From contig DJPE01000014.1 of the NCBI GenBank assembly GCA_002439705.1, positions 321-48,490 on the forward strand: DNA of 48,170 bases, given 5' to 3'. This DNA comes from Christensenella sp. UBA6420. GTDB lineage: Bacteria > Bacillota > Clostridia > Christensenellales > DTU072. The translations under genes and the position numbers were made by a program. How positions within the stretch are numbered: the stretch's first letter is position 1; each line of letters opens with the position of its first letter. Below the pieces are notes generated by a model. It was given only the letters and a program-made list of their open reading frames with translations. It had not been told where the DNA came from and ran no database searches. This document shows, in pieces, positions 1 through 48,170 of this stretch.

Positions 1-465
1 AAAGTTAAGGTATCCGCCACCCGTGACGGCAGCCAAAGACTCGCTTATTCCGTCGCTGCTGAGGGGACCCGTAGCTATTATCGTGTAATCGGTAATTTCG
101 GTACGTTCTTCCCTTATTACGTTAATATTGTCGAACTTATTAAGTTCGTTTTTTATATACTCGGAAAACTTTTCTCTGTCCACCGCAAGAGCTCCGCCCG
201 CGGGAACGGAAGTGTTTTCGGCGGCTCTTATTATAAGGCTGTCGAGAAGTTTCATTTCCCGTTTTAACGCACCTTGCGCGGTGTTGACGTCCGCGCTTTT
301 AAGAGAATTGCTGCACACAAGCTCGGCAAAGTCTCCCGTTTTGTGAGCGGGCGTGGTCTTAAAGGGCCGCATTTCGTATAAGTCTACGTTTACGCCCCTT
401 TTAGCTAACTGATAACACGCTTCGGCTCCTGCGAGTCCGCCGCCGATTACGGTGACTTTATTCAT
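1..465 (-). CDS. trmFO: tRNA (uracil-5-)-methyltransferase TrmFO/Gid, N-terminal part (C-terminus lies outside the window)
   Basis: My translation of the minus strand from ATG 465-463 gives MNKVTVIGGGLAGAEACYQLAKRGVNVDLYEMRP...TPAHKTGDFAELVCSNSLKS (FAD-binding GxGxxG start, TrmFO-like). It is absent from the ORF track because it has no stop in the window. It overlaps the topA stop by 8 nt. topA-trmFO synteny is as in Bacillus. Confidence 0.85.
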   Translation of the reverse strand, partial: MNKVTVIGGGLAGAEACYQLAKRGVNVDLYEMRPFKTTPAHKTGDFAELVCSNSLKSADVNTAQGALKREMKLLDSLIIRAAENTSVPAGGALAVDREKFSEYIKNELNKFDNINVIREERTEITDYTIIATGPLSSDGISESLAAVTGGGYLNF

Positions 466-2569
466 CCTTTTTCTCTTCCTGCCTTTCCGGCGCGTCGGGT
501 ACGACGGTCTTGTTACATTCCTTGTTGGTGCAGACGTATTTAGTCTTGCCGTCTTTGACTATCATTCTCATGACGTGTCTGCAATCGGGGCAGAATATCG
601 GAGCCGGCAGTTCCCAGCTCATAAAATCACATTCGGGATAATTGCTGCAGCCGTAGAATATTTTGCCGTTTTTCGTATGTTTTTTTACTATATCTCCGCC
701 GCAACGGGGGCATTTGCCGACCGACTCGACGAAGTTCTTTATGTTCTTACAACGGGGATAATTCGGACACGCCAAAAACTTGCCGTATTTGCCGCTTCTT
801 ACCACCATGTGCGCGCCGCATTTTTCGCAGATTACGTCGGTGACTTCTTCTTCGAGCTTAACCTTCTTTTCTCCTGCGTAGGCTTTGATAAGGCTCTTTT
901 CAAACGGCGGATAGAAGTCGGCTATTACTTTTTGCCACTGGGTGCCGTTTACTATCGTGTCAAGGTCGTTTTCCATCGACGCGGTGAACTTAATATCGAC
1001 TATGTCGGCGAAGTTCTTTTCCATAAACTCCACTACCGTTTCTCCTAATTGCGTAGGAACGAGCTGCTTTCCGTCTTTCGTGGTGTACTCTCTCTTGGCA
1101 AGAGTACTTACTACCGACGCATAGGTGGCCGGACGTCCGATGCCGTTTTCTTCCATAGCCTTAATGAACGTGGAATCGGTATAACGCGGGGGAGCTTTCG
1201 TAAACTTCTGCTCGCTTTTTATTTCTTTAAGATTAAGGCTTTCGCCTTCTTCGAGATTAGGCAACTTATCACTGCCTTCTTCGTCTTCTTCCTTATCGTT
1301 TTCGTACGCTACGGTATAGCCTTTGAAAATGACGGTTTTTCCCGTAATCTTAAATCCGTAGTCGCCTTCTTCGGTTGCGCCGGTTATATGAACGTTAAGT
1401 GTGTTGTAGACGGCTTCGGACATCTGACTTGCCAAAAATCTGTCGTAAATAAGCTTATAAAGTCTGTACTGATTGCGGTTAAGCATAGTTTTCAGACTCT
1501 CGGGAGTACGGGCAAGAGTAATAGGTCTTATCGCTTCGTGAGCGTCCTGTACGTTCGCACTCTTCGTGGTATAAATATTCGGCTTTTTCGGAGCGTAATC
1601 CGCACCGAAATGTTCCTTAATAAACTTTAACGCGGCGTCCTGCGCTTCGGGCGATACTCTTACCGAGTCGGTACGGATGTAAGTAACGAGAGCGGTATGT
1701 CCTTCTCCTTCCAACTCTATACCTTCGTACAGCTGCTGAGCTATTTTCATAACTTCGGGAGCGGTAATGGAAAGTCTGCTCGCTCCGTCCTGTTGCAACG
1801 TGCTGGTAGTAAAAGGCGCATTCGGTCTGGACTTGCTTACGCCCCTTTTTACCGTATCGACTTTATATAAAGCCTTCTTCAAAGCTTCGGTAATCTTATT
1901 TGCTTCGTCGCCGTTCTTAACTTTTACTTTCTTGCCGTTGAAATCGGCGAGAGCGGCTTTCATTGCGGTGACTTTGCCTTGTTTTTGCAGGTACGCAAAT
2001 ATATTCCAATATTCTTCGGGCTTAAATGCTCTTATTTCTCTTTCTCTGTCCACTATCATTTTGAGCGCAGCGCTTTGAACGCGTCCGCCCGAAAGGCCCT
2101 GTTTTATCTTCTTGTTAAGGATAGGGCTTATTTTATAGCCCACGAGTCTGTCGAGAACTCTTCTCGCCTGTTGAGCGTTGACGAGATTCATATTTATTTC
2201 TCTCGGAGTCTTTAACGCCGCGTTGACCGCGCGGGAACTGATTTCGTTAAACTCGATTCTGTTGTCGCCGTGCGGCAGTTCCAATACGTTGCTTAAATGC
2301 CAGCTTATCGCTTCCCCTTCTCTATCCGGGTCGGTTGCGAGATAAACGGCGTCGCTGTCTTTTACCGCCTGTTTAAGTCTTTTTATCAAATCCTTTTTTT
2401 CTTTGACGAGTACGTATTCGGGTTTGAAATCGTGTTCTATATCTATCCCGAGGCTCTTTTCGGGCAGGTCGCAGACGTGTCCGCCGCTCGCAAGCACCCT
2501 GAAATCTCCCCCGAGATATTTCTGAATTGTTTTCGCCTTGGTCGGCGATTCTACGATTACTAATTTCAT
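458..2569 (-). CDS. topA: DNA topoisomerase I
   Basis: TOPRIM start MKLVIVESPTKAKTIQKYLG, DPDREGE motif, and C-terminal CxxC zinc-ribbon repeats (CEKCGAHM..CPNYPRC, CPRCGG..CSNYPEC, CPDCRH..CTNKEC). I moved the start to Met5 of the track ORF; this ATG overlaps the dprA stop as TAATG. Confidence 0.95.
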   Translation of the reverse strand: MKLVIVESPTKAKTIQKYLGGDFRVLASGGHVCDLPEKSLGIDIEHDFKPEYVLVKEKKDLIKRLKQAVKDSDAVYLATDPDREGEAISWHLSNVLELPHGDNRIEFNEISSRAVNAALKTPREINMNLVNAQQARRVLDRLVGYKISPILNKKIKQGLSGGRVQSAALKMIVDREREIRAFKPEEYWNIFAYLQKQGKVTAMKAALADFNGKKVKVKNGDEANKITEALKKALYKVDTVKRGVSKSRPNAPFTTSTLQQDGASRLSITAPEVMKIAQQLYEGIELEGEGHTALVTYIRTDSVRVSPEAQDAALKFIKEHFGADYAPKKPNIYTTKSANVQDAHEAIRPITLARTPESLKTMLNRNQYRLYKLIYDRFLASQMSEAVYNTLNVHITGATEEGDYGFKITGKTVIFKGYTVAYENDKEEDEEGSDKLPNLEEGESLNLKEIKSEQKFTKAPPRYTDSTFIKAMEENGIGRPATYASVVSTLAKREYTTKDGKQLVPTQLGETVVEFMEKNFADIVDIKFTASMENDLDTIVNGTQWQKVIADFYPPFEKSLIKAYAGEKKVKLEEEVTDVICEKCGAHMVVRSGKYGKFLACPNYPRCKNIKNFVESVGKCPRCGGDIVKKHTKNGKIFYGCSNYPECDFMSWELPAPIFCPDCRHVMRMIVKDGKTKYVCTNKECNKTVVPDAPERQEEKKDE

Positions 2570-3639
2570 TATACACTCCAATAGTTATGTTTCGTTTTGT
2601 TTATAAGTCCCGCGGTTTCCATTCTCGTAAGTAGGGAATTCAACTGCGATATACTAAGGTCAACGACGTCTAAAATCTCTTCGACGTGCATTTCCCCGTT
2701 TTGTTTAAGGGCATTAAGGATAGCGTCTTCGTTAAAGTCGAGCTGTATTAACGACGGCTTTACCGTTTCTTGTTTGGTAAGTCCCAGCTCGTCGTAAATA
2801 TCGTTCACGTCGGTGACCGCTCTCGACTGACACTCCCTTATACTCTTATTCACTCCGCTCGAAGCCGCGCTGTATATGCTGCCCGGTACGCAGAACACGT
2901 CTTTGCCTTGCGCTATCGCGCTGTTTATGGTAAGCATGGTTCCGCTCTTTATTCCCGCTTCGGTGACGAGGACGCTCCGCGACAAGCCGCTTATTATTCT
3001 GTTCCTTGCGGGGAAGTTGAAGCTGTTGGCGGGAGTGCCGGGTTCGTACTCGCTTACGACGAGACCGAAACTTATTATATCACGGTAAAGCGACAAATTT
3101 TCGGGTGGATATACAATATCCACTCCGCTACCCAAAACCGCCACCGTTTTTCCGCCCGCTTTCAAAGCAGATTTATGGGCGCAGGAATCTATTCCGCGAG
3201 CCATTCCGCTCACTATCGTAAACCTGTCGCTTAAAGAAGAAACGAATTCTTCCGTCGCTCTCAACCCGTATCTCGTCGGGAAACGAGTACCGACTACCGC
3301 AAACGACGGAGTGTTCAGTAAACTTGCGTCGCCTATGCAGTAAAGGGCGAGCGGCATATCCTGATAGGGAAGAAGGCTCTTCGGATACTCTTCGTCCGGA
3401 ATCGTGACAAATCTTATGTTCTTATCGGCGAAAGAATTTTCGAGTCTGTCGAAGTCTGTGTTTTCGAGTTCCGCTTTAATTTCTATATACTCGTTAGCTG
3501 AAACGTTCCTTAACGAAACGAGAAAATTTCCGAAATCTGAAAAGTCGGCGTAAGAAACTATTTTCCTTCCCTTGACGCAGCCTATTCCCTGCGCTTTCGT
3601 AAGAGCGTAAATTATTTTTTGTTTCGTAGTCAGTTTCAA
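2569..3639 (-). CDS. dprA: DNA processing protein DprA/Smf
   Basis: 356 aa with the DprA core FAVVGTRFPTRYG...GMARGIDSCAHKSALKAGGKTVAVLGSGVDIVYPPEN. dprA-topA synteny. Confidence 0.9.
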   Translation of the reverse strand: MKLTTKQKIIYALTKAQGIGCVKGRKIVSYADFSDFGNFLVSLRNVSANEYIEIKAELENTDFDRLENSFADKNIRFVTIPDEEYPKSLLPYQDMPLALYCIGDASLLNTPSFAVVGTRFPTRYGLRATEEFVSSLSDRFTIVSGMARGIDSCAHKSALKAGGKTVAVLGSGVDIVYPPENLSLYRDIISFGLVVSEYEPGTPANSFNFPARNRIISGLSRSVLVTEAGIKSGTMLTINSAIAQGKDVFCVPGSIYSAASSGVNKSIRECQSRAVTDVNDIYDELGLTKQETVKPSLIQLDFNEDAILNALKQNGEMHVEEILDVVDLSISQLNSLLTRMETAGLINKTKHNYWSV

Positions 3640-5168
3640 AATACCGTAAGCTCCTTCTTATCGACGGTCTTATACTGTATCGCTTCGGCAAGGTCGTCGC
3701 TTTCTATATTGTCTTTGCCGGCAAGGTCGGCTATCGTTCTTGCGGTCTTTAATATTCTCGTCGTGGCTCTCGGACTAAGATTGTTCTTTACGAAAACCTT
3801 TCCGAGCATATCTTCGCTGTCGGCGTCCAACGCGCAAAAACGCTTTATAATGGAATTATTCATTTGCGAATTAGTCCTTATTCCGTATTCGGCGAAACGT
3901 TTACGCTGGATTTCTCTCGCTCTTTCCACCCTTTCTCTTACCGTCGCGCTCGACTCGGGTACTCTGCGGGAACGGAACTCGCCGTACTCTATATTATCTA
4001 CCGTAACGTAAATGTCTATTCTGTCGAGAAGCGGTCCGCTTATCTTGGAAACGTAGTTTAATATTTCTCTCGGCGTGCAGGTACATTTTTTTACGGAACT
4101 TCCGTAATATCCGCACGGACAAGGGTTCATACTCGCTATAAGCATAAAATCGGCGGGGTATTCGGCGGTTCTGTTCACTCTCGACACCGTTATTACTCCG
4201 TCTTCCAACGGCTGACGGAGAGCTTCAAGAATTTTTCTCGGATATTCGGGCATTTCGTCAAGGAACAACACCCCGTTATGGGCAAGGCTCACTTCTCCCG
4301 GTTTAGCGTTGTTTCCGCCGCCCGTTATGCTCGGCAGACTCGCCGTGTGGTGGGGGCTACGGAAAGGTCTGTGGCGGACTATTCCTTCTTCTTCGTTGAT
4401 AAGACCGCTTACGGAATGAATTTTTGTCACTTCGATGGCTTCGTCGAAAGTCATAGCAGGCATTATTCCCGTCACGCATTTGGCAAGCATCGTTTTGCCC
4501 GTACCGGGCGAGCCGCACATAAGCATGTTATGCGCTCCGCTTACCGCTATCTCCAACGCTCTTTTTGCCATGGACTGACCTTTTATGTCCGCCATATCCA
4601 CTTCGCAGACGTAATCGGAATATTGGTCGAAAACCGCTTTTTCTATGGGTTTTACGTTAAGTCCTATGAGAATATTAACCGCTTCGGCAAGGTTCGTCAC
4701 CGCATATACTTCCGCTCCGTCCACAAAAGACGCTTCTTTTGCGTTCCCGTACGGTACGACGAACTTTTTGTAACCTAACTGCAACGCCGATATGAGTATG
4801 GGCATTACTCCGTTAATTTTACGCAAAGCTCCGTCAAGACCGAGTTCTCCTAAAAACACGTACTCTCCGCAGTTCTTGTAAGGTACGCTCCCCGTACTCG
4901 TAAGGTACCCTATCGCTATTGCAAGGTCCAACGACGAGCCGTCTTTCTTTACGTCGGCGGGAGCGAGATTTATTACGGTGTGGAAAGAGCCGAATTCGAA
5001 ACCGCTGTTTTTAATTGCGGAACGGACCCTTTCTTTCGCTTCTTTGACGGCGCCGGCTGCAAGTCCGACCATATCGAAAGACGGCAGACCTTTCTGCGCG
5101 CAAACTTCGACTTCAACGGGAAACCCGCTTATCCCGTCCAAAGCAAAACTCTTTACCGTAGTGAACAC
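3636..5168 (-). CDS. comM: YifB/ComM family Mg-chelatase-like AAA+ ATPase
   Basis: 510 aa with Walker A GSPGTGKT, Walker B VLFLDEMPE and typical ComM N- and C-terminal domains. 4-nt overlap with dprA. Confidence 0.85.
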   Translation of the reverse strand: MFTTVKSFALDGISGFPVEVEVCAQKGLPSFDMVGLAAGAVKEAKERVRSAIKNSGFEFGSFHTVINLAPADVKKDGSSLDLAIAIGYLTSTGSVPYKNCGEYVFLGELGLDGALRKINGVMPILISALQLGYKKFVVPYGNAKEASFVDGAEVYAVTNLAEAVNILIGLNVKPIEKAVFDQYSDYVCEVDMADIKGQSMAKRALEIAVSGAHNMLMCGSPGTGKTMLAKCVTGIMPAMTFDEAIEVTKIHSVSGLINEEEGIVRHRPFRSPHHTASLPSITGGGNNAKPGEVSLAHNGVLFLDEMPEYPRKILEALRQPLEDGVITVSRVNRTAEYPADFMLIASMNPCPCGYYGSSVKKCTCTPREILNYVSKISGPLLDRIDIYVTVDNIEYGEFRSRRVPESSATVRERVERAREIQRKRFAEYGIRTNSQMNNSIIKRFCALDADSEDMLGKVFVKNNLSPRATTRILKTARTIADLAGKDNIESDDLAEAIQYKTVDKKELTVF

Positions 5169-5171
5169 TTT

Positions 5172-7181
5172 TTATCTCCCTTTTCTCTTAAATACGATTA
5201 TTACGACGGCTATCCCCGCGGCGGCTACGACTACTCCGCCTATCACCGTGCCTAAGAACGCGGCAAGGCTTAATTTATGTCCGAATACAGTCACGCCTTT
5301 ACTTGCGGAAACGTTCGTCGTCGGCGTGGACTCGCCGCTTATTACCAAGCTGTAATTTCCGCTTTCCGTAAGAGTAAATTCTATCTTGTTGTTGATGAGC
5401 GTTATCTCGACTTTTTCTCCCGTGTCTGCGTTAAACAAAGCGTAGTTTCTTTCGTAAAACCCTACCGGCATATTCATGCTTATTTTCAGTCCGTTCGATA
5501 AACTTTTTTGCAGTTCTCCGTTATAGAAAACGTTAAGGGAAAAGTTTTCGGAAAAACCTTTGTCGAAACCGCTGTTTTTGAGAAAATCGTTAGAGTTACC
5601 GACGGAAGCGAAAGTAAGTTTAATTTCGTCGCCTTTTTTGTAGCCTGCAAAATCGCCGTCGTTTACGGTATAAGTCAAAGCCCCCGACAGATAAGTCGGA
5701 GCTTTTTCTATTACGTAAGAGAAACTGCTCTTTCCGCTCATAAGTTCGTCGATTTCCTTAAAGCAGTCATCAAAATCTTCGCTCGACGTAAGGTCGGAAG
5801 ATATAAGAACGTTGAGCTTTGAGAAAGCCGCATTAATCTTTTCGACGGCGTTTTCCGTATACCCGGAAAAATCGGCGTTACGGTAAGCAGCCGCATACGA
5901 TTTAAGTTTATCGGAAAAGTTTTTATCGTTGAAATAGTTGAAAGCGACGTGCTGAAAAGCTACGTTGCCGACTTTGTCGGTTGCGTTTATTACTACCGAC
6001 GACACGCCGTAACAGTCGAAATAAAGTTCGTACACCCCTTCCGACGATTCGGTGAAGACTTCGCCGCTGCCCGCCACCGTAATTTCTTTTATTCCGCTCT
6101 GCGTATCTCTCGCTTCCACCCTTAATTTTACGGGGTTTTCCTTCGTCAAGTCGTAGACAGCGGTGGCGTTCGTTATACTCGGAGCGTCGTTGTCGAAAGC
6201 GTCGGCAGTAATATTAAAGGTGGTTTCTTCCGATATATTGCCGCAGGCGTCGACGCTGTAAGCTCTTATCGTGTACTCAGCGGCTCTTTCAAGCGTAAAT
6301 ATGCCGTTATATTCGCTCTTTGCGTCGTTTATGAAATAGTACCTGTTTTTTATTCCGCTTTCGGTGTCGAAACCGTAGTTTATTTCCACTTCGTATCCGC
6401 TCGTAAAACCGTTTGTTTTTGTCAAATCGGATATAGGCGTGACGATAATTTCGGGTTTTGCGGGAGCGTTTCCGTCGAATTTATCGAAAACGTATTCTTC
6501 CACTATGCAGTTTTTCGCGTTGTCGAAGACGTAAAGGTAAACGGTTGTTTTGTCGGAGATACTCAAAGTTACCGCGTCTAAGTCGGTAACTTCGATTAAA
6601 GTATTCCTGTCGGTCGACAAAGAGTAGTATATATTCCCTCTGCCGCTGTGCAGGTCGGATACCCCGTTAAGGTTTATATTTACGTTGTAAACGGAACCGG
6701 TCTTATAATATCTGTCCATTCCCGCGTGCGTCGGAACTTCGGGGGCTACGTTGTCGCTTTTTACCGTTTTCGATACCGAACCGGATAATTCGCCGTTATC
6801 GTCGTAGGCGTACAACGTGACGGTGACCACTCCGGACTGACTGACTTTATACAAGACCGTTCCGTCGGAAGGAGCGGCAGTCTTAGTCCCTTCTATCAGA
6901 ACGTCGTCTACGGTGACGTCGATTTTGTAGTAGGGAGCCGAAGCCAAATCAAAAGTTATTTCCGCGTCTTTCGAATAATTCCCCGTATAATTTCCCCGTA
7001 TATAAGTTATCTCCCCGTCGGTCAAATCCGCGTCTGTTACGGCGGTGACGGTGGGTTCGGGCAGGTCTGCGGCAAAGCCGACGTCGGTCGAAAAGTTAAG
7101 TCCGGCGACGAAAACCGCTATCGCGAGAAAACAAAATATATTAAAAATTAAAACACTTCTTTTTATATTTAATTTATCCAT
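5172..7181 (-). CDS. Membrane-anchored surface protein with repeated Ig-like modules (hypothetical)
   Basis: 669 aa. N-terminal signal/anchor (VLIFNIFCFLAIAVFVAGL), C-terminal TM plus basic tail (FLGTVIGGVVVAAAGIAVVIIVFKRKGR), and a recurring D-x-[DN]-[AV]-AP linker (SDNVAPEVP, DGNAPAKPE, DNDAPSITN). No LPXTG motif seen. Confidence 0.55.
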   Translation of the reverse strand: MDKLNIKRSVLIFNIFCFLAIAVFVAGLNFSTDVGFAADLPEPTVTAVTDADLTDGEITYIRGNYTGNYSKDAEITFDLASAPYYKIDVTVDDVLIEGTKTAAPSDGTVLYKVSQSGVVTVTLYAYDDNGELSGSVSKTVKSDNVAPEVPTHAGMDRYYKTGSVYNVNINLNGVSDLHSGRGNIYYSLSTDRNTLIEVTDLDAVTLSISDKTTVYLYVFDNAKNCIVEEYVFDKFDGNAPAKPEIIVTPISDLTKTNGFTSGYEVEINYGFDTESGIKNRYYFINDAKSEYNGIFTLERAAEYTIRAYSVDACGNISEETTFNITADAFDNDAPSITNATAVYDLTKENPVKLRVEARDTQSGIKEITVAGSGEVFTESSEGVYELYFDCYGVSSVVINATDKVGNVAFQHVAFNYFNDKNFSDKLKSYAAAYRNADFSGYTENAVEKINAAFSKLNVLISSDLTSSEDFDDCFKEIDELMSGKSSFSYVIEKAPTYLSGALTYTVNDGDFAGYKKGDEIKLTFASVGNSNDFLKNSGFDKGFSENFSLNVFYNGELQKSLSNGLKISMNMPVGFYERNYALFNADTGEKVEITLINNKIEFTLTESGNYSLVISGESTPTTNVSASKGVTVFGHKLSLAAFLGTVIGGVVVAAAGIAVVIIVFKRKGR

Positions 7182-7394
7182 ATATAGTCCCCGGAAAAAT
7201 TCACAAGTATTATATCATACATTTTTTTGAGAGTCACGGTTTTGTAAATTTTTCCTGTCGTTATTATTTAATAATAAAAAGATTAAAATTTTCTTAAACC
7301 GTTTTCGACCGTCACACCCTGCGGGAAGCAACTTCATAGAATGTACTATACGCCGTATTTTTATCTTTCGGCGAAAACACAATATGGAGGTATT

Positions 7395-7700
7395 ATGAAA
7401 AAAATCATCACGGCGGTGTTGATAATCTCGTTACTTACGTTAAGTATAATCGCATTCACCGCCTGCGCTAAGACGGACGACGACGTAATAAGACTTAACG
7501 AAGTCACCCATTCGGTATTCTACGCCCCCCTGTACGTCGCTATAAACAAAGGGTACTTCGAAGAGTACGGAATCAAAATCGAGCTTACCAACGGCGGCGG
7601 CGCCGACAAGAGCATGACGGCGGTAATAAGCGGTCAGGCGGACGTAGGGCTTATGGGACCGGAAGCAGCCGTATATACGGTTACTTCCTTAGACTCGTAG
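7395..7700 (+). pseudogene. 5' fragment of an NMT1/SsuA-like ABC substrate-binding lipoprotein gene, truncated by prophage insertion
   Basis: GGAGG RBS then MKKIITAVLIISLLTLSIIAFTAC (lipobox), followed by VIRLNEVTHSVFYAPLYVAINKGYFEEYGIKIELTNGGGADKSMTAVISGQADVGLMGPEAAVY. The frame then runs 8 codons into phage DNA (TVTSLDS) and stops. The continuation is at 40098-40817. Confidence 0.85.
7662..7690. other. attL (host/phage junction)
   Basis: gaagCagccgtata at 7662-7675 matches gaagTagccgtata at 40083-40096, with a 9-bp identical core agccgtata. The phage arm tacggttacttc follows at 7676-7687. Confidence 0.75.
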
Positions 7701-7705
7701 GGTTT

Positions 7706-8578
7706 TTATTGCAAACTTTCCACTATTCTTACGATTTGTTTATTTCTTGCAACCCCTTTCGTTTTTACTGCGTAAAATGCGGTAGAGTAACTCTTAAATG
7801 CGTTAAATACCATTATCGCAAGCGTACCGAGAACGGTTACAACGCCTTGCCAATTCACGCCGAATACGAGCGACGAAGTAACGAGTGACATTACTATCGG
7901 AGCTATTGCAAACCAACCTATTTTACCGCCCGCTTTTGTAATAAACCATTTCGCGCCCGTCTTATCGGGTTCTTCGATAAGGTTATACAAACCCTTTTGT
8001 CGATATCCCGCTCCGTTCGATACGCTTAGTTCCACGAGAGAAATTTCAGGCGGTACCATTCGCTTTAACCGATACGCCATAATTCGTATTTTAAGCGGAG
8101 TTCCTTTCGGCAATTTATCGCCGACGGAATAACTTTTAACGTCATTTTGCAAAACGTTTTCTATAAACTTGCGACAAGCTTCCTTGCGCGCTTCAAAATC
8201 GGCAAGTATCTTTTCGTCCAACGCCTTTTGCGCCGCGGCAATATCTTTAATTCCTTCTATCGCGGCATCTTTCTCTTCGTCCGACTTTACGTACTTTTCC
8301 GTAAGTTTTGCGCGATTTATTCCGCTTTGACGGGTGCAATAAGTGATTACTATTCCGCCGACCCAGTTCACGATGGTAAGTAAACCGATATTCCAATTTA
8401 GAAGGTCGTTCCACTCCACCTTTATTTGACCGTTTTGACTCATAAACACGTTGCATATCACTACGACGATATAAAAGGCTACGGCGGAAAGGAAGTTTAG
8501 GACTACGTCTTTCGACGTAGCCTTTCCTTTTTTATCGTTTAAGTCTTTCGTTACTTCGTTAAACCGGAAGTCTTCCAT
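7706..8578 (-). CDS. Phage membrane protein: 2 TM, about 125-aa cytoplasmic coiled-coil-like domain, 2 TM (unknown function)
   Basis: 290 aa. Hydrophobic segments LSAVAFYIVVVICNVFM, IGLLTIVNWVGGIVITYC, IGWFAIAPIVMSLVTSSLVFGV and VVTVLGTLAIMVFNAF. 20-nt overlap with the upstream ORF. Last gene before attL. Confidence 0.6.
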   Translation of the reverse strand: MEDFRFNEVTKDLNDKKGKATSKDVVLNFLSAVAFYIVVVICNVFMSQNGQIKVEWNDLLNWNIGLLTIVNWVGGIVITYCTRQSGINRAKLTEKYVKSDEEKDAAIEGIKDIAAAQKALDEKILADFEARKEACRKFIENVLQNDVKSYSVGDKLPKGTPLKIRIMAYRLKRMVPPEISLVELSVSNGAGYRQKGLYNLIEEPDKTGAKWFITKAGGKIGWFAIAPIVMSLVTSSLVFGVNWQGVVTVLGTLAIMVFNAFKSYSTAFYAVKTKGVARNKQIVRIVESLQ

Positions 8579-9002
8579 AAGCTAACCTCCAAGCGTTTTT
8601 ATGTGAAAGCAAATCGTAAGTTCCCGTTTCTACGTCCTTATCCGCTCTCTTTTTGTAAACTTCCGAAACGGGTTCTATTACCATAGACGCCACGGCGCCG
8701 ACGAGCGATATCCCGCTTATCCAAGTCAATTCGTCCGCAAGATATCTCATAACGATAGAAATAATAAACACGACGAGAGACACCGACAGAATAATATTCT
8801 TCTTTGCAAAATCAAGCACTTTATCCTTGAACGCTATGAGCAGGAAAAAAATTATTATGTACCCGAAAAACGAAAGCGACGTACCGGCAGACTTGATATA
8901 GTTTCCTTTTTGCGTGGCAAACAAAACGAGAAGCGGAATCGCATAGACTACGAATGAGAGAACTTTATAGAACCAATATCTCGCTTTATTCGTTGCCAAC
9001 AT
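8559..9002 (-). CDS. Phage 4-TM membrane protein (holin-like by position only)
   Basis: 147 aa with four hydrophobic helices and a charged C-terminal tail. Overlaps both neighbours (17 nt and 20 nt), suggesting translational coupling. Confidence 0.55.
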   Translation of the reverse strand: MLATNKARYWFYKVLSFVVYAIPLLVLFATQKGNYIKSAGTSLSFFGYIIIFFLLIAFKDKVLDFAKKNIILSVSLVVFIISIVMRYLADELTWISGISLVGAVASMVIEPVSEVYKKRADKDVETGTYDLLSHKNAWRLAYGRLPV

Positions 9003-9720
9003 TTCCTATTTCCTCCAACTCTCGTTTAACGGTATCTACTTCCGCTACGTCTTTTGCGTTTTTAGCGTTTACTTTTTCTTCAAGTTCTCGTACTTGCTTA
9101 TATAAATTGACCAACACTTCGGCAGTCGGCGTTTTTGCCAACGCTTCCGCCGCACCCGGAGCTTCTTTCCACGCAATAGCCGCGCCTTTCAATAGATTTG
9201 ATAATTGCGCAGATAAGATTTCTTGCGTAGTCTGTAATTTATCGAGAGCAGCCGTATTGTCAACGTAATTATCGCCTACGACTTTCTTTACAACATCCGA
9301 TATGTAGTCTTTTAATTCCGATACCGTTTTTTCATTCAATACTTTTATAAAGTTATCTACGTTAAAGTCTCCGACCATCGCTTCTGCTTTGCTCGTTCTT
9401 TCTTTAAGCGCAGATAAAAACGCCGCGTATTGTTTGGCTTTTACGCCCGACTTAATAGCGGGAATAATACCCACCAATAAACCGAAAACGCCGCCTACCG
9501 CAGATATTATGAGCGGTAATACGTCGTTCTTAAATACTTCCGAGAAACTGTCCTCGGATACGGTATTTTCGGTATTATCGGAAGTAGACTCCGTATCCCC
9601 CGTAGTAGCTTCTTCCGCCGCATATACGGTCGTATGGGTGCCAATGCATAAGCTAACAGCCATTACTAAAAAAGCGCAAATTACGGCGACGTATGCGCCG
9701 ACAAATAGTTTCTTTCTCAT
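8986..9720 (-). CDS. Phage membrane protein: signal/anchor, acidic Thr/Ser/Glu-rich stretch, one TM, long alpha-helical tail (unknown function)
   Basis: 244 aa: MRKKLFVGAYVAVICAFLVMAVSLCIG..., then EEATTGDTESTSDNTENTVSED, then TM VLPLIISAVGGVFGLLVGIIPAI, then a Lys/Glu/Ala-rich helical region. Confidence 0.55.
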   Translation of the reverse strand: MRKKLFVGAYVAVICAFLVMAVSLCIGTHTTVYAAEEATTGDTESTSDNTENTVSEDSFSEVFKNDVLPLIISAVGGVFGLLVGIIPAIKSGVKAKQYAAFLSALKERTSKAEAMVGDFNVDNFIKVLNEKTVSELKDYISDVVKKVVGDNYVDNTAALDKLQTTQEILSAQLSNLLKGAAIAWKEAPGAAEALAKTPTAEVLVNLYKQVRELEEKVNAKNAKDVAEVDTVKRELEEIGNVGNE

Positions 9721-9735
9721 TTTCTTCTTTCTCCT

Positions 9736-10179
9736 TTATAACGTAATTTTGTGTTCATGAATAAGCGGAGCAACCGTTTCTTTCCATTGTTTTAACTCTG
9801 CCACCGTCGCAGTTAGTGACGCTAAATCGTTTAGTATTCCGTCGACAGACGGGTATGCAATAAGAGCGGGAACGCTATCGTTTACAGACCTTATTTCTAT
9901 GGGCGTGCAAACTATTTTTCGTCCGTTTTCCGTTTGTATTTCAAGACATATTATGCCTTTTTTAAGCCGATTCCTTTTTATTGTCGCCTCGCCGTTATTT
10001 ATAGAAAAGGTTCCCAAAAATAATTTTTGAGAAGTCCTAACTATTAAATTTGCATTTTCTTGCATAAATCCGTCGATAACTACGACTATATCTCCGCTTT
10101 CTTCGATATTAAGAAAAGAACCGTCTATTAAGACGGCTCTTCCTGCATGTTCGATATACTTAAATTTTAGTGTATTCAT
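9736..10179 (-). CDS. Hypothetical phage protein downstream of the fibre gene
   Basis: 147-aa ORF, tightly packed in the late operon. I recognise no motif. Confidence 0.5.
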   Translation of the reverse strand: MNTLKFKYIEHAGRAVLIDGSFLNIEESGDIVVVIDGFMQENANLIVRTSQKLFLGTFSINNGEATIKRNRLKKGIICLEIQTENGRKIVCTPIEIRSVNDSVPALIAYPSVDGILNDLASLTATVAELKQWKETVAPLIHEHKITL

Positions 10180-10196
10180 ATTTTTCTCCTTTTGCT

Positions 10197-10391
10197 TTAT
10201 TCATACGAATTTACAGCTTGTACGGATAGTTTTTCTTCGGCGGTCATTTCAACGATTTGTCCATTCTGCATTTTGTGTGTTATTCCGAGAGAATTATATT
10301 GTTCATCGGTCAACACTAAAGTATTAGGGGTCCCTTTGAAACGTTTGCTTTCGCAATATGCGTTATTGCTATAAACGTGTATATATTTCAT
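10197..10391 (-). CDS. Small hypothetical phage protein (position of XkdX-like or fibre-associated small proteins)
   Basis: 64-aa ORF, 10 nt downstream of the fibre gene stop. Assignment is by position only. Confidence 0.4.
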   Translation of the reverse strand: MKYIHVYSNNAYCESKRFKGTPNTLVLTDEQYNSLGITHKMQNGQIVEMTAEEKLSVQAVNSYE

Positions 10392-10401
10392 TTTACGCTC
10401 C

Positions 10402-13400
10402 TTATTCTGTTATTTCAATTTCGTTCCAATATTCTACGGTAATTCGCGGATAACTGCCGTCGGCGACCGCTGTTCTTTCCCCTGTTACGCTGCCGTCCGT
10501 TGCTATCGTATATGTCGTTTGATAGTATGTGTTAATTTTAATAACGTCGGTATCGGGGATATACGTGCAGTTGTACTCGTCGTTCCTCGTTCCCCCTGCT
10601 AATATCGTAGTTTGTGCCATCTGCACGCCGTTAAAATTATTGCTTCCCTGCGAGCCTGATACCGCGGCTACGTTCCAAACATGGGGGATGTAACCTCTGC
10701 CTGCAACAGTTATTCCACTGAAAACGTAAAAGCTTTTTGCAGTGCTGACAATGTTATAGAGTAGCTTTACGGCGGAAATATCTGTATTTCTCAAATCTAT
10801 CGTAGCCGTGTATTTAGCGAGTCCTATAGGTATTTGTTCAAATATTAATTCGTCCGTATCCGGCGCTGTCGATGAAAAATTTAATACGAATTTAATTATA
10901 CCTTCTTCACCTGCCGACGCAAGAAATGTCATATCATAGTCTATATTACCATTCCCGTCGTCACTAAGAACCATTACAGACGTAAGCGTAGCCACTACCA
11001 AACTTGACGTATCATCAGCCATATTGCAAATTACAGGTTGTCCGTTGTTAAAAGCATTTATTGCCGCTTTCGCGTTTACCCCCAAAACTCCACCTTCAGC
11101 TGTGACGGCTAAAACGTATGCTCCGCTTCCACCGCCGCCCGTACCGTCTTTTCCGTTCGTTACGGTAAAATCATACGTTTGTCCATTCGTCAGAGTTATC
11201 GTGTATGTATCCACAAGTCCTTGTGTCGCCGTTTTGACGATGCTGCTTATGCCTACTCCGTCGTCGCCTTTTGCTCCCGTTGCACCCGTCGCACCGGTAT
11301 CGCCCTTATCGCCTTTCGCTCCTGCAGTTCCTGTAATTTCAGTAATAGCGTTTACTTCCGCCGTTACTAAAGTTCCGCTAATTGCGGTTACTGTGAGCGC
11401 ACCAATAAAACTTTGTATATCAGCACTACCGGGTGTCTTAAAAACGCCTATAAAGTTCTCATTTATTGCTGGCGTTCTATTAAAATTCGATAATGATGTT
11501 GTTATCGTACTACCTATTCCTGTGGGCTCGTTACGGTCATATATAAGAAAATGACTTATTGTGAGTGCATCTAACCCATCATCACCTTGAATTCCCTGTA
11601 TGCCTTGTTTGCCTTGCGCTCCCTGCGGTCCCTGTGCACCTTGAGGACCTTGCGGTCCTTGTATCCCTTGCGCGCCTGACAAATCTGTTATGAACTCATA
11701 TTTCGTTTCGCCTTTTACGTAAAGCTGCGCGTTTTCTTCATCTTCCACGTTGCCCGTTGATATCATAACGAATTCGCCTATTAATACGCCGTCAGTTGCA
11801 TATCCTGCATTCATTGCAGATACCGATTCGTAGATTTTCGATATAGCAAAAGGAGCACCCACGTCACCTTGAGGACCTTGAATACCTTGGGGACCTTGTA
11901 TACCCTGTGGACCTTGTTCCCCCTGCGGTCCTTGTATACCTTGCTCTCCTGTCGCACCTTTCTCCCCGGTAATTTTAACAAGAGTGTTTATAGTTGCTTG
12001 TTTCCCTATGGGATTATCTGCATCCCAATTAGACACCGTAAGCCCTACGATATAGCTCGTACTATTATAACGCATTACCGTTGTAAATTCGTCACCTAAG
12101 TAAGGCATACGATTAAAGACTAAGCTGCTTATAACTACCAAATCTCCGACAGCAGGGGCATCTCCTGTACGTGTTAAAAAGCTACTTGTCGTAAGTGCAC
12201 TAAGTCCAGTAGCACCTCTTTCACCTCGTGTTCCCTGCGGTCCCTGAATACCTTGAACTCCTTGTTCTCCTTGCGGACCTCGTATTGACGCTCCGGGTTT
12301 AAAAATCGAATAATCATTTTCAGAAATGCTCGCTACTTGAGCTACATATCCGTCTTGGAACGTCACCATATCGTATTCCGTCAACGTCGTCGAGTCTGGT
12401 TTTAGCTTGCTCTTATCATATTTGTCATTATCTTTGACGTAATTTTCTTCTGCGGTATACCAATCGGTTTTAATCTTCGCCCAATTGTATACCCGAAAAA
12501 CATAATTCTTGACATCAACGTACGAAACTTGCGCCGTGTATCCGTTCCTAAAAGATATCATATCGCCGTCTTTGAGTCTACCTACAGTCCCTGGAGTCAA
12601 CGAACCTATTACGTATTCTGTACTTAATGAATTTGGAACGCAGTCAGTGCTACAAAAGTACCATTTGTACGGTGGAAACATCGTTCCCGTAAAACAAAGC
12701 AACTGTCCGCTAAACGGTTCTTTAACGCCTTCTATAAGCAAAGAACCGTCGGAACCTTTGAATATCGTATCCGCCGTAATCACACATCCACTATGCGCCG
12801 CATTTGTTTCTATCGTATATCTCTCATTAAGCACTTCCGATGTTTCTACCGTATACGTTTTTTCGGAATCGGCAGCCACTTGCGCAAAGAAATCGGCATT
12901 ATATTGTCCCGTTTGCATACTTGAAAAAGCAAGGTCGTATAACCCCGTAGCGTCTTGCATCGAACCTTGTGCTACCCACGAATCTTTAGAGAATGAAATG
13001 ACAGTCATTCCGTTCACCGTTTCAGGTTCTGTTGCGGTAGGAATACGGAACAGAGCAGTAGTGCCGTCAGAATAATACTTAGTAAAGTAAGTATACCCGT
13101 CGTTTGAAGTCTTCGACGTTATGTCTACGAGAACTCTGCGTACGGTCACGTTCTCTACTTTAGAAACTCGCTCATCGAGATTTTGAAGATACGCTTCGTC
13201 TTGCGCTAAATACGCCAATATTAAGTCGTAGACGTCGGTACTCGGGTCGGGCACCATATCTTTCGGAAGTTGAACCGAAGACTCTACGAGAAAATTGAAC
13301 ATATAGCTCGTTTGGTTACGGTTAGGATAAGTCGTGGCGACGATAGAACATTGAACGTTCCCCGCTACGTTCGTTACCGCCGTGGGCAACGTATAAGTCC

Positions 13401-13662
13401 AACAATTTACCCCGTATTCGGCAGGAACAGTCTTCAACAACGTCATCGGAGCGTAGCCTATATTCGTTAACGCTTTCGTTGCCCTTACCGTCGTCGTTCC
13501 CAACGGCGCCAAGTTTCCGTCGGGAAGAATAAAGCCTATCTTCATCGAAGTGTTTGCCGGGAACGGGGAATAAACGTGAATTTCCGAAACGTTGCTACTT
13601 TGATATATTCGTTCGGGTGTAACCACTTTTGCTTCTCCCGTAAGTGAAAGAAAAATATCCAT
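10402..13662 (-). CDS. Tail fibre / receptor-binding protein with four collagen-like (Gly-X-Y) segments
   Basis: 1086 aa. GPQGEQGVQGIQGPQGTRGERGATG; GEKGATGEQGIQGPQGEQGPQGIQGPQGIQGPQGDVG; GAQGIQGPQGPQGAQGPQGAQGKQGIQGIQGDDG; GTAGAKGDKGDTGATGATGAKGDDG. Paralogous globular modules lie between them. Confidence 0.8.
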   Translation of the reverse strand: MDIFLSLTGEAKVVTPERIYQSSNVSEIHVYSPFPANTSMKIGFILPDGNLAPLGTTTVRATKALTNIGYAPMTLLKTVPAEYGVNCWTYTLPTAVTNVAGNVQCSIVATTYPNRNQTSYMFNFLVESSVQLPKDMVPDPSTDVYDLILAYLAQDEAYLQNLDERVSKVENVTVRRVLVDITSKTSNDGYTYFTKYYSDGTTALFRIPTATEPETVNGMTVISFSKDSWVAQGSMQDATGLYDLAFSSMQTGQYNADFFAQVAADSEKTYTVETSEVLNERYTIETNAAHSGCVITADTIFKGSDGSLLIEGVKEPFSGQLLCFTGTMFPPYKWYFCSTDCVPNSLSTEYVIGSLTPGTVGRLKDGDMISFRNGYTAQVSYVDVKNYVFRVYNWAKIKTDWYTAEENYVKDNDKYDKSKLKPDSTTLTEYDMVTFQDGYVAQVASISENDYSIFKPGASIRGPQGEQGVQGIQGPQGTRGERGATGLSALTTSSFLTRTGDAPAVGDLVVISSLVFNRMPYLGDEFTTVMRYNSTSYIVGLTVSNWDADNPIGKQATINTLVKITGEKGATGEQGIQGPQGEQGPQGIQGPQGIQGPQGDVGAPFAISKIYESVSAMNAGYATDGVLIGEFVMISTGNVEDEENAQLYVKGETKYEFITDLSGAQGIQGPQGPQGAQGPQGAQGKQGIQGIQGDDGLDALTISHFLIYDRNEPTGIGSTITTSLSNFNRTPAINENFIGVFKTPGSADIQSFIGALTVTAISGTLVTAEVNAITEITGTAGAKGDKGDTGATGATGAKGDDGVGISSIVKTATQGLVDTYTITLTNGQTYDFTVTNGKDGTGGGGSGAYVLAVTAEGGVLGVNAKAAINAFNNGQPVICNMADDTSSLVVATLTSVMVLSDDGNGNIDYDMTFLASAGEEGIIKFVLNFSSTAPDTDELIFEQIPIGLAKYTATIDLRNTDISAVKLLYNIVSTAKSFYVFSGITVAGRGYIPHVWNVAAVSGSQGSNNFNGVQMAQTTILAGGTRNDEYNCTYIPDTDVIKINTYYQTTYTIATDGSVTGERTAVADGSYPRITVEYWNEIEITE
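11257..12279 (-). repeat. Coding collagen-like triplet repeats (4 blocks) interleaved with duplicated globular modules
   Basis: Blocks at about 12205-12279, 11857-11967, 11575-11676 and 11257-11331. The modules LSALTTSSFLTRTGDAPAVGD...NRMPYLGDEF and LDALTISHFLIYDRNEPTGIG...NRTPAINENF are paralogous. Confidence 0.85.
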
Positions 13663-13720
13663 AAATTTGTCTCCTTTTATGTATTTACGCTCCCGAAAAT
13701 CGAGAGCGTATCGTTTGAAA

Positions 13721-16438
13721 TTAGAAATTAAAATATATAGGCTTTGCCGTTTCGCCTGGTTTAAGCGTAACGTTCTCGCCTAAGTATAATTCTTTCGTAT
13801 CTGCGTCGACCAACGCCCACCCTACGTACGTGTTCGTGGCGCTTTCATTCGTTATGTTTTGTATCGACGAGCCTATGATTGTAAAGCGAGGACTACCGTC
13901 CCAAAAATCGCCGTCTGACTCGTCAAGATTATTCCTTAACCCGTTTAACCTTTTTCGTAAAAAACACAGCTGCATTTTTTTATTCTCCACAGACGTAACG
14001 AGAGCATTCTTAGACCACATCGCGGACCCCATTACTATTGCTCTATCGTCACATTGCCCGTATAATTGAAATGTAAAAGATAACTTTTCCGAACTGTTTT
14101 TATCAACGTGAAGAATATTTTTCCAATTGTGAGCACTTCCTTGATACACGCCCGAAGAAATAAACGCTTCGTCGTGCGTACCGTAGTAGTACTTGTCGTC
14201 AATCATAGGGAGCGTATCGCATATACCACCGCTTTGGTCTCCGTATCCAGCTTCGTATAGTTCTATCGTTCCGTCTGCATTTTTAGAATATAACTTATCT
14301 GCAATTGCATATTCGAGAGCGTAAAATTCGCCGAAAACGCTACCGTACGGAGTTGCTTTACGTTGCTTATACTCAACGGACGGAATAACGTCGGAACGGT
14401 CGCCTACGGAATAATTGTCTTCAAGCGTACAATTAAAGTACAACGAATTACCAAAGCCGTGCTTGGTCACGCCTTTTGCGTAACATTTTCCCAACTGTTC
14501 TCCCGTATTGGAAAGGCAACGGAAAACTAACGTAGCAGCGGTATCACGGTAAGCAGTTCTCGTCGGGTCAAAAGTATCCATAAACCGATATCTCAGCCAA
14601 TCACGTATCTCTCCGTTTATTTTTAACGGATTATTACTATGCGATATGAGTATTTTGTACGGAACGATTATTTTTCTATCTATACTTTGTCGTTCCGATA
14701 CGTCGAATACTCTATAATGACTCGATAACCCGAAATATTCCGACAACTTATTAAAATCGGGAGTAACGTAAATATCGGCTATTACGTAGTTGCGTCCGTA
14801 ACGCTTCGTAACGTTGAAAATATATCCGCCGTCGAAATAATTCCCAGGTTTAGGAAGGTCTTTCGGATTATCAAAACGTATTTTGTAAATCGTTACGTCG
14901 TTACCGAGTCTTGCTATTTTGCCTTTAAGATTTTCACCGTAAGCGTTCGCTTCAACCGAACTTGCCGACTGTTGGTTGTATAATACGTTATCGTTTGGAA
15001 AACCGACGTACGGTTTATATTGACGAACCCTAACGTTATCGTAAGGTATATAAGTTACTCTAAACGCAAGATTTTCATAGCTGCCCGCTTCGCCAAAGTT
15101 TTTTCCTGCGTGTTTAACGATATTCTCTATGCTCGGTTTCTTAAAAGAGTTAATTAGGTTAAGAAGTGAAACGCTCGTCGTATTCAACCCGGTAATCTCT
15201 CGACTCCCCTGTTTCCAACATAACGCGTAAGCTACGCTGTTAGGATACCCCACGTTATCGGCAGTCATTAAGCAATCGTATTCAGTTTGCTCGTAACAAT
15301 ATTTCGTTATATCTCCGATTACGCTCGATGTGCTTCCTTCTGTATAAGCCATTTCAAGTTTAACGAGTCTATATATCGGTCTATCGAGTTTTATAATAGC
15401 GGTATCCGATTTTATCTCTATACCCGACGTACACCGAGTAGTTTTGTATACGTTCGGAAGCGGGTCGACGAGACTCCCCGCTATGGTATCCTGCGTATCG
15501 ATGATATTTTCCGCATATGAGTCGAGCGCGCCGCAATAATCGTTTATTTTAACTACATTGCGGCATCCCATTACCACGGCAGTAGCAGGCAACGTATACT
15601 CTTCGTCCGTTCCTAAAAGGTCGAAAGTTACTTTTGTAAGATTGTCGTTGCCGTCGCTGACTAAACGAGGGATTCCGTGTATATAGTGACCGACGGTCAA
15701 CAACGCTTCAAAAAGCGTCATCCGCGGAAGAAAGAACTCCGGAGCGGGAACTTTTTTAAACTTCTCTGCAATCGCATCGTCGAGATAATATTTGGGTTCA
15801 TCTTTTACTTTGCGCGTAATTCCAGTAGACAAAATACGGTTAATAACGTCCGTTATTGACGGTATAGGTTTAGAAACGTAAAACAAATTTTGCGCATCTA
15901 TATGGAATGATATCTTTAAAGTGGATACTTCGTTTTCCTCGCCAACAGATACCGTTGCTGTACAGGTGTATAAAATTTTGAATTTATCCGCTTTCCCAAA
16001 TACATATTGAGCTATTACATCTCCTGTCTTTTTGTCTACCGGAAATTCGTTAGGAAGCAACACAAACATAGGTGTTTCTTCGCTGTCAAGAATATCTAAG
16101 CGATATTCATATTTATCCGGCTTCGTTCCCAAAGAACGTTTTGCTTCTATAAATTTCAAATCAAACTTTTCTTCTATTCCCTGCGGAGACACATATAAAG
16201 TCTCAACTGCTGATTTATCAAATTCCCAATAATTTATGTCCTGCGTAGTCGTTGTCGTGCCAACGGTTATAGTTGCCCATGCTTCATATTCGACATATTC
16301 TGCATAAGGATTAATTGCCATCGAATTTCTATGGGTAAAAGATATGCTGTCGCACGGTTCGCGTTCTAATAACTTAGTCGGTTCTAACAGCTGTATTCTT
16401 TCTCTTACCTTTTGATTTTTTCGTAAAAAATCTAACAT
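13721..16438 (-). CDS. Large virion (tail/baseplate-like) structural protein, family not recognised
   Basis: 905-aa ORF directly upstream of the fibre gene. Assignment is by position and size only. Confidence 0.5.
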   Translation of the reverse strand: MLDFLRKNQKVRERIQLLEPTKLLEREPCDSISFTHRNSMAINPYAEYVEYEAWATITVGTTTTTQDINYWEFDKSAVETLYVSPQGIEEKFDLKFIEAKRSLGTKPDKYEYRLDILDSEETPMFVLLPNEFPVDKKTGDVIAQYVFGKADKFKILYTCTATVSVGEENEVSTLKISFHIDAQNLFYVSKPIPSITDVINRILSTGITRKVKDEPKYYLDDAIAEKFKKVPAPEFFLPRMTLFEALLTVGHYIHGIPRLVSDGNDNLTKVTFDLLGTDEEYTLPATAVVMGCRNVVKINDYCGALDSYAENIIDTQDTIAGSLVDPLPNVYKTTRCTSGIEIKSDTAIIKLDRPIYRLVKLEMAYTEGSTSSVIGDITKYCYEQTEYDCLMTADNVGYPNSVAYALCWKQGSREITGLNTTSVSLLNLINSFKKPSIENIVKHAGKNFGEAGSYENLAFRVTYIPYDNVRVRQYKPYVGFPNDNVLYNQQSASSVEANAYGENLKGKIARLGNDVTIYKIRFDNPKDLPKPGNYFDGGYIFNVTKRYGRNYVIADIYVTPDFNKLSEYFGLSSHYRVFDVSERQSIDRKIIVPYKILISHSNNPLKINGEIRDWLRYRFMDTFDPTRTAYRDTAATLVFRCLSNTGEQLGKCYAKGVTKHGFGNSLYFNCTLEDNYSVGDRSDVIPSVEYKQRKATPYGSVFGEFYALEYAIADKLYSKNADGTIELYEAGYGDQSGGICDTLPMIDDKYYYGTHDEAFISSGVYQGSAHNWKNILHVDKNSSEKLSFTFQLYGQCDDRAIVMGSAMWSKNALVTSVENKKMQLCFLRKRLNGLRNNLDESDGDFWDGSPRFTIIGSSIQNITNESATNTYVGWALVDADTKELYLGENVTLKPGETAKPIYFNF

Positions 16439-16467
16439 CTCTCCTTACTCCTTAAAATTTTGTATAT

Positions 16468-16493
16468 AAAAAAAGCACTCTTTCGAGTGCCTT
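16468..16493 (-). terminator. Rho-independent terminator closing cassette A
   Basis: Minus strand reads GCACTC-GAAA-GAGTGC followed by TTTTTTT. It is nearly the same hairpin as at 27982-28009. Confidence 0.7.
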
Positions 16494-16515
16494 ATTCTAT
16501 TTTTCGTAAGTTCCT

Positions 16516-16788
16516 TTATTCCTCGTCCAAACCGTAGTTGTCTAATTCAGCGGCAAAATACATTATCAATTCAAATTTATCATGAGCCAAGAAGCGCGTT
16601 TCTAAATCACATTCGTTACTGTACAAATATCTTATGTTGATATCATTGTCTTTGATAAATTGAGTGATTATCGGTATCCTTTCAGGATGACGTAATGCCG
16701 AAGTTCTTACCATATCAAGATTATCGTCCGGGTCGTTTATTGCATCAATAAGGTCTATAAAGTCTTGAATTTCTTTTTCAGTTATCAT
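16516..16788 (-). CDS. Conserved 90-aa acidic protein, copy A (unknown function)
   Basis: GGAGAGAG RBS then MITEKEIQDFIDLIDAINDPDDNLDMVRTSALRHPERIPIITQFIKDNDINIRYLYSNECDLETRFLAHDKFELIMYFAAELDNYGLDEE. Paralogue of 28403-28675. I moved the start to Met21 of the track ORF because the RBS and nucleotide conservation begin there. Confidence 0.7.
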   Translation of the reverse strand: MITEKEIQDFIDLIDAINDPDDNLDMVRTSALRHPERIPIITQFIKDNDINIRYLYSNECDLETRFLAHDKFELIMYFAAELDNYGLDEE

Positions 16789-16808
16789 TTTTCTCTCTCC
16801 ATAATATT
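16516..16808 (-). repeat. 293-bp direct repeat, copy A (partner at 28403-28695)
   Basis: Aligned by eye. Identical runs of about 37, 35 and 47 nt, for example gtcttgaatttctttttcagttatcatttttctctctccataatatt. Confidence 0.85.
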
Positions 16809-16919
16809 GTGTATTGAAAACCATGTTCGCTATCCAATAATTTAACAAAATATTTCTATTCTGTACATATTTTTAATGTGACCCTGAATATCAAGAGTTT
16901 CTTCACATCTCATAATATA

Positions 16920-17129
16920 TCACTCTGGACGGTCTTTTATCAATAATGCAAATGATAAAATTTGAGACTGAGTAAGTTCTTCATGATTATAAAGAAATGA
17001 CGCCATTGCTATTAATTTTTCATATGTTTGCAACATTAAGCAAACCCCCATAACAGCATTGTCGCTTACGCCTTTATTTTTTAGGAGCTTTATTACTTCT
17101 TTCCTTTTGCCATCAATATCAAAATTCAT
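16920..17129 (-). CDS. Small hypothetical protein (69 aa), unique to cassette A
   Basis: The ORF overlaps the upstream gene by 11 nt. AT-rich, CpG-poor composition like the rest of the cassette. Confidence 0.5.
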   Translation of the reverse strand: MNFDIDGKRKEVIKLLKNKGVSDNAVMGVCLMLQTYEKLIAMASFLYNHEELTQSQILSFALLIKDRPE

Positions 17130-17568
17130 TGCGCAATACCTCCTGCACTTTCATAATTATTTCTTCATTCCCTTCTATCGATATTTTTGCAAGCGGAACT
17201 ATTGAACCATATCCCAAATGATTATATAACACAAACGACTTATTGGTAAAGTCCCCATCTATACATTGTTTATGCCCAAGTCTTTTTATTGCTTGTTGCG
17301 AGATAACTGCATATTCGTATTTACTTAATACTATTTGAGTTTCTATCTCTTTTACTGGATTTATTGTGCGAGAAACAATTCTATCAACATACTCGTAAAA
17401 GTCTCTATTGACTTTTGAAATAAATTTAATACTAGCAATTTCATTTTGCCGTAAAGCCGCTTTATTTCCTATCTGCACAAGTTTTTCGACTTGCAATAAA
17501 CTATTTCTCTTGTCGGTAAACTTCCCGTCACCGTCCCTCGGATGGTCTTCTTCTCTGAACGTAGTCAT
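17119..17568 (-). CDS. HPRDGDGKF-motif protein A (149 aa, unknown function)
   Basis: MTTFREEDHPRDGDGKFTDK..., sharing only this N-terminal motif with 28665-29057. The start overlaps the upstream stop as TAATG. Confidence 0.65.
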   Translation of the reverse strand: MTTFREEDHPRDGDGKFTDKRNSLLQVEKLVQIGNKAALRQNEIASIKFISKVNRDFYEYVDRIVSRTINPVKEIETQIVLSKYEYAVISQQAIKRLGHKQCIDGDFTNKSFVLYNHLGYGSIVPLAKISIEGNEEIIMKVQEVLRNEF

Positions 17569-17876
17569 TATAACACACTCCTTCCCTTAAAGCAAGTAAG
17601 CCACGTAGTATCTCTATCACCCGTAACGTAATCGAGTTTCTCTAAAAGCTCGTCGTTATCTTCATCCCTTATTTCGATACGCACGTGCGTAAAAGGCGGT
17701 ATAAATCCTATTCCTTCCGACTCATCCGATATATCCAAAGTACGCGCTTGCATATCGAGAGACGACGTATCGAGCTCTTCGTCTAACGGATTCTCGAAAT
17801 AAATATCCCTGTGGAAATTCTCTATCTCTTTCCAAACTCCGTTTATCTTTGCTTTGACCGAATATTTAAGCGTCAT
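17568..17876 (-). CDS. Hypothetical virion/tail-region protein (102 aa)
   Basis: ORF in the late operon. Acidic. No motif recognised. Confidence 0.45.
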   Translation of the reverse strand: MTLKYSVKAKINGVWKEIENFHRDIYFENPLDEELDTSSLDMQARTLDISDESEGIGFIPPFTHVRIEIRDEDNDELLEKLDYVTGDRDTTWLTCFKGRSVL

Positions 17877-17877
17877 A

Positions 17878-18336
17878 TTAAAAATCTCCCAATGCTCTGC
17901 TTCTGTTAAACGAAGGTCCTGCTCTCAAAACGGATTCGCCGATTTCGAGCCGTTCAACCGTTCTCGCAACTTTGTTCTTTTCGACTTCGGCAATCATCGC
18001 TATGCCCTGTCCCGCAAGGTTAAGCGCGCCCGCTATCGGGTCTATCATAAACGCAATACCTGCGGATACCGCGCTTTGCGCAATGCCGCTAATAGCCTGC
18101 GCTTTCGCTTGCTGTCTGTCGTTACCCGTTTTTACCGACATAAGCGATAATCCCGTATCTGCGACGCCTCTGAAAAATGCCGTAGCTTCCCACGCTTTCG
18201 CGACGGTTTTAATCGGGTTGTTGCCTTGTTCCTTTACCTTGCTCGTCGCTTTCGCTTCTTTTCTTTCTCCGTCTCCGCTCTCTTTATCCGAGTCCGTAGT
18301 AGGAACTCTTATAATAAGTTTGTAAGTATCTGCCAT
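17878..18336 (-). CDS. Hypothetical virion protein with a Gly/Ala-rich hydrophobic core (152 aa)
   Basis: AQAISGIAQSAVSAGIAFMIDPIAGALNLAGQGIAMIAEVEK resembles membrane-active or tape-measure-like segments, but the protein is far too short for a siphovirus tape measure. Confidence 0.4.
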   Translation of the reverse strand: MADTYKLIIRVPTTDSDKESGDGERKEAKATSKVKEQGNNPIKTVAKAWEATAFFRGVADTGLSLMSVKTGNDRQQAKAQAISGIAQSAVSAGIAFMIDPIAGALNLAGQGIAMIAEVEKNKVARTVERLEIGESVLRAGPSFNRSRALGDF

Positions 18337-18344
18337 AATTTCTC

Positions 18345-19157
18345 CTAATAAAAAAGCGTTGCCGTCACGGTAATTCTCGGTATTTTTTTCGGTTCGAACG
18401 ATATATTGATATCTTTCGTAGTTATCGTCGTTTCGAACGGATATTCCTTCGTATAAGCTACGCCGTCGTAATATTGAAACGCGTAAGTTTTATCAAGGCT
18501 ACCGCTAAGCACGTCTTTGACTATCTCTACGGTCTTTTCCGTATTTCTATACGGAATATCGAAAAACAAAGCAAGAGACTGCATCGTCTTCGTGTTTTTC
18601 GCGTAATCGCCGTTCTTGACGTTCCCTGCTTCCAATTCGGCGGCTACGCCGATAGAACCCGACAAATACGTCATTTCTTCTCCGTCTATTTTAATTACGC
18701 ACGAATTCGAAATAACCCCGTCTTTTATCAACGTATAATAGCAAAAGAATTGTATTTCCACCGAACTACCCGCGCCGGGTCTTATAGATAAATCGGATAC
18801 CGACGGAAAGTCGAAATTGCTTACGACGGCGTAGTCGTCGAGAGTAAACGCGTTTCCCTTGTTTTCGGTGATATACTCTATCACCGTAGAATAAACTTCA
18901 TCTATGTACGATTTAGGCACGGTGAAAGTTAAAAGCGCCATAACGTCGTAGTTTTCAAAATCCTTTATCGCCGTCATTCCCGTAGGTTGAGCTACGAGCG
19001 TACCCGATATAATCGGAAATTCCTTTTCTCGTATATTGTCGCGTAAAGGTTGATAGGCGTATTTGCCGACTTGCACTCCTATATTGAACTGAACTTTATC
19101 GGAAAGTTCGTTTAACTTTTCGGTAATCATAGCCGATAATCTCGCATAATCTATCAT
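18345..19157 (-). CDS. Virion structural protein (tail/neck region, 270 aa)
   Basis: Assignment by position, downstream of the head-completion genes. No motif recognised. Confidence 0.45.
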   Translation of the reverse strand: MIDYARLSAMITEKLNELSDKVQFNIGVQVGKYAYQPLRDNIREKEFPIISGTLVAQPTGMTAIKDFENYDVMALLTFTVPKSYIDEVYSTVIEYITENKGNAFTLDDYAVVSNFDFPSVSDLSIRPGAGSSVEIQFFCYYTLIKDGVISNSCVIKIDGEEMTYLSGSIGVAAELEAGNVKNGDYAKNTKTMQSLALFFDIPYRNTEKTVEIVKDVLSGSLDKTYAFQYYDGVAYTKEYPFETTITTKDINISFEPKKIPRITVTATLFY

Positions 19158-19543
19158 TCTTCCTCGTCTCCTTGTTTCTGTAAAATTCCGCCGAGAGTGG
19201 TTGCTAATTCCTGCATTATTGCTTTAACCGCATTATCCCACCAACCCTCGTTCGGGTTTTTCTTGCCTTTCCATTTCGCAGCTATCCACGGTTCCGTCGT
19301 AAACGGCATATACGGAGCTACTTTGCTATCCACGTATATCGTGTAAGTCGTAGATTTTTTATTCACTCGCTTCCTTAGCTTTATAGCGTTAGCGTACAGA
19401 TTGCCCGTACTTCCCTTAACCTTGTTTCCGTAGGCGTTTACGTAATATCCGTCGACTCGCGTATTCGGGTTCGGAGCAAGGTCTCTAAGCGTGCTGACGG
19501 CAGCTTGGATGGCAAGTTCAATCTTCGCTGAAATCTCGTCCAT
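19154..19543 (-). CDS. Head-tail joining region protein (129 aa)
   Basis: Small overlapping ORFs downstream of the capsid gene. Assignment by position. Confidence 0.45.
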   Translation of the reverse strand: MDEISAKIELAIQAAVSTLRDLAPNPNTRVDGYYVNAYGNKVKGSTGNLYANAIKLRKRVNKKSTTYTIYVDSKVAPYMPFTTEPWIAAKWKGKKNPNEGWWDNAVKAIMQELATTLGGILQKQGDEEE

Positions 19544-19874
19544 AATTTACCTCTATAAGCGATAAATAAAACTCTTCGAGCGGAACTAAGCCGAACGTAG
19601 GATAACGCTTAGGAGTTATTCCCGAAATCTCGTACCATTTGTTTCTATACAGTATTCTCTGTCCTATTTCGTACGGATATTTATATCTCGTACGGAGCGT
19701 AATCGCGTGAAATTCCGTTTCCAGGTTATTTCCGTTTGAAGAAAAATCTCTGCGACTTTCGTTCATATTCTCAACGCGAAAAATTTTATCCTTCTTAAAA
19801 TCTCCGTTCGTCGGATTCCACCTTGCCGTCTCTCTTGCGTACGCGTCCGATAGAGTGTTCAAAACTTGTATCAT
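19518..19874 (-). CDS. Head-tail joining region protein (118 aa)
   Basis: Assignment by position. Confidence 0.45.
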   Translation of the reverse strand: MIQVLNTLSDAYARETARWNPTNGDFKKDKIFRVENMNESRRDFSSNGNNLETEFHAITLRTRYKYPYEIGQRILYRNKWYEISGITPKRYPTFGLVPLEEFYLSLIEVNYGRDFSED

Positions 19875-19882
19875 ACTCTCTC

Positions 19883-20401
19883 CTAATATCCAAATTTTTC
19901 ATAATCGGGAGACGCCGCCCCGAAATATCCCGCATACGTCAAACTACGACCTAAACACGGTTGTATAGCGTCGAGCATATCTTCCGCTTCGGGCGCGATA
20001 ACGGCGCGTTTAAGTTCGTCTCTCGACACGTTATGTCCCTTGTACATATCGATACCGCTCATATCCTTTACGCTACCGCTTGAAATTAAATATTGGGCTT
20101 GCGCAAGTAATACGTCGTATACCACGAGTCTTAACTCTTCATAACAAGCCATTTCGAATAGTAACCATTGTAAATTACGAGTACGCGCCGAAATATAACG
20201 ATAAACGGAATCGCACGCTTGTCTTACTATGCGTTGAGCCAACGTAGATTTATTAGCGTCGACGTCGGGGAGTTCGTCTAAATTTATGCCGAGTTCGATA
20301 AAAACGGCTTTCTCGTTAAGATAGTAACGGTGTCTCGTATAATCGTAAACGAGAAGGTCGTCGTCAAACGGTTGTATAATCGTAGGAATAATCGTCATCA
20401 A
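19883..20401 (-). CDS. Head completion / connector-like protein (172 aa)
   Basis: First ORF after the capsid gene. Assignment by position only. Confidence 0.4.
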   Translation of the reverse strand: MMTIIPTIIQPFDDDLLVYDYTRHRYYLNEKAVFIELGINLDELPDVDANKSTLAQRIVRQACDSVYRYISARTRNLQWLLFEMACYEELRLVVYDVLLAQAQYLISSGSVKDMSGIDMYKGHNVSRDELKRAVIAPEAEDMLDAIQPCLGRSLTYAGYFGAASPDYEKFGY

Positions 20402-20519
20402 AACCTCCTATATTAAATACCCTTCGCCGAGTTGCACGGCAAATACTCTTAGGGCAGGCAAGGCACCGACTTGCGTCGAATGCCTCGTATTGATAAGGAA
20501 AAAGTGTTAGATTGCTCGT

Positions 20520-22070
20520 TTATTGTTCAGCCGTAAGCGTTTTGGTTACGCTGTAAGTAGCAAGAGCGGTGTTGTCTTCGGTTATTTCGACGGTAGCCTT
20601 TTCCATTCCGGGAGCTTCGACGGTTACGGTAGCCGCTACGCCTCTCGGCAAAGTGAAATCGTAAGTTCCGTCGCCGTTATTACCGAAGCTGTAACGGGCA
20701 AAACCGTCGCCGACGATAGTGAGCGTTGCGTTCTTCACGGGAGTCGGCGTTTGAGAACCGGTGTTAAGCGTAAGTTTGACGTCGGTCACGAGAGACTCGG
20801 ACGCTATGCCGATAGCCTGAATGGTTCCAGCTGCGGGAATAGCCGCCTGATAACTCTGTATGTACGCTTCAAGGTCTCTCGGCGATACGGTACCGCTGTA
20901 AGTTTCAATCGGGTTGACGAAGTCTGCGCCGTCGTTTGCGGATTCCACGAGAAGAGCTATCGCGCTGTCTCGGATAACCTGAGCGCCCCACTGCCAATCG
21001 TTACGCACGATATATCCCATAGAAGTGGTCGGGGCTTTATCTACTTCGACGTCGGTAGCGCTTCTTCCGAAATACACTCCGAGTCCGTTCGCCACGTAAC
21101 CTACTACTTTGTTGAATGCGGAAAGGTTAGCTACGGGTACGCCGTCGAGAGCCGCCGCCATGGTCCAATATTCGTCGGGAACTACTTTTATCATAATTCC
21201 GCCGTATTCGCCACGGATACAACCGCCGAGATAACGAGTATTATCGTCGGAGAACTTACCGCGGAGAAGTATCTTTTGACCGATATCGCTGTTTATAATC
21301 GCGCCGTTATCTACGGTCATAAGTTTATTAAAGACCGAATATTTAAGCACGAAAACGCTCTTTTCCACGGGATAGCTCACCACTCCGTCCACGTAACCGT
21401 TGGGAACGTTGGAAAGTTTGGTTGCAAGTGCGTTCATAACGTTTTGCAAATAGCCTTTGTCGGTATTCGTTTTATTGTAGAATACGACGTTGGAATTGCT
21501 CGTTCTCTTTGCTCTCGCAAGTCCCGCGCCGATATGGTTGCCCATAATATCCGCGTCGGTAAGCATAGCGACGACCTGCGGTATGTTCTGCGTGTACTGC
21601 GCAAGCAAGTCGAGCTGACTTCCTATCATACGCATCTGACTGCGCGACACCTGACCGGCTTCGTCGTAAATCTGACGGAAGAAAATATCCACCGCGTCGG
21701 TCTGCATGCCGTGGGGCAAATTGTTGTTGAAAGGCGAGTCGTTCCCGGGCGTACCTTCAAGTACGTGTCCGCCGAGATTTACGCTCAACGTACGCATATT
21801 ACGCGGAGCGGGAATAAGTCTCGGAATACGAACGGCTACCGCGCCGTCTTCCGTTGCGTTCATGCTCGTTACTCCGAGTCCGTCGGTAAAAATCTTCTGG
21901 TCGAGATAAAGTAACTGCCATTGACTCGCCAAACGTCTGTTCACGAGCACGTTACCTACCGCCGGGTACTGTCCCGAAGACGGAGTAACGTTGAAAGCAG
22001 GCTTAACGTTCGCCGCCGCCTGCAAGTAAAGTTGGGTATCGGAGATACCGTTGGAAATAATTGCTGTCAT
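20520..22070 (-). CDS. Major capsid protein with a C-terminal Ig-like decoration domain (putative)
   Basis: 516 aa, directly after the scaffold gene, with an alanine/glycine-rich abundant-protein composition. The C-terminal roughly 90 aa (TLTIVGDGFARYSF...VTVEAPGMEKATVEI) looks like a beta-sandwich add-on. Confidence 0.65.
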   Translation of the reverse strand: MTAIISNGISDTQLYLQAAANVKPAFNVTPSSGQYPAVGNVLVNRRLASQWQLLYLDQKIFTDGLGVTSMNATEDGAVAVRIPRLIPAPRNMRTLSVNLGGHVLEGTPGNDSPFNNNLPHGMQTDAVDIFFRQIYDEAGQVSRSQMRMIGSQLDLLAQYTQNIPQVVAMLTDADIMGNHIGAGLARAKRTSNSNVVFYNKTNTDKGYLQNVMNALATKLSNVPNGYVDGVVSYPVEKSVFVLKYSVFNKLMTVDNGAIINSDIGQKILLRGKFSDDNTRYLGGCIRGEYGGIMIKVVPDEYWTMAAALDGVPVANLSAFNKVVGYVANGLGVYFGRSATDVEVDKAPTTSMGYIVRNDWQWGAQVIRDSAIALLVESANDGADFVNPIETYSGTVSPRDLEAYIQSYQAAIPAAGTIQAIGIASESLVTDVKLTLNTGSQTPTPVKNATLTIVGDGFARYSFGNNGDGTYDFTLPRGVAATVTVEAPGMEKATVEITEDNTALATYSVTKTLTAEQ

Positions 22071-22093
22071 TTTTTTAGCCTCCTTGAATTTTT

Positions 22094-22531
22094 TTAGCCT
22101 TTGATTTGTCTTAAAATAGCCGTAGCTTCCGCCGGCGTCATTTTTTCCGTTGCGGTTTCGCTTTCGAACACTCCGCCGCTGACTCCGTATTTTTCTTTCG
22201 CCTTTTCGAGTGCTTCTTTATCTACGCTCGGTTGTCCTTTGGAAATGAACTCCATAATTTGTCCGAGCATCGTTTCCATTTTGTCAAGACGCGCATCGAC
22301 GGCGGCTTTTTCTGCACCTTTGCTTTCGTCAATACGGTCTTTCGCCGGCTGAGAGTCTTCTTTCCCTTCGTCCTTAAACTGTGCCGCTACGCTCTCGTCG
22401 GTACGAGCGCGTTCGGTTTGAGAATTTTCGCCTTTTACAGCTTCATCCTCGTTTGCCTTTTTAATGTCCTTTTCGTCTACCGTTGCCATTTGTTTATCCT
22501 CCTTTGGCGTTTTTTTGAAAAATTTGAACAT
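22094..22531 (-). CDS. Scaffolding protein
   Basis: Highly charged Glu/Lys/Asp/Ala-rich helical protein between the MuF region and the capsid gene. I moved the start to MFKFFKK (GGAGG RBS at 22536-22540) because the track extension would cross a terminator hairpin. Confidence 0.65.
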   Translation of the reverse strand: MFKFFKKTPKEDKQMATVDEKDIKKANEDEAVKGENSQTERARTDESVAAQFKDEGKEDSQPAKDRIDESKGAEKAAVDARLDKMETMLGQIMEFISKGQPSVDKEALEKAKEKYGVSGGVFESETATEKMTPAEATAILRQIKG

Positions 22532-22553
22532 ATAACCTCCGTTATTTATGCAT

Positions 22554-22577
22554 AAAAAAAGGACGGCATCCCGTCCT
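22554..22577 (-). terminator. Rho-independent terminator-like hairpin just upstream of the scaffold gene
   Basis: Minus strand reads AGGACGG-GATG-CCGTCCT followed by TTTTTTT. Confidence 0.65.
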
Positions 22578-22604
22578 ATCTTTATCATCGTTTATCCTAT
22601 AAAT

Positions 22605-22629
22605 ATAAAAAGACGCATTACTGCGTCTT
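22605..22629 (-). terminator. Rho-independent terminator-like hairpin after the 96-aa ORF
   Basis: Minus strand reads AAGACGCA-GTAA-TGCGTCTT followed by TTTTAT. Confidence 0.6.
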
Positions 22630-22685
22630 AATTATATCATGCTTAATTTCTCTGCGAACTAATCTACCGTTTTGTTTCTACGAGC

Positions 22686-22976
22686 TCATTGCATCCACTC
22701 GGTTTTCCATAATGGCTGAATAACTTTTACGCTTTCTATCTGGTCTAAATAGACCGTAAACCCAAACGGCGTTGAGTTATCACAAGTTACTCCGAACGCC
22801 GCCACGTTATAATCGTTATCGTCTGCATCTTCACATTCGTCGACGTAGCCTCGGATTACTTTATATCCATAAATATCCTTGCCTTCTTTCAAAACGATTT
22901 CGACAAATTCAAGAAAGAAGTCATTAAAGTTTTCTTCGGTCACGTTCGTATAAATTTCGTTTATCTTTACTGCCAT
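22686..22976 (-). CDS. Small acidic protein downstream of MuF (candidate immunity protein)
   Basis: 96 aa with an acidic patch DECEDADDNDY. It sits immediately 3' of the MuF gene carrying a C-terminal extension and is followed by a terminator. Confidence 0.5.
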   Translation of the reverse strand: MAVKINEIYTNVTEENFNDFFLEFVEIVLKEGKDIYGYKVIRGYVDECEDADDNDYNVAAFGVTCDNSTPFGFTVYLDQIESVKVIQPLWKTEWMQ

Positions 22977-23008
22977 TATACACTCCTTATAACAACATTT
23001 TCATTTTA

Positions 23009-24463
23009 TCATAAATACGGCACTATGTGAAGTCCTTTTTTAGAGTAATGTATCTTTGCCTTTTGGGTCGGTATCTTTTTCCCGTTTCTATATACAAAAC
23101 CTATTCGCTTGTCCGTCTCTATTATTTCTCGTATACCGTTTTGTTGTTCTGCTTGCACCCATCCACTACCGGCATATCTATCGATAATATTTTGAACTTC
23201 GCTTATACTTATCGTCACGATGCTTTTCCCTTGCATATACTCATTGCTTCCCGGTATATGCTTATTTTGTTTGCCGACGTGGACTTTTAGTGGATATTCT
23301 CCATTCTTTATTTTCGTTCGCAGAGTTTCTTTCGTGCGACTAAGAACGTTTATATGTTTATCAATTTCTTTCTTGCAACTATCGTTGATAAGTTCTTCAC
23401 CGTCGAATTCTTTGCATCTCCACGGATAAAAAGCTACTTTGTTTGCATTGCTATAATCGACGTATTTTTTGTAAAGCTCTTTGGCTTTCTTCCGTTGCTT
23501 TGCGGCTTCAATCGGGTCTATTTCTTTCAGACATATACTTTTCTTTATCGCTCGACGAGTTTCGCGCTCCAAATATCTTTGCGTTTTCTCGATATTGCGT
23601 TCTTTCTCTATCGCTTCTGCCGATATATGTATCGGTCCGTTCCCTTTACGATACGGAATAAGAAAATGCCGACAGTTAAAGCCGCTTATACAGCCGTTTT
23701 TATAAGTCTTTCCCGATTTGGTCGTATAATATATATCCGTAGCGTCGGAAAGCGGTCTGAATTCTTTTCCGTCGATTTTTCCGCTCCTGCCGCTTATGCT
23801 GTAAAGTTTTCCTTGCCACGGCTCGCAACGCTCCGAACAATTTCCGTGCGTAGATATCCAAACGAGGTCTTCTCCTTGCTCCGTCAACGCTCTAAGCTCT
23901 TCTTTTTGTCGCTCACTGCGTTCGCGCATCTCCGCTACGTTACGCAAACTTACGTTACTCGAATAGCTGTCCTTTGCTTCGGAATCTGCAAGCTCTCTGA
24001 ACGTTTTTTCTACTCTCTTTGCGTACGTTTCAGTGTATTCGTTTAACGGTTGAGCCGTTTCCCAATATCGCCCGACGGGTTCGACGATTTGTTGCAACTG
24101 CGGATTCGCTAACGTTATTTTCTCGGCGGCTTTTCTCTTTTGCTCGTCCGTTGCTTTCGGATTTCGTATCGTCACGACGTAAGGCAAAAGCCCTGCGTGT
24201 AGTCCAAAAAGTTCCGTCTTCGCTTTTCGATATTGTATCGTTGCGTAATAATAAAGCGATTTTTTAATTCTTTCTCGAAACTCTTCGTCTTCTATTGCGG
24301 GAGTCCATAGGTTTATCGCTCGCGATATTTGAGCGTTAACTTCAAGCCAAGCGCGATTGTATAAAACGGCGCTCTTAATGATTGCCCTTATCGCCGCTTG
24401 TGCTTTTTCCAAATCTAACGTCTGCGGAGAAAGTTCTTCGCGTTTAGTCGGTTTATTTATCAT
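23009..24463 (-). CDS. SPP1 gp7 / Mu F-like head morphogenesis protein with an extra C-terminal module of about 100 aa
   Basis: MuF-type core VWISTHGNCSERCEPWQGKLYS...GCISGFNCRHFLIPY. ATGA overlap with the portal gene. The C-terminal module is LKVHVGKQNKHIPGSNEY...IHYSKKGLHIVPYL. Confidence 0.8.
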   Translation of the reverse strand: MINKPTKREELSPQTLDLEKAQAAIRAIIKSAVLYNRAWLEVNAQISRAINLWTPAIEDEEFRERIKKSLYYYATIQYRKAKTELFGLHAGLLPYVVTIRNPKATDEQKRKAAEKITLANPQLQQIVEPVGRYWETAQPLNEYTETYAKRVEKTFRELADSEAKDSYSSNVSLRNVAEMRERSERQKEELRALTEQGEDLVWISTHGNCSERCEPWQGKLYSISGRSGKIDGKEFRPLSDATDIYYTTKSGKTYKNGCISGFNCRHFLIPYRKGNGPIHISAEAIEKERNIEKTQRYLERETRRAIKKSICLKEIDPIEAAKQRKKAKELYKKYVDYSNANKVAFYPWRCKEFDGEELINDSCKKEIDKHINVLSRTKETLRTKIKNGEYPLKVHVGKQNKHIPGSNEYMQGKSIVTISISEVQNIIDRYAGSGWVQAEQQNGIREIIETDKRIGFVYRNGKKIPTQKAKIHYSKKGLHIVPYL

Positions 24464-26004
24464 ACGAAATCACCGCCCATACCGTCGAATACTTGACTTT
24501 GCCTTGCGTCAGACTCTTTATCTATCTTGCTTTGATACTCGCGCGTTTCTTTCAAAGACAAATTGTTGATTTTTTGTATGAACGTTTCCTGCGGTATCGC
24601 GCCTGCTTCGTAGTTCGCTCGTAGGTTTGCGTCACGCTGTATCTTATTCCCGATATCGTCGGAAAGCTGTATAGACGCTGTACCGTTGAACCCTTCGAAG
24701 CGTAAAACAGCTTCCAACGCTTCGTCTATAACGGGCAAATACATTTGATGAGCGCTTCTTATCGTCGCTCTCGTAAGGTTCTCTTCCGCCGTAACTTCCG
24801 TCGCCGTACGCGCTGAATTATCCGCTAAAAACGGGAATACGGAACTCGGTGAAAAGCCGCAATGCGCTACGGCTTGCCGCATGTATACTTCAAGTATCTC
24901 TCGATATTGAGTGCTTCGTATATCGAACTGAACCGAAGTCGGCGGGAATTCTTTATCCCTTTCCGTAGATATGTAAACGAGTTCGTCGCTATCGTCTTCT
25001 TCGCCCAATGCCCTTTCTTGCGCCGCCGTTACGTTTATTCCGTTCCCCGCAAGAACGTCTCGGATTTCTCTTAAAAACCGTTTCGGAACGAGTATCTTTC
25101 CCGTCCCGTTAAGTACGTCTATTATACTTCCCGCAAAAACAGTATCGATACTCCAAAGTATATCTTCCGCCGCGTACAAAAGCGGGTCGCCCATATACAA
25201 CCCAGGTACGACGGAATTAGTTTCCGTACGACATAATATCCAAACTCCGAGTCCGTCGCGTTTGTCGAACGGCAAAGACATAGGCTTATTCAGCCGTATC
25301 CCCATTTTATTTACGACCTGCTGCATAGTCCGGGATAAATCTTTATACGGTATTCCGTCTCCGTCAAGCGTAGGCAGAACGTCTGCGCCTGCCGTTCCGC
25401 TCTTGACGTGCGCCTTATAAACTACGAACGGTACGCCTTGTTTCATATACCGATGCTCTACGAGCCAATATTGCGTAGCCGTGTTGCCCGCCTGTTGCGA
25501 AGCAAGAACGGTAAGCATAAATATCGCGTCTATGACTTCTCCCGTATCCGTAACGGTAGCGTAATAACGGTCTACTCTATGTGCCGTAAGATTAGTCCAA
25601 CCTCTTGCGTCTACGTTGAGCTTTATAGCGGCGGTCCCGGCAGATTCCGCGTAATCTATGGCTTGCGCCAAAAATTTATTAAAGCGACTCTTCTTTACCC
25701 ACACGTTATCTAAAAACTCACACGCCATATCGTCGCCGTTGAAAATTACGCGTTCGCCTTTTATAAGTTTGACTGCCGTACGCTTGATTGCGTAGCCTAT
25801 GTTGGAAGAAATGCTATTCTGCGTCGTTCCGTCCTTTATCCCGCTCGCATAAGCTAAATCTTGTCTAACGACAGTATTCATATAGTTTATAAAATACGGC
25901 GATAATCCGCTGTAATATTGACTCATATTTACCCAAAACGGTGACGGTGAAGTCGATTTCGTACTTAGGTAATCTTGTAAATATTTCGGTATCTGAAAGC
26001 TCAT
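24460..26004 (-). CDS. Portal protein (SPP1 gp6-like by position and size)
   Basis: 514 aa, between terL and the MuF gene. Confidence 0.75.
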   Translation of the reverse strand: MSFQIPKYLQDYLSTKSTSPSPFWVNMSQYYSGLSPYFINYMNTVVRQDLAYASGIKDGTTQNSISSNIGYAIKRTAVKLIKGERVIFNGDDMACEFLDNVWVKKSRFNKFLAQAIDYAESAGTAAIKLNVDARGWTNLTAHRVDRYYATVTDTGEVIDAIFMLTVLASQQAGNTATQYWLVEHRYMKQGVPFVVYKAHVKSGTAGADVLPTLDGDGIPYKDLSRTMQQVVNKMGIRLNKPMSLPFDKRDGLGVWILCRTETNSVVPGLYMGDPLLYAAEDILWSIDTVFAGSIIDVLNGTGKILVPKRFLREIRDVLAGNGINVTAAQERALGEEDDSDELVYISTERDKEFPPTSVQFDIRSTQYREILEVYMRQAVAHCGFSPSSVFPFLADNSARTATEVTAEENLTRATIRSAHQMYLPVIDEALEAVLRFEGFNGTASIQLSDDIGNKIQRDANLRANYEAGAIPQETFIQKINNLSLKETREYQSKIDKESDARQSQVFDGMGGDFV

Positions 26005-26012
26005 TCGTCCTC

Positions 26013-27470
26013 CTAAATGAAATTATAATAATATTCGTACGTTGCGTATTTGTCTGCGTCTACGGTATGGTCTTCCTGTCCTTCTTCTATTTCGCCCTCT
26101 TCGTTGCGAACGAAATTCTCCATTTCTATTACGGACGGTTCGTTATCGTCGACGTCCAACATCAGGAACTTACCGCTTCGCCATCCCGTATTTAACCTCG
26201 CAAGGTCGCGTTCTACGTCTTTGTTCGTGACCGCAACGCATTTTGCGGGCGTTAGTTTTTCAACCTCCAACATAAGGTCCTGCGTCAACCCCGCGCCGTC
26301 GAAACAATATCTCTCGGCTTTACTATCGGGAATGATTATTCCGTAATCTCTCATCTTACGTTTGAATTCTTCGTGGTACTCCATCAGCATAACCGCTTGT
26401 TCCGTATGGCTTAGACCGCGAGCTCCCGTCACTCGCATATATTGCTTTACGTCTATCTTTTTCGTCGATAACTTTATAAGCCGTCCGTCAGGATATAACG
26501 CCCAACTACTTACCGCCGTAGCGTCGTTCTTTAACCCGCTATCTACGCCATAAAACATATATACGGGTTGATAGAAAATGTCTTTGTTTATTTTCCGTTG
26601 AATTTCCGATACGCGAATAAGATGCCTTTCCCTATCGAACGCCCAAACGACTCTGCCTTCAAGGTTCATTAGTTCGCCTTCGTACCAATACGCGTAATGT
26701 ATCGGGTCGTTAATTTTCATTTGGAGAATATCCGCTATTTGCGCGGGTTCCAAAAGGTCCGCTATATCTCTCCACGTCGGGTTTATCTCTATTGCGCCCT
26801 GTTCTCTCACGAGTTTCGGAAAGTATTGATTCGCCCAATGATTAAGAGACGGAGGCGGGTTGTATCGGTAAACGTATTTTGAGTTTTCGTCAAGAAATCG
26901 TATAGCCGTAGACCTAAGCGCTTCGACGTATATCTTCCCGTCGGGCTCGTTTGCTTCTTCGAGTATAACTTTTTTGAGTTTGCCGCTCGGCGGTTCGTAT
27001 CCTTTCGTACGGTTTATATCTCCGTTTATCGCAAGGAATTGACATTTATTTCCCGTCGCGTTGCAAGTAATCTCAAACGGCGATTTGCTTATTTTGAAAT
27101 CGGCTCCCGAATGTTCCGAAAGACTGAACCCCATAGAAAATATCGTAGATTGCATCGACTGAAAAATGCTTTTTCTTATATCGACTTGTTCGCTTCTGCA
27201 ATACCATATATCGCCGCGAGAGCCGAAAAAAAGCGGCACCGTCGAGAACTCGTCGTTCTTCGTTTTGCCGCTATTACGTCCCCCGTGTAACACGAATGTT
27301 TTGACTCCCACGTCGTTTAAGCTTACCGTTTCGCCTTTAAGAATTCTTCTGCGTAATTCACTTTTATACGCGTCGGTGAACTTTTCTTGCTCTCGTCTCG
27401 AATAGTTATCGACGAATAAAGGCTTAAAGATATTTGGTATCGTTATATTCTTAACCGTTTGTTCCATCAT
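26013..27470 (-). CDS. terL: Terminase large subunit
   Basis: 485 aa. Walker A-like LHGGRNSGKT and an acidic nuclease half. It overlaps terS by 20 nt. Confidence 0.85.
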   Translation of the reverse strand: MMEQTVKNITIPNIFKPLFVDNYSRREQEKFTDAYKSELRRRILKGETVSLNDVGVKTFVLHGGRNSGKTKNDEFSTVPLFFGSRGDIWYCRSEQVDIRKSIFQSMQSTIFSMGFSLSEHSGADFKISKSPFEITCNATGNKCQFLAINGDINRTKGYEPPSGKLKKVILEEANEPDGKIYVEALRSTAIRFLDENSKYVYRYNPPPSLNHWANQYFPKLVREQGAIEINPTWRDIADLLEPAQIADILQMKINDPIHYAYWYEGELMNLEGRVVWAFDRERHLIRVSEIQRKINKDIFYQPVYMFYGVDSGLKNDATAVSSWALYPDGRLIKLSTKKIDVKQYMRVTGARGLSHTEQAVMLMEYHEEFKRKMRDYGIIIPDSKAERYCFDGAGLTQDLMLEVEKLTPAKCVAVTNKDVERDLARLNTGWRSGKFLMLDVDDNEPSVIEMENFVRNEEGEIEEGQEDHTVDADKYATYEYYYNFI

Positions 27471-27942
27471 TTGCGCTCGTATCCTTGAAGTTAAAATTAA
27501 ATACGGGTTGTATCTGAGCTTGTCCCGTATCCGAGTCGATTTTGTCTTTCCAAACTTTCGGACGTTGATTTTTCAGCCAAAACTTTTGAGCTTCGACGAC
27601 GGGCGGAATATAAACTTCTTCGTATGCGTCGATAACGGTCTCTTCTTCTGCTACGACTTTGCCGTTTTCATAAATTTTTTTCTTGACTTTTATAGGCTTA
27701 ATTACCTTAACTTTTTTCCCTATACACGACGAATACAACGCGCCTTCAACTTCATCGGTCGCAATTTCTCGCGTGCGCGTTATTATCTCATCGAACTCTT
27801 TATGCTCTTTTTTGTATTTATAAAAAGTAGCTTCGCTTATACCTAATTTTTCTATTATCTCGTTATTAAGAAGTCCTTTACTTATCCAAGAACTAATTAA
27901 GTCTAAATTATCAAGTATAGTTTCTTTATATTTACTTTTCAC
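27451..27942 (-). CDS. terS: Terminase small subunit (HTH type)
   Basis: 163 aa, GTG start with AGGAGG RBS. N-terminal HTH (NNEIIEKLGISEATFYKYKK). Immediately upstream of terL. Confidence 0.7.
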   Translation of the reverse strand: MKSKYKETILDNLDLISSWISKGLLNNEIIEKLGISEATFYKYKKEHKEFDEIITRTREIATDEVEGALYSSCIGKKVKVIKPIKVKKKIYENGKVVAEEETVIDAYEEVYIPPVVEAQKFWLKNQRPKVWKDKIDSDTGQAQIQPVFNFNFKDTSANDGTNG

Positions 27943-27981
27943 TTAATTACCTCCTGTATAGTTTTTTATTTTATAAATTAC

Positions 27982-28009
27982 AAAAGAAAAGCACCCTTTC
28001 GGGTGCCTT
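27982..28009 (-). terminator. Rho-independent terminator closing cassette B
   Basis: Minus strand reads GCACCC-GAAA-GGGTGC followed by TTTTCTTTTG. Same design as 16468-16493. Confidence 0.7.
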
Positions 28010-28161
28010 ATGAATTTACTATTTTTATGGACTTTTACCAATCTATCATATAACTGCGAAACGTAACTTCTCTGCGTGGGTCGCCGAACTCAGTGCAACT
28101 TGCCCAATACTCCATTTCTTTACGTCCTTCTTCGCTTATTTTGCCATCAGGTCCTAAAATT

Positions 28162-28365
28162 TTATAAATCTTCTTCACACAAATGATAAATAGTATCGCT
28201 TGATACTCCGTACTCTGAAAATACGGCTTCTAAATTTTTCCGAAGCTCTTTGAGCGGAATACCGTTAAAATATTTATTTGCTTTTTCTTGCGTCATTCTA
28301 ACACTATCTACTATCATACCCTGCCTCCTATAATTCGCTATATTTTGATTTATGTACTCTCCCAC
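28162..28365 (-). CDS. Small hypothetical protein (67 aa), unique to cassette B
   Basis: ORF only. No motif recognised. Confidence 0.45.
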   Translation of the reverse strand: MGEYINQNIANYRRQGMIVDSVRMTQEKANKYFNGIPLKELRKNLEAVFSEYGVSSDTIYHLCEEDL

Positions 28366-28402
28366 TTTTTAGTGCTTGCTTATAGGCATTCCGAACCGTA
28401 AT

Positions 28403-28675
28403 TTATTCCTCATCTAAACCATAATTGTCTAATTCGGCAGCAAAATCCATTATCAATTCAAATTTATCATGAGCCAAGAAGCGCGTCTCTAAATCACATT
28501 CGTTACTGTACAAATATCTTATATCTATATCATTATCTTTAATGAATTGAGTGACTATGGGTATTCTTTCAGGATGTCGCAAACAAGATATCCGCACCAT
28601 AATTAAACTATCTTCCTTATCGTTTATTTCATCAATAAGGTTAATGAAGTCTTGAATTTCTTTTTCAGTTATCAT
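28403..28675 (-). CDS. Conserved 90-aa acidic protein, copy B (unknown function)
   Basis: MITEKEIQDFINLIDEINDKEDSLIMVRISCLRHPERIPIVTQFIKDNDIDIRYLYSNECDLETRFLAHDKFELIMDFAAELDNYGLDEE. Same RBS context as copy A. Confidence 0.7.
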   Translation of the reverse strand: MITEKEIQDFINLIDEINDKEDSLIMVRISCLRHPERIPIVTQFIKDNDIDIRYLYSNECDLETRFLAHDKFELIMDFAAELDNYGLDEE

Positions 28676-28695
28676 TTTTCTCTCTCCATAATATT
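28403..28695 (-). repeat. 293-bp direct repeat, copy B (partner at 16516-16808)
   Basis: See copy A. The offset between copies is 11887 bp. Confidence 0.85.
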
Positions 28696-29057
28696 TTATA
28701 TCTGAAATCTTCATTACTTCCATACAGTTTCACACCATATATATACTCAAATGTATATATTACAAACTCCGCATACCCTTTTTTTTCAAGCTCTTGTCTT
28801 ACCGTACTTATTCTATCAAACACCGCGCTTTCGATGCGTAACTTATCGGCTTGATATTTGCTACCCGCTTCTTTTTGTCGATTTTCGTTTACGCGAGCGT
28901 TTATGCTATCGGATAATTCTCGTCTTTGTCGTTTGACTCTCTCGGCTACGGCTACGAGTCTATCTATATCGATCGCTCCCGACACGGATACTCCGTTCTT
29001 ATCGGTAAACTTCCCGTCACCGTCCCTCGGATGCTCACTCTCCCTAAATACGCTCAT
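28665..29057 (-). CDS. HPRDGDGKF-motif protein B (130 aa, unknown function)
   Basis: MSVFRESEHPRDGDGKFTDK..., then a sequence unrelated to protein A. GGAGG RBS. Confidence 0.65.
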   Translation of the reverse strand: MSVFRESEHPRDGDGKFTDKNGVSVSGAIDIDRLVAVAERVKRQRRELSDSINARVNENRQKEAGSKYQADKLRIESAVFDRISTVRQELEKKGYAEFVIYTFEYIYGVKLYGSNEDFRYKILWREKNDN

Positions 29058-29084
29058 AGTATACCATACCTCCGCTTTCTCTGC

Positions 29085-29120
29085 AATAAAAAAGGCGAAG
29101 ATTTTTACATCCTCGCCTTT
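29085..29120 (-). terminator. Terminator-like hairpin upstream of cassette B (after the late-regulator gene)
   Basis: Minus strand reads AAGGCGA...TCGCCTT with a long loop, followed by TTTTTTATT. Confidence 0.45.
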
Positions 29121-29209
29121 CTGCCGACATTATCATAACATAATTATCGGCGGGGGTGTCGGGGGAAAAGTGGGGTTTTTGTGGGAAGTTTTACGCGTAT
29201 TTCAATTCG

Positions 29210-29686
29210 CTATACGTCTTCCGATATAACGTCCGTATTGTCTCTCTTCTCGTCGTTATTATCCGCGTCAAATTCGGACCACATCGCCGAAAACGGCTCA
29301 ATCTCTCTTATTGCTTCGTTAAACAATTCTTTCCTTACGTAACTCGTTTCGTAATCGAGATATCGCGCTATTCGACGCCAGTCTTCGCCGAGAATATATC
29401 GACGCTTTAATAATACCCGCGACAAATTGCTCACTTCGGGGTTACTTGCTATCTTTGCAATAACTTCTTTGTATTTCATAAGCCGCGTCAATTCCCGCTG
29501 TAAATCGACTTGCATTGCGGCTAAGCGTATGCGCTTGTCAATCTCGCGGTTCTCTCTGACTGAGCTTTTTCCCCGCTCCGTCGGTTGCTGCGGATGGGGA
29601 TAAAGAAGACGCTCTATGCACTCCTGCGTCGTCTGAATGTTTTGGTTTATGTATCGTGCTTTCGCTAAAAACTCTTTTGCCGTCAT
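29210..29686 (-). CDS. Putative late-gene transcriptional regulator (sigma-70 region-4 / ArpU-RinA-like)
   Basis: 158 aa. C-terminal HTH-like LLKRRYILGEDWRRIARYLDYETSYVRKEL. It occupies the usual position upstream of the packaging genes. Confidence 0.4.
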   Translation of the reverse strand: MTAKEFLAKARYINQNIQTTQECIERLLYPHPQQPTERGKSSVRENREIDKRIRLAAMQVDLQRELTRLMKYKEVIAKIASNPEVSNLSRVLLKRRYILGEDWRRIARYLDYETSYVRKELFNEAIREIEPFSAMWSEFDADNNDEKRDNTDVISEDV

Positions 29687-29699
29687 ATTTCTTATCCTT

Positions 29700-31319
29700 C
29701 TATATTGCCATTTTGTGATGTAATTCGTTCAACGTTGTTATATTTGTTCTAAGACATTCATTCGGAAGATTTGCTCTTGCCATAGCTTCAGCTATGACCG
29801 GACATACTGCGTTGCCACATCTCGCCACTTGGTCTGCACGACTTATTGGTCTTCCGTTTTCATCACGGTCTATAATATAGTCATGCGGAAATCCCATGGC
29901 ATCATATAACTCTCTCGGCGTAAGCATTCTCAACCCTATGTCTGAAATAAAAAACAACTCTCCTTTTATTCTTAAAAGCAAGACCTCGTCTTCTCTAATA
30001 GAATATCCGCAAAAACTATTTAAAAGGTCTCTTATCATACTCCAGTTACCATATGCTTGCGAATTTTCGGCTTTAACAAGCAAGATGTTCGCCGCAGCAT
30101 ACTTCTCCCGTGCCATAACTGTCATTAAAGGTTCTTGTACGGACTGTCCTTTATCTGCCCCTCTAAAATCTACGAGATATGCTGCAATTAACGAATTATG
30201 GTCTATTGCCGTTACTGTCGGCAATGGCTCTGTTATTTCATTCCCATCTACTCCCGTATAATATTTTTGTATAAATGCAGAAACGACGCCTTCTCTTTCC
30301 ATTGTCGTTATCGTCGCAAGTGGTTTGCGAACGTCATGGTAATGTCCATCCCCGGAAAAATATTGTGTAAGATGTACCGCTGATAAATAATTCTTTGAAC
30401 CGGACGTTACCACAGGTAATGGTTGATTTACATCCGAACCTTTATCGTTAAAATTATTCACCATAATCGTCGGTGCTGTTGAATCAACAATAAATGGACT
30501 CTTTGACTTCAGTACAAATTTATCTACACCTAAAGCTATGCGTCTAAGCGTATTTGTCTTTAACGGACGCATACAATTAACTCCGTAAGTTTCTTTTAAT
30601 TCCTGTTTCGTAGCAAAAATCGAGTAACATGGTAATTTAAAATCGATGATATCCGCTGCAGCTTTCCACGGCTTTAATTTACCGCATCTAACTTCTATAC
30701 TATTAATCGGAGCATGTGTCTTTTTCGGGAATACAATTGGTTTGCCATCACACCGTGCGATAAGACAAAATCTCGTTCGCGTCGTTGGCGCACCATAATC
30801 GGCAGCACACAAATTCTTTGTTCCTATCTCATAACCCAAGTCCGAAAGTTGAGTCTTCCATTTATTGTAAGTTTGTCCCGCTTTGCTTTTTACAGGCTTT
30901 CCGTTCCGCACCGGTCCCCATGTTACAAATTCAGGTACATTTTCAAGCATTATGATATCAGGACGTACAGCCGCTGCCCAACGCAATACGACCCACGCAA
31001 GTCCTCTTATTTTTTTATCAACGAGCGCCGCACCCTTCGCACGCGAAAAATGTTTACAGTCGGGAGAAAACCACGCGAGACGTACATTTCGACCACGGCA
31101 AACTTCTTTCGGGTCAACAGCCCATATATCTTCACGATAATGTTCTGTGTATGGGTGGTTCATTTTATGCATCAAAATCGCACTTTCATTGTGATTTATC
31201 GCTATATCTACGGGATGCCCGGTCGCTAATTCAAGTCCTGTAGATGCGCCTCCGCCACCTGCAAAATTATCGACGATAATATCATCAAATATTCCTATCT
31301 GTTTGTTGCATCTTATCAT
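29700..31319 (-). CDS. DNA (cytosine-5)-methyltransferase, orphan, with a long variable region
   Basis: Motif I DNFAGGGGAS, motif IV FSPDCKHFS, motif VI ENVPEF, TTRTRF, motif X GNAVCP. About 290 aa lie between motif VIII and motifs IX/X. No adjacent restriction gene. Confidence 0.9.
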   Translation of the reverse strand: MIRCNKQIGIFDDIIVDNFAGGGGASTGLELATGHPVDIAINHNESAILMHKMNHPYTEHYREDIWAVDPKEVCRGRNVRLAWFSPDCKHFSRAKGAALVDKKIRGLAWVVLRWAAAVRPDIIMLENVPEFVTWGPVRNGKPVKSKAGQTYNKWKTQLSDLGYEIGTKNLCAADYGAPTTRTRFCLIARCDGKPIVFPKKTHAPINSIEVRCGKLKPWKAAADIIDFKLPCYSIFATKQELKETYGVNCMRPLKTNTLRRIALGVDKFVLKSKSPFIVDSTAPTIMVNNFNDKGSDVNQPLPVVTSGSKNYLSAVHLTQYFSGDGHYHDVRKPLATITTMEREGVVSAFIQKYYTGVDGNEITEPLPTVTAIDHNSLIAAYLVDFRGADKGQSVQEPLMTVMAREKYAAANILLVKAENSQAYGNWSMIRDLLNSFCGYSIREDEVLLLRIKGELFFISDIGLRMLTPRELYDAMGFPHDYIIDRDENGRPISRADQVARCGNAVCPVIAEAMARANLPNECLRTNITTLNELHHKMAI

Positions 31320-31524
31320 TTTTTCTTCTCCTTATTTTCTTAATTATCGCGTCCGTTATTTCTATTCCGGTAGTGATAATCACACATCCCGCTATCGGCA
31401 TATAAAGCCATAACATCGGTATATCTTTTATTTCTGCCACGTTAAGAATAAACAACGTGATTTCGATTAAGGCAAAGACTGCCGTAATAACGTTAAGAAG
31501 AATATCTTTCATTTTATTTTTCAT
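31285..31524 (-). CDS. Small membrane protein (2 TM), hypothetical
   Basis: 79 aa with hydrophobic segments ILLNVITAVFALIEITLFIL and MLWLYMPIAGCVIITTGI. Confidence 0.45.
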   Translation of the reverse strand: MKNKMKDILLNVITAVFALIEITLFILNVAEIKDIPMLWLYMPIAGCVIITTGIEITDAIIKKIRRRKNDKMQQTDRNI

Positions 31525-31873
31525 CCTTCTTTCTCCTCTTCTTTTCTTTCAACACGTACTCTTTCGCATACGGCTTGCCGTCGGCTTTATACTTGCGACA
31601 TTTTTCTCCTTCGTTACAGTATTCGGCAAGCTCACAACGTTCGCAATCATATTTTGCGGCTACCTTTGCAGCGACGTTCATTGCCGATGCGTACGCTTGT
31701 CTCTCTTTCCGGGTAAGTTTGCTTTCGCTACCTATGGGACTACCCGAACCCAAATACCAGGTTCTTATCTGCGGCATATCCTCTCCTTCGACGAGAAATA
31801 TAGTTCTACGTCTTCCTTCCTTGCGTAAAAAAATAAAAATTTCGCCGTTTCTTCTTTCGTTGCATTGCTGCAA
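31514..31873 (-). CDS. Hypothetical Cys-containing basic protein
   Basis: Track ORF of 119 aa. A more likely start is Met33 (ATG 31777-31775, GGAGAGG RBS), giving MPQIRTWYLG.... Contains CERCELAEYCNEGEKC. Confidence 0.4.
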   Translation of the reverse strand: MQQCNERRNGEIFIFLRKEGRRRTIFLVEGEDMPQIRTWYLGSGSPIGSESKLTRKERQAYASAMNVAAKVAAKYDCERCELAEYCNEGEKCRKYKADGKPYAKEYVLKEKKRRKKDEK

Positions 31874-31934
31874 AATACTTTTGCTTTAAGTTCTTCTCTT
31901 CCGATTTTACGTTCATCCGTTACGCTATCTGTCG

Positions 31935-32756
31935 TCATTGCGATTCATCCTCCCACTCGTTAAAATTAACGACGACGCTTTGAAGTTGTTCGTCGGTATA
32001 TTCGTGCCTATGTATTTCTTCCGCCGCAGTAGACCCTTTCGGCTTTCCGTATGCGTCGTAATACCCTGCGATTATCTTGTCATAATATTTCAAATACTTC
32101 GAAAGATACTTCCATTGTCGCAAATACGGCGTAGTCTTTACCTTGTCTATTAAACTTACGAAATCAACGTTACTCGGTACTTCGCAATCGACTTCAATAC
32201 CTGCGTTGCTTAGGAGAGAGAGACTTTCTTCACGCGCTTGCGCGCTTATCTCTCTTCCTTTCTTTTCTTTTCTTTCTTCTATTAGACCGTAGTCTTCTCG
32301 TAGTCCTACTGTAGTCCTATTGTAATCGTATCGTAGAGCCTTATCGGAGCGTAGTTCTTCCCCTACCCCACGCATAGGTGGGGACGGAAGTTTACTTGGT
32401 ATCGGCTTCTGAATAGACTGCCACTTAGTCCAGTTCTCGAACAAGTAGTACCAGCGACCTCCGACTTCGTAATATCTAACGGACAACTTATGGCTTGCGT
32501 CTTCTCGGGCTTTATTAGAGTCGGTATCCACGGACTCCTTATGACCGATTTCTTGCAAGGCTTTATCGATGTCGGCTACTCTTAGTTCATCGTATGGAAG
32601 GATACGGCTTTTCAATAACTGCGGGTTTAGTATACCTCTGCCGTCGTCGTCTGCCTGGCTTATCATTCCTATAAAAAGGACCTTTGCCAGGAGCGACAAT
32701 TCTCCGAAGCTCTGACTTTCCCACATTTCGGGAGAAATCATTCGCTTCCTTGCCAT
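31935..32756 (-). CDS. Putative replication initiator / replisome organiser
   Basis: 273 aa. The N-terminus RMISPEMWESQSFGELSLLAKVLFIGMISQADDDGRG is of a type I associate with phage replication-organiser proteins. Iterons lie in the central linker coding region. Confidence 0.45.
   Translation of the reverse strand: MARKRMISPEMWESQSFGELSLLAKVLFIGMISQADDDGRGILNPQLLKSRILPYDELRVADIDKALQEIGHKESVDTDSNKAREDASHKLSVRYYEVGGRWYYLFENWTKWQSIQKPIPSKLPSPPMRGVGEELRSDKALRYDYNRTTVGLREDYGLIEERKEKKGREISAQAREESLSLLSNAGIEVDCEVPSNVDFVSLIDKVKTTPYLRQWKYLSKYLKYYDKIIAGYYDAYGKPKGSTAAEEIHRHEYTDEQLQSVVVNFNEWEDESQ
32289..32383. repeat. Putative phage origin: five GTA-hexamers phased at exactly 11 bp, plus a sixth copy and an adjacent inverted repeat
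   Basis: gtagtc at 32289, gtagtc at 32300, gtagtc at 32311, gtaatc at 32322, gtagag at 32333, gtagtt at 32351, then ccccac-gcatag-gtgggg at 32366-32383. Confidence 0.5.
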
Positions 32757-32774
32757 CGTGTTTTTTTAGACCTC

Positions 32775-33320
32775 CTAAACGTTTAATATTTCTTTGACTT
32801 TGTTCCCCAGTATGTCGACTATTAACTGCGGAGAAGTCTGTTTATCCGTAAAATGGACGTGTAAATCGTATCGACTCATGAAGGCTAACAAAGAACCTTT
32901 CATCGCTTTCGACGTAACGAGAGAATTGTAATTTCCGGCGTTAATCGAATTCCAACTTCCACTCTCTATAACGAGATGTTTCTCTGCGCCTTTCATCTTT
33001 TCAAGTTCGTTCTCGAAACGGTCACGGTTACGACCTAAATTCCCTGCTAATTCTTCTATCGAATTCTTGCGTTCAACGAGTATTCCGCCTTCCTTGACGA
33101 GATTAAGATATATATCTTTTGCTATCCCTAATTCCGCGTTTTGGGGTATCATAACCGAATAATCACCGCACGGCAACGCTCTCGTTTTGTATTTCAGTTT
33201 CTTCTTCTCAAAATACGTTAAGATATGTTCGTTCGCTTGTTCCCTGGTATCTACAAGGAAGACGAGAGAGTGCAATATTTCGCTCGCTTCTTTCGGCGTA
33301 TAGTAATATAGATTAAGCAC
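32775..33320 (-). CDS. ERCC4 (XPF/Mus81)-type nuclease
   Basis: LVDTREQ...GDYSV...VERKNSIEELAGNL matches the ERCC4 GDxn-ERK signature. Confidence 0.7.
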   Translation of the reverse strand: MLNLYYYTPKEASEILHSLVFLVDTREQANEHILTYFEKKKLKYKTRALPCGDYSVMIPQNAELGIAKDIYLNLVKEGGILVERKNSIEELAGNLGRNRDRFENELEKMKGAEKHLVIESGSWNSINAGNYNSLVTSKAMKGSLLAFMSRYDLHVHFTDKQTSPQLIVDILGNKVKEILNV

Positions 33321-34083
33321 GTTTACCTTCCGTTACCGCGCATAGAGCGGCTATCAATTCGTTTGCTTCTGCAAGAGTCAACGCTTCTACTTTCTGCTTG
33401 CCGAACTTCTTGCTTATCCAAGCTATCACCTTATCAGTCATATTCGCTTCTTGCGCGTAATACCATATATCGTTTATAACGTCTTCATCAATGGTTACAG
33501 GCTTTTTCATCGGCTTCCTAGCAGACTGGTCGGAAAGGTCGTCAACTTGCGTTTTACGACCTGATTTATCAGTCCGCGGATACCTGAAAGCTAACGCTCC
33601 GTTTTGGTCCACTATTTCCAACTCCGAAATAGCTCCCGTATCGGTATACGCTATTCGCTTAACCGTAAAGTCGTAATATCCGTCCATCTTATGCGTTTTG
33701 CCGTCCTGCTTCGTCGGTACGGACACTTTTATAGTCGGCGCAGTATACAACTCTCTCCCGATACCAACGCAGAACCCTGCTCTTTTTAGAGCGTCGCTCG
33801 CTTCGCCTTTGACCTGATTACCTTCTGCGTCCTTACGGCTTTCTATACCGTTAGACCATTTCCAAACGAACGGAGAATTACTATCTTCTCTTATCCCGAT
33901 TCCGCAATACAAGACGTCGTCGATATCTTTGTAATCGTTTTGCCAGTTCATAGGTCCGAACGTTTCGTCGAGAATAGCCATATCGGTACGGGCGTTTTTA
34001 TAAAGCAATAAATACGCTCCGCCGTTTACGACCTGCTTTACTTTGGTTTCTATCTCGTCGGCTCTTAATTTTCGAATTTGCAT
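33313..34083 (-). CDS. Rad52/Sak-type single-strand annealing protein
   Basis: KGEASDALKRAGFCVGIGRELY is a signature typical of phage Rad52-family SSAPs. Confidence 0.75.
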   Translation of the reverse strand: MQIRKLRADEIETKVKQVVNGGAYLLLYKNARTDMAILDETFGPMNWQNDYKDIDDVLYCGIGIREDSNSPFVWKWSNGIESRKDAEGNQVKGEASDALKRAGFCVGIGRELYTAPTIKVSVPTKQDGKTHKMDGYYDFTVKRIAYTDTGAISELEIVDQNGALAFRYPRTDKSGRKTQVDDLSDQSARKPMKKPVTIDEDVINDIWYYAQEANMTDKVIAWISKKFGKQKVEALTLAEANELIAALCAVTEGKRA

Positions 34084-34092
34084 TTGTACCTC

Positions 34093-34611
34093 CTATTTAA
34101 TCTGAATATTTCTATGCGTTTCCACGATTGCTCCCGTAACCGCTTCTCCCGCTTTAATAGCTTTCTTAATCGCCGCAAGGTCGGGTTTCTTTTCAAGTTT
34201 AGTTATCACGTATTGAGTGGGCAAGAGTTCTTCGTCGTATACGTTCACGCTTTGGCTATTTCGGAACGATACGGCGTGTTTCGCGTTTTCGAAACGGTCG
34301 CGCCCGGCAAAAGCAAGCGCTTCACTTAGATACGCTTTAAGGCTTTCTATCTTCTTCTCTTTCGCTTTTCTTCGTTCGGCAAGGGCTTTTTCTTGCTCTT
34401 TAAGCGCGTTAACCAAAACGGAAAGGTTTTTTACGTAGCTTACGATATTGTCTACTTTCGTATCGAAAGACACGTTAAGTTCTTGCAAATATTCGTCCAC
34501 TTTGATTTGGTCGATTTCACCGTCTTCGTTTATGCAACGTTCGGTAAAACCTTGTTCAAAAATTGTATTCATTTCGTTAGAAATTTGAAAGAGTGTAAAA
34601 TCATTATTCAT
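34093..34611 (-). CDS. Siphovirus Gp157-like protein
   Basis: 172 aa, coiled-coil centre, C-terminal KKPDLAAIKKAIKAGEAVTGAIVETHRNIQIK typical of the family. Adjacent to the SSAP gene. Confidence 0.7.
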   Translation of the reverse strand: MNNDFTLFQISNEMNTIFEQGFTERCINEDGEIDQIKVDEYLQELNVSFDTKVDNIVSYVKNLSVLVNALKEQEKALAERRKAKEKKIESLKAYLSEALAFAGRDRFENAKHAVSFRNSQSVNVYDEELLPTQYVITKLEKKPDLAAIKKAIKAGEAVTGAIVETHRNIQIK

Positions 34612-35066
34612 ATAGCTTTCTCCTTTACGTATTCGGAAAATTCCGATAAATAAGTTTTTATATACGCCTTTAAGCGTTTATTTAAGTGTTCTGCGGCTTG
34701 CGGTATCGACACGGCTTCTTCCAAAGCGGTCACGAGAATTTCTTTTCGCTCCGCATCGTCTAAAAGAGTGTTTATAAGTTCGTCCGTAATTCCTTGTTCT
34801 TCGGTAAAATCAAGCGCTGTCGACAAGTCAGCCTTGTCGTTAAGACACTTTACGCAAATACCGTCGTAAACGTCGTCTTCGTCGTACCACTCGCCGCATT
34901 CTTCGCATTGTTTTGCCGCTACGAGGTCGGTGGAATGACAAAACGGACATTCGTCTTCGTAATCGTATCCGCTCGCCAAAGTATTCCCTCTTACTTCGTC
35001 GTATCTTCGGCTTTGCTCCGCTTCGCTTTCGGGAAAAGCCGTTTCGCAATTTCTACAAAAGTACAT
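34608..35066 (-). CDS. Zinc-ribbon protein, hypothetical
   Basis: CRNC...CPFC...CEEC...CVKC cysteine pairs. 152 aa. Confidence 0.5.
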   Translation of the reverse strand: MYFCRNCETAFPESEAEQSRRYDEVRGNTLASGYDYEDECPFCHSTDLVAAKQCEECGEWYDEDDVYDGICVKCLNDKADLSTALDFTEEQGITDELINTLLDDAERKEILVTALEEAVSIPQAAEHLNKRLKAYIKTYLSEFSEYVKEKAI

Positions 35067-35123
35067 TTATACCTCCGATGTTTTTCTTATTCGCTCTACG
35101 CTACGTTCCGTTAATTAAAGTTT

Positions 35124-35258
35124 TTAGTCTTTCTCCGTCCCTTCCGTATCGGCATACGTCGGCTTTTTCCTTAACGGCGCTGCCTTCCGTAGTTTTGCAA
35201 AAGCGATAGACAAAGCTAAAATTTCAAATATCGTTATAAATATAAGTACGAGTTTCAT
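35124..35258 (-). CDS. Small membrane peptide (44 aa), below the ORF-track threshold
   Basis: My translation: MKLVLIFITIFEILALSIAFAKLRKAAPLRKKPTYADTEGTEKD. ATGA overlap with the upstream small ORF. Confidence 0.4.
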   Translation of the reverse strand: MKLVLIFITIFEILALSIAFAKLRKAAPLRKKPTYADTEGTEKD

Positions 35259-35356
35259 TTGTGCATTTTCTCAAACAACACGGCTACCATTACTCCAAGC
35301 GCAATTTCTACGCTTCCGCCGAGAATAACTAATAGCACGTAAAGAACTATCCGCAT
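35255..35356 (-). CDS. Small membrane peptide (33 aa), below the ORF-track threshold
   Basis: My translation: MRIVLYVLLVILGGSVEIALGVMVAVLFEKMHK. TAATG overlap with the upstream ORF. Confidence 0.4.
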   Translation of the reverse strand: MRIVLYVLLVILGGSVEIALGVMVAVLFEKMHK

Positions 35357-35610
35357 TACTTCACCCCATCGTACGTTGCGAAGTATTCCGCCATAAGTTC
35401 TTGTCTGCGTTTCTCAGCTCTTTCATACTTCGCGATTTTCCTTGCTTCTTCTGCATATTCGGGATAGAAAATTCGACGGGCTTCAAGTTGAACTTCAATA
35501 TTGTTCTCCGGGCGAATAATGCGACCGTTACGGAGCAATTCTTCCTCGCTCATTACCGTACCGTCTGCAAATTCGCACGTAATATTAAGTTGTCTTACAC
35601 GCTTTTTCAT
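35356..35610 (-). CDS. Hypothetical early protein (84 aa)
   Basis: ORF only. Confidence 0.45.
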   Translation of the reverse strand: MKKRVRQLNITCEFADGTVMSEEELLRNGRIIRPENNIEVQLEARRIFYPEYAEEARKIAKYERAEKRRQELMAEYFATYDGVK

Positions 35611-35657
35611 TGTTTCTCCGTTTTGTTTTCTATATGCCGTCCTATGCGTTTACGTTC

Positions 35658-35867
35658 CTATTTCTTGAAAAGATATTCGAGGGTTAAGTCCGGGAAGTAA
35701 GTTTCGCGTATTTTAAACATTTCTCCGGACTTAAATTCACTTTTACCGAGCATTTTTAGATTAAGTCCGCGTCCCGTGATATTAAGCAACTTTGCTAATT
35801 CCGTTTGAGTAATCTTTCGTTCTTTTAGTTCCGAATATAAATTCTTATACATTTTCTTTAACTCCAA
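35658..35867 (-). CDS. Cro-like XRE-family HTH regulator
   Basis: 69 aa with ITQTELAKLLNITGRGLNLKMLGK. Met6 (start at 35852) is an alternative start. Confidence 0.6.
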   Translation of the reverse strand: MELKKMYKNLYSELKERKITQTELAKLLNITGRGLNLKMLGKSEFKSGEMFKIRETYFPDLTLEYLFKK

Positions 35868-36648
35868 AGTGTATTTTTATAAGCTCAATAAGAGCCTTGT
35901 ATTCCCTTCCGTATACGTTATTTGCGTGTGTTTCCTCTACTTTTGCGGCGAATTCATTAAGCTCGCCCGTAAAGCAACCGCAATTTACACTTAGTCCGCC
36001 ACTTTTGTTTTTAAATACAGTCGTTGTATCAATTCTTGAACCCATATTGGTAATCCAAAGAATATCGGCATCACGACAAACAAAAGCATCTCCACAAACC
36101 TTGGCATCACCGTGAACAGAACCACAGGCACGCACCCAAGCCTCACCGCAAACCTTGGCATTCCCATAAATCTGGGCATTGCCACAAATCCAAGCATTAC
36201 CGCAAATCTTAGCCTCACCGTGAACCCAAGCATCGCCGTGAACCAGAGCATAGCCGCAAACTTGAGCATTTCCGTAAACCCAAGCACTACCGAAAACCTT
36301 AGCATCTCCGTGAACCAATGCACTGCCGTAAACCCGAACAGTCTCGAAAACATGAGCATTGCCGCAAACTTGGGCATCTCCGTAAATTTGCGCGTTGTCA
36401 TAGACTTGAGAATTACTATAAACCCAAGCGTTGTCTCGAACCTTGGCATCACCATAAACCTTGGCATTGTCGTAAACTTTGGCATTGTCGTAAACCCAAG
36501 CATTGCCATATTGCGAAAGATTCTCTTCTTTCTCTATCCATCCGCCTAAATCGCCTTTCTTTACGTTGCCAAAGTCCCTGAGTGCTTCTATCTGATAGAA
36601 CGTGTGTCCGAGCCATACTTTTTTGTTTTCCGTTAAACGATATTTCAT
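35845..36648 (-). CDS. Hexapeptide-repeat (beta-helix/solenoid) protein, first gene of the leftward early transcript
   Basis: 267 aa. N-terminal KKVWLGHTFYQIEALRDFGNVKKGDLGGWIEKEENLSQ, then 25 consecutive hexads (YGNAWV YDNAKV YDNAKV YGDAKV ... CGDAFV CRDADI), then a C-terminal domain ...NCGCFTGELNEFAAKVEETHANN.... Confidence 0.8.
   Translation of the reverse strand: MKYRLTENKKVWLGHTFYQIEALRDFGNVKKGDLGGWIEKEENLSQYGNAWVYDNAKVYDNAKVYGDAKVRDNAWVYSNSQVYDNAQIYGDAQVCGNAHVFETVRVYGSALVHGDAKVFGSAWVYGNAQVCGYALVHGDAWVHGEAKICGNAWICGNAQIYGNAKVCGEAWVRACGSVHGDAKVCGDAFVCRDADILWITNMGSRIDTTTVFKNKSGGLSVNCGCFTGELNEFAAKVEETHANNVYGREYKALIELIKIHFGVKENV
36061..36510 (-). repeat. 18-bp-periodic coding repeat (25 hexapeptide units)
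   Basis: aa 47-196 of the ORF above. All three frames on both strands stay open here, which is a repeat artefact in the ORF track. Confidence 0.9.
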
Positions 36649-36811
36649 CTTACTTTCTCCTTTATGTTTTGGAAATTTTAATATCCAAATTTGGAAATCA
36701 ACTATAGTATATATCCAAGTTTGGAAGATGTCAAGAGTTTTTTTGAAAAATTCTTTACTTTTTGGAAATTATATTCCATACTAAACATAATCTATCTATG
36801 AAGGTAAATTA
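36649..36811. promoter_or_regulatory. Divergent promoter/operator region of the lysis-lysogeny switch
   Basis: Perfect palindrome tccaaatttgga (36684-36695), near-palindrome tccaagtttgga (36714-36725), and TTTGGAAAT half-sites at 36668, 36690 and 36761. -35/-10-like hexamers occur on both strands (TTGAAA at 36743; TTGATT...TAAAAT on the minus strand flanking the palindrome). Confidence 0.6.
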
Positions 36812-37108
36812 ATGGAAATAATTGAAATTAAAAAATATCTCAAAGACAATAAAATTACTTACGAAAAGTTGAGCGAACTATCCCAAGTTCCTTTAAACAC
36901 ATTAAAAAACATATTCAGCGGTCGTACGCCGACTCCCCGCATAGATACCATTCAATCCATCGAAAAAGCTCTCGGTTTGGATAACAACTCTTCTTCTGCC
37001 GCTAATACCATAAATACAGAGTTGCTTAATCTTATTCCACTGCTTACTCCTCAACAAGTTGAACAAACTGTCGACTTCGTTAAATTCTTACTTTCTAAAA
37101 ACTCTTGA
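36812..37108 (+). CDS. XRE-type HTH protein, repressor-NTD paralogue 1 (no peptidase domain)
   Basis: MEIIEIKKYLKDNKITYEKLSELSQVPLNTLKNIFSGRTPTPRIDTIQSIEKALGLD, plus a short tail ending DFVKFLLSKNS. Confidence 0.75.
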   Translation: MEIIEIKKYLKDNKITYEKLSELSQVPLNTLKNIFSGRTPTPRIDTIQSIEKALGLDNNSSSAANTINTELLNLIPLLTPQQVEQTVDFVKFLLSKNS

Positions 37109-37129
37109 CGTAGAAAAATTCTTTACTTT

Positions 37130-37447
37130 ATGGAAATAATTGAAATAAAAAAATATCTTAAAAACAATAAAATAACTTACAAAAAGTTGAGTGCCTTATC
37201 AGGTATCCCACTCACTACTCTTAAATATATATTCAGCGGTCGTACTTCAACCCCACGTATAGACACCATTCAGGCCATCGAAAAAGCTCTTAATTTTGAT
37301 AATCAGCGGGCTAAAATTGAACCTAATTTTATCTCCGACAAACAGCGTCTTCATTACCTTATAGAACAACTTCCCGACGAACTCGTTCTCCAAGTCTGTG
37401 ATTACATTTATTTTTTGCTTTCAAAAAATTCTCTATATAAACTTTAA
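37130..37447 (+). CDS. XRE-type HTH protein, repressor-NTD paralogue 2 (no peptidase domain)
   Basis: MEIIEIKKYLKNNKITYKKLSALSGIPLTTLKYIFSGRTSTPRIDTIQAIEKALNFD, with tail ...DYIYFLLSKNS. No obvious RBS. The ATG lies inside a copy of the operator segment. Confidence 0.65.
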   Translation: MEIIEIKKYLKNNKITYKKLSALSGIPLTTLKYIFSGRTSTPRIDTIQAIEKALNFDNQRAKIEPNFISDKQRLHYLIEQLPDELVLQVCDYIYFLLSKNSLYKL

Positions 37448-37462
37448 AGGAGCTAATTCCAT

Positions 37463-38062
37463 ATGGATATAACATTAATAAAAAAACATTTAAAAGCTAA
37501 TAAAATAACCTATGCTGAATTATCTGAAATGTCTGGCGTTCCTATTCAAACCATACAAAAAGTCTTCTCCGGCAATACTAAACATCCCCGCATAGACACC
37601 ATTCAGTCCATAGAGAAAGCTCTCGGTCTGGATAAGTCGTTCAGTATTTACGATATCCCCGGCATAGAACCTTTACCCGAATTCCGCTCGGTTCCTCTCG
37701 TCGGAACCATCGCTTGCGGCACGCCGACACTCGCAGAAGAGAATATCGAAGAATACGTCAAAATGAGCGACAACGTACGCGCCGATTTTGCTTTACGCTG
37801 CAAGGGCGACAGTATGATTAACGCTCGTATATTCGACGGTGATATCGTATTTATCAGACAGCAACCCGACGTCGAAAACGGCGAGATAGCAGCCGTTCTT
37901 ATAGAGAACGAAGCAACGCTTAAGCGCATATATAAATACGGCTCACGCCTTGAACTGCGCGCTGAAAATCCTACGTTTGCTCCGCTCAATTTCGAGGGCG
38001 AACAACTAAATGAAATTCGCATACTCGGAAAAGCCGTTGCTTTCATATCAACGGTTAGATAA
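37463..38062 (+). CDS. CI/LexA-like phage repressor (HTH plus S24 autopeptidase)
   Basis: The same HTH family as the two upstream ORFs, then the S24 domain: VPLVGTIACGTP, GDSM (catalytic Ser), and LKR with the Lys partner. AAAGGAG RBS. Confidence 0.85.
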   Translation: MDITLIKKHLKANKITYAELSEMSGVPIQTIQKVFSGNTKHPRIDTIQSIEKALGLDKSFSIYDIPGIEPLPEFRSVPLVGTIACGTPTLAEENIEEYVKMSDNVRADFALRCKGDSMINARIFDGDIVFIRQQPDVENGEIAAVLIENEATLKRIYKYGSRLELRAENPTFAPLNFEGEQLNEIRILGKAVAFISTVR

Positions 38063-38070
38063 ACATTAAA

Positions 38071-38104
38071 TTGACAACAAGTATAATGTACGCTATAATG
38101 TACA
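38071..38104 (+). promoter_or_regulatory. Consensus sigma-A promoter with a TGTAC(G/A) operator pair for the TA-integrase unit
   Basis: TTGACA (38071-38076), 17 nt, TATAAT (38094-38099). tgtacg at 38087 and tgtaca at 38099 are 12 bp apart. The direct repeat tataatgtac occurs twice. Confidence 0.75.
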
Positions 38105-38131
38105 TAGAATAAATATAGGAGGTAATATATT

Positions 38132-38386
38132 ATGTCTATAACTAACGCAACGACTTTACGCAAGAGTCTATTTAGCTATTTGGATGCGGCAGCTGTAAAC
38201 GATGAAAAGATAATCGTGACGACAAAAAACGGAAATGCGGCTATTGTAAGCGAAGAATACCTGCGTAATTTAGAAGAAACTTGTTACCTTTATTCTATAC
38301 CGGGCGTCCGTGATAGCATTATCGAAGGCGTAAACACGCCTTTGTCAGAATGCTCGCAGATCGATTGGAAAAAGGTGCTGAAATGA
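38132..38386 (+). CDS. yefM: Phd/YefM-family antitoxin
   Basis: 84 aa. ...LRKSLFSYLDAAAVNDEKIIVTTKNGNAAIVSEEYLRNLEETCYL is typical of YefM. AGGAGG RBS. ATGA overlap with the toxin gene. Confidence 0.8.
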   Translation: MSITNATTLRKSLFSYLDAAAVNDEKIIVTTKNGNAAIVSEEYLRNLEETCYLYSIPGVRDSIIEGVNTPLSECSQIDWKKVLK

Positions 38387-38643
38387 GCTATACCATATTA
38401 TTCACAAAACAAGGAGAAAAGGACTTATTAAAAATAGCTCAAAGTAATTTTAAGTCAAAAGCATCCAGGCTTTTGGCTGTTCTTGAAGAAGATCCTTATT
38501 CTCCGCCTTGTGAAAAACTAATAAATTTAGATTCTACATTTTCGAGACGTATAAACATTCAACATAGACTCGTTTACAAAGTCTACGAAGAGGAAAAAAT
38601 CGTCGTAATTATACGAATGTGGACTCATTACAGTGACAATTAA
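38383..38643 (+). CDS. yoeB: YoeB/Txe-family toxin
   Basis: MSYTILFTKQGEKDL...FSRRINIQHRLVYKVYEEEKIVVIIRMWTHY is the YoeB signature. I moved the start to the ATG overlapping the antitoxin stop. Confidence 0.8.
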   Translation: MSYTILFTKQGEKDLLKIAQSNFKSKASRLLAVLEEDPYSPPCEKLINLDSTFSRRINIQHRLVYKVYEEEKIVVIIRMWTHYSDN

Positions 38644-38650
38644 TTCGGGA

Positions 38651-40051
38651 ATGAATGCTGCACTATATATTCGCGTATCTACGCTTGAACAAGCAACAAA
38701 AGGATATTCTCTCGAAGCGCAACGAGAGAGACTTGAAGCATACGCAAAAAGCCAAAACTACGAGATAACGGGCGTATACACCGACGACGGTTATTCGGGC
38801 AAAAACTTATACCGCCCCGCTATCGAGCGACTGATAGAGCACGTTAAACTCGGACTAATCAACGTCGTACTCGTATACAAGCTTGACCGTTTAACGCGTA
38901 GAGTCCGCGACGTACTCGAACTCGTAGAAGACGTTTTCGCGCCTAACAACGTTCAACTTTATTCTTTACAGGAAAATATCGACGTTTCATCGCCTTTCGG
39001 CCGCGCGGCGTTAAAACTCAACGCTACGTTCTCGGAACTTGAAAGAGAAACTATCGTCGAGCGTATGATTATGGGAAAAGAACAAGCCGTAAAACAAGGT
39101 AAGTATCTTTGCCCAGGTAAAGTTGCGCCTTTCGGTTACGTCCGCAACGCCGAGACGAAACAATTCGATATCGACCCCGTCCGCGCTGATATGGTAATAA
39201 AAATATTCGACCTTTACATACAAGGTTATTCCTTTCGAAAATTGTACGATTATTGTAAAGCGAATTTCAACGATTCGTATTTCAATAATCCTATGTGCTG
39301 TAAAAGTATTATTAATCGTACTATGTACACCGGATTTTTCACTTATAAAGGCGAGCTTTATAAAGGAACGAATTACTCCCCTATTATATCCTACGACACA
39401 TATCTCCAAGCGCAGGCTAAAAAAGACGCCAATAAAAGCGTACGCACACGCTCAACTTCTCCCTATCTGCTGACGGGACTTATCTATTGCGCTCAATGCG
39501 GAAATCGTTACGTCGGCAAAACTTATAAACATAACGAAGGGACCAAAGAATACGTTTATCGCGCGTACGGTTGTGCAGCGCGAGTAAAGAACGATAAGGA
39601 CTATCACCCTGCCAAATGCACTAACTATATACACACGGCGGAAGACCTTGAAAAAAGAGTAATCGACGTAATGAAGTCGTTGCAATTCGATGGGTTCGTC
39701 GCAGGAAAATACGTATCCGGCAAAATCGAAAACGTACGCATCGCTATATCTGAATTAAAAGAGAAAAAGGAAAAGTTACTCGATTTATACCTAAGCGATA
39801 TAATAGACAAAAATAGCTATGCAAAGAAAACGTCTGATATAGATAAAGAAATCGAAAAAAATGAAATTATAATAAAAGAAGAAGAAAAACGCGTTAAAGA
39901 AACGCCCACTATAACCATCGACTATTTGAAAGAACAAAGAAACCGCTTTGACGATATGTCGCAAACAGAAAAACGCAAATTTATGGCGGTTATTATAGAT
40001 AAGATAATTCTTAACGGCAACGATATTGTCGTAAAATTCAAAGTTAAATAA
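38651..40051 (+). CDS. Large serine recombinase (phage integrase)
   Basis: MNAALYIRVSTLEQ (catalytic Ser), resolvase domain with VLVYKLDRLTRR, recombinase domain, zinc ribbon CAQCGNRY...C, and a C-terminal coiled coil. The gene ends 37 bp from the att core. The track start (GTG 38633) is an alternative. Confidence 0.9.
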   Translation: MNAALYIRVSTLEQATKGYSLEAQRERLEAYAKSQNYEITGVYTDDGYSGKNLYRPAIERLIEHVKLGLINVVLVYKLDRLTRRVRDVLELVEDVFAPNNVQLYSLQENIDVSSPFGRAALKLNATFSELERETIVERMIMGKEQAVKQGKYLCPGKVAPFGYVRNAETKQFDIDPVRADMVIKIFDLYIQGYSFRKLYDYCKANFNDSYFNNPMCCKSIINRTMYTGFFTYKGELYKGTNYSPIISYDTYLQAQAKKDANKSVRTRSTSPYLLTGLIYCAQCGNRYVGKTYKHNEGTKEYVYRAYGCAARVKNDKDYHPAKCTNYIHTAEDLEKRVIDVMKSLQFDGFVAGKYVSGKIENVRIAISELKEKKEKLLDLYLSDIIDKNSYAKKTSDIDKEIEKNEIIIKEEEKRVKETPTITIDYLKEQRNRFDDMSQTEKRKFMAVIIDKIILNGNDIVVKFKVK

Positions 40052-40082
40052 TTTTTTCTTAATTTTTTTCACGAACCTAAAA

Positions 40083-40100
40083 GAAGTAGCCGTATACGTA
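40083..40100. other. attR (phage/host junction)
   Basis: gaagtagccgtata then the host sequence cgta..., with core agccgtata at 40088-40096. Confidence 0.75.
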
Positions 40101-40817
40101 AAGACCGGCGGCAGCAACAACTATCCCGTAGTATTCGGGCAGCTCACTAAATGCGACGGGGCTTTTCTTATAGGCAGGAAAGCCGAACCCGATTTCAAAT
40201 GGACCGACCTTAAAGGAAAAGAAATAATAGGCGGCAGAAAAGGCGGTATGCCCGCAATGAGTCTCGAACACGCGCTTAACAAAAACAATCTCGTCGTAGG
40301 CACCGACCTTAATCTTAATTACGACGTACAGTTCGACCTTATTACGGCGGCGTTCGAAGGCGGAACCGGCGACTACTGCACTATGTTCGAACCGAACGCA
40401 AGTCAGTACGAAGCTCTCGGCAAAGGCTATATCGTGGCAAGCGTAGGCAAAGAAGCGGGAGAAATCCCCTACACTTGCTTTATGGCGACCAAGGAATATA
40501 TAGCGGCTAATCCCGAAAAAATAACGGGATTTATGAAAGCCGTGATAAAGGGTATCGACTTCGTAATCAACGGTAATCCCGACGAAATAGCCGAAGCGTT
40601 GAAGCCGAGTTTCCCTACGACCGACGACGCTCTTCTTAAAAAATCCGTCGAAAGCTACAAGGCGATAAACGCGTATATGACCAACCCCGTAATGACCGAA
40701 GAATCTTTCGAACACATGCTCGATATTCTCGAAGAAAGCGGCAGCATAACGCAGAGAATAGCTTTCTCCGACGTAATCGACAATTCGATAGCGGAAAAAA
40801 TACTTGCGGAAAAATAA
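40086..40817 (+). pseudogene. 3' fragment of the split SBP gene
   Basis: The in-frame reading from the core gives (VAVY)VKTGGSNNYPVVFGQLTKCDGAFLIGRKAEPDFKWTDLKGKEIIGGRKGGMPAMSLEHAL...AEKILAEK. There is no start or RBS of its own. The cognate ATPase gene follows 30 bp downstream. Confidence 0.85.
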
Positions 40818-40846
40818 CTAACGTAACTTTTACAAAAGGAGTCAAG

Positions 40847-41605
40847 ATGATACTGCAAATAGAAAATTTATCCTTCACTTACCACAGTAAGGATACGGAA
40901 ACGAAAGCGGTAGACGATATGAACTTCTCGGTAAACGAGGGAGAATTCTTGGGAATAGTCGGTCCGTCCGGTTGCGGCAAGACCACTATTCTCAATCTTC
41001 TCGCAGGAATAGAAACCCCTTCGTCGGGACGATTACTTCTGCGGGGAGAACCCCTTTCGTCGAAGGAACACGAAATAGCGTTGATGCCGCAACGAGACCA
41101 ACTCTTCGAATGGAGAACGATAGAAAAAAACGTTTTTCTCGGATTGGAAATTCTGAAAAAGAGCACACCCGAAAACAAGGCTTACGGCAGAGAGCTGCTC
41201 GAAAAATACGGGCTTAAAGACTTTCTTAAAAAACACCCGTCTGAGCTGTCGGGCGGTATGCGTCAGAGAGCGGCTCTGATAAGGACTCTCGTCACCGCCC
41301 CGTCGGTACTCCTGCTCGACGAACCCTTCTCGGCTCTCGACTTTCAGACGCGGCTTAACGTTTGCGATGACGTTCACTCCATCATAAAACAGGAAAAAAA
41401 GACCGCCTTGCTCGTGTCGCACGACATCAACGAAAGTATCTCGCTGTGCGACAGGATAATCGTTCTTACAGCTCGTCCCGCAAAGATTAAAGCCGACATT
41501 AAGGTGGACTTAGACAAATCGCTTACTCCTTTGCAACGCAGAGAGAGTCCGCGTTTTTCTAAATATTTCGAAGAAATATGGCGTCTCCTGGAGGTGCGAA
41601 AATGA
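40847..41605 (+). CDS. ABC transporter ATP-binding protein (NitT/TauT, SsuB-like)
   Basis: Walker A GPSGCGKTT, signature LSGGMRQRAAL, Walker B LLLDEPFSALD, H-loop SHD. Confidence 0.9.
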   Translation: MILQIENLSFTYHSKDTETKAVDDMNFSVNEGEFLGIVGPSGCGKTTILNLLAGIETPSSGRLLLRGEPLSSKEHEIALMPQRDQLFEWRTIEKNVFLGLEILKKSTPENKAYGRELLEKYGLKDFLKKHPSELSGGMRQRAALIRTLVTAPSVLLLDEPFSALDFQTRLNVCDDVHSIIKQEKKTALLVSHDINESISLCDRIIVLTARPAKIKADIKVDLDKSLTPLQRRESPRFSKYFEEIWRLLEVRK

Positions 41606-42390
41606 CAGAAGAACACAAAAAATACATTAAAAAACGCAAGATAAGAAAATGCGTGATAATCGGACTTCAAGCCGGAATTTTGCTGCTTTTTATCGGGGCG
41701 TGGGAACTTATCGCATACCTTAAAATAGTAGACCCGTTTATTATAAGTTCTCCGTCGAGAATAGTAAAAATCATAGGAGAACTGTACCGCGGCAGCAACC
41801 TTTTTCAACACCTTTTCGCTACGCTGTACGAAACGGTGTTAGGGTTTCTGTTATCCACGGTTATGGGTACCGTAATCGCGATTATACTGTGGTGGAGTCC
41901 TATTATAAAAGACGTGGCGGAACCCTATCTTATTACCCTTAACGCCCTGCCGAAAATTGCTCTCGGACCTATAATTATAATATGGGTGGGCGCGGGCAAA
42001 GCGTCGATAATAACGATGGCGGTTCTTATCTGCATAGTGATTACGATAATAAGCGTTCTTACCGGTTTTTTATCGGTGGACAAAGAAAAAATTATGCTCT
42101 TAAAATCGATGAAAGCTACCAAAATGCAGATATTCGCAAAACTTGTTTTTCCGGCAAATCTGCCTACTATTATATCGGTGCTGAAAATTAACGTAGGATT
42201 AAGCTGGGTCGGTACGATTATGGGCGAATATCTCGTGTCGAGAGAAGGCATAGGATACCTTATAGTCTACGGCAGCCAGGTATTTCAACTGGATTTAGTC
42301 ATGGCAAGCACGGTAATCCTTTGCTTGCTCGCTGCTCTTATGTACGGCGGCGTGGCTCTGCTCGAAAAATTCATCGCAAAAAAATTCTGA
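41602..42390 (+). CDS. ABC transporter permease (SsuC/TauC-like)
   Basis: Six hydrophobic segments, with an EAA-like loop LLKSMKATKMQIFAKLVFPANLP. I moved the start to the ATG overlapping the ATPase stop (ATGA). Confidence 0.85.
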   Translation: MTEEHKKYIKKRKIRKCVIIGLQAGILLLFIGAWELIAYLKIVDPFIISSPSRIVKIIGELYRGSNLFQHLFATLYETVLGFLLSTVMGTVIAIILWWSPIIKDVAEPYLITLNALPKIALGPIIIIWVGAGKASIITMAVLICIVITIISVLTGFLSVDKEKIMLLKSMKATKMQIFAKLVFPANLPTIISVLKINVGLSWVGTIMGEYLVSREGIGYLIVYGSQVFQLDLVMASTVILCLLAALMYGGVALLEKFIAKKF

Positions 42391-42435
42391 CTTTTCGGCG
42401 GTCTTACGGCCGTCGAAAATACATATATATTATAT

Positions 42436-43410
42436 ATGAAACGTAAGCGTTTATCGACGGCGGCGGTTTTTCTGGGTGCGTTTATCGGGGCGGGTTTCGC
42501 TTCGGGCAGAGAAATTGCTCTGTACTTTACAGACTGTTCCCCTATCGTACCATTTCTGAGCGGACTGCTGTTGGGGCTTTTTTGTTATTTTTTTCTTTTA
42601 ATCGGAACGTACACGCAAGGCGTTCCTAAACTTTTGTGGGGGAAAGCGAATAAGTTTGCCGACGCTGTAATTAAGATAAGTAATCTGATCACTCTGTGCT
42701 CCATGACAGCTGCAAGCGAAATTACCGTTTTTACTTTGTTTTCTTTTCACGGCGGCGGCGTAATTACGGGTATACTTGCTCTTATCACCGTCGTAGCCGG
42801 GGTGGAAAAAATAAAACTAAGTAACTTTATTATCGTTCCCGTAATAATTATCCTTATAACAACATTGTTTTTCAAAAACGGAGAACTCTTTTTTGTCGGT
42901 AAAATAACCGTCATACCCGCTTTTTCTTACTGTACGATGAACATACTAGGCGGCGGATATCTCGTATCGACGATGAGTAAAGGTTTTTCTAAAAAAGACT
43001 GTGCAATAACCGCTTCTTACAGCGGGGTAATAATAACTCTTCTTATCATGGCGGTATTCTTCGCCGTACGGAACACAAAAAACTCCGACATGCCCCTTAT
43101 AGAAGCGGCGAAGTTAAGCGACCTTGCCTTAGTCGGCAATATAGTAATGTACCTTGCCGTTTTTACCACGATGACGAGTTGCTTATCGATAGTGTCGGAA
43201 AACAAGCCCTACGCCGCGATTATCGTTACTTCCATAACTTTCGTCGTGTCCGTATTCGGTTTCCGGACGATAGTGGATAAACTCTATCCTGTGCTGAGTA
43301 TCCTCGGAGCGATGGTTTCCGCGGGTTACGTTTTCCTTTACGTCGTAAACAGAAAACGGCGTAAATTTTCTTTTACGCCGCTTAAAAACAAGAGTTTCTA
43401 CAAAAATTAA
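42436..43410 (+). CDS. ykvI: YkvI-family membrane protein
   Basis: The N-terminus VFLGAFIGAGFASGREIALYF is typical of YkvI. Polytopic. Confidence 0.65.
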   Translation: MKRKRLSTAAVFLGAFIGAGFASGREIALYFTDCSPIVPFLSGLLLGLFCYFFLLIGTYTQGVPKLLWGKANKFADAVIKISNLITLCSMTAASEITVFTLFSFHGGGVITGILALITVVAGVEKIKLSNFIIVPVIIILITTLFFKNGELFFVGKITVIPAFSYCTMNILGGGYLVSTMSKGFSKKDCAITASYSGVIITLLIMAVFFAVRNTKNSDMPLIEAAKLSDLALVGNIVMYLAVFTTMTSCLSIVSENKPYAAIIVTSITFVVSVFGFRTIVDKLYPVLSILGAMVSAGYVFLYVVNRKRRKFSFTPLKNKSFYKN

Positions 43411-43420
43411 CGCTGTAAGA

Positions 43421-48170: not shown

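Follow-up and report, generated by a model that had tools for sequence, protein, structure and literature searches.

A temperate prophage splits a transporter lipoprotein gene at a conserved tyrosine codon in a gut Christensenellales bacterium

Serine integrases, or large serine recombinases (LSRs), are widely used genome-engineering tools. Some LSR elements lie inside host genes: active lysogeny at comK has been demonstrated experimentally (PMC7397523), and SPbeta and skin excise on a developmental programme of the sporulating mother cell, in which expression of the RDF is specific to sporulation (PMC5499854, PMC5025042). The examples presented by Durrant et al. (2022, PMC10083194) include LSR clusters with one intragenic target, such as Mg-chelatase/ComM or a prolyl isomerase site. 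In studied LSRs the central dinucleotide of the crossover is typically non-palindromic and fixes the orientation of integration, as established by direct test for A118 (PMC3556126) and as cited for Bxb1 and phiC31 (PMC3556126, PMC3783163).

The window analysed here, the whole stretch of 48,170 nucleotides from Christensenella sp. UBA6420 in whose positions all coordinates are given, holds a prophage inside the gene for a transporter binding protein (SBP). On the sequence evidence the split of this gene by the prophage is confirmed, far beyond chance, as the sequence-only reading had claimed from the fragments themselves; the junctions are exact and intact 333-aa homologues are colinear. The explanation we favour, with a probability of roughly 85%, is that a tailed, temperate and probably SOS-inducible phage of a gut Christensenellales bacterium is present here in ordinary lysogeny. 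The split gene, its junctions and its neighbours are:

7395-7700, + strand: SBP lipoprotein gene, 5' fragment, with a host part at 7395-7675 (codons 1-93 and the TA of the Tyr94 codon) and a phage part at 7676-7700
7648-7703: attL, with host B arm, central TA (7674-7675) and phage P' arm (TACGGTTACTTCCTTAGACTCGTAGGG)
7676-40096: prophage, 32,421 bp counting one TA copy, with 44 ORFs and 94.6% coding
40065-40122: attR, with phage P arm (ACGAACCTAAAAGAAGTAGCCGTA), central TA (40095-40096) and host B' arm (CGTAAAGACCGGCGG...)
40097-40817, + strand: SBP gene, 3' fragment, from the third base of the Tyr94 codon through codon 333 and the stop
40847-41605, + strand: ABC ATPase (Pfam ABC_tran)
41578-42390, + strand: permease (Pfam BPD_transp_1)

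From the ATG at 7395 the SBP frame runs through a signal peptide with a lipobox-like FTAC to ...GLMGPEAAVY, continues for seven phage-derived codons (TVTSLDS) and stops at 7698-7700. The exact 101-aa stub product is called on six contigs from at least three named samples. The codon phase is kept at 40098 (VKTGGSNNYPVVFGQLTKCDG...), with the stop at 40815-40817. The left junction reads GAAGCAGCCGTATA/TACGG and the right junction GAAGTAGCCGTATA/CGTAAAG; nine identical bases are common to both (AGCCGTATA), extending to 13 of 14. The sequence-only reading had proposed that excision would rebuild a 333-aa ORF in frame, and had suggested alignment to intact relatives as the check. Conservative excision would indeed do so: joining 7395-7675 to 40097-40817 gives 1002 nt, or 333 aa (94+239), with matches to Pfam NMT1 (5e-19) and NMT1_2 and the layout of the intact homologues. 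These (P0001-P0009, on about 29 contigs) align colinearly with the joined protein at 97-99% identity and 100% coverage with no gap.

Prophage-free relatives have the same neighbourhood, in which TopA, DprA, ComM and a 668-aa protein are followed by the SBP, ATPase, permease, a protein of about 320 aa and PolC. A synthetic empty site built from the window aligns by blastn to L001 (92.4%) and L005/L006 (90.4%) as one HSP that runs unbroken through the junction. The eight empty sites (L001-L008) all read GCAGCCGTATACGTAAAGACC, which is the left part of attL joined to the right part of attR with nothing gained or lost, and the host part of attL stops exactly where they diverge from the window. No gap occurs near the junction in 120 SBP homologues, in which G88, P89, E90 and Y94 are invariant. 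Within the species-level group about 29 contigs carry the intact gene and about 6-8 are occupied, implying that the prophage is polymorphic and not fixed. Several samples have the same prophage at this site: L010 and L049 are 100% identical to it, and L048 is 93% identical.

The GC content of the prophage is 42.0%, as against 46.6% and 45.9% in the flanks. Its late, early and replication genes lie on the - strand and its lysogeny module on the + strand:

7706-9720, - strand: three multi-pass membrane proteins (290, 147 and 244 aa) at the P' end, with several long hydrophobic stretches by eye
10402-13662, - strand: tail fibre with collagen-like repeats, 1086 aa (Pfam Collagen 2e-18; PHROG tail/tail-fibre families down to 2e-37)
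23009-24463, - strand: minor capsid protein 2 (MuF-like) fused to a C-terminal Ntox50 toxin domain (Pfam Phage_min_cap2 1e-15, Ntox50 1e-23)
24460-27942, - strand: packaging module, comprising the next three genes
24460-26004, - strand: portal (phrog_533 1e-32)
26013-27470, - strand: large terminase (Terminase_3 7e-11)
27451-27942, - strand: small terminase (phrog_309 4e-32)
29700-31319, - strand: DNA methyltransferase (PHROG match)
31935-32756, - strand: replication initiator (PHROG match)
32775-33320, - strand: ERCC4 nuclease (PHROG match)
33313-34083, - strand: Erf-like annealing protein (PHROG match)
34093-34611, - strand: Gam-like protein (PHROG match)
36812-37108 and 37130-37447, + strand: two small HTH lysogeny regulators (Pfam)
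37463-38062, + strand: CI/LexA-like repressor with HTH and S24 peptidase domains (Pfam; phrog_4 8e-35)
38071-38099, + strand: sigma-70-type promoter-like site, TTGACA-17-TATAAT, 12/12, upstream of the toxin-antitoxin-integrase unit (consensus match only)
38132-38386, + strand: Phd/YefM antitoxin (PhdYeFM_antitox 40.2 bits, cut-off 29.8)
38350-38643, + strand: YoeB/ParE-type toxin (YoeB_toxin 29.0 bits, cut-off 27)
38633-40051, + strand: LSR integrase (Pfam Resolvase 1.3e-39, Recombinase and Zn_ribbon_recom; phrog_95 integrase 7e-113)

Megablast of the prophage against 50,697 phage records gave no match, the integrase is at most 36% identical to those of INPHARED (GenBank phage records), and the phage belongs to an uncharacterised temperate lineage. 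Its coding density, its packaging, tail and replication modules and its S24 LexA-like repressor make it look like a complete, inducible phage and not a domesticated skin-like remnant, and from this organisation we infer lytic competence. Neither an endolysin nor a major capsid protein was recognisable in it by Pfam or PHROGs. The three P'-end membrane proteins, which have no Pfam, PHROG or NCBIfam match, are possibly a lysis or holin-like cassette. The HTH domains of the lysogeny regulators (36812-38062) are paralogues with 61-66% identity. The antitoxin gene lies upstream of the toxin gene and overlaps it at 38350-38386, and together (38132-38643) they are a predicted type II Phd/YefM-YoeB toxin-antitoxin pair. 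The slot that they occupy holds variable cargo, since relatives carry Abi_2, RNase_T with a small resolvase, or nothing there.

The assignment of the integrase to the LSRs, already made in the sequence-only reading, is upheld by a Resolvase catalytic domain with its nucleophilic serine and by C-terminal recombinase and zinc-ribbon domains. The N-terminal domain matches TP901-1 integrase in the PDB (3bvp, 7e-32), residues 137-463 match the C-terminal domain of A118 integrase (4kis), and R14, V15, S16 and T17 as well as C286, C289, C314 and C329 are invariant in 30 relatives. ATG 38651 (466 aa, as in P0121) is a more likely start than GTG 38633. Reconstruction of attP gives an imperfect inverted repeat, GAAGTAGCCGTA[TA]TACGGTTACTTC, whose 12+2+12 symmetry recurs in the attP forms known for two relatives (L017 and L020); up to the TA, L020 matches the integrated L018 with 100% identity. 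The exchange is conservative, with no duplication beyond the shared core. PHROGs and Pfam gave no excisionase-type match in the prophage, and no RDF was identifiable. To our knowledge RDFs have no homology to one another; small early ORFs at 28162-29057, 31285-31873 and 34608-35867 are candidates.

LSRs down to 44% identity, in about 22 Christensenellales/Clostridia genomes, all target the same Tyr codon in SBPs that are about 44-78% identical, and the P arms of these relatives track the host B-arm sequence. Site choice belongs to the integrase lineage, with relatives this diverged using the same codon in diverged hosts. In 22 of 22 integrated relatives the junction dinucleotide is TA, which is also the centre of symmetry in three attP sites. 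Among the related prophages, 19 adjoin the SBP 3' fragment, as here, and three adjoin the 5' fragment in inverted orientation, all joined at the same TA (binomial p=0.0009; p=0.013 with close pairs collapsed). One identical phage has integrated independently into two host strains in the same orientation. The crossover dinucleotide, deduced from junction and symmetry, thus differs from the non-palindromic one that is typical of studied LSRs without being a condition of membership, and by the rule drawn from those enzymes a palindromic TA should remove the control of orientation. Together with the roughly sixfold excess of the favoured orientation at the same Tyr codon, this would place an undescribed orientation determinant in the arms or the protein, or point to strong selection for lysogens in one orientation. 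We tentatively regard the clade as a natural LSR group with a palindromic TA crossover to which the polarity rule based on the dinucleotide alone does not apply, a reading that falls somewhat short of even odds. Such selection might favour transcription running out of the lysogeny module into the transporter genes, or might act against antisense transcription from a host promoter into the repressor.

In ordinary lysogeny, our main reading, the LSR recombined a quasi-palindromic attP of about 50 bp with attB inside the SsuA/NMT1-family lipoprotein coding sequence, crossing over at the Tyr94 TA within the conserved motif GPE(A/T)AVY/VK. Insertion leaves the SBP as a 101-aa stub and places the prophage between the promoter and the 3' fragment, ATPase and permease, which should knock out the importer for as long as the prophage is resident. 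Excision, whose timing and triggers we infer, as we do any benefit to the host, would depend on the integrase and a candidate phage RDF and would be expected on induction; serine recombination being conservative, it should restore the 333-aa ORF exactly. The importer is by prediction of the NitT/TauT/SsuABC type, an NMT1-fold SBP with a lipoprotein signal standing directly before its cognate ATPase and permease, as the sequence-only reading had it. The nearest NCBIfam models of the ATPase and permease are SaoA/SaoP, taurine and sulfonate transporters, all below curated cut-offs, and no substrate could be assigned, since every NCBIfam equivalog score is below its cut-off (SsuA_fam 76 bits against 163.5).

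The prophage cuts the ATPase and permease off from their native promoter and, as had also been noticed at the outset, its toxin-antitoxin-integrase unit reads in their direction. The prophage might therefore rewire the operon, a constitutive promoter of this unit reading through attR and giving the 3' fragment, ATPase and permease a lysogeny-linked expression that matters. A sigma-70-type consensus scan of 35300-43500 and 7000-8700 found the 12/12 site at 38071-38099, and nothing resembling a terminator was found on the + strand from there to 40847; the junction lies only 45 nt beyond the integrase stop, and the permissive orientation is the over-represented one. Read-through from this site into the orphaned genes is plausible on these grounds, although it is no conserved trait of the phage group and cannot apply to the three of 22 related prophages that are inverted at the same site. 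That it matters is improbable: no import function is known for an ATPase and permease that lack their binding protein, the 3' fragment offers no in-frame start codon upstream of 40248, and the promoter and terminator calls come from consensus scans only. The orientation bias might also arise because an inverted prophage would receive antisense transcription from the host SBP promoter into its repressor-integrase module.

Loss of the SBP might instead be adaptive, the lipoprotein serving as a phage receptor (superinfection exclusion) or the absence of the importer paying in the gut, so that the site was selected for the phenotype and not for sequence conservation alone. Each of the approximately 22 related phages destroys this gene at the identical codon, in hosts with diverged SBPs, and the SBP is by eye a predicted surface-anchored lipoprotein. 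This account is unlikely, since the invariant motif alone explains a durable attB and the phage already has ordinary immunity through its repressor, along with defence cargo.

The further proposal of the sequence-only reading, an excision-controlled gene switch, was not supported. In active lysogeny, as for phi10403S in comK or SPbeta in spsM, a cue would drive non-lethal excision to switch the importer on, possibly with reintegration. The locus has one feature of a phage regulatory switch, in that a prophage interrupts a host ORF which precise excision would, on paper, restore exactly; the enzyme class is that of SprA, SpoIVCA and A118 Int (PMC5499854, PMC7397523, PMC3556126), and the target site is conserved across the whole LSR clade, implying that the association of phage and gene is old. 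However, restoration is automatic for any LSR prophage inside a gene, and LSR clades devoted to one gene are, in the examples of Durrant et al., common and no sign of switching (PMC10083194). The public collections searched, including the 50,697 phage records, hold no attP form of this phage, and neither a restored attB nor the exactly restored ORF of this strain. Most strains are without the prophage, which is a full-size phage with an S24 repressor of the type tied to SOS-linked lytic induction, and known LSR switches rely on sporulation-specific expression of an RDF, none of which was identified here. We consider a switch very unlikely. That a chimeric contig joined phage and bacterial genome, conceivable for a metagenome assembly, is effectively refuted, because each of the two junctions is seen again on independent contigs, from several samples and assemblers, and because they fall at one shared dinucleotide and show the textbook symmetry of attP.

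A gene-disrupting LSR prophage as such is routine and well understood. The main gain from it is a phage lineage still uncharacterised, plus a defined attB/attP pair for Christensenellales, gut bacteria in which genetic manipulation is difficult. More useful is the wider set of about 20 natural integrase/attP/attB triplets that co-vary while targeting one codon. The apparently palindromic crossover with its strong natural orientation bias bears on how serine integrases choose polarity. A switch, if true, would bring nutrient transport in a gut commensal that does not sporulate within the scope of active lysogeny.

Among known systems, the closest likeness is to A118/phi10403S of Listeria, where a temperate siphovirus-type prophage also lies inside a protein-coding gene that excision restores; the LSR shares the C-terminal architecture of A118 integrase, and in both attP is pseudo-palindromic while attB has little symmetry. 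The Listeria target, however, is the competence regulator comK and not a transporter SBP, its active lysogeny is experimental (PMC7397523) whereas ours is a locus known from sequence, and the A118 crossover has an asymmetric GG as the sole setter of orientation (PMC3556126) in place of a palindromic TA. As in SPbeta-spsM (SprA/SprB) and skin-sigK (SpoIVCA; C. difficile skin with its RDF), an LSR element splits a host ORF that excision would rebuild, but here the target gene is non-developmental, no RDF or developmental promoter is identifiable, and the element is a complete-looking phage where skin is degraded. The SBP resembles SsuA/TauA/NMT1(THI5) binding proteins in its NMT1 and NMT1_2 domains, lipoprotein-type leader and adjacent ATPase and permease, and differs from assigned members in NCBIfam scores far below equivalog and subfamily cut-offs. 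Diverged LSRs (here about 44-100% identical) that use one site in one gene family recall Fig. 1e,f of Durrant et al. (2022), whose multi-target example has a TT core and not TA, and the text of whose supplement yielded no NMT1/SsuA-type SBP target (PMC10083194). New here are the targeting of one Tyr codon across an LSR clade and an attP symmetric about a palindromic TA with both orientations in use.

The prophage interrupts the gene for an NMT1/SsuA-type binding lipoprotein (SBP) of an ABC transporter, and the sequence at both junctions agrees with the description in the sequence-only reading. The 5' fragment begins with an ATG at 7395, which has a good ribosome-binding site and a lipoprotein-type leader (MKKIITAVLIISLLTLSIIAFTAC), and ends with ...GLMGPEAAVY, after which seven foreign codons lead to a stop at 7698-7700. 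The 3' fragment resumes in the same codon phase at 40098 as VKTGGSNNYPVVFGQLTKCDG and stops at 40815-40817. The two junctions have AGCCGTATA in common, extended to GAAG(C/T)AGCCGTATA at 13 of 14 positions, and the central TA (7674-7675; 40095-40096) makes up positions 1 and 2 of the Tyr94 codon. The junction sequences of the two prophage ends, the empty host site (attB) and the joined phage ends (attP) are as follows.

Junction sequences of the att sites
attL, left prophage-host junction: GAAGCAGCCGTATATACGGTTAC
attR, right prophage-host junction: GAAGTAGCCGTATACGTAAAGAC
attB, empty host site: GAAGCAGCCGTATACGTAAAGAC
attP, joined phage ends: GAAGTAGCCGTATATACGGTTAC

When 7395-7675 is joined to 40097-40817, the result is exactly 1002 nt, or 333 aa, with the Pfam NMT1 and NMT1_2 matches spanning the join, so that excision would restore an in-frame ORF, as had been proposed. 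At the level of sequence, the observation is confirmed and precisely delimited. Provision of a replacement gene end by the phage, as in some phages, is rejected, since the P' arm supplies seven codons followed by a stop, and no start codon lies in the P arm. In two relatives (L013 and L016, both 5456-5470), an ATG inside the P arm (ATGTGTCTTTTTGAAGTAGCC) leads gene callers to a leaderless SBP fragment of 247 aa; the P arm of the window (40065-40097) differs in having no such start codon. The disrupted gene belongs to the SsuA/TauA/NMT1 family and is part of a NitT/TauT-type importer, to which no substrate is assigned because every NCBIfam score is well below its cut-off and a search of the whole window with Rfam at gathering thresholds gave no match of any kind, hence no recognised riboswitch upstream of the gene. 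No tRNAs were found.

Intact relatives of the gene prove that the prophage was inserted into a gene that had been whole. Among 5.8 billion protein clusters, intact 333-aa homologues have 97-99% identity at 100% coverage (P0001-P0009, about 29 contigs). The joined protein is colinear with them over its full length and their gene does not end near the join. Zero indels occur near the join in 120 SBP homologues, where it falls within the conserved motif GPE(A/T)AVY|VK and G88, P89, E90 and Y94 are invariant. The contigs with the intact gene have the order TopA, DprA, ComM-like Mg-chelatase, 668-aa protein, SBP, ATPase, permease, ~320-aa protein and PolC, which is the order of the window on both sides, with the prophage absent. 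When a synthetic empty site (window 1-7675 plus 40097-48170) is aligned to contigs of relatives, a single unbroken HSP covers the join, at 92.4% to L001 and 90.4% to L005/L006, and all eight empty sites have the sequence GCAGCCGTATACGTAAAGACC. An exact search of GTDB species genomes with a 35-mer of the reconstructed attB gave zero matches because the representatives differ at synonymous sites, and the empty sites were reached via the protein. Both attL and attR are seen again on independent contigs of several human-gut samples, which rules out a chimeric assembly. The samples bearing the lysogen are ERZ808243, SRR5325872, SRR22974108 and SRR1747021; the window belongs to ERZ808243 NODE_95 (111.5 kb), and the locus L009 is 100% identical.

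The host genes on either side of the transporter operon encode a 669-aa protein with OmpL47-type beta-barrel domains (5172-7181, minus strand) and a 324-aa protein with no family match (42436-43410, plus strand). In more distant hosts, a DHDPS gene follows the transporter operon and the 324-aa gene is not adjoining. The DprA gene and the ComM-like Mg-chelatase/AAA gene (2569-5168, minus strand) are intact just upstream. ComM-type genes are reportedly the commonest target of large serine recombinases (LSRs) (PMC10083194); here the ComM-like gene is left free and the occupied gene is a different one, 2 kb away.

The insert (7676-40096; 32,421 bp) has 44 ORFs, a coding density of 94.6% and a GC content of 42.0% versus about 46% in the flanks. 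Its recognisable features are listed below.

Features of the prophage
Minus strand: small terminase, large terminase and portal
23009-24463, minus strand: MuF/minor-capsid-2 protein with a C-terminal Ntox50 toxin domain
Minus strand: 905-aa protein in tape-measure position
Minus strand: tail fibre with collagen repeats
Minus strand: DNA methyltransferase, replication initiator, ERCC4 nuclease, Erf-like and Gam-like proteins
36812-38062, plus strand, right end, lysogeny module: two small HTH proteins and a CI/LexA-like HTH-S24 repressor
Plus strand, lysogeny module: candidate promoter matching the consensus at 12 of 12 positions
Plus strand, lysogeny module: Phd/YefM-YoeB toxin-antitoxin (TA) pair
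Plus strand, lysogeny module: integrase

The minor capsid protein 2 with Ntox50 is a polymorphic-toxin-type head protein. The structural genes differ greatly from those of known phages, and a megablast comparison of 24 kb of prophage DNA with the 50,697 phage records of INPHARED found nothing similar. With Pfam, PHROGs and NCBIfam, the left-end genes and most of the structural genes had no match: no endolysin, holin, major capsid protein or major tail protein is recognised (7706-10391 and 16516-22588, both minus strand), no recombination directionality factor (RDF) is assigned, and the three left-end genes adjoining attL encode multi-pass membrane proteins without a family match. Since endolysin, holin and major capsid protein are among those not recognised, lytic competence is inferred from the gene organisation only. 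Three successive genes at 36812-38062 start with paralogous HTH domains, and the two small HTH proteins upstream share 66% and 61% identity with the repressor N-terminus, which looks like tandem duplication of a DNA-binding module. The slot between the repressor and the integrase (38071-38643) is a variable cargo site. It holds the toxin-antitoxin pair in the window, Abi_2 (abortive infection) in L012 (2999-4000), L013 (3022-3993) and L016 (3026-3997), and GIY-YIG, RNase_T and a small resolvase in L046 (1-2473), a phage with a 99% identical integrase; the slot is empty in L011, L017 and L018.

The integrase is an LSR, as the sequence-only reading had it, with Resolvase, Recombinase and Zn-ribbon domains, and its Ser16 and four Cys residues are invariant. 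Its matches are to TP901-1 integrase in the N-terminal domain and to the C-terminal domain of A118 integrase over residues 137-463. The reconstructed attP, ACGAACCTAAAAGAAGTAGCCGTA TA TACGGTTACTTCCTTAGACTCGT, is an imperfect inverted repeat with the symmetry GAAGTAxCCGTA 12 nt either side of the central TA. The same 12+2+12 geometry is present in L017 and L020, relatives caught as attP; L020 and the integrated L018 agree at 100% as far as the TA and part directly after it. In its inner 12 nt, the P arm repeats the sequence of the host B arm and carries on the SBP reading frame as E-V-A-V-Y. This stretch co-varies with the host, being GCCGTA for hosts with AVY|VK and ACGCTT for hosts with TLY|CH. 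For the related phage that encodes P0154 (L044, which is L020, and L045), some scaffolds have the attP form and three contigs stop about 100 nt past the integrase, which fits coexistence of integrated and free forms in those samples, that is, an active phage.

Integrase relatives from metagenomes with 74, 71, 60, 60 and 50% identity lie directly upstream of an NMT1-type SBP 3' fragment followed by an ATPase and a permease gene. A profile search in which a single genome stood for each GTDB species gave 19 more loci (L022-L040) and found L011 again as L021. Their hosts are Christensenella, Catabacter, Pumilibacter, Neochristensenella and unnamed Clostridia; the lowest integrase identity among them is about 44%. 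By tblastn with SBPs, all informative cases have the junction at residue 90-94, and it lies at TA in 22 of 22 loci. At L039 (2501-3787), an integrase shortened by an early stop (match to residues 4-405) still adjoins the SBP 3' fragment; the locus may be what is left of a prophage decaying at this site.

In A118, where the matter was tested directly, the asymmetric central dinucleotide is the sole determinant of orientation and a symmetric one gives products in both orientations (PMC3556126); papers cited there, as that source relates them, report the same rule for Bxb1 and phiC31. Sites synapse equally well in either alignment (PMC3783163). With a palindromic TA centre, both orientations are therefore expected here. 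The cleavage position is the one inferred from attP symmetry. Nineteen loci have the orientation of the window, with the integrase reading into the SBP 3' fragment. In L033, L037 and L040, each seen at one junction, the arm next to the integrase meets the reverse complement of the 5' fragment, again at this TA; the L040 junction is AGAAGTTGTTATG, TA, CACGCCCGTCTCAGGTCCCATAAG, the reverse complement of LMGPETGVY. These three loci do not cluster in a neighbour-joining tree, which speaks against a single lineage with a rearranged integrase gene. The repressor of L040 is co-oriented with the integrase, so the whole phage is inverted at least there. The inverted orientation is rare (3/22, binomial p=0.0009; 3/17, p=0.013, with close pairs collapsed). 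A phage with 100% identical DNA has the same orientation in two host backgrounds 2.6% apart and in 20 of 20 integrated contigs. Selection on lysogens and an undescribed determinant are candidate causes of the bias.

The sequence-only reading also put forward the idea that a prophage promoter may read through into the orphaned ATPase and permease genes. The geometry suits it: by pattern match, the promoter upstream of the toxin-antitoxin-integrase unit is a perfect consensus, and a pattern scan gave no plus-strand terminator-like site between this promoter and the ATPase gene. The orientation bias could count as weak support; it is explained just as well if lysogens avoid having the host SBP promoter drive antisense transcripts into the repressor-integrase module. 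However, the ATPase and permease have no obvious function without a binding protein, the SBP 3' fragment has no start codon before 40248, and the inverted relatives do not have this arrangement.

The further proposal, an excision-controlled gene switch, is possible but unsupported, and very improbable. Rebuilding of the ORF by integrase and RDF is inherent to serine recombination and is alone no sign of regulation. The precedents invoked for it depend on RDF expression that is coupled to sporulation, in a cell that differentiates terminally (PMC5499854, PMC5025042). In Listeria, excision and virion production are uncoupled (PMC7397523). The search for host-type control consisted of two sigma-70 consensus scans. 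The prophage is missing from most strains of the species, the attP of this phage is absent from IMG/VR and JGI metagenome contigs, and an exact look-up of the restored 333-aa ORF in about 15 billion proteins gave none. The element resembles an ordinary inducible phage.

The element is an intragenic LSR prophage, a kind already known. What is of interest beyond the original finding is the dedicated attB at one Tyr codon throughout a clade and the apparently palindromic crossover, with both orientations present and strongly biased. A single-query search of IMG/VR gave no relative of the integrase, and its identity to the integrase of any phage in INPHARED (GenBank phage records) is at most 36%. 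A search of supplements of Durrant et al. (PMC10083194) gave no mention of NMT1 or substrate-binding targets; the site-specific LSR clusters described there show the same kind of pattern as this integrase clade.

Follow-up and report, generated by a model that had tools for sequence, protein, structure and literature searches.

Three overlapping membrane-protein genes at the end of the late operon of a Christensenellales prophage: a candidate lysis module

The late operon of a prophage of about 32.4 kb in an uncultured Christensenellales bacterium ends in three overlapping genes, whose products, designated here B, C and D, appear from their sequences to be conserved membrane proteins that resemble no known family. 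We consider it probable, at roughly 0.55, that this trio is a novel three-component, holin-type lysis module, with the wall step carried out by an unrecognised phage enzyme or by host autolysins. The window, i.e., the whole stretch of DNA that was analysed, is 48,170 nt long, and the features discussed below are listed in Table 1.

To our knowledge, every tailed phage of a walled bacterium is assumed to use a holin and an endolysin. If the endolysin is truly absent, the trio would represent a second way for dsDNA phages to lyse their hosts, and it would indicate a host target or an autolysin control open to a small membrane complex; if a cryptic enzyme is found instead, it would add a new muralytic fold, along with three new holin-type families from gut/rumen Christensenellales. 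With either outcome the trio offers a compact, conserved entry point for experiments. The literature searched described no phage biology of Christensenellales.

Table 1. Positions of the features discussed, in window coordinates (TM, transmembrane segment; topologies are predicted).
Feature	Position	Strand	Description
Host surface protein	5172..7181		TM-anchored
Host NMT1-type substrate-binding gene, two parts	7341..7700 and 40248..40817		split by the insertion
attL	7662..7687		GAAGCAGCCGTATATACGGTTACTTC; contains the 9-nt core AGCCGTATA (at 7667), also in attR
Protein D, 290 aa	7706..8578	-	2 TM, helical domain, 2 TM; last gene of the late operon
Protein C, 147 aa	8559..9002	-	4 TM
Protein B, 244 aa	8986..9720	-	signal peptide, acidic ectodomain, one TM, cytoplasmic helical domain
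A147, 147 aa, soluble	9736..10179	-	immediately upstream of the trio; Ig-like domain and helix
Collagen-like fibre gene	10402..13662		upstream of the trio
Tail protein, 905 aa	13721..16438	-	no recognisable domain
79-aa protein	31285..31524	-	2 TM, basic C-tail; early/middle region
Large serine recombinase (integrase)	38633..40051	+	Pfam Resolvase, Recombinase, Zn_ribbon_recom; convergent with the late operon across attP
attR	40083..40106		same 9-mer core as attL, at 40088

Gene layout and protein architecture

The first-pass annotation had described three reading frames that overlap by 17 and 20 nt, lie after the fibre genes at the end of the late operon next to attL, and encode a signal/TM protein, a 4-TM protein and a protein with two TM pairs. 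All of this agrees with our data: the three ORFs are present as given in Table 1, B and C share 17 nt (8986–9002) and C and D share 20 nt (8559–8578), the trio follows the collagen-like fibre gene, closes the late operon and adjoins attL, and the hydropathy scan returns the same topologies.

Each of the three genes has a good Shine–Dalgarno sequence (GGAG/GGAGG) 7–10 nt before its ATG. Those of C and D lie inside the preceding gene, and the Shine–Dalgarno sequence and ATG of D are embedded in the last codons of C, in the invariant AWRLAYG stretch. The late operon is tightly packed, with intergenic gaps of 10–58 nt from the 905-aa gene onward, and the G+C content of the trio (0.41–0.43) is close to the phage mean of 0.42. 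Scanning for an independent promoter upstream of the trio gave nothing above chance relative to shuffled controls, and the promoter and terminator scans at the trio did no better than shuffles.

Protein B contains two hydrophobic segments according to the hydropathy scan, at residues 5–23 and 68–86, the first of which ends in VYA/AEE. A signal-peptidase site, with Ala at position −1, a small residue at −3 and acidic residues after it, is found in eight of the eight orthologues; the residue at −3 is Ala except in the window copy, where it is Val. Because the −3/−1 residues and the acidic stretch are conserved throughout, the signal peptide (residues 1–34) is probably cleavable, and mature B would be a bitopic protein in the N-out/C-in orientation. 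The ectodomain (residues 35–67, about 33 aa) has ten acidic residues against one basic and is variable in sequence, the juxtamembrane motif FSEVFKNDVLP is conserved, and the Gly-rich TM segment (68–86) is followed by a cytoplasmic helical domain of about 155 aa. Orthologues of B from seven related loci are 26–46% identical. The protein has no significant match in Pfam, PHROG, NCBIfam or PDB, and PADLOC gave a single weak match, to the coiled coil of DndD (E = 4.9e-5, 20 bits).

Protein C is oriented by the positive-inside rule with both termini in the cytoplasm, and its charged cytoplasmic tail ends in the invariant motif HKNAWRLAYG. Its 26 homologues share 55–68% identity and 42 invariant positions, and it is the best conserved of the late proteins compared (60–67% identity versus 26–49%). 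Pfam, PHROG, PADLOC, NCBIfam, PDB and INPHARED gave no match. A small size, at least one TM segment and a charged cytoplasmic C-terminus are holin traits that C possesses, B and D being larger than usual, and we regard C as the best candidate for the hole-forming (holin) subunit.

Protein D has a cytoplasmic N-terminus, a cytoplasmic helical domain of about 140 aa between its TM pairs, a C-terminal amphipathic helix and a conserved motif, RQSGINxAKxT, directly after the second TM segment. Its orthologues in six loci are 38–49% identical; the D protein of locus L062 is a remote homologue with the same architecture (hhalign probability 85%), and the word index yielded only two homologues among 5.8e9 proteins. 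No family in Pfam, PHROG, PADLOC, NCBIfam or PDB was matched. The AF2 model of D shows all-helical secondary structure at low confidence (pLDDT 49.9, 3-sequence MSA), and because this model is poor it lends the trio no structural support. Its neighbours in BFVD, five uncharacterised proteins from phages, each about 300 aa long, serve as a lead only, given the low-confidence model.

None of the three proteins matched a holin profile at cut-offs of E ≤ 0.1 for Pfam and E ≤ 0.01 for PHROGs. The Pfam holins covered were Phage_holin_1–8, 4_1/TcdE, 4_2, LL-H, BhlA/UviB, XhlA and SPP1, and NCBIfam likewise gave none; apart from the DndD coiled coil, the trio is without a family match in Pfam, PHROGs, NCBIfam, PDB and PADLOC. 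Three further candidates were rejected: serotype conversion of the GtrABC type (no GtrA (PF04138) or GT2 profile match in Pfam), a CidAB/LrgAB membrane module (no LrgA/LrgB profile match in Pfam) and a RexAB analogue (no supporting profile match). Sequence searches of the PDB with profiles of the D, A147, C and 905-aa families, and with single sequences of B, the fibre and a 149-aa ORF, gave no meaningful match.

The prophage and its relatives

The prophage is of the serine-integrase type and looks intact. It contains about 44 ORFs, most of the late proteins being ORFans, and its insertion splits a host NMT1-type substrate-binding gene. At the left end of the prophage, 30 nt separate the attL core from the stop codon of D. 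The reconstructed attP is the imperfect inverted repeat GAAGTAGCCGTA-TA-TACGGTTACTTC, flanked by the stop codons of D and the integrase, two genes that converge on it. Public sequencing runs containing the sequence behave as low-coverage DNA assemblies and are uninformative about transcription.

The trio is kept in eight of eight related loci, in the same order and with overlapping genes (8–29 nt for B/C, 20–32 nt for C/D). It is found with a serine integrase and an NMT1 attachment site in the window and in L001–L003 and L062, and with tyrosine integrases in L061, L064 and L066. In L065 it is present at a junction with no integrase or repressor, where a strong terminator after D is followed by an early operon on the same strand. 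L062 carries two additional AT-rich genes between the trio and att, apparently morons that lie downstream of the trio rather than replacing it, and in L001 and L002 the trio is 96–99% identical despite a replaced fibre module. Judged by these comparisons, the trio appears to be a core component of the phage, not an accessory one.

No relatives were found in IMG/VR, JGI metagenomes or INPHARED, a tblastn search of the 50,697 phage records of INPHARED with C and D returned nothing relevant, and the GTDB search for relatives gave only one locus.

Search for a wall-degrading enzyme

The catalytic and wall-binding domains of endolysins also occur in bacterial proteins, and few phage domains are normally as easy to detect. 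The hydrolase domains considered were amidase_2/3/5, GH25, CHAP/NlpC-P60, M15/M23, SLT and glucosaminidase, and the wall-binding domains were LysM, SH3, PG_binding and CW_binding. With Pfam, about 40 of the ~44 prophage ORFs showed no amidase, muramidase, CHAP/NlpC-P60, M23, transglycosylase, LysM, SH3 or PG-binding match, and the 104 proteins of the eight related loci showed no peptidoglycan hydrolase or wall-binding domain. A search of 30 ORFs against PHROGs gave none either, and the claim that no endolysin is recognisable in the phage, made by eye in the first-pass annotation, is thus borne out at the level of profile HMMs. Adjacency to an endolysin, by which holins are usually recognised, is not seen here, since no peptidoglycan hydrolase domain was found in the scanned ORFs. 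It should be noted that tailed phages infecting walled bacteria seldom lack a recognisable wall-degrading enzyme, as this phage and its relatives do.

A147, encoded just before the trio, had been named in the first-pass annotation as one possible site of a hidden hydrolase domain, which the structure check did not bear out: the model is a confident Ig-like, fibre-type fold and no enzyme. It consists of an Ig-like beta-sandwich (residues 1–97) and a long C-terminal helix (112–144) (AF2, pLDDT 82.5, 17-sequence MSA). The protein is present in seven of the seven relatives whose sequence extends that far, and most members have a C-terminal IHxH motif. Foldseek matched the model in the PDB only to Ig/FN3 domains and phage neck or baseplate proteins, and in BFVD there were 51 matches at E ≤ 1e-3, mostly fibre, collagen-like, BppU and baseplate proteins. 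On the basis of the model, A147 is predicted to be a tail-fibre or baseplate accessory rather than a hydrolase. The idea of a small endolysin had come from an invariant Cys and HxH in a 7-sequence alignment; it was dropped because these residues vary in the wider family and because the confident Ig-like model has fibre-type structural neighbours. An MBG or PKD-type repeat, suggested by phmmer matches to giant repeat proteins, was discounted because the family profile leaves only weak matches to one protein.

The 905-aa tail protein has no Pfam, PHROG, NCBIfam or PDB match. It is 38–42% identical in four relatives (tblastn) and shows a weak match, at 23%, to a 'fibronectin-like protein' of a PinkBerry-associated phage; it is the largest unexplored spot in which a cryptic muralytic domain may lie. 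Among the 38 minus-strand ORFs subjected to the hydropathy scan, the only membrane protein besides the trio is the 79-aa protein, which has a shape like that of class II holins and a weak SieB match in PHROGs (phrog_33766, E = 0.004).

Proposed function and its alternatives

In Firmicutes phages the lysis cassette usually sits where the trio does, downstream of the fibre genes at the close of the late operon. The need for lysis also supports a module of this kind, as the phage seems to be intact, peptidoglycan is present in relatives of the host, and the only membrane proteins found are the trio and the 79-aa early protein. According to the proposed model, the trio would be made at the end of late transcription in ratios fixed by translational coupling, C with its four TM segments and charged cytoplasmic tail would be the hole-forming core, and both B, bitopic with a large cytoplasmic helical domain, and D, with a cytoplasmic helical domain between two TM pairs, may act as a co-holin or timing regulator. 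The three proteins would form one complex, whose action at a set time would be to permeabilise or depolarise the membrane. Against a holin function are the lack of Pfam or PHROG holin homology in the trio, the size of B and D, which are much larger than typical holins and have mostly cytoplasmic mass, and the conservation of C, which is unusually high for a holin. A location at the prophage end is also typical of morons, which counts against the lysis reading.

The first-pass annotation had offered, as one of three options, an endolysin-independent, membrane-based lysis module. The membrane-based module is retained here as the reading of the trio with the best support; its independence of an endolysin is tentative, because it derives from negative searches in a phage whose late proteins are mostly ORFans. 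If the trio is a lysis module, there is about an even chance that the wall is degraded by a muralytic enzyme of the phage that escaped recognition and most plausibly resides in the 905-aa tail protein or in another ORFan; degradation by host autolysins freed from control by membrane depolarisation is a tentative second possibility, and a block of wall synthesis is improbable. It is doubtful that the phage family lyses a walled Firmicute by a three-protein membrane complex with no phage muralytic enzyme of its own, through unleashed autolysins or a blocked step of wall synthesis; the unusually strong conservation of C would fit binding to a host target in that case.

An ordinary lysis cassette, in which the trio would be the holins of a divergent or new-fold hydrolase that escaped detection somewhere in the phage, is possible, at clearly less than even odds; it overlaps with the best explanation and conflicts only with the endolysin-free reading. 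The lineage is very divergent, since the tail and connector proteins, except the collagen-like fibre, have no significant Pfam or PHROG match and the capsid protein has only a weak Ig-like domain match and none in the 50,697 phage records; moreover, structure prediction covered A147 and D. Such a failure has to be set against the usual ease of detecting endolysin domains, none of which appeared in the prophage ORFs or relatives' proteins scanned, against the Ig-like, fibre-type nature of A147, the sole soluble protein of the conserved terminal block, and against the small size (≤172 aa) or head-tail connector/tail gene position of the profile-unassigned ORFans other than the large tail proteins. 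A role in lysogeny is unlikely, namely a superinfection-exclusion, abortive-infection or other membrane system of benefit to the lysogen, like RexAB, Sie, Cor or Llp. Lambda RexB is a 4-TM membrane protein of about 145 aa, which C matches in size and shape, and like RexA/RexB the prophage encodes such a protein paired with larger partners, whose large cytoplasmic domains could be sensors; the trio adjoins att, a common moron site, resembles no holin family, and lies near the fibre genes as Cor- and Llp-type exclusion genes lie beside receptor-binding genes. Unlike RexA/RexB, SieB, Cor and Llp, however, the trio belongs to the late operon and not to an immunity region, and PADLOC gave nothing for C or D and only the DndD coiled coil for B. 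This second option of the first-pass annotation is further weakened by the tight coupling to the late operon with no separate promoter signal above chance, by the native G+C content, by the presence of the trio in all relatives, whereas defence genes usually vary, by its retention in L065 where the lysogeny module is missing from that junction, by the lack of co-variation with fibre or receptor-binding genes, and by the moron-like genes of L062 being inserted after it.

Factors for morphogenesis, fibre assembly or DNA delivery, i.e., membrane-associated assembly or ejection proteins, are a very unlikely identity for the trio. Its genes directly follow those of the fibres and A147 and are conserved alongside them, ejection proteins of short-tailed phages carry hydrophobic segments, and the phage has no gene of tape-measure size. 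The signal peptide of B, cleavable in eight of eight orthologues, indicates on the other hand that B is inserted into the membrane of the producing cell; we know of no polytopic 4-TM protein that is a component of tailed-phage virions, and the trio does not co-vary with the fibres. Least probable of all, to an extreme degree, is a host envelope that needs no lysin, its wall being absent or atypical, so that membrane disruption would suffice. Christensenella stain Gram-negative although they are Firmicutes, and the neighbouring host surface protein is TM-anchored, as the first-pass annotation had stated in favour of this option: its C-terminal end is a TM segment with KRKGR after it, and an LPXTG motif is absent. 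That a single surface protein has a TM anchor is nevertheless uninformative about the wall, and the option finds no support in the identity of the host, a member of the Christensenellales, as cultured Christensenella have LL-diaminopimelate peptidoglycan and are reported to be susceptible to vancomycin and piperacillin.

The holin-type lysis module proposed here has partial parallels among known systems. Lysis without a phage muralytic enzyme, or aided by host autolysins after membrane collapse, is represented by the amurins, which mediate single-gene lysis in small phages, and by pneumococcal LytA. Amurins are known from ssDNA and ssRNA phages, not from tailed dsDNA phages such as this one, and pneumococcal phages still encode their own lysin, unlike the present phage as scanned. 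In phage T4, the three proteins T, RI and RIII, one hole-former and two regulators, set the time of permeabilisation (PMC12162936 for T). The trio, with one hole-former and two regulators proposed, resembles this set. The T4 genes, unlike those of the trio, are scattered over the genome and act together with endolysin E, T has a single TM segment and a large periplasmic domain, RIII is soluble, and there is no homology between the two systems.

A further parallel is XhlA-XhlB-XlyA of Bacillus PBSX, which likewise forms a terminal block of a Firmicute late operon with more than one membrane protein. TcdE-type (Phage_holin_4_1) holins of Clostridia are multi-TM proteins similar to C in size (PMC6200909). 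The trio differs from both in having no Pfam match to their families, and those systems adjoin an amidase.

Actinophage lysis cassettes, in which up to four tandem genes for holin-like TMD proteins have been documented (PMC9671378), always accompany lysin A and usually lysin B, whereas no lysin was recognised here; they have no sequence similarity to the trio, whose B and D exceed their proteins in size and carry big helical domains in the cytoplasm, and the host here is a Clostridia-class Firmicute. The cassettes of Gordonia phages and of F1-cluster mycobacteriophages (LysF1a/LysF1b) are nevertheless like the trio in consisting of two to four different, non-duplicated TM-protein genes in tandem, with one to four TM segments per protein and novel topologies (PMC9671378, PMC13056207). 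LysF1b, a holin-like protein characterised genetically and needed for efficient lysis, has a single TMD in the N-out/C-in orientation, the same topology as that predicted for mature B (PMC13056207).

Gene order and topology at the end of the late operon

The prophage, of about 32.4 kb (approximately 7676 to 40090 of the window), contains one long minus-strand late operon, which encodes the small and large terminase, portal, a MuF-Ntox50 protein, scaffold, capsid, connectors and tail proteins, then a 905-aa tail protein and a 1086-aa collagen-like fibre, and ends, in order, with a 64-aa ORF, the protein A147 and the genes B, C and D, here called the trio. The first-pass annotation correctly described the last three as overlapping membrane-protein ORFs: the overlaps are 17 nt (B/C) and 20 nt (C/D), and each gene has an SD sequence 7-10 nt 5' of its ATG.

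Features at the two ends of the prophage, in window coordinates
Feature	Position	Strand	Product or role
Host NMT1-type ABC substrate-binding gene, N-terminal part	7341-7700		Split by the prophage
D	7706-8578	-	290 aa
C	8559-9002	-	147 aa
B	8986-9720	-	244 aa
A147	9736-10179		Soluble, 147 aa
Large serine recombinase (integrase)	38633-40051	+	Prophage integration
Host NMT1-type gene, C-terminal part	40248-40817		Split by the prophage

Hydropathy gives two hydrophobic segments in B, four in C and 2+2 in D. The first segment of B closes with a signal-peptidase motif followed by acidic residues in 8/8 orthologues (Ala at -1; Ala at -3, but Val in the window copy), and for this reason mature B is predicted to be bitopic, N-out/C-in. 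Its ectodomain is short, variable and very acidic (10 acidic and one basic residue in 33 aa), and its cytoplasmic domain is helical, of about 155 aa. The positive-inside rule gives C an N-in/C-in topology with a charged cytoplasmic tail. The cytoplasmic parts of D are the N-terminus, a central helical domain of about 140 aa and a C-terminal helix; its secondary structure is all-helical in AF2, in a poor model (pLDDT 49.9).

Hydropathy indicates only one further membrane protein among the 38 minus-strand phage ORFs, a 79-aa 2-TM protein (31285-31524) of the early/middle region with a strongly basic C-tail, whose gene overlaps the start of a C5-methylase gene. It has the shape of a class-II holin and a weak match to a SieB PHROG (E=0.004), and could be an exclusion protein or a second lysis factor.

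The trio in related phages

No meaningful match to B, C or D was found in Pfam, PHROGs, PADLOC, NCBIfam, PDB sequences or INPHARED, and a word index of 5.8 billion proteins yielded two homologues of D, one of B and 26 of C; the three are new protein families, rare but conserved together. The contigs encoding the homologues, phage genomes or prophages about 31-34 kb long, have an identical late-gene order. The block A147-B-C-D ends the late operon in seven related loci, with order and overlaps unchanged; in the eighth, L065, the sequence is cut just upstream of B and hence covers B-C-D only.

The region 3' of D holds the attachment site in the NMT1 gene in the window and L001-L003, two extra AT-rich ORFan genes and then the NMT1 gene in L062, a tyrosine integrase on the opposite strand in L061, L064 and L066, and, in L065, a strong intrinsic terminator, an AT-rich intergenic region and a same-strand early operon without integrase or repressor. 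The ORFan pair of L062 (11470-12643; 207 and 189-191 aa, Lys/Asn-rich), lying between trio and attachment site, has no significant Pfam match and looks like a moron or defence insertion.

The D start codon always lies within the AYG codons of the invariant C tail HKNAWRLAYG and the D SD within the WR codons, which partly explains the invariance of this tail. C as a whole is 60-67% identical across relatives, against 26-49% for every other late protein compared. D of L062 is a remote homologue with unchanged architecture (hhalign probability 85%). In L001 and L002 the trio is 96-99% identical to that of the window, yet the fibre module is swapped for unrelated genes. The G+C content of the trio (0.41-0.43) equals the phage mean (0.42), that of the host being higher (0.46). 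Conservation, coupling, retention in L065 and native G+C argue, at the level of sequence, for a core function of the phage that is expressed along with the late genes, rather than swappable cargo of benefit to the lysogen.

Muralytic enzymes, A147 and the role of the trio

The initial impression that the phage has no recognisable endolysin is borne out at profile-HMM sensitivity: no peptidoglycan-hydrolase or wall-binding domain was found by Pfam in about 40 of the roughly 44 prophage ORFs, by PHROGs in 30 ORFs or by NCBIfam in ten late proteins including the trio, and Pfam detected no muralytic domain in 104 proteins from the eight related loci. The latter matched 20 families, mainly integrase, HTH, methylase and recombination domains, together with a fibre-tip domain and a CBM_5_12 domain. 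At this sensitivity, the lack is thus shared by the phage family.

A147 accompanies the trio in all seven relatives whose sequence extends that far, which made it the obvious candidate for the missing lysin, and the first-pass annotation had proposed checking it for a hidden hydrolase domain. An exhaustive HMMER search returned 20 proteins at E<=0.001, and 16 small ones were taken into the alignment. The AF2 model from the resulting 17 sequences is confident (pLDDT 82.5) and consists of a beta-sandwich (residues 1-97) and a long helix (112-144). Foldseek matches in PDB were limited to Ig/FN3-type domains and neck or baseplate proteins of phages, none of them with E below 1e-3, and BFVD gave 51 matches at E<=1e-3, mainly tail-fibre, collagen-like, BppU and baseplate proteins. 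On the strength of this fold and these neighbours we rejected A147 as the lysin; the model points to a fibre-type structural accessory. Two BFVD phage genomes (Siphoviridae sp. cttDR14 and the source of A0A2Z4GU85 and A0A2Z4GUH4) combine an A147-like fold with a full-length protein of about 300 aa resembling the D model, itself of low confidence; similar modules may occur in other gut phages.

When infection ends, a tailed phage has to open the membrane of its walled host, and the trio, comprising the only membrane proteins of the late region, occupies the canonical lysis-cassette position of Firmicute phages. Given these facts and the actinophage precedents, we favour, with a probability of about 0.55, a three-component holin-type lysis module, in which C would be the hole-forming core and B and D co-holins or timing regulators. 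The wall would be degraded by an unrecognised phage enzyme or by depolarisation-activated host autolysins, or its synthesis inhibited. Actinophage lysis cassettes contain, like the trio, tandem sets of different holin-like TMD genes, up to four (PMC9671378), and genetics shows that mycobacteriophages need the single-TMD protein LysF1b, N-out/C-in as predicted for mature B, to lyse efficiently (PMC13056207). Against the lysis reading count the lack of holin homology, the unusually large and mostly cytoplasmic B and D, a conservation of C unusually high for a holin, and the failure to find a lysin partner.

The anatomical and comparative evidence for the trio is solid. Of the earlier option of an endolysin-independent membrane lysis module, the membrane-lysis part is favoured by position, conservation and late coupling, while endolysin independence rests on negative searches in a poorly characterised lineage. 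This lineage is very divergent: for most tail and connector proteins neither Pfam nor PHROGs gives a match, 50,697 phage records contain no match to the capsid protein, and the conserved 905-aa tail protein is matched neither by a PDB entry nor by a profile. A cryptic muralytic enzyme may therefore be present, especially within the latter protein. That an endolysin exists and simply went undetected is a distinct possibility, which overlaps the main explanation and is the chief caveat to the endolysin-free claim. Lysis of a walled Firmicute by a tailed phage that encodes no muralytic enzyme of its own is possible but, in our view, less likely than not; if true, this would be truly surprising, and the trio case is directly testable. 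The phage lysis cassette is already known as a kind of system; the B, C and D families and their arrangement are new.

Superinfection exclusion or abortive infection, also suggested at first, would suit a location at the end of the prophage and a C protein of RexB-like size, but is unlikely, as the trio is present in every relative, coupled to the late operon, independent of fibre type and kept in L065, and the apparent morons are placed downstream of it. That the three are virion or assembly proteins is improbable, considering that B has a cleavable signal peptide and that C and D are polytopic. Least credible is the suggestion that the host envelope needs no lysin, which is unsupported because Christensenella have peptidoglycan with LL-diaminopimelate.

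Attachment site, host and other phage genes

The 9-nt core AGCCGTATA occurs at both prophage junctions (7667 and 40088), and the reconstructed phage site attP is an imperfect inverted repeat, GAAGTAGCCGTA-TA-TACGGTTACTTC (window 7662-7687 and 40083-40106), flanked by the stop codons of the convergent D and integrase genes. Its late-operon strand forms a hairpin of some 21 bp (-23.6 kcal/mol over a 107-nt stretch) that lacks a clear U-tract, and in the excised phage this predicted hairpin may have a second role as late terminator.

The host is an uncultured Christensenellales bacterium, with a DnaE 95% identical to those of the rumen MAG RUG11213 and a 'Christensenella sp.' MAG. This DnaE-type polymerase (1435 aa; 43421-47728, minus strand) has an insertion of about 260 aa (approximately residues 304-563), shared with the 95%-identical MAG (L004) and missing from the Christensenellales relatives L006, L008 and L016 (83%, 69% and 65% identity).

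In the minus-strand head-module protein at 23009-24463, a MuF/SPP1-gp7-type minor capsid domain is fused at its C-terminal side with an Ntox50 polymorphic-toxin domain (Pfam E=1.2e-23). A two-gene unit is present twice on the minus strand, inside the tail module (16516-17568) and near the packaging genes (28403-29057). The identity between its ORFs 16516-16848 and 28403-28723 is 84% at the protein and 86% at the DNA level. Of the ORFs upstream of these, 17119-17568 and 28665-29057 have only the N-terminal motif (E)EHPRDGDGKFTDK in common; the tail-module copy is missing or shorter in relatives. The phage has no gene of tape-measure size, and a conserved 152-aa protein with Gly/Ala-rich hydrophobic stretches (17878-18336, minus strand) follows a putative 270-aa tube-like protein; the virion may have a short tail or a tail of unusual design.

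Just upstream of the serine integrase, and overlapping its start, lies an overlapping Phd/YefM antitoxin and YoeB/ParE-type toxin pair (38132-38643, plus strand). Three tandem paralogous HTH genes (36812-38062, plus strand) have an N-terminus of about 60 aa in common, two being short (98 and 105 aa) and the third a full LexA-like S24 repressor (199 aa). A 267-aa early protein (35845-36648, minus strand) is a beta-solenoid with YdcK or hexapeptide-like repeats that matches PHROGs of unknown function strongly (E=3.6e-93); the repeats of its gene generate long spurious ORFs on both strands.

Follow-up and report, generated by a model that had tools for sequence, protein, structure and literature searches.

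Cassette A, a set of three small genes within the operon of late structural genes of a temperate phage, stands in our estimate a slightly better than even chance of being an accessory cargo cassette, in which the product of the first gene (A1) would be an effector loaded into the virion and injected, and that of the second (A2) its partner. The phage resides as a prophage in the chromosome of an uncultured Christensenellales bacterium, and its serine recombinase and bacterial flanks identify it as temperate. Close to its N-terminus A1 carries a short tag that in other phages connects portal or MuF domains with the domains of known injected effectors and toxins. From this sequence context the tag probably marks A1, a small protein, for packaging in the virus particle and injection into the next host. 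Phages inject proteins along with their DNA. To our knowledge the way in which the capsid selects these proteins is understood for a few models only, namely the T4 leader and direct MuF or portal fusions.

The window is the whole stretch of DNA that was analysed, 48,170 nucleotides in length. The features referred to in the text are as follows.
17119-17568, minus strand: A1, a 149-aa ORF, protein start MTTFREEDHPRDGDGKFTDK
17509-17559, minus strand: tag, the 17 residues 4-20 of A1, FREEDHPRDGDGKFTDK
17338-17508, minus strand: A1 spacer, residues 21-77, variable, a predicted long low-confidence helix
17119-17337, minus strand: A1 C-terminal domain, residues 78-149 and stop, conserved, about 70 aa
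16920-17129, minus strand: A2, a 69-aa ORF with an AGGAGG ribosome-binding site
16789-16919, minus strand: A2-A3 spacer; a sigma-70-like TTGATA, 18 nt, TATATT with TG lies at 16943-16914
16516-16788, minus strand: A3, 90 aa, acidic and helical, the constant gene of the cassette
16465-16493, minus strand: terminator, hairpin 16493-16472 of 9 pairs, AAGGCACTC-GAAA-GAGTGCTTT, then a T run
16848-17507, minus strand: block exchanged relative to the close relatives L123/L124, which takes in the A1 body together with A2 and a portion of the spacer
27984-29057, minus strand: cassette B, of the same build as cassette A
28665-29057, minus strand: B1, the tag protein of cassette B
28403-28675, minus strand: A3 paralogue of cassette B
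28162-28365, minus strand: small ORF of cassette B
28009-27988, minus strand: terminator of cassette B, the same hairpin as in cassette A

The three genes of 149, 69 and 90 aa proposed in the first-pass annotation are present on the minus strand, and the coupling it described between the first of them and the upstream gene is also seen, as in the TAATG at this junction base 17568 is common to the stop of a 102-aa gene (17568-17876) and the start of A1. A1 and A2 overlap by 11 nt and A2 is translationally coupled to A1. The candidate starts of A3 are TTG 16848 (from the ORF listing), ATG 16824 (from the gene caller) and ATG 16788, the last of which has a GGAGAG ribosome-binding site and is kept in the paralogue and in relatives. 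The GAAA-loop terminator that had been said to close the cassette is there with its 9-pair stem and T run, only about 33 nt from the ATG of a 905-aa gene (16438), and in the cassette B copy a compensatory change of CTC/GAG to CCC/GGG keeps the stem paired. The cassette is AT-richer and CpG-poorer than its surroundings, as first noticed, with a GC content of 0.331 against 0.40-0.44 in the flanks and a CpG observed/expected ratio of 1.22 against 1.9. Across the 48 kb, no more than 1.3% of windows of this size are equally AT-rich, and the lowest-GC window of all overlaps cassette A. The other GC lows are at cassette B and at 36.4-37.7 kb. The position of the insert is as first described, but the naming of its surroundings as tail genes is not secured, since neither the 102-aa nor the 905-aa neighbour has a match to any described family in Pfam or PHROGs and the label was inferred from position. 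The neighbouring 152-aa gene is likewise unannotated.

The A1 tag is a copy of a widespread motif, [FW]xEx[DE]HPRDxxGKF, which is followed as a rule by a Gly-rich linker. It scores 39-40 bits with an HMM of the motif, and in all six frames of the window this HMM finds exactly two copies, at about 40 bits each, with the next match at 3.6 bits. The second HPRDGDGKF protein is B1. By degenerate DNA scans the motif was collected from at least 120 loci in viruses and from at least 119 in bacterial genomes. Positions -4 and -2 were left free in the search pattern; the A1 tag has F and E there, and among the unique viral matches listed F or W is found at -4 in 113 of 113 and E at -2 in 107 of 113, the counts among the bacterial-genome matches listed being 106 and 105 of 121. 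Every synonymous codon of the motif is in use, which indicates selection on the peptide rather than the DNA.

The domains on its two sides show that the motif is directional. Upstream of it, the 81 unique viral segments listed include 37 with portal, 2 with MuF and 4 with DUF2213 domains. Downstream, the 113 viral segments listed contain topoisomerase IB (9), NUDIX (7), Zeta toxin (6) and LPD3 (5) domains, together with ADP-ribosyltransferases, ATLF zincins, RelA_SpoT, PBECR1/3, InPase and GNAT, and in none of the 113 does a portal domain follow the motif. The bacterial-genome matches listed add lysozyme, M23 peptidase and glutamine deamidase; relaxase, ArdC and type IV secretion domains are absent among them, and in 61 of the 121 the open frame begins no more than 30 aa before the motif. 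The motif is found with unrelated portal families, among neighbours of Phage_portal_3, lambda, Mu and SPP1 type. The conserved tag and variable body proposed at the outset are borne out: one and the same tag links portal or MuF with the domains of known injected effectors and toxins. Searching PDB sequences with a tag profile gave only a chance-level match (Cyclin-Y, E 1) and no solved structure with the motif. A tblastn search of phage records with the 24-aa tag proved too insensitive a method, giving 11 matches of which the useful ones were Burkholderia phage portals. No description of the HPRD motif or of such a cargo tag was found in the literature, and word searches did not return it from the main text of Iyer et al. 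2017 (PMC5512222) or from Jamet et al. 2017 (PMC5576092).

The same distribution could arise if the motif were a site of proteolytic processing or a junction between modules and not a loading signal, a reading we consider unlikely. Polyvalent proteins and portal fusions would then be cut at the motif into separate modules by a prohead protease or a zincin peptidase, and the tag on stand-alone genes such as A1 would be a relic of that origin, or would be cut off after use like the T4 leader. Multi-module proteins have the motif ahead of each module, with 2-3 copies per polypeptide in L069, L031, L038 and L117 (three in L069, before zincin domains), and it is found directly after the portal domain, where a fused effector would need release. 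It also precedes XkdF and DUF2213 domains, of which DUF2213 is found beside portal genes in the role of a protease or scaffold. Peptidase processing of polyvalent proteins has been proposed by Iyer et al. (PMC5512222). On the other hand, many stand-alone proteins, among them A1, B1 and those of L127, L249 and L251, have the strongly conserved motif at a distance of just three residues from their N-terminus, where a cleavage would release nothing. The same 14-residue motif is moreover shared across unrelated portal families, whose proteases are probably different too, and in phage Mu the region from portal to tape measure (15-25 kb) lacks the motif.

Beyond the tag, A1 consists of a spacer and one domain. 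Residues 20-77 have an AF2 pLDDT below 50 and residues 21-77 are unconserved among A1 homologues; the C-terminal domain is modelled as an alpha helix, three beta strands and an alpha helix at pLDDT 83-90. An exhaustive HMMER search identified the small homologues P0124, P0126, P0129, P0132 and P0135 (E 2.7e-14 to 3.7e-4), and structure matches to the C-terminal domain in BFVD were to two unnamed viral proteins (E 4.5e-5 and 1.6e-3). Four giant cadherin, Ig and laminin proteins (P0123, P0125, P0131 and P0138) were discarded as compositional, as they matched through many short stretches in repeat proteins. A Foldseek search of the PDB with A1 had no significant result (best E 0.22, to Roadblock and ribosomal alpha/beta folds), the A1 family profile reached only chance level among PDB sequences (an OmpR-type winged helix at E 0.59), and A1 has no Pfam match at E below 1. 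Comparisons by hhalign with a PBECR3 protein, which would have made the domain a PBECR RNase, and with the C-terminus of a tagged portal aligned the tag alone, and the RNase reading was rejected. Distant homology between the A1 and B1 bodies was rejected at the detectable level, as only the first ~40 residues align. More widely, Pfam, PHROGs, NCBIfam and PADLOC give nothing credible for A1, A2, A3, B1, B2 or B3, so the initial view that this gene set has no described function stands, and the profile and structure searches yielded no confident homology to structural or assembly proteins. The invariant residues of the C-terminal domain are nearly all hydrophobic or structural, which makes a binding or inhibitor module more likely than an enzyme. 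As the domain has no known fold or catalytic signature, A1 is called a putative effector by association.

The two smaller genes had been taken together as small acidic partner proteins. This fits A3, with an isoelectric point of 4.2, but A2 is near neutral at 6.6 (that of A1 is 7.8), and the two turn out not to be equivalent, as A2 travels with the A1 body and A3 is constant across unrelated bodies. A2 is 39% identical (E 6e-10) to a 67-aa ORF that follows the A1 homologue P0126 at L129, where both occupy the same slot, and the block exchanged with respect to L123 contains it. At L128 an A1 homologue and a small ORF are found upstream of the terminase, and this ORF matches A2 weakly (hhalign probability 23%). 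The small ORF after the tagged gene of L249 was rejected as A2-like on comparison. Judged by sequence, A1 and A2 are a conserved pair and A2 is a candidate cognate partner of the A1 body. The A3 paralogue in cassette B has 88% protein identity, and 85.6% DNA identity over 306 nt, and the copy in relatives is 79% identical. Among 5.8 billion proteins A3 is confined to this phage lineage; its AF2 model is a 4-helix structure (pLDDT 78), for which Foldseek found no fold match in the PDB (best E 0.54). Since A3 is constant though the A1 and B1 bodies are unrelated, it is not the cognate immunity protein of the variable body, and it is most likely a lineage-specific accessory gene.

The boundaries of the swap are exact. 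In blastn comparison with L123 the window shows 96% identity as far as 17508, a stretch without relationship, and 85.5% identity from 16847 onward, with a 262-nt B1-like body in L123 in place of the exchanged block. One breakpoint falls where the tag ends and the other shortly before A3, and 40 nt of the tag region (17547-17508) are 95% identical to cassette B. A blastn search of 15500-18500 against 50,697 phage records gave no match, and scans of viral and genome contigs with the 905-aa protein found no related loci; the relatives (L-numbered loci) were reached through a protein database. In this survey the slot of cassette A is empty in L249/L250, contains other genes in L125, L127, L251 and L252, a RelA_SpoT gene with a Panacea-domain partner being one example of such cargo, and contains the A1 and A2 homologues in L129, which supports the first-pass view of an accessory insert. 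The tag itself heads a stand-alone Zeta toxin in L251/L252, PBECR3 and LPD3-like proteins in L127, and a 254-aa gene directly after MuF in L249.

It is very improbable that A1-A3 belong to the ordinary assembly or structural equipment of this phage group, for example as tail chaperones or as a neck or decoration protein, and are foreign in look only. They are translationally coupled within the structural operon, and the 152-aa and 102-aa neighbours are unannotated as well. However, relatives with 96%-identical flanks have an unrelated body here, the slot of distant relatives is empty or filled with unrelated genes, and a second copy of the architecture, cassette B, lies outside the tail genes, upstream of the terminase.

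A further possibility, somewhat less probable than the processing site but not as remote as structural accessories, is that the cassette is a toxin-antitoxin, defence or superinfection-exclusion moron expressed from the prophage, active in the lysogen and never packaged, with the tag having some intracellular role. In lambdoid phages, a moron is an additional gene that is inserted between conserved late genes and has a promoter and a terminator to itself. Cassette A resembles them in its terminator, in a composition unlike that of the flanks and in being absent at the same position in some relatives, and an AT-rich, terminator-closed cassette in a variable slot of a temperate phage would suit such a role. 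Gene pairs occur close by in relatives, with a RelA_SpoT gene and a SocA_Panacea gene after the tagged LPD3-like gene just upstream of the tail gene in L127, and a 109-aa gene and an HTH-Panacea gene downstream of the tail gene in L252-L254. A1 and A2 are small and coupled like type II toxin-antitoxin pairs; yet neither has a match in Pfam, NCBIfam or PADLOC, nor was any toxin-antitoxin family matched. In contrast to a moron, A1 is coupled to a late structural gene and is not autonomous, and its promoter evidence is weak and at chance level, with 21 promoter-like sites in the cassette region against 19.5 in shuffles. The other contexts of the tag are portal and MuF fusions and virion-type lysins.

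Returning to the reading of A1 as injected cargo, three known systems offer a comparison. The T4 internal proteins (IPI*, Alt) have an N-terminal capsid-targeting leader, are loaded into the head and injected (PMC9503650), and their leader is cut at LxE/IxE by the prohead protease. A1 is similar in bearing a short N-terminal leader of a kind found on otherwise unrelated small proteins, but the T4 leader has no sequence similarity to the HPRD tag, which also occurs internally, after portal domains. Polyvalent proteins hold 2-15 effector domains in one polypeptide (Iyer et al. 2017, PMC5512222), and the repertoire downstream of the motif is that of domains predicted to be packaged in the head and injected (PMC5512222 and PMC9503650). 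The tag of A1 is the same peptide that separates portal or MuF from these catalogued domains, of which LPD3, LPD13, PBECR1/3, ART-PolyVal, InPase, NUDIX and zincins follow it in the loci scanned, and the A1 gene likewise sits among phage virion genes. Unlike polyvalent proteins, A1 has 149 aa with a tag, a spacer and one ~70-aa domain that belongs to none of the catalogued families, and it is free-standing, linked to portal and MuF fusions indirectly through the shared tag.

MuF polymorphic toxins with downstream immunity genes are described from temperate phages by Jamet et al. 2017 (PMC5576092). Like them, cassette A combines a constant part that would serve delivery with a C-terminal body that varies and a small gene downstream, and A2 is inherited together with the body. 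It differs in that A1 has no MuF domain (Phage_Mu_F, Phage_min_cap2), the constant part being a 17-residue peptide, in that the acidic downstream A3 does not vary with the body, and in that no toxin family is recognised in A1. A true member of this class is present in the same phage, 5.4 kb from A1: a MuF-Ntox50 toxin gene (23009-24463, Phage_min_cap2 and Ntox50), followed by an acidic 96-aa gene, with terminators present. Nearby are the genes for the portal (24460-26004), the major capsid protein (20520-22070) and a candidate scaffold (22094-22588).

We infer a possible course of events. Translated late in infection by way of the TAATG coupling to the structural gene before it, A1 would be directed by its N-terminal 17-residue tag into the assembling head near the portal, an outcome that many other phages may reach by fusing the tag and an effector to the C-terminus of portal or MuF. 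A1 would then leave the particle together with the DNA, and the newly infected cell would be the target of its ~70-aa C-terminal domain. A2, co-inherited with the A1 body, could be a cognate partner, either an immunity-like neutraliser or a chaperone. The moron-like A3, which ends at the terminator, may be a generic partner of the tag or a gene expressed in the lysogen. The tag and A3 would form the constant arms of the cassette, and recombination would exchange the bodies lying between them. Some observations count against this model: motif repeats in one polypeptide suit a linker or processing site as well or better, a docking peptide would be redundant in portal fusions, and the constancy of A3 across differing bodies is not explained by it.

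A broader form of the proposal, which we regard as possible but doubtful, is that the motif is a general, portable and previously undescribed cargo tag of tailed phages, enough to load any protein at the portal for injection across unrelated portal families. The tag and A3 would then frame a payload-exchange cassette, and A1 and B1 would be new payload families. If this is true, a shared short tag would make injected payloads such as toxins and counter-defence proteins predictable from sequence alone, would flag the otherwise unannotated A1 and B1 families as candidate payloads, and would provide a simple experimental handle on capsid loading. The exact swap boundaries show how payloads would pass between related gut Christensenellales prophages.

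The window is a prophage. It is flanked by bacterial genes, among which TopA is 96% identical to that of uncultured Christensenella/Clostridiales genomes (MAGs), and its late operon runs in the order terminase (26013-27470), portal, MuF-Ntox50, an acidic 96-aa gene, scaffold and capsid genes and a collagen-repeat fibre. Collagen triple-helix repeats are found in the 1086-aa protein. The features discussed here, with the three genes of the insert we call cassette A, are:

458-5168: TopA, DprA and a ComM-like Mg-chelatase ATPase, bacterial flank
16493-16472, minus strand: terminator hairpin of cassette A, 9 bp, GAAA loop and T run
16516-16788, minus strand: A3, 90 aa, GGAGAG upstream
16920-17129, minus strand: A2, 69 aa, AGGAGG site, 11-nt overlap with A1
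17119-17568, minus strand: A1, 149 aa, N-terminus MTTFREEDHPRDGDGKFTDK
22686-22976, minus strand: acidic 96-aa gene after MuF-Ntox50, pI 4.05, no family match
23009-24463, minus strand: MuF-type polymorphic toxin, Phage_min_cap2 plus Ntox50 (Pfam E 1e-23)
38633-40051, plus strand: large serine recombinase
43421-47728: DNA polymerase III alpha subunit, bacterial flank

The first-pass annotation placed three genes here, the first coupled by TAATG to the gene upstream and the set closed by a GAAA terminator, and all of this is present in the sequence, on the minus strand. Base 17568 belongs both to the ATG of A1 and to the TAA stop of the 102-aa gene upstream (17568-17876), GGAAGGAG lies immediately 5' of the A1 start, and the spacer between A2 and A3 is 131 nt. 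The insert is also AT-richer and CpG-poorer than its flanks, as had been claimed (GC 0.331 against 0.40-0.44, CpG observed/expected 1.22 against 1.9), and only 1.3% of windows of its size are equally AT-rich. A third low-GC island (0.31-0.33) lies at 36400-37700, near the coding-strand switch. The neighbours are called tail genes from their position, these having no family match, and a long tape-measure-like gene is missing from the stretch that runs from the 270-aa gene (18345-19157) to the 905-aa and 1086-aa genes (7706-19157, minus strand). In the 152-aa protein (17878-18336), which is conserved in relatives, there is a hydrophobic stretch rich in Ala, Gly and Ile. No DNA-level match to the cassette A region was found in the phage collection.

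The 905-aa gene has its ATG only about 33 nt beyond the hairpin and therefore needs read-through of the terminator. Two further hairpin terminators (22629-22610 and 22577-22560) lie past the acidic 96-aa gene, amid the head genes. In a moron, prophage-expressed genes are insulated from the late genes, which are reached by terminator-resistant late transcription only; going by general phage biology, the internal terminator of cassette A and those after the Ntox50-associated acidic gene would fit this logic. It is possible that the cassette is a toxin-antitoxin or defence moron that is not packaged.

The N-terminus of A1 carries a tag, [FW]xEx[DE]HPRDxxGKF, followed by a body, and the earlier description of a conserved short tag with a variable body is right. 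On two contigs of close relatives, L123 and L124, 96% identity with the window extends across the 152-aa and 102-aa genes into the tag and ends at 17508, the tag end, where another body follows. Identity resumes at 85.5% from 16847, across A3 and the terminator into the 905-aa gene. Between these breakpoints the relatives have a 262-nt body resembling that of B1, the tag protein of a second cassette, as against 660 nt (A1 body plus A2) in the window. This second cassette, cassette B (27984-29057, minus strand), repeats the design of A immediately ahead of the small terminase gene (27451-27942):

28665-29057, minus strand: B1, HPRDGDGKF tag protein, 130 aa
28403-28675, minus strand: A3 paralogue, 88% identical to A3
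28162-28365, minus strand: small extra ORF, likelier start the ATG at 28316
28009-27988, minus strand: GAAA hairpin terminator

The two cassettes have three elements in common. Their tags agree at 95% over 40 nt, their A3 genes at 85.6% over 306 nt (88% for the proteins), and both have the terminator, whose stem pairing is kept by compensatory change. The A1 and B1 bodies were compared as possible relatives and have no detectable relationship. On these alignments the cassette is a swap unit. A hairpin with a T run lies ahead of cassette B at about 29120-29085, and a C-5 cytosine DNA methyltransferase gene (29700-31319, minus strand) lies two genes upstream of it.

A survey of related phages, suggested in the first pass, found the slot between the 102-aa and 905-aa genes to be variable. 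It is empty in L249 and L250; in L125, L251 and L252 it contains a gene on the reverse strand, and in L127 a tagged LPD3-like gene and, after it, a RelA_SpoT gene paired with one for a Panacea-domain protein. An ordinary structural role for the cassette genes is unlikely. Toxin-antitoxin-like pairs adjoin the same tail gene in several relatives: upstream of it in L127 (6512-7899), SocA_Panacea together with a RelA_SpoT gene resembling small alarmone synthetases, and downstream of it in L252 (11837-12890), and likewise in L253 and L254, HTH-Panacea together with a 109-aa gene. The tag is absent from the toxin candidates of both kinds of pair.

Profile and structure searches had also been called for. 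A word-indexed search with A1 returned A1 itself and one B1 relative only, while exhaustive HMMER over 1.84 billion representatives gave five small homologues, four of them with the tag, intact or slightly degraded. All share a C-terminal domain of about 70 aa with LSKxEYAxI, DFTxxNFVxYxHxGxGxIxP and IxGNEExI in order. AlphaFold models it with three strands between two helices (pLDDT 83-90), without a significant PDB match; the viral model library contains two unnamed small proteins that match it. The invariant residues of the family, M1 and the R of HPR in the tag excepted, lie in this domain, and since almost all are hydrophobic or structural it may be a binding module rather than an enzyme. 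In L129 the A1 homologue occupying the same slot is followed by a 67-aa ORF with 39% identity to A2 (E 6e-10), and in L128 an A1 homologue upstream of terminase is followed by a 76-aa ORF with weak A2 similarity, so that A1 and A2 travel together. A3 stays constant while the body changes and is restricted to the phage lineage of the window (5.8 billion proteins searched); its four-helix model has no fold match. Small acidic partner proteins had been proposed; of the cassette's products only A3 is acidic (pI 4.2).

A degenerate DNA pattern encoding [DE]HPRDxxGKF, run against public viral and bacterial collections, matched at least 120 loci in the viral set and at least 119 in bacterial genomes. 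Among the 113 unique viral matches listed, the residue four before [DE], which the pattern leaves free, is F or W in every case, and that two before, likewise free, is E in 107; a Gly/Ser-rich stretch comes after the motif. The corresponding counts are 106 and 105 of the 121 genome matches listed. All synonymous versions of the motif codons occur, so conservation acts on the peptide and not on the DNA. By these measures the motif is genuine and widespread. Run over the window in six frames, a motif profile detects two copies and no more, in A1 and B1 (about 40 bits each; next match 3.6 bits), and the motif is absent from PDB chains.

We then split the viral motif-bearing frames at the motif and scanned either side separately against Pfam. 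Among the matches listed, portal proteins of three Pfam families lie upstream in 37 of 81 segments, MuF in two and DUF2213 in four, the rest being effector domains of multi-module proteins, and no portal lies downstream in any of 113. The downstream segments listed contain topoisomerase IB (nine), NUDIX (seven), Zeta toxin (six), LPD3 (five), and also ADP-ribosyltransferases, ATLF-type zincins, RelA_SpoT, PBECR1/3, InPase, LPD13, GNAT and XkdF protease. The bacterial-genome matches listed add phage lysozyme, M23 peptidase and papain-fold glutamine deamidase, and contain no conjugation markers. In a named isolate, Burkholderia phage vB_E436, the motif stands near residue 545 of the 759-aa protein annotated as portal, and an extra domain of about 190 aa comes after it. 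The clearest example of a motif before every polyvalent module is a 1576-aa protein with an intein-like region (L069, IMG/VR contig 3300015371_002966, 1693-6420, minus strand), in which a unit of motif plus zincin/ATLF-like peptidase occurs three times. The same domain repertoire is predicted to be head-packaged and injected (Iyer et al. 2017, PMC5512222; later survey PMC9503650).

Stand-alone tagged genes are common, also among relatives of this phage. In 61 of the 121 genome matches listed, no more than 30 residues separate the motif from the open-frame start, and the structural modules on contigs of the 212 homologues of the 905-aa protein contain N-terminally tagged genes: a tagged Zeta toxin followed by an 88-93-aa ORF (L251, L252), a tagged PBECR3 RNase and a tagged LPD3-like protein (L127), and a tagged 254-aa gene right after MuF, followed by a 77-aa ORF (L249).

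The best-supported reading of these arrangements is that the tag marks candidate proteins bound for the capsid interior at the portal. The main alternative, that the tag is a processing junction, is favoured by multiple motif copies in one polypeptide and by the motif directly following portal domains, but a role in cleavage only is disfavoured by how strictly the motif is conserved at the very start of proteins that stand alone. The T4 leader combines loading and processing, and by analogy the two roles could coexist in the HPRD tag.

That effectors can be packaged in heads and injected, and that phages carry polymorphic toxins with partner genes, is already known. A1 lacks the several catalogued effector domains and the MuF or portal fusion of polyvalent proteins, and the N-terminal MuF domain of MuF toxins, which places it outside both families; no toxin family was recognised in its variable body, with which A2 is co-inherited. 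Literature searches returned no description of the motif, and the junction peptide is not mentioned in the portions of PMC5512222 and the MuF-toxin paper (Jamet et al. 2017, PMC5576092) covered by word search. As far as the literature and libraries searched show, the new elements are the peptide, whether as junction or as leader, its occurrence on small genes that stand alone, a cassette with the tag and A3 as its frame, and the body families of A1 and B1.

If the tag does direct proteins to the capsid interior, some phages would have tag and payload fused to portal or MuF, whereas the lineage of the window, in which A1 is a free-standing gene with the same tag, would encode its payloads separately. 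A1 would be loaded into the capsid, ejected and active in the next host, with A2 as its cognate partner, and the tag and A3 may serve as constant arms for swapping payloads.

Follow-up and report, generated by a model that had tools for sequence, protein, structure and literature searches.

A leader-tagged gene and its acidic partner as a probable allele of an exchangeable accessory cassette in a phage of Christensenella sp. UBA6420

The window analyzed here, i.e., the whole stretch of 48,170 nt taken from Christensenella sp. UBA6420 (assembly GCA_002439705.1, contig DJPE01000014.1, positions 321 to 48,490), carries two small accessory cassettes of one phage, A and B. All features of cassette B described in an earlier sequence-only reading were present, and the cassette lies on the minus strand. 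It occupies site B, between a regulator gene and terS, and site A is located between two genes of the structural region. The regulator is a putative transcriptional one, encoded at 29210..29686 and matching phrog_36 (transcriptional regulator, E 1e-6), and terS (27451..27942) matches phrog_309 (E 2e-32). A hairpin followed by a T run, 3′ of the regulator gene (29083..29120, minus strand), forms the upstream boundary of the cassette; its fold of -22.8 kcal/mol (z = -4.9) was equalled in stability by 0 of 200 shuffles, and it is kept in the relatives L004 and L021. Just 5′ of terS, the terminator scan identified an intrinsic terminator with a GAAA loop (27979..28009, minus strand; fold -14.6 kcal/mol, z = -3.5), whose stretch 28009..27988 has a twin at 16493..16472. 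Both elements had been proposed earlier and were recovered here by folding, the upstream one without a call by the consensus terminator scan. No Rfam family was found in the window, and no sigma-70-like promoter for B1, the first gene of the cassette, was recognized in cassette B; the sequence TGGTATACT, located right before the B1 ATG, was considered as a promoter and ruled out because it abuts the start codon. With terminator-like hairpins on both sides and no recognizable promoter, cassette B appears more moron-like than a late structural gene.

B1 (28665..29057, minus strand) encodes a protein of 130 aa, MSVFRESEHPRDGDGKF..., and is the HPRDGDGKF-motif protein of this length that had been read from the sequence alone. 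In this protein, a helical spacer connects the leader to a C-terminal domain of ~60 aa. The leader spans codons 1-20 (MSVFRESEHPRDGDGKFTDK; 28998..29057, minus strand), with weaker conservation reaching to approximately codon 42. The body domain covers approximately codons 72-127 (28677..28844, minus strand), and the family alignment (A6) yields the consensus IxSxVFDKISTVRxxLExxGxAxIxVxxxxxxYxVxLYGxxxDYxYxIL. Homologues of B1 include P0005 (82%) and P0006 (57%), and an exhaustive HMMER search returned 67 matches at E<=1e-3, about 30 small proteins among them covering the body region. B1 belongs to no Pfam, PHROG or PADLOC family, and its body has no PDB or Pfam relative, the PDB sequence profile search being empty; among 27 members of the body family, no consistent Pfam match was found at E<=1. 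No obvious catalytic signature was seen in the small body, and the AF2 model of B1 was poor (pLDDT 57). Comparison of B1, B2 and the whole cassette with 50,697 phage records (blastn, tblastn) returned nothing. A DNA pattern search for VFD[KR]ISTVR gave 0 matches in IMG/VR and 5 in GTDB genomes, which were inspected and rejected as chance.

The second gene, B2 (28403..28675, minus strand), shares its first 11 nt with the end of B1. Its product, 90 aa from MITEKEIQ, is an acidic four-helix protein with a pI of 4.26 and a net charge of -14; the best AF2 model reached a pLDDT of 90.6, the remaining four 62-68. The model had no fold match in PDB or BFVD, the PDB sequence profile search was empty, and none of the known immunity proteins, antitoxins or DNA mimics was detectably related to B2. 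Nor did the protein and its 8 homologues show a consistent Pfam DNA-binding domain. Searches for related loci with B2 in IMG/VR and GTDB genomes, and with the regulator in IMG/VR and JGI metagenomes, returned nothing. B2 is 88% identical in protein sequence to the acidic copy of cassette A (16516..16788, minus strand), within the 85-90% estimated by eye, and the DNA is 86% identical over 300 nt. The dS of 0.94 between the two copies rules out a recent duplication of the acidic gene within this genome. The corresponding dN/dS is 0.08, and values of 0.08-0.14 indicate purifying selection on both copies, which are, as judged by substitution rates, old alleles under such selection.

The pairing of a B1-type body with a B2-like protein extends well beyond the window. 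Close relatives share the same overlapping arrangement, and an overlapping partner of 77-96 aa follows the distant body homologues in all six cases with a readable downstream ORF (P0010, P0016, P0029, P0009, P0030, P0034); in a seventh, P0050, the contig stops 20 codons into the next overlapping ORF. Homology of these partners to B2 was established with hhalign (probability 95.3%, E 2e-8). The two proteins also co-vary: at site B of L004, which holds a co-diverged allele of this type, the B1 protein is 57% and its partner 44% identical to those of the window. Most contexts of the body family fall within head, packaging or tail modules. The leader is kept in most family members, and where it is replaced, a different conserved N-terminal peptide is found instead, such as NRLxYGLxKKYGI or GxWxTIxGxPVFI. 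The P0030 pair has no leader and is flanked by luxS and gyrB, no phage genes being visible nearby; this leaderless pair outside a visible phage context suggests that the pair can work without virion delivery. By gene order and homology, the B1 body and its B2-like partner form a conserved two-gene module, whatever the leader and wherever the downstream ORF is readable. B2 is the cognate partner of the B1-type body, tracking the body rather than the leader, and the two represent, by these searches, families without a Pfam, PHROG or PDB relative in a strict gene pair.

The origin of the remaining part of cassette B is apparent from comparison with L021. Identity of this relative to the window is 94% as far as position 28998, where the leader ends and the 5′ exchange junction lies, and 96% from 28398 onwards; between these junctions, it carries a Zeta_toxin body in place of the B1 body and B2. 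The resulting gene encodes a 300-aa protein of leader and Pfam Zeta_toxin domain (E 2e-13), which also matches a ‘minor head protein’ PHROG, and it is followed by an intact gene of 96 aa (L021:7959-8249). The homology restarts five bases past the B2 stop codon, at the 3′ exchange junction, where a leftover of ~70 nt of the zeta-toxin 3′ end remains in the window (28328..28398, minus strand), encoding a terminal ...YKQALKSGRVHKSKYSEL and the stop codon. Beyond it, the 96-aa gene is present in two halves. The front half (28162..28317, minus strand; 51 aa) starts with an ATG at 28317 after AGGAGG, and the back half is a 47-aa ORF from a GTG (28035..28178, minus strand) corresponding to approximately residues 56-96 of the L021 protein; alignment to L021 places an 8-nt deletion in the window at ~28170, which frameshifts the gene. 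The third ORF of 67 aa (28162..28365, GTG start), previously taken for a unique payload, is actually the front of this broken gene preceded by 16 spurious codons that read the zeta 3′ leftover, and the gene caller of the source contig also gives 51 aa. The 96-aa protein has no Pfam match, and the 67- and 47-aa ORFs gave nothing significant in Pfam, PHROGs or PADLOC. At site B, this alignment thus shows a leader-Zeta_toxin gene whose body gave way to the B1 body and B2.

A comparable replacement was detected at site A. There, the gene A1 (17119..17568, minus strand; 149 aa) carries the same leader in front of an unrelated body, A1 and B1 being alignable only over approximately the first 45 residues. 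The 102-aa structural-region gene upstream ends in a stop codon that overlaps the A1 start, so late expression of A1 is likely. The 69-aa ORF A3 (16920..17129, minus strand) overlaps the end of A1. Homology of site A to relatives stops at 17508, within the leader, and the homology block holding the acidic copy A starts at 16847; 5′ of this copy lies a remnant of a displaced B1-type gene, its last 10 codons TILWREKNDN with the stop (16778..16810, minus strand). Relatives L001-L003 have B1 and B2 at site A without a third ORF, whereas the window has the A1 body, A3 and the old acidic gene; in L001, the B1-type gene is frameshifted and the acidic gene intact. Alignments agree with the earlier observation that the two motif-protein bodies are unrelated, as are the 67- and 69-aa ORFs, and gene order is not the same in the two cassettes. 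Nothing significant was found for A1 or A3 in Pfam or PHROGs, A1 giving only weak PADLOC matches (E about 0.006). By comparison with the relatives, a B1-type body at site A was displaced by the A1 body together with the 69-aa ORF, and the acidic copy A stayed behind. A3, which arrived along with the A1 body, is the candidate cognate partner of A1. As the acidic protein partners the B1-type body, both acidic copies are expected to match bodies of this type.

Relatives 94–97% identical in the flanks carry other alleles at both sites. At site B, the body is of the Zeta_toxin type, of the B1 type or a diverged form of B1, and every version comes with a small abutting ORF of its own. The exchange junctions at both sites fall within conserved leader DNA, and displaced modules are left downstream: at site B, the zeta 3′ stub with the broken 96-aa gene, and at site A, the 3′ stub of a B1-type gene with the intact acidic gene. 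As a close relative carries a zeta-toxin version in the same slot, cassette B can be taken for an allele of a probable effector/antidote cassette that is open to exchange. This agrees with the sequence-only reading in that a diversifying cassette family, and not a chance duplication, is present, close relatives swapping leader-led genes at the same sites. Its proposal of a three-part system in which constant ends accompany a variable payload ORF is not supported, the acidic protein being no constant end and instead following the B1-type body.

The leader follows the pattern [FW]xExxHPRDxxGKF(T/S) with a Gly-rich linker. The window has exactly two occurrences of its motif DNA, versus 0 expected in shuffles, and a 24-nt core is identical between A1 and B1. 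In IMG/VR, the motif was found in at least 120 loci, with 150 in-frame matches among those listed; an aromatic residue, not required by the search, occupies position -5 in 98% of the listed matches, and a Gly/Ser-rich stretch follows. Among the matches listed, Phage_portal_3 lies 5′ of internal leader copies in 30 of 90 cases, and other portal families, Phage_Mu_F and polyvalent domains are also found there. Domains located 3′ of the leader or in solo proteins, again among the matches listed, include Zeta_toxin (10), TopoIB, PBECR1-3, LPD3/13, ARTs, RelA_SpoT, NUDIX and SAM lyase; ART-PolyVal, InPase, zincin-like peptidase and ParB domains are preceded by the leader as well. Large proteins contain 2-5 leader copies, and in giant polyvalent proteins the leader recurs between the domains. 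An abutting small acidic ORF follows 26/106 leader proteins and 41/1247 control ORFs, an odds ratio of 9.6 that is probably overstated, since the control set holds spurious ORFs. A PBECR1 solo query against the 50,697 phage records recovered only the Helicobacter jhp1044-type domain and not the leader. A literature search for the motif strings gave no relevant paper, and PMC5576092 and PMC5512222 make no mention of an HPRD..GKF leader or linker peptide. We infer a role of the leader in packaging from where it occurs.

Considering these results, we find it on balance probable that cassette B represents one allele of an exchangeable accessory slot, two of which exist in this phage lineage, and that it encodes a leader-tagged, probably virion-delivered putative effector and an immunity-like partner, swapped by recombination at the leader. 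Each allele would combine the shared ~20-aa leader, a variable cargo domain and a small abutting or overlapping partner gene; at site B of the window, these would be the small domain of ~60 aa behind the leader and, translationally coupled to it, the acidic helical B2. The leader could serve as an address or linker peptide that brings its cargo into the virion, from where the cargo would enter the next host with the DNA. B1 would be a cargo or effector of this leader-tagged kind, and B2, acting like an immunity protein, would bind and neutralize it inside the producing cell. Indirect evidence for such a role comes from the co-variation and strict co-occurrence of B1 and B2 and from the decay of the 96-aa gene once its zeta partner was lost. 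Recombination would install new alleles, with one crossover in leader DNA and the other downstream, and orphan partners would remain. The same phage carries a MuF-Ntox50 polymorphic toxin gene (23009..24463; Phage_min_cap2 and Ntox50), i.e., a polymorphic-toxin strategy is already in use.

More tentatively, the leader with its Gly-rich linker might be a portable address tag of many unrelated tailed phages, loading cargo via the portal/MuF vertex, as a docking or processing site, for delivery with the DNA. The coding DNA of such a tag could double as a crossover point for trading cargo/antidote cassettes between slots or genomes; NRLxYGLxKKYGI and GxWxTIxGxPVFI might then be alternative tags, and B1/B2 a new effector-immunity family.

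Alternatively, B1 and B2 could be a prophage-expressed toxin-antitoxin pair, or an abortive-infection or superinfection-exclusion moron, which acts in the lysogen with no virion delivery and for which the leader is a recombination vestige. We regard this as rather unlikely, even though an overlapping pair of a small basic and a small acidic protein flanked by terminator-like hairpins would suit it, as would the leaderless P0030 pair in its apparently non-phage chromosomal setting and the alternative allele with Zeta_toxin, a classic toxin-antitoxin fold. Type II antitoxins have a DNA-binding domain, are usually encoded first and autoregulate their operon; in contrast, the acidic gene is second in cassette B, its product shows none of the typical HTH, RHH or AbrB domains, and PADLOC has no match for B1, B2, A3, the 96-aa protein or the zeta allele. 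Also against this reading are the retention of the leader in most of the family and its replacement by another conserved N-terminal peptide in the rest, its physical fusion to portals elsewhere, the predominance of head, packaging and tail contexts, and the coupling of the site A leader gene to a structural-region gene.

Two other readings invert or remove the presumed toxin role of B1, and we give little credence to either. Small, helical and strongly acidic proteins include the Ocr/ArdA-like mimics, and B2 has their general look (~90 aa, charge -14, pI 4.3); it could itself be the effector, a DNA-mimic inhibitor of host restriction or defence, with B1 as a carrier whose leader enters the capsid and whose body holds B2. 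The strict co-occurrence of B1 and B2 and the strong purifying selection on the B2-type gene even where its partner body is gone are consistent with such a role, but B2 resembles none of the known mimics in sequence or in fold (PDB, BFVD), leaderless pairs occur, and the frameshifted B1-type gene beside an intact acidic gene in L001 is better explained by an antidote outliving its toxin than by a cargo outliving its carrier. Small acidic chaperones are common for phage structural proteins, and the translational coupling of the pair and its location within structural modules would equally agree with B2 as a dedicated chaperone or assembly factor for B1, a non-toxic minor virion protein, the pair being accessory morphogenesis equipment. 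This is about as improbable: phages whose flanks are 94–97% identical may have or lack the genes and differ in the kind of allele, zeta-toxin and frameshifted versions included, so that the genes can be dispensed with or exchanged for toxin-type domains, and at site A the acidic copy has survived with no B1 body beside it. A three-part system, with constant motif and acidic proteins and a variable third ORF of 67 or 69 aa as payload, was suggested originally by the three small ORFs, common leader and common acidic protein of each cassette. It is now highly improbable, since the 67-aa ORF is a fragment of the frameshifted zeta-allele gene, the gene order is not shared by A and B, relatives carry B1 and B2 at site A without any third ORF, and the acidic protein tracks the B1 body instead of the leader.

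If the leader truly marks virion-delivered cargo, as the favored effector-immunity explanation supposes, a motif of ~20 aa would allow the injected effector set of a phage to be read from sequence, otherwise unannotated domains included, and would provide a handle on how such proteins are loaded. The locus itself displays, at nucleotide resolution, what appears to be effector/antidote swapping by temperate gut phages at fixed hot spots, with decaying orphans left behind.

Several known systems resemble this arrangement in part. As in epsilon/zeta (PezAT), the alternative allele of site B joins a Pfam Zeta_toxin P-loop kinase domain to a small partner gene; unlike there, this partner is encoded 3′ of the toxin instead of 5′ and is without a Pfam match, the toxin bears a phage leader, and cassette B of the window has no zeta body left. 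The internal proteins of T4 share an N-terminal capsid-targeting sequence on unrelated bodies and are packaged and injected, some of them countering host restriction; the targeting signal is cleaved by the prohead protease. The leader proteins, for which packaging is a prediction, likewise have a short N-terminal peptide common to otherwise unrelated small proteins, but the leader has no sequence similarity to the T4 signal, and the cassette includes a partner gene, whereas T4 internal proteins are not known to have cognate partner genes. At CDI/Rhs polymorphic-toxin loci, as proposed here, a new toxin-tip/immunity pair is brought in by recombination at a short, conserved sequence in front of the toxin, and old remnants stay downstream; the cassettes differ in their phage virion context, which is not a secretion system, and in their conserved part, an N-terminal peptide of ~20 aa and not the end of a huge filament protein. 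Such C-terminal displacement with orphan immunity genes has reportedly been described by Poole et al. 2011 (cited in PMC5576092).

The closest parallels are found in phages. MuF polymorphic toxins of temperate phages combine a conserved N-terminus with variable C-terminal toxin domains, a small ORF is found 3′ of about 89% of the toxin genes, and virion delivery is presumed (Jamet et al. 2017, PMC5576092). The cassette alleles similarly vary in the C-terminal domain among close relatives and have a small ORF directly 3′. In contrast to MuF toxins, B1 and A1 carry no MuF, Phage_Mu_F or Phage_min_cap2 domain by Pfam scan, B1 having only a leader of 20–45 aa, and the cassettes are located 5′ of terS or between structural-region genes, with new cargo and partner families. 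Solo domains of polyvalent proteins occur among late structural genes and have been proposed to be deployed from the capsid (Iyer, Burroughs, Anand, de Souza and Aravind; Iyer et al. 2017, PMC5512222). The leader precedes the same domain repertoire (PBECR1-3, LPD3/13, ART-PolyVal, NUDIX, InPase, zincin-like peptidase, RelA_SpoT, ParB), is common to portal-fused and multi-domain proteins, and the B1 family is mostly encoded among virion or late genes; the B1 body, however, matches none of the described catalytic or LPD domains, and PMC5512222 describes neither small cognate partners nor a swapping of alleles at fixed sites. The cassettes would thus extend the polymorphic-toxin logic of MuF, CDI and Rhs systems to tiny leader-tagged solo proteins.

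All genes of the region are encoded on the minus strand. Downstream of a putative transcriptional regulator (29210..29686, phrog_36 match), the first feature at site B is a hairpin followed by a T run (~29120..29083; fold -22.8 kcal/mol, z = -4.9). The leader-tagged protein B1 (28665..29057; 130 aa, beginning MSVFRESEHPRDGDGKFTDK) comes next and overlaps by 11 nt its acidic neighbor B2 (28403..28675; 90 aa from MITEKEIQ, pI 4.26, net charge -14). Further downstream lie a 67-aa ORF with a GTG start (28162..28365), a 47-aa ORF (28035..28178) and, preceding terS (phrog_309, E 2e-32), a GAAA-loop terminator (28009..27988) found by terminator scan and folding. Cassette A, inserted between two structural-region genes (site A), comprises the 149-aa protein A1 (17119..17568), which has the same leader as B1, a 69-aa ORF (16920..17129), a second acidic gene (copy A, 16516..16788) and a twin of the terminator (16493..16472). 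The acidic genes share 86% identity at the DNA level over 300 nt and 88% at the protein level, and the motif DNA occurs exactly twice in the window versus zero times expected. A1 and B1 can be aligned over ~45 N-terminal residues only, and the 67-aa ORF is unrelated to the 69-aa one. The components of cassette B listed by the sequence-only reading, including hairpins on both sides, are thus present, and the bodies of the two motif proteins are indeed unrelated.

The interval from the regulator stop codon to the upstream hairpin (~29125..29205, minus strand) contains an unusual C-rich tract (aaaaccccacttttcccccgacacccccgccg) and then an AT-rich stretch; the tract is kept in the related loci L004 and L021, and gave no match in an Rfam search and no call in the promoter scan. 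The cassettes also form direct repeats (16515-16814 / 28402-28701 and 17508-17588 / 28997-29077), which lie ~11.5-11.9 kb apart and flank head and packaging genes. Were the repeats to recombine with each other, the bracketed genes would be deleted.

Acidic copies A and B are separated by a dS of 0.94 with a dN/dS of 0.08, and similar values were obtained against the relatives' copy; for comparison, the neighboring regulator gene has a dS of 0.13 between the window and L021. The high dS argues that the copies were united by recombination, and a recent duplication was rejected as their source. The low dN/dS indicates that both have been retained under purifying selection. Leader codons 1-8 are site-specific, MTTF(R/K)EED at site A and M(S/N)VFRES(E/D) at site B, and the core DNA HPRDGDGKFTDK is common to the leaders of both sites, which places the 5' crossover within the core.

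Comparison with close relatives leaves very little doubt that alleles have been replaced at these two fixed sites: the junctions fall in the leader, and stubs and orphan partners were left behind. The acidic protein is rare, with one further cluster besides the window's own two in a 5.8-billion-protein index. The contigs of that cluster (L001-L003) belong to phages whose flanks are ~97% identical to those of the window, and at site A they carry a B1-type 130-aa gene and the acidic gene. There, homology to the window breaks off where the leader ends (17508) and restarts at 16847; in the relatives, the stretch between these breakpoints matches cassette B of the window at 85%, which indicates that in the window a B1-type body gave way to the A1 body and the 69-aa ORF. 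Ten codons from the 3' end of the displaced gene (TILWREKNDN, then stop) remain ahead of acidic copy A. At site A of L001 (9620-10000), the B1-type gene is frameshifted and called as 51 aa; the acidic partner directly downstream is intact.

At site B, this relative contig (L021; 7046-8249, including the 96-aa gene) encodes a 300-aa protein beginning MNVFRESEHPRDNDGKF, in which the leader precedes a P-loop domain of the Pfam Zeta_toxin family (E 2e-13), followed by an intact 96-aa gene. The latter was without match in a family search; its product is a candidate for a new zeta-toxin partner, with the gene lying downstream of the toxin instead of upstream. Identity to the window is 94% down to 28998 and 96% from 28398 on, and these breakpoints indicate that the B1 body and B2 (~600 nt) replaced the zeta body (~770 nt). 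A ~70-nt remnant of the zeta 3' end persists in the window at 28398..28328, and an 8-nt deletion breaks the 96-aa gene into two halves, of 51 aa (front) and 47 aa (back). The 67-aa ORF, previously taken for a unique gene, is debris of this earlier allele: the front half, likewise 51 aa in the gene calls of the source contig, plus 16 codons reading through the zeta stub. A third relative, L004, carries a co-diverged allele at site B (B1 57% and partner 44% identical), followed by the same stub. The cassette system is real and more than a duplication, as had been proposed, but its architecture differs: the unit consists of leader, cargo and cognate partner, and the acidic protein, formerly read as a constant part, belongs to the B1-type cargo.

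We conclude with high confidence that the leader peptide is widespread among phages and associated with portal-linked effectors. Exact HPRDGDGKF matches were found at 15 IMG/VR loci; the relaxed pattern E..HPRD..GKF returned at least 120 loci, with 150 in-frame occurrences among the matches listed. Among these listed matches, position -5, left free in the search pattern, is F or W in 98% of occurrences, and a Gly/Ser-rich stretch lies downstream of the motif. The motif stands at the N-terminus of solo proteins in 42 listed occurrences (median 193 aa after it) and is internal in 103 (median 469 aa before and 303 aa after), with 2-5 leader copies per large protein. Among the matches listed, internal copies are preceded by the Pfam domains Phage_portal_3 (30/90), Phage_portal_2, Portal_Mu, Phage_Mu_F and DUF2213 and by the polyvalent domains NUDIX, InPase, ART-PolyVal and ATLF-type peptidase, and are followed by Zeta_toxin (7), TopoIB (6), PBECR1 (5), LPD3 (4), ADP-ribosyltransferase (4), RelA_SpoT (3), NUDIX (3), SAM lyase (2) and ParB_N (2). 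Solo leader proteins among the same matches contain Zeta_toxin, PBECR3, LPD3, LPD13, ART-PolyVal, TopoIB, NUDIX, GNAT or SAM lyase domains. Several phages (L013, L015, L020) carry two solo leader proteins within the head module, a MuF-like ORF is directly followed by a leader protein in L005, and the zeta allele has a PHROG match annotated 'minor head protein'. The same domain repertoire was described by Iyer et al. for polyvalent proteins and their solo versions, which were proposed to be packaged and injected (PMC5512222). The HPRD..GKF peptide is unmentioned in that paper and in the MuF-toxin paper (PMC5576092), and no relevant paper turned up in full-text searches of the literature with the motif strings.

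A B1 profile, run exhaustively by HMMER against 1.84 billion representatives, gave 67 matches at E<=1e-3, ~30 of them small proteins (97-146 aa) with a common ~60-aa C-terminal domain (IxSxVFDKISTVRxxLExxGxAxIxV...YxVxLYG..DYxYxIL). Their N-termini bear the leader, other conserved peptides (NRLxYGLxKKYGI, GxWxTIxGxPVFI; P0025, P0029, P0050, P0067, P0034) or none, and the non-leader peptides may be tags comparable to the leader. GxWxTIxGxPVFI also occurs in a 310-aa ORF of L008 adjoining a portal-PBECR1 fusion (GEWRTINGAHVLI). Gene contexts were checked for seven homologs (P0010, P0016, P0029, P0009, P0030, P0034, P0050): six have an overlapping 77-96-aa ORF downstream, and the contig of the seventh, P0050, runs out 20 codons into the next, overlapping ORF. 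By hhalign, the partner ORFs are homologous to B2 (probability 95.3%, E 2e-8), so that the B1 body and B2 form, almost beyond question, a strict and conserved gene pair. Contexts of the pair include a site upstream of terS (L151), one following the major capsid gene in a module of portal, MuF and capsid genes (L157), and one flanked by luxS and gyrB, where no phage genes are visible (L154). Both families lack relatives in Pfam, PHROG, PADLOC and PDB. B2 is a four-helix protein in its best AF2 model (pLDDT 90.6, against 62-68 in the remaining four), which has no fold match in PDB or BFVD, and the poor B1 model (pLDDT 57) shows a long helix, then a beta hairpin.

The MuF locus is polymorphic too. 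The window's MuF-type minor capsid protein (23009..24463, minus strand; 484 aa) ends in an Ntox50 toxin domain (Pfam E 1.2e-23) and is followed by a 96-aa ORF (22686..22976, minus strand; phrog_1865), likely its immunity gene. The relative L001/L021 encodes a 365-aa MuF without toxin tail, and L002 a different Ntox50 tail with an 87-aa ORF. Elsewhere, the 1086-aa tail-fibre protein (10402..13662, minus strand), with PHROG tail-fibre and collagen-like matches, contains collagen-like 9-nt (Gly-X-Y) repeat tracts (11576-12299), and sixteen copies of an 18-nt periodic repeat (36070-36495) lie in the ORF of a 267-aa six-residue repeat protein (35845..36648, minus strand). Three tandem ORFs of 98, 105 and 199 aa (36812..38062, plus strand) share a ~176-nt 5' segment at 68-78% identity; the L004 equivalent of the 199-aa ORF is CI-like (HTH_3 + Peptidase_S24), so the locus resembles a repressor accompanied by two short paralogs of its N-terminus. 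The DNA cytosine methylase (29700..31319, minus strand; 539 aa) is intact, and split into 376 + 141 aa in L021 (4784-6402).

We somewhat favor a mechanism in which B1 would be a leader-addressed virion cargo, neutralized by B2 inside the producing cell, with alleles exchanged at the leader. The leader would serve as an address or linker peptide bringing cargo into the virion; such a loading role is tentative, falling a little short of an even chance. The neutralizing role of B2 is evenly balanced. It is suggested by the translational coupling of the two genes, their co-variation in L004, the intact acidic gene beside the frameshifted gene in L001 and, for partner genes more generally, the decay of the 96-aa gene once its zeta partner was lost. 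Leader proteins in general point the same way, being followed by an abutting small acidic ORF in 26/106 cases versus 41/1247 control ORFs (odds ratio 9.6, probably overstated owing to spurious ORFs in the control set). At site A, the leader gene and the stop codon of a structural-region gene overlap, making late expression plausible there. The promoter scan found none for the site B cassette, which hairpins insulate on both sides, and this leaves room for reading B1/B2 there as a moron or a toxin-antitoxin module. A known defense system was rejected, as the cassette B proteins have no PADLOC match. B2 is not recognizable as a DNA mimic, with no match to known mimics in sequence or, in PDB and BFVD, in fold.

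Compared with known systems, the B1/B2 cargo pair differs from typical type II toxin-antitoxin modules in having the toxin-like gene in first position and a partner without DNA-binding domain. B1 differs from MuF toxins in lacking a MuF domain, and its body matches none of the described polyvalent domains. The cassette draws on the same effector pool as polyvalent proteins. The arrangement resembles a polymorphic toxin locus: the N-terminal part is conserved, C-terminal domains are swapped, a putative immunity-like gene lies downstream, and displaced orphans persist.

Follow-up and report, generated by a model that had tools for sequence, protein, structure and literature searches.

Acquired repressors that act against rival phages are known from mycobacteriophages. 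Mcgavigan carries an acquired second repressor that confers heterotypic immunity and is dispensable for lysogeny, and the target sites of the "Bxb1-like" repressor of Mcgavigan, Fruitloop and LRRHood belong to other phages (PMC12700041). In these phages the extra gene is no relative of the resident repressor; it belongs to a different operon, which has an operator of its own (PMC12700041). The locus described here is the immunity operon of a Christensenellales prophage of a gut bacterium, with three genes, A, B and C; it lies in the window, by which is meant the whole 48,170-nt stretch of DNA that was analysed. Judged from its sequence, A may function in the same manner as the extra Mcgavigan repressor. 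Here, however, the extra genes are paralogues stacked in the operon of the resident repressor, effector modules (helical hairpin versus S24 peptidase domain) are swapped, and the stacks or fusions reach three copies. The principle of a repressor directed against rival phages is ordinary; the arrangement is undescribed.

Three other systems are close to parts of this locus. C is like lambda CI and LexA in its N-terminal HTH, linker and C-terminal S24 domain, its Ser/Lys dyad and its aligned scissile site. It differs in having a Cys-Gly instead of an Ala-Gly scissile pair and an HTH of the 434/Cro HTH_3 type, and in being the third cistron behind two paralogues that lack S24. A and B are like Bacillus subtilis SinR, with about 100 residues, an XRE HTH, a flexible linker and two C-terminal helices, and in occurring as paralogues with related tails. 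In contrast to SinR, they show no significant sequence membership and belong to a phage immunity operon, not to a chromosomal developmental switch; nor was a SinI-like antagonist without an HTH, as in SinR/SlrR/SinI, found for A or B. ImmR/ImmA of ICEBs1 has its likeness in the closely related locus L115, where a Peptidase_M78 (ImmA-like) gene comes after a short repressor of the family; the two fill the corresponding slot, ahead of a toxin-antitoxin pair and then a 472-aa serine recombinase. The window differs in having no M78 gene and the S24 repressor C in that slot, so that A and B are without an evident inactivating partner.

Results

The three ORFs lie on the forward strand in one common reading frame: A at 36812-37108 (98 aa), B at 37130-37447 (105 aa) and C at 37463-38062 (199 aa). 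A first-pass annotation had read them as tandem HTH paralogues about 320-330 bp apart, with the S24 domain in the last only. The start-to-start distances are 318 nt (A to B) and 333 nt (B to C), and Pfam bore out the rest: Peptidase_S24 matches C alone (96 bits, E 1e-27), with no S24 match in A or B at E <= 0.01. A repeat finder reported the array as a family of 176-nt direct repeats at 36809, 37127 and 37460, with identities of 78% and 68%. The common N-terminal domain, a Cro/C1-type HTH, extends over 57 residues, within which identity is 81% for A/B, 68% for A/C and 61% for B/C; HTH_3 (PF01381) scores are 32.0, 35.7 and 39.3 bits for A, B and C, against a Pfam gathering cut-off of 23. Beyond it, A and B stop after a helical hairpin of 30-40 residues and end in the short tail already pointed out (...FLLSKNS in A, ...FLLSKNSLYKL in B). 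The recognition helices are the same three as first listed, LNTLKNIF in A (L28-N29-T30-K32-N33), LTTLKYIF in B (L28-T29-T30-K32-Y33) and IQTIQKVF in C (I28-Q29-T30-Q32-K33). Shine-Dalgarno sequences precede A (GAAGG) and C (AAGGAG), while the lack of a ribosome-binding site at the second gene was seen again, no purine-rich Shine-Dalgarno sequence being present before B (upstream ...aaaattctttacttt|ATG). In the HTH domain Ks among A, B and C is saturated (1.3-1.8) and Ka/Ks is 0.10-0.20; the three genes have therefore long been retained as coding sequence, and their similarity is no recent accident.

Parts of the array were found in other assemblies. Logan contigs from another run (X1, a low-depth assembly) contain the stretches from the scaffold to A and from B to C at 100% identity, with the A-B junction outside coverage. 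A variant of about 95% identity (X2) has the B-C junction, and the covered 3' part of its B (from 37239) is intact, with A49S and D70E as the only changes. GTDB representative genomes do not contain the A-B junction in its exact form, and a search of RNA runs gave none that contains the locus. A blastn search of GenBank phages with 36500-38700 gave no relative, only short S24 or solenoid fragments. Among genome contigs, query A gave 259 pattern matches, of which none was confirmed, and query C gave 79 loci, nearly all with similarity in the S24 half only and none with the array; the search of metagenome contigs returned only five loci. No PADLOC defence-system model matched A, B, C, the toxin-antitoxin pair or the solenoid protein, and NCBIfam had nothing for A or B.

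The array is placed between a divergent promoter/operator region (the switch, 36649-36811, its scaffold read by eye from an alignment of the upstream regions of about 30 loci) and a toxin-antitoxin pair with a serine integrase. The pair (38132-38643, +) consists by Pfam of a Phd/YefM antitoxin (38132-38386) and a YoeB/ParE-like toxin (38350-38643). The integrase, a large serine recombinase (38633-40051, +; Pfam Resolvase, Recombinase and Zn_ribbon_recom; phrog_95), marks the right prophage end and is followed by host genes. A separate consensus promoter, TTGACA-N17-TATAAT (38071-38099, +; 12/12 in the promoter scan), serves the pair and the integrase. On the other side of the switch lie the first early genes (35658-36648, -), encoding a 267-aa beta-solenoid protein (35845-36648) and a 69-aa Cro-like HTH protein (35658-35867); the related locus L002 holds homologues of the 69-aa and 84-aa proteins. 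C is thus like lambda CI also in its position: it has the integrase at its side, the early operon runs away from it, and repeated operator dyads overlap the early promoter.

C proved to be the complete CI/LexA-like repressor that had been proposed, with a full S24 domain. Its match to PF00717 (96.2 bits) covers profile positions 1-116 of 116, and its match to NCBIfam TIGR00498 (lexA) is 113.4 bits against a cut-off of 110.95. In phmmer alignments to E. coli LexA chains the catalytic residues of C are found in GDS117M and TLK154R (codons 37811-37813 and 37922-37924, +), and IA-C85-G86 stands opposite VA-A84-G85, which makes Cys85-Gly86 (37715-37720, +) the predicted scissile site. UmuD too has a Cys-Gly pair. 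On this alignment C is predicted to be SOS-cleavable by RecA-stimulated self-cleavage, which would lead to prophage induction.

The switch follows a scaffold common to the family, in the order leftward -10, operator, cTTGTCAAg, T-rich stretch, rightward -35, operator, T-run and -10. The early (lytic) promoter of the window (36706-36734, -; 11/12 in the promoter scan) has its -35 TTGACA at 36734-36729, a 17-nt spacer and its -10 TATACT at 36711-36706, and lies where the relatives have their TTGACA-N17-TATAAT promoter. Operator O1 (36681-36698, ATATCCA-AATT-TGGAAAT) is a dyad of 18 bp that closely follows the early -10 on its downstream side, and O2 (36711-36728, ATATCCA-AGTT-TGGAAGA) fills the early-promoter spacer; in the whole window TCCA-N4-TGGA is found at O1 and O2 only. 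An extra TTGGAAAT half-site lies left of O1 (36669-36676, +). Another (36762-36769) is found in the spacer of the maintenance promoter for A-B-C (36754-36782, +), between the -35 TTTACT (36754-36759) and the -10 CATACT (36777-36782), and three of the eight matches to this half-site in the window fall within 36669-36769. The layout of the maintenance promoter, for which the promoter scan gave alternative calls, is shared with L115 (TTTACT-ttttggaatttttttt c-TATACT), L086 and L091. From it A, B and C would be transcribed rightward as one operon; C would bind O1 and O2 and so cover the strong early promoter, which reads leftward, at its spacer and start site, and the half-site within the maintenance promoter would provide autoregulation.

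Comparison across loci revealed that the half-sites track helix residue 29 on a conserved promoter scaffold. In five of five loci whose sole repressor has Asn29 (L002, L103, L104, L110 and L111) the half-sites are of the ...CAC type, the Asn29-class operators including GTGTTAATGTTAACAC (L002), GTGTCTTATCAAACAC (L103) and GTGTCATATTTGCCAC (L110); GTG...CAC-type dyads flank the repressor in the first four of these loci, and a variant form does so in L111. Gln29 is accompanied by TTGGA(A)AT in L085, L089, L115 and L118 and by TTGGAC/T in L090, Gly29 by CGAC or (T)AGAC half-sites in L001, L083 and L109, and the Thr29 helix KTTLTN of L113 and L114 by TTTGGAAA(T), operators of the TTGGAAAT type thus being found with two helix types, Gln29 and Thr29. 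The code is imperfect, for the helix ISTIKK occurs both in L086 (GGAAC/TGAAC) and in the S24 protein of L116 (TATAC/TAGAC). The register of the 434 repressor presumably fits residue for residue (16-17, 28-30, 33, Gly37 and the ...P-R... loop at 42-43), and we take the positions that vary among A, B and C (28, 29, 32 and 33) to be the base-contacting ones in 434. 434 Cro (2cro) was among the fold matches. The array differs from 434 repressor/Cro in belonging to another sequence family and in the half-sites of its dyads, which are 16-18 bp long.

The window's operators, ATWTCCA-N4-TGGAAAT, match those of phages whose repressor carries the helix of C. The DNA-binding segment VPIQTIQKVFSGNTKHPRIDT is present in P0034 exactly as in C, and the locus of P0034, L118, has ATTTCCA-AACT-TGGAAAT together with TTTGGAAAT in the spacer of its maintenance promoter, which is the window's own layout; dyads of the O1 type occur also in L085 and L114. 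From this identity of helix and operator, C is predicted to be the cognate repressor of O1 and O2. When repeated 6-mers were compared without bias, the switch of the window fell together with L085, L114, L115 and L118, and no Asn29 locus joined this group.

Residues V26-T46 of A are identical to those of P0002. GTG-N10-CAC dyads were found nowhere in the window, and TTWAACAC nowhere in it outside coding sequence. A second operator class for A or B was sought in all intergenic regions of the window, where the other dyads are GC-rich terminator-like hairpins. The sole GTG...CAC palindrome in nominally intergenic DNA, at 31373 (GTGATAATCACAC), was discarded, being inside a 79-aa membrane-protein ORF. 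Beside the predicted cognate repressor the array has further repressor-type genes, three in all: only the helix class of C fits the resident operators, and the operator predicted for A by co-variation is absent from the window's lytic promoters and present in other phages. Of the suggestion in the first-pass annotation that the short paralogues are extra immunity specificities, the part concerning A gained support from its Asn29 helix, from the absence of CAC dyads and from operators that match the class of C; B lies outside this support.

A and B are members of a rare family of phage repressors of about 95-130 residues, in which a linker connects the HTH to a SinR-like helical hairpin. In L001, L103, L104 and L109 a single member, of 98-116 aa, represents the family as repressor; its gene lies immediately upstream of the integrase and points away from Cro-like/early genes, and the short repressor of L106 (135 nt of upstream sequence covered) is likewise beside the integrase. 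The AF2 model of A (pLDDT 84) has HTH helices at 3-12, 17-24, 28-36 and 44-53 and tail helices at 69-77 and 80-96. SinR (1b0n_A) is its top yet weak match in the fold search (Foldseek E 0.037, TM 0.48, rmsd 10 A, 102 columns), the superposition being poor because of the flexible linker, and the SinR profile match against the PDB is marginal (positions 4-95, E 0.004). The tails of A and B gave no match to the SinI Pfam domain; their sole match is a sub-threshold DUF2281 in B (18.5 versus 26.5 bits). The hairpin is probably a dimerisation module, and A-B heteromers are possible. Heterodimers with CI, which had also been suggested for the short paralogues, are disfavoured: A and B have the hairpin and C has the S24 domain, so that a common oligomerisation module is missing and C-A and C-B pairs are rejected.

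B is an orphan specificity, the second stacked paralogue, and its sole relative among 5.8 billion database proteins is A. The two genes are parted by an in-frame spacer of 21 nt (37109-37129, +) without a Shine-Dalgarno sequence, one TGA and seven sense codons being all that separates them, and translation through the stop reads ...SKNS*RRKILYFMEII... The spacer, which is the 5' flank of B, belongs to a 28-nt repeat at 37113-37140 that copies the -35/operator segment of the promoter (36745-36772) at 26/28 positions; TGGAAAT is present again in this repeat and at the start codons of A and B. Candidate promoters before B (TAGAAA-N18-AATAAT, or TTGACG plus 17) were rejected, as their -10 elements are poor and they are located within the ORF. 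B is probably weakly translated and made at a low level, either by re-initiation or by UGA-C read-through as an A-B protein with two HTHs. The earlier idea that the short paralogues are non-cleavable, SOS-insensitive repressors, if these act on the same phage, may fit B, whose Thr29 is like that of L113/L114 with their TTGGAAAT-type operators; the helix of A is of the CAC class.

Stacks and fusions recur in the family. In L116/L117 a short Gln29 protein is encoded 11 nt upstream of an S24 protein with Ser29, and the operators (GTATAC/GTAGAC) are not of the Gln29 type. In L199 one protein joins two HTHs, of which the N-terminal one is of the Asn29 class, and it is the class of the second that fits the local TGGA(A/C)T sites. 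Further stacks are found in L085, L110 and L201, the last with an identical tail type on all three stacked genes. Single proteins with 2-4 fused HTH domains also recur, P0043 being organised as HTH-tail-linker-HTH, and the domains of such proteins could equally cooperate on one phage's own DNA.

Discussion

The reading that we tentatively favour, and to which we give a nearly even chance, is that C is the resident, SOS-cleavable repressor and A a co-expressed, non-cleavable guest repressor directed against heteroimmune relatives, with B left aside. A appears to combine the DNA-binding fold of C with an Asn29-class helix and a hairpin instead of S24. It would be made in the lysogen without a cognate site in the prophage, would bind the GTG...CAC-type operators of heteroimmune relatives and would silence their early promoters on superinfection; the immunity that it adds to the lysogen would be insensitive to SOS. 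The anatomy of the genes, their domains, the layout of promoters and operators, the co-variation of helix and operator among loci, the recurrence of stacks and the purifying selection are seen directly in the sequences; the pairing of proteins with sites, the silencing of other phages, dimerisation by the hairpin and the mode of expression of B are inferred, as are, through metagenomic loci, the target phages of A.

If A and B are guest repressors, the superinfection immunity of these abundant uncultured gut phages would be multi-specific and extendable, and could be read from sequence by setting recognition-helix class against operator class. In Christensenellales, Oscillospiraceae and related communities, the phages that a given prophage shuts out might then be predicted, and the family would supply orthogonal pairs of repressor and operator, a natural collection that shares one promoter scaffold. 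Acquired-repressor heterotypic immunity would extend from mycobacteriophages to Firmicutes phages, and a new route of acquisition would be added, in which paralogues are stacked and domains fused within the immunity operon.

A broader proposal, possible though decidedly uncertain, is that immunity among these gut Clostridia phages is modular and stackable, with one scaffold of exchangeable half-sites and one HTH fold, and that prophages accumulate HTH specificities as an "immunity array". Specificity would be set by helix residues 28, 29, 32 and 33, and the effector (SinR-like hairpin, S24 domain or ImmA partner) would be exchangeable. Specificities would be stored as tandem genes, three in this case, or as single poly-HTH proteins of 2-4 domains, every added domain silencing the early promoter of another competing phage; leaky UGA-C read-through might even join A and B into a two-headed repressor. 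Such an array may be compared with the rows of orphan immunity genes found in polymorphic toxin loci.

Alternatively, A and/or B might bind the resident operators, or else half-sites that lie at the start codons of A and B themselves, ATGGAAAT for example, and as non-cleavable co-repressors set the induction threshold or hold partial repression after cleavage of C. We consider this rather unlikely. A is promoter-proximal, the place of the cognate repressor in single-repressor loci, yet the promoter-proximal HTHs of L116 and L199 likewise misfit their local operators. The resemblance of B's Thr29 to the KTTLTN helix, the TGGAAAT copies at both start codons and in the 28-nt repeat, and the imperfection of the helix code (L086 versus L116) all speak for co-repression; however, the helix of A with its flanks is that seen with CAC operators in all five sole-repressor loci and never with GGAAAT sites otherwise. 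Moreover, the S24 domain of C is fully intact, and it would be pointless if a stable, non-cleavable A of the same specificity were made from the same promoter in a better position. Should A and B act on the resident switch after all, an SOS-inducible repressor would be buffered by non-cleavable paralogues, which bears on induction thresholds.

It is distinctly improbable that A and/or B are functionless leftovers, either of a split multi-HTH repressor or of recombination between immunity cassettes. The three ORFs share a single frame, the array junction is missing from GTDB representative genomes, and B has neither a Shine-Dalgarno sequence nor a promoter of its own, no relative except A, and a 5' flank that is a promoter fragment joined at a TGGAAAT microhomology. 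Against this, A and B are intact at saturated Ks with a Ka/Ks of 0.10, the covered part of B is intact in X2, A has a usable ribosome-binding site and a high-confidence fold, and stacks recur in independent phages. Least probable of all is a SinR/SlrR-like network in which A, B and perhaps an A-B read-through fusion heteromerise through their hairpins and tune the switch without adding immunities, reading hybrid operators or titrating each other or a common antirepressor: SinR is the nearest system in architecture and fold, A and B share the tail motif ...F/Y-x-x-F-L-L-S-K-N-S and are in frame across a single UGA-C, and L201 and P0043 offer natural parallels, but C has no such tail, so that the cognate repressor cannot join the heteromers, the tails have diverged far more (Ka 0.63) than the HTH of A and B (Ka 0.13), as avoidance of cross-dimerisation predicts, and the window has no hybrid (CAC + GGAA) dyads and no Pfam SinI match.

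The short paralogue of L002 was considered as a Cro and rejected in that role. L002 has two complete scaffolds, of which the short gene owns one (TTAACAC sites), and the second (T[AT][TC]GATG sites) precedes the early genes; the short gene is better read as an inserted extra immunity cassette.

Three tandem repressor genes of one family

The window represents a prophage in a Christensenellales chromosome. The flanking TopA shares 96% identity with its counterpart in Christensenella-like MAGs, and the right flank encodes DnaE and an ABC transporter; products encoded inside the prophage include a terminase, a collagen-repeat fibre protein and a C5-methylase. Three tandem helix-turn-helix (HTH) genes were found on the + strand: A (36812-37108, 98 aa), B (37130-37447, 105 aa) and C (37463-38062, 199 aa). 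On one side of them lies a 163-bp divergent control region, followed leftward by an early operon whose first gene encodes a 267-aa beta-solenoid protein and whose second encodes a 69-aa Cro-like HTH. The other side carries the rest of the lysogeny module, namely a toxin-antitoxin pair (Phd/YefM-YoeB/ParE-like) under a consensus promoter of its own and then a large serine recombinase.

The first-pass annotation had described three repressor-type ORFs with differing recognition helices and an S24 self-cleavage domain only in the last, and this was borne out. The genes form a 176-nt direct-repeat family (nucleotide identity 78% and 68%), all three pass the Pfam HTH_3 threshold, and their recognition helices differ as stated. 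Peptidase_S24 was matched in C alone (Pfam, 96 bits), and C also exceeds the NCBIfam lexA threshold. When C was aligned with E. coli LexA, its Cys85-Gly86 stood opposite the Ala84-Gly85 scissile bond, and the catalytic Ser (GDS117M) and Lys (TLK154R) were kept. The ending proposed to be shared by the first two proteins is seen in both (...FLLSKNS in A, ...FLLSKNS(LYKL) in B). B indeed lacks an obvious ribosome-binding site: no Shine-Dalgarno sequence is present upstream of its start, whereas GAAGG precedes A and AAGGAG precedes C. Ks has reached saturation among the HTH domains (1.3-1.8), at a Ka/Ks of 0.10-0.20, which indicates that the copies are old and under purifying selection; the A and B tails are far more diverged (Ka 0.63). 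The GC content of A, B and the HTH part of C is 33-35%, against 48% in the S24 part of C and 43% in the window, a contrast that agrees with the HTH and S24 modules having a mosaic origin.

A, B and C share a single reading frame, with start offsets of 318 and 333 nt and no terminator between the genes. One TGA (context TGA-C) and 7 sense codons separate A from B (...SKNS(stop)RRKILYF-MEII...), and two stops lie between B and C (...YKL(stop)RS(stop)FH-MDIT...). This layout suggests that a poly-HTH gene has been split, or is read through.

Operators of the control region and the assignment of A and C

One promoter/operator scaffold is common to the upstream regions of about 30 loci, in the order leftward -10, operator, cTTGTCAAg (leftward -35), T-rich stretch, rightward -35, operator, and T-run with the -10. 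In the window, the strong leftward early promoter (TTGACA 36734-36729, N17, TATACT 36711-36706) holds operator dyad O2 (36711-36728) in its spacer, while dyad O1 (36681-36698, ATATCCA-AATT-TGGAAAT) covers its start site. The maintenance promoter (36754-36782, TTTACT-N17-CATACT) has a TTGGAAAT half-site in its spacer, and three of the eight window copies of TTGGAAAT lie inside 100 bp of the control region.

Among related phage loci the half-sites vary, tracking residue 29 of the recognition helix. Asn29 proteins acting as sole repressor go with ...CAC (GTG-N10-CAC dyads in L002, L103, L104 and L110, a variant form in L111), Gly29 with CGAC or (T)AGAC (L001, L083, L109), and Gln29 with TTGGA(A)AT (L085, L089, L090, L115, L118; TTGGAC/T in L090). 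The code is imperfect: ISTIKK is found with GGAAC/TGAAC in L086 and with TATAC/TAGAC in L116. Thr29 (L113/L114) likewise pairs with TTGGAAAT-type operators, and B (Thr29/Tyr33) is thus not assignable by helix class.

C is assigned here as the cognate, SOS-cleavable repressor on three grounds. Its recognition helix is identical to that of P0034, the family protein encoded by L118; the operators of L118 (ATTTCCA-AACT-TGGAAAT, plus TTTGGAAAT in the maintenance-promoter spacer) have the layout of the window; and an unbiased comparison of repeated 6-mers clustered the window with L085, L114, L115 and L118 and with none of the Asn29 loci. In A, V26-T46 (the helix and its flanks) is identical to P0002 of L002, yet no GTG-N10-CAC dyad occurs in the whole window, and TTWAACAC is present only within coding sequence, with no copy outside it. 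A is accordingly classed, as far as sequence can tell, as a repressor that has no target site in the prophage carrying it. The helix codons of A (P-L-N-T, CCT TTA AAC ACA; 36893-36900) themselves spell TTAAACAC, the half-site linked to the Asn29 class in L103; this is probably a coincidence, since it is a single half-site within coding sequence.

Two further repeats were observed. A palindrome, TCCATATGGA (ATTCCA-TA-TGGAT), lies over the start codon of C (37458-37467) and resembles the operator arms, but with a centre of 2 nt instead of 4 nt. A perfect 13-nt inverted repeat (36730-36742 vs 37097-37109) pairs GTCAAGAGTTTTT, the early promoter -35 region, with AAAAACTCTTGAC, the final codons and stop of A, and may be a recombination substrate or due to chance. 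The 3' end of A recurs in P0002, whose cassette is oppositely oriented relative to the early genes.

The short form as a repressor class

A homologue search with A returned 30 relatives of 93-128 aa, with variable helical C-termini and 57 conserved N-terminal residues (...P-L-N-T-L-K-N-I-F-S-G-R-T-P-x-P-R-I-D-T-x-Q-A-I-E-K-A-L-G-L); the search for relatives of B returned none beyond A. IMG/VR supplied 20 further family loci, and 758 members at E <= 1e-10 emerged when 1.84 billion representatives were searched with a profile. In the AlphaFold2 model of A (pLDDT 84), a disordered linker (54-68) joins the HTH domain to a helical hairpin (69-77 + 80-96). The best whole-length fold match of the model, a weak one, is SinR (E 0.037), which the family profile also reaches (E 0.004).

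In L001, L103, L104 and L109 a short protein is the sole family repressor, encoded immediately upstream of the integrase gene and in divergent orientation to the Cro-like/early genes; in L106 it likewise stands beside the integrase, with 135 nt of upstream sequence covered. Judged by this position, the short form is a stand-alone immunity repressor class and not a truncated CI. The effector module is also interchangeable in the family: L113 (S24) and L114 (short) have one helix and one operator type in common, and P0034 is a short form carrying exactly the DNA-binding segment of C. L115 (4001-7051), a close relative of the window's lysogeny module, encodes a short repressor, an ImmA-like Peptidase_M78, an MNT/HEPN-type toxin-antitoxin pair and a 472-aa serine recombinase. 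This order indicates that toxin-antitoxin pairs are interchangeable in the slot between repressor and integrase, and that the inactivation module is so too, with S24 in cis or M78 in trans.

Gene B

The maintenance-promoter -35/operator segment (36745-36772) is repeated directly in the 5' flank of B (37113-37140) over 28 nt, 26 of them identical. The copy runs up to and into the B start codon (TTGGAAAT vs ATGGAAAT) and is joined at TGGAAAT, common to the operator and that codon. With such a flank, B looks like a former cassette gene whose -10, leader and RBS have been lost. In E. coli no other termination context is as weak as TGA-C; B, starting in frame 7 codons after such a stop, may be translated by re-initiation or, through read-through, as part of an A-B fusion. 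The latter would have the HTH-tail-linker-HTH layout of P0043, a natural fusion. The part of B covered by a ~95%-identical variant is conserved, its five substitutions giving A49S and D70E. A weaker third copy of the 28-nt repeat occurs at 36660-36680.

Stacked and fused repressors, and a model for the array

More than one family repressor is present in about 6 of the ~32 distinct family loci. L116/L117 encode a short Gln29 protein, then after 11 nt an S24 Ser29 protein and the integrase; their operators (GTATAC/GTAGAC) do not match the Gln29 class, and by sequence the layout repeats that of the window, "guest first, cognate S24 last". L085 has two tandem short paralogues, and L201 has four HTH domains across three tandem genes. 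In L002, whose S24 CI is ~85% identical to C over the linker and S24 domain (estimated by eye), a separate complete cassette (TTAACAC scaffold + P0002) is inserted before a second scaffold and the early genes. Both scaffolds there (2330-3110) are complete and in tandem, with different operator sets, the second having T[AT][TC]GATG sites before the early genes; farther left come the S24 CI and the genes for two small membrane proteins.

Such HTH domains are also fused within this family. The profile search yielded single polypeptides with 2-4 tandem HTHs, different helices and one C-terminal tail (P0042-P0049, P0078), and in L199 an Asn29 HTH is fused ahead of an RSTITN HTH, a class fitting the local TGGA(A/C)T operators. 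Tandem-HTH proteins are encoded next to integrases (P0042-P0049, P0052, P0053, P0078; L199, L200, L201), and more distant matches are richer in matched stretches (6 in P0052, 8 in P0053).

In the lysogen, A-B-C would be transcribed from the maintenance promoter, and C would keep the early promoter shut until lost through RecA-stimulated self-cleavage. A, dimerised via its hairpin, is predicted to occupy early-promoter operators of incoming Asn29-class relatives and so impose immunity; as A is non-cleavable, this protection would hold during SOS. Among the family members sampled, a set biased towards A, LNTLKN is the commonest helix (33 of ~190 domains), and a guest of this class would cover the largest number of competitors. 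The role predicted for A matches the only precedent shown by experiment, the Bxb1-like repressor acquired by mycobacteriophage Mcgavigan, which confers heterotypic immunity and which lysogeny does not require (PMC12700041).

The earlier proposals for the short paralogues thus fared unequally. An extra immunity specificity is favoured for A by its helix class and by the lack of its own operator in the window. A non-cleavable, SOS-insensitive repressor of the same phage may still describe B, which may otherwise be a third specificity, a co-repressor of the resident switch or a decaying gene. Modulation through heterodimers with CI is disfavoured. The single elements (XRE HTH, S24 domain, CI-position operon) are ordinary and the underlying principle is known; what appears new is that paralogous repressors with swapped effector modules are stacked in one immunity operon, and our literature search found no description of paralogue repressor stacks of this kind.

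Other features of the prophage

A perfect sigma-70 consensus promoter (TTGACA-N17-TATAAT, 38071-38099, in region 38060-38131) precedes the toxin-antitoxin pair. Its -10 is overlapped by two copies of the direct repeat TATAATGTAC and by an ATGTACG/TGTACAT dyad, which together probably form the operator of the antitoxin. It is unusual for a lytic operon to begin with a gene such as that of the beta-solenoid protein (35845-36648, - strand; YdcK-type/hexapeptide repeats, phrog_7964); the DNA of this gene has an 18-nt periodic repeat over 36080-36529. The methylase is a 539-aa C-5 cytosine DNA methylase (region 29700-31524); upstream of it, a stretch that is 'intergenic' in the crude gene map holds an ORF for a 79-aa membrane protein (31285-31524).
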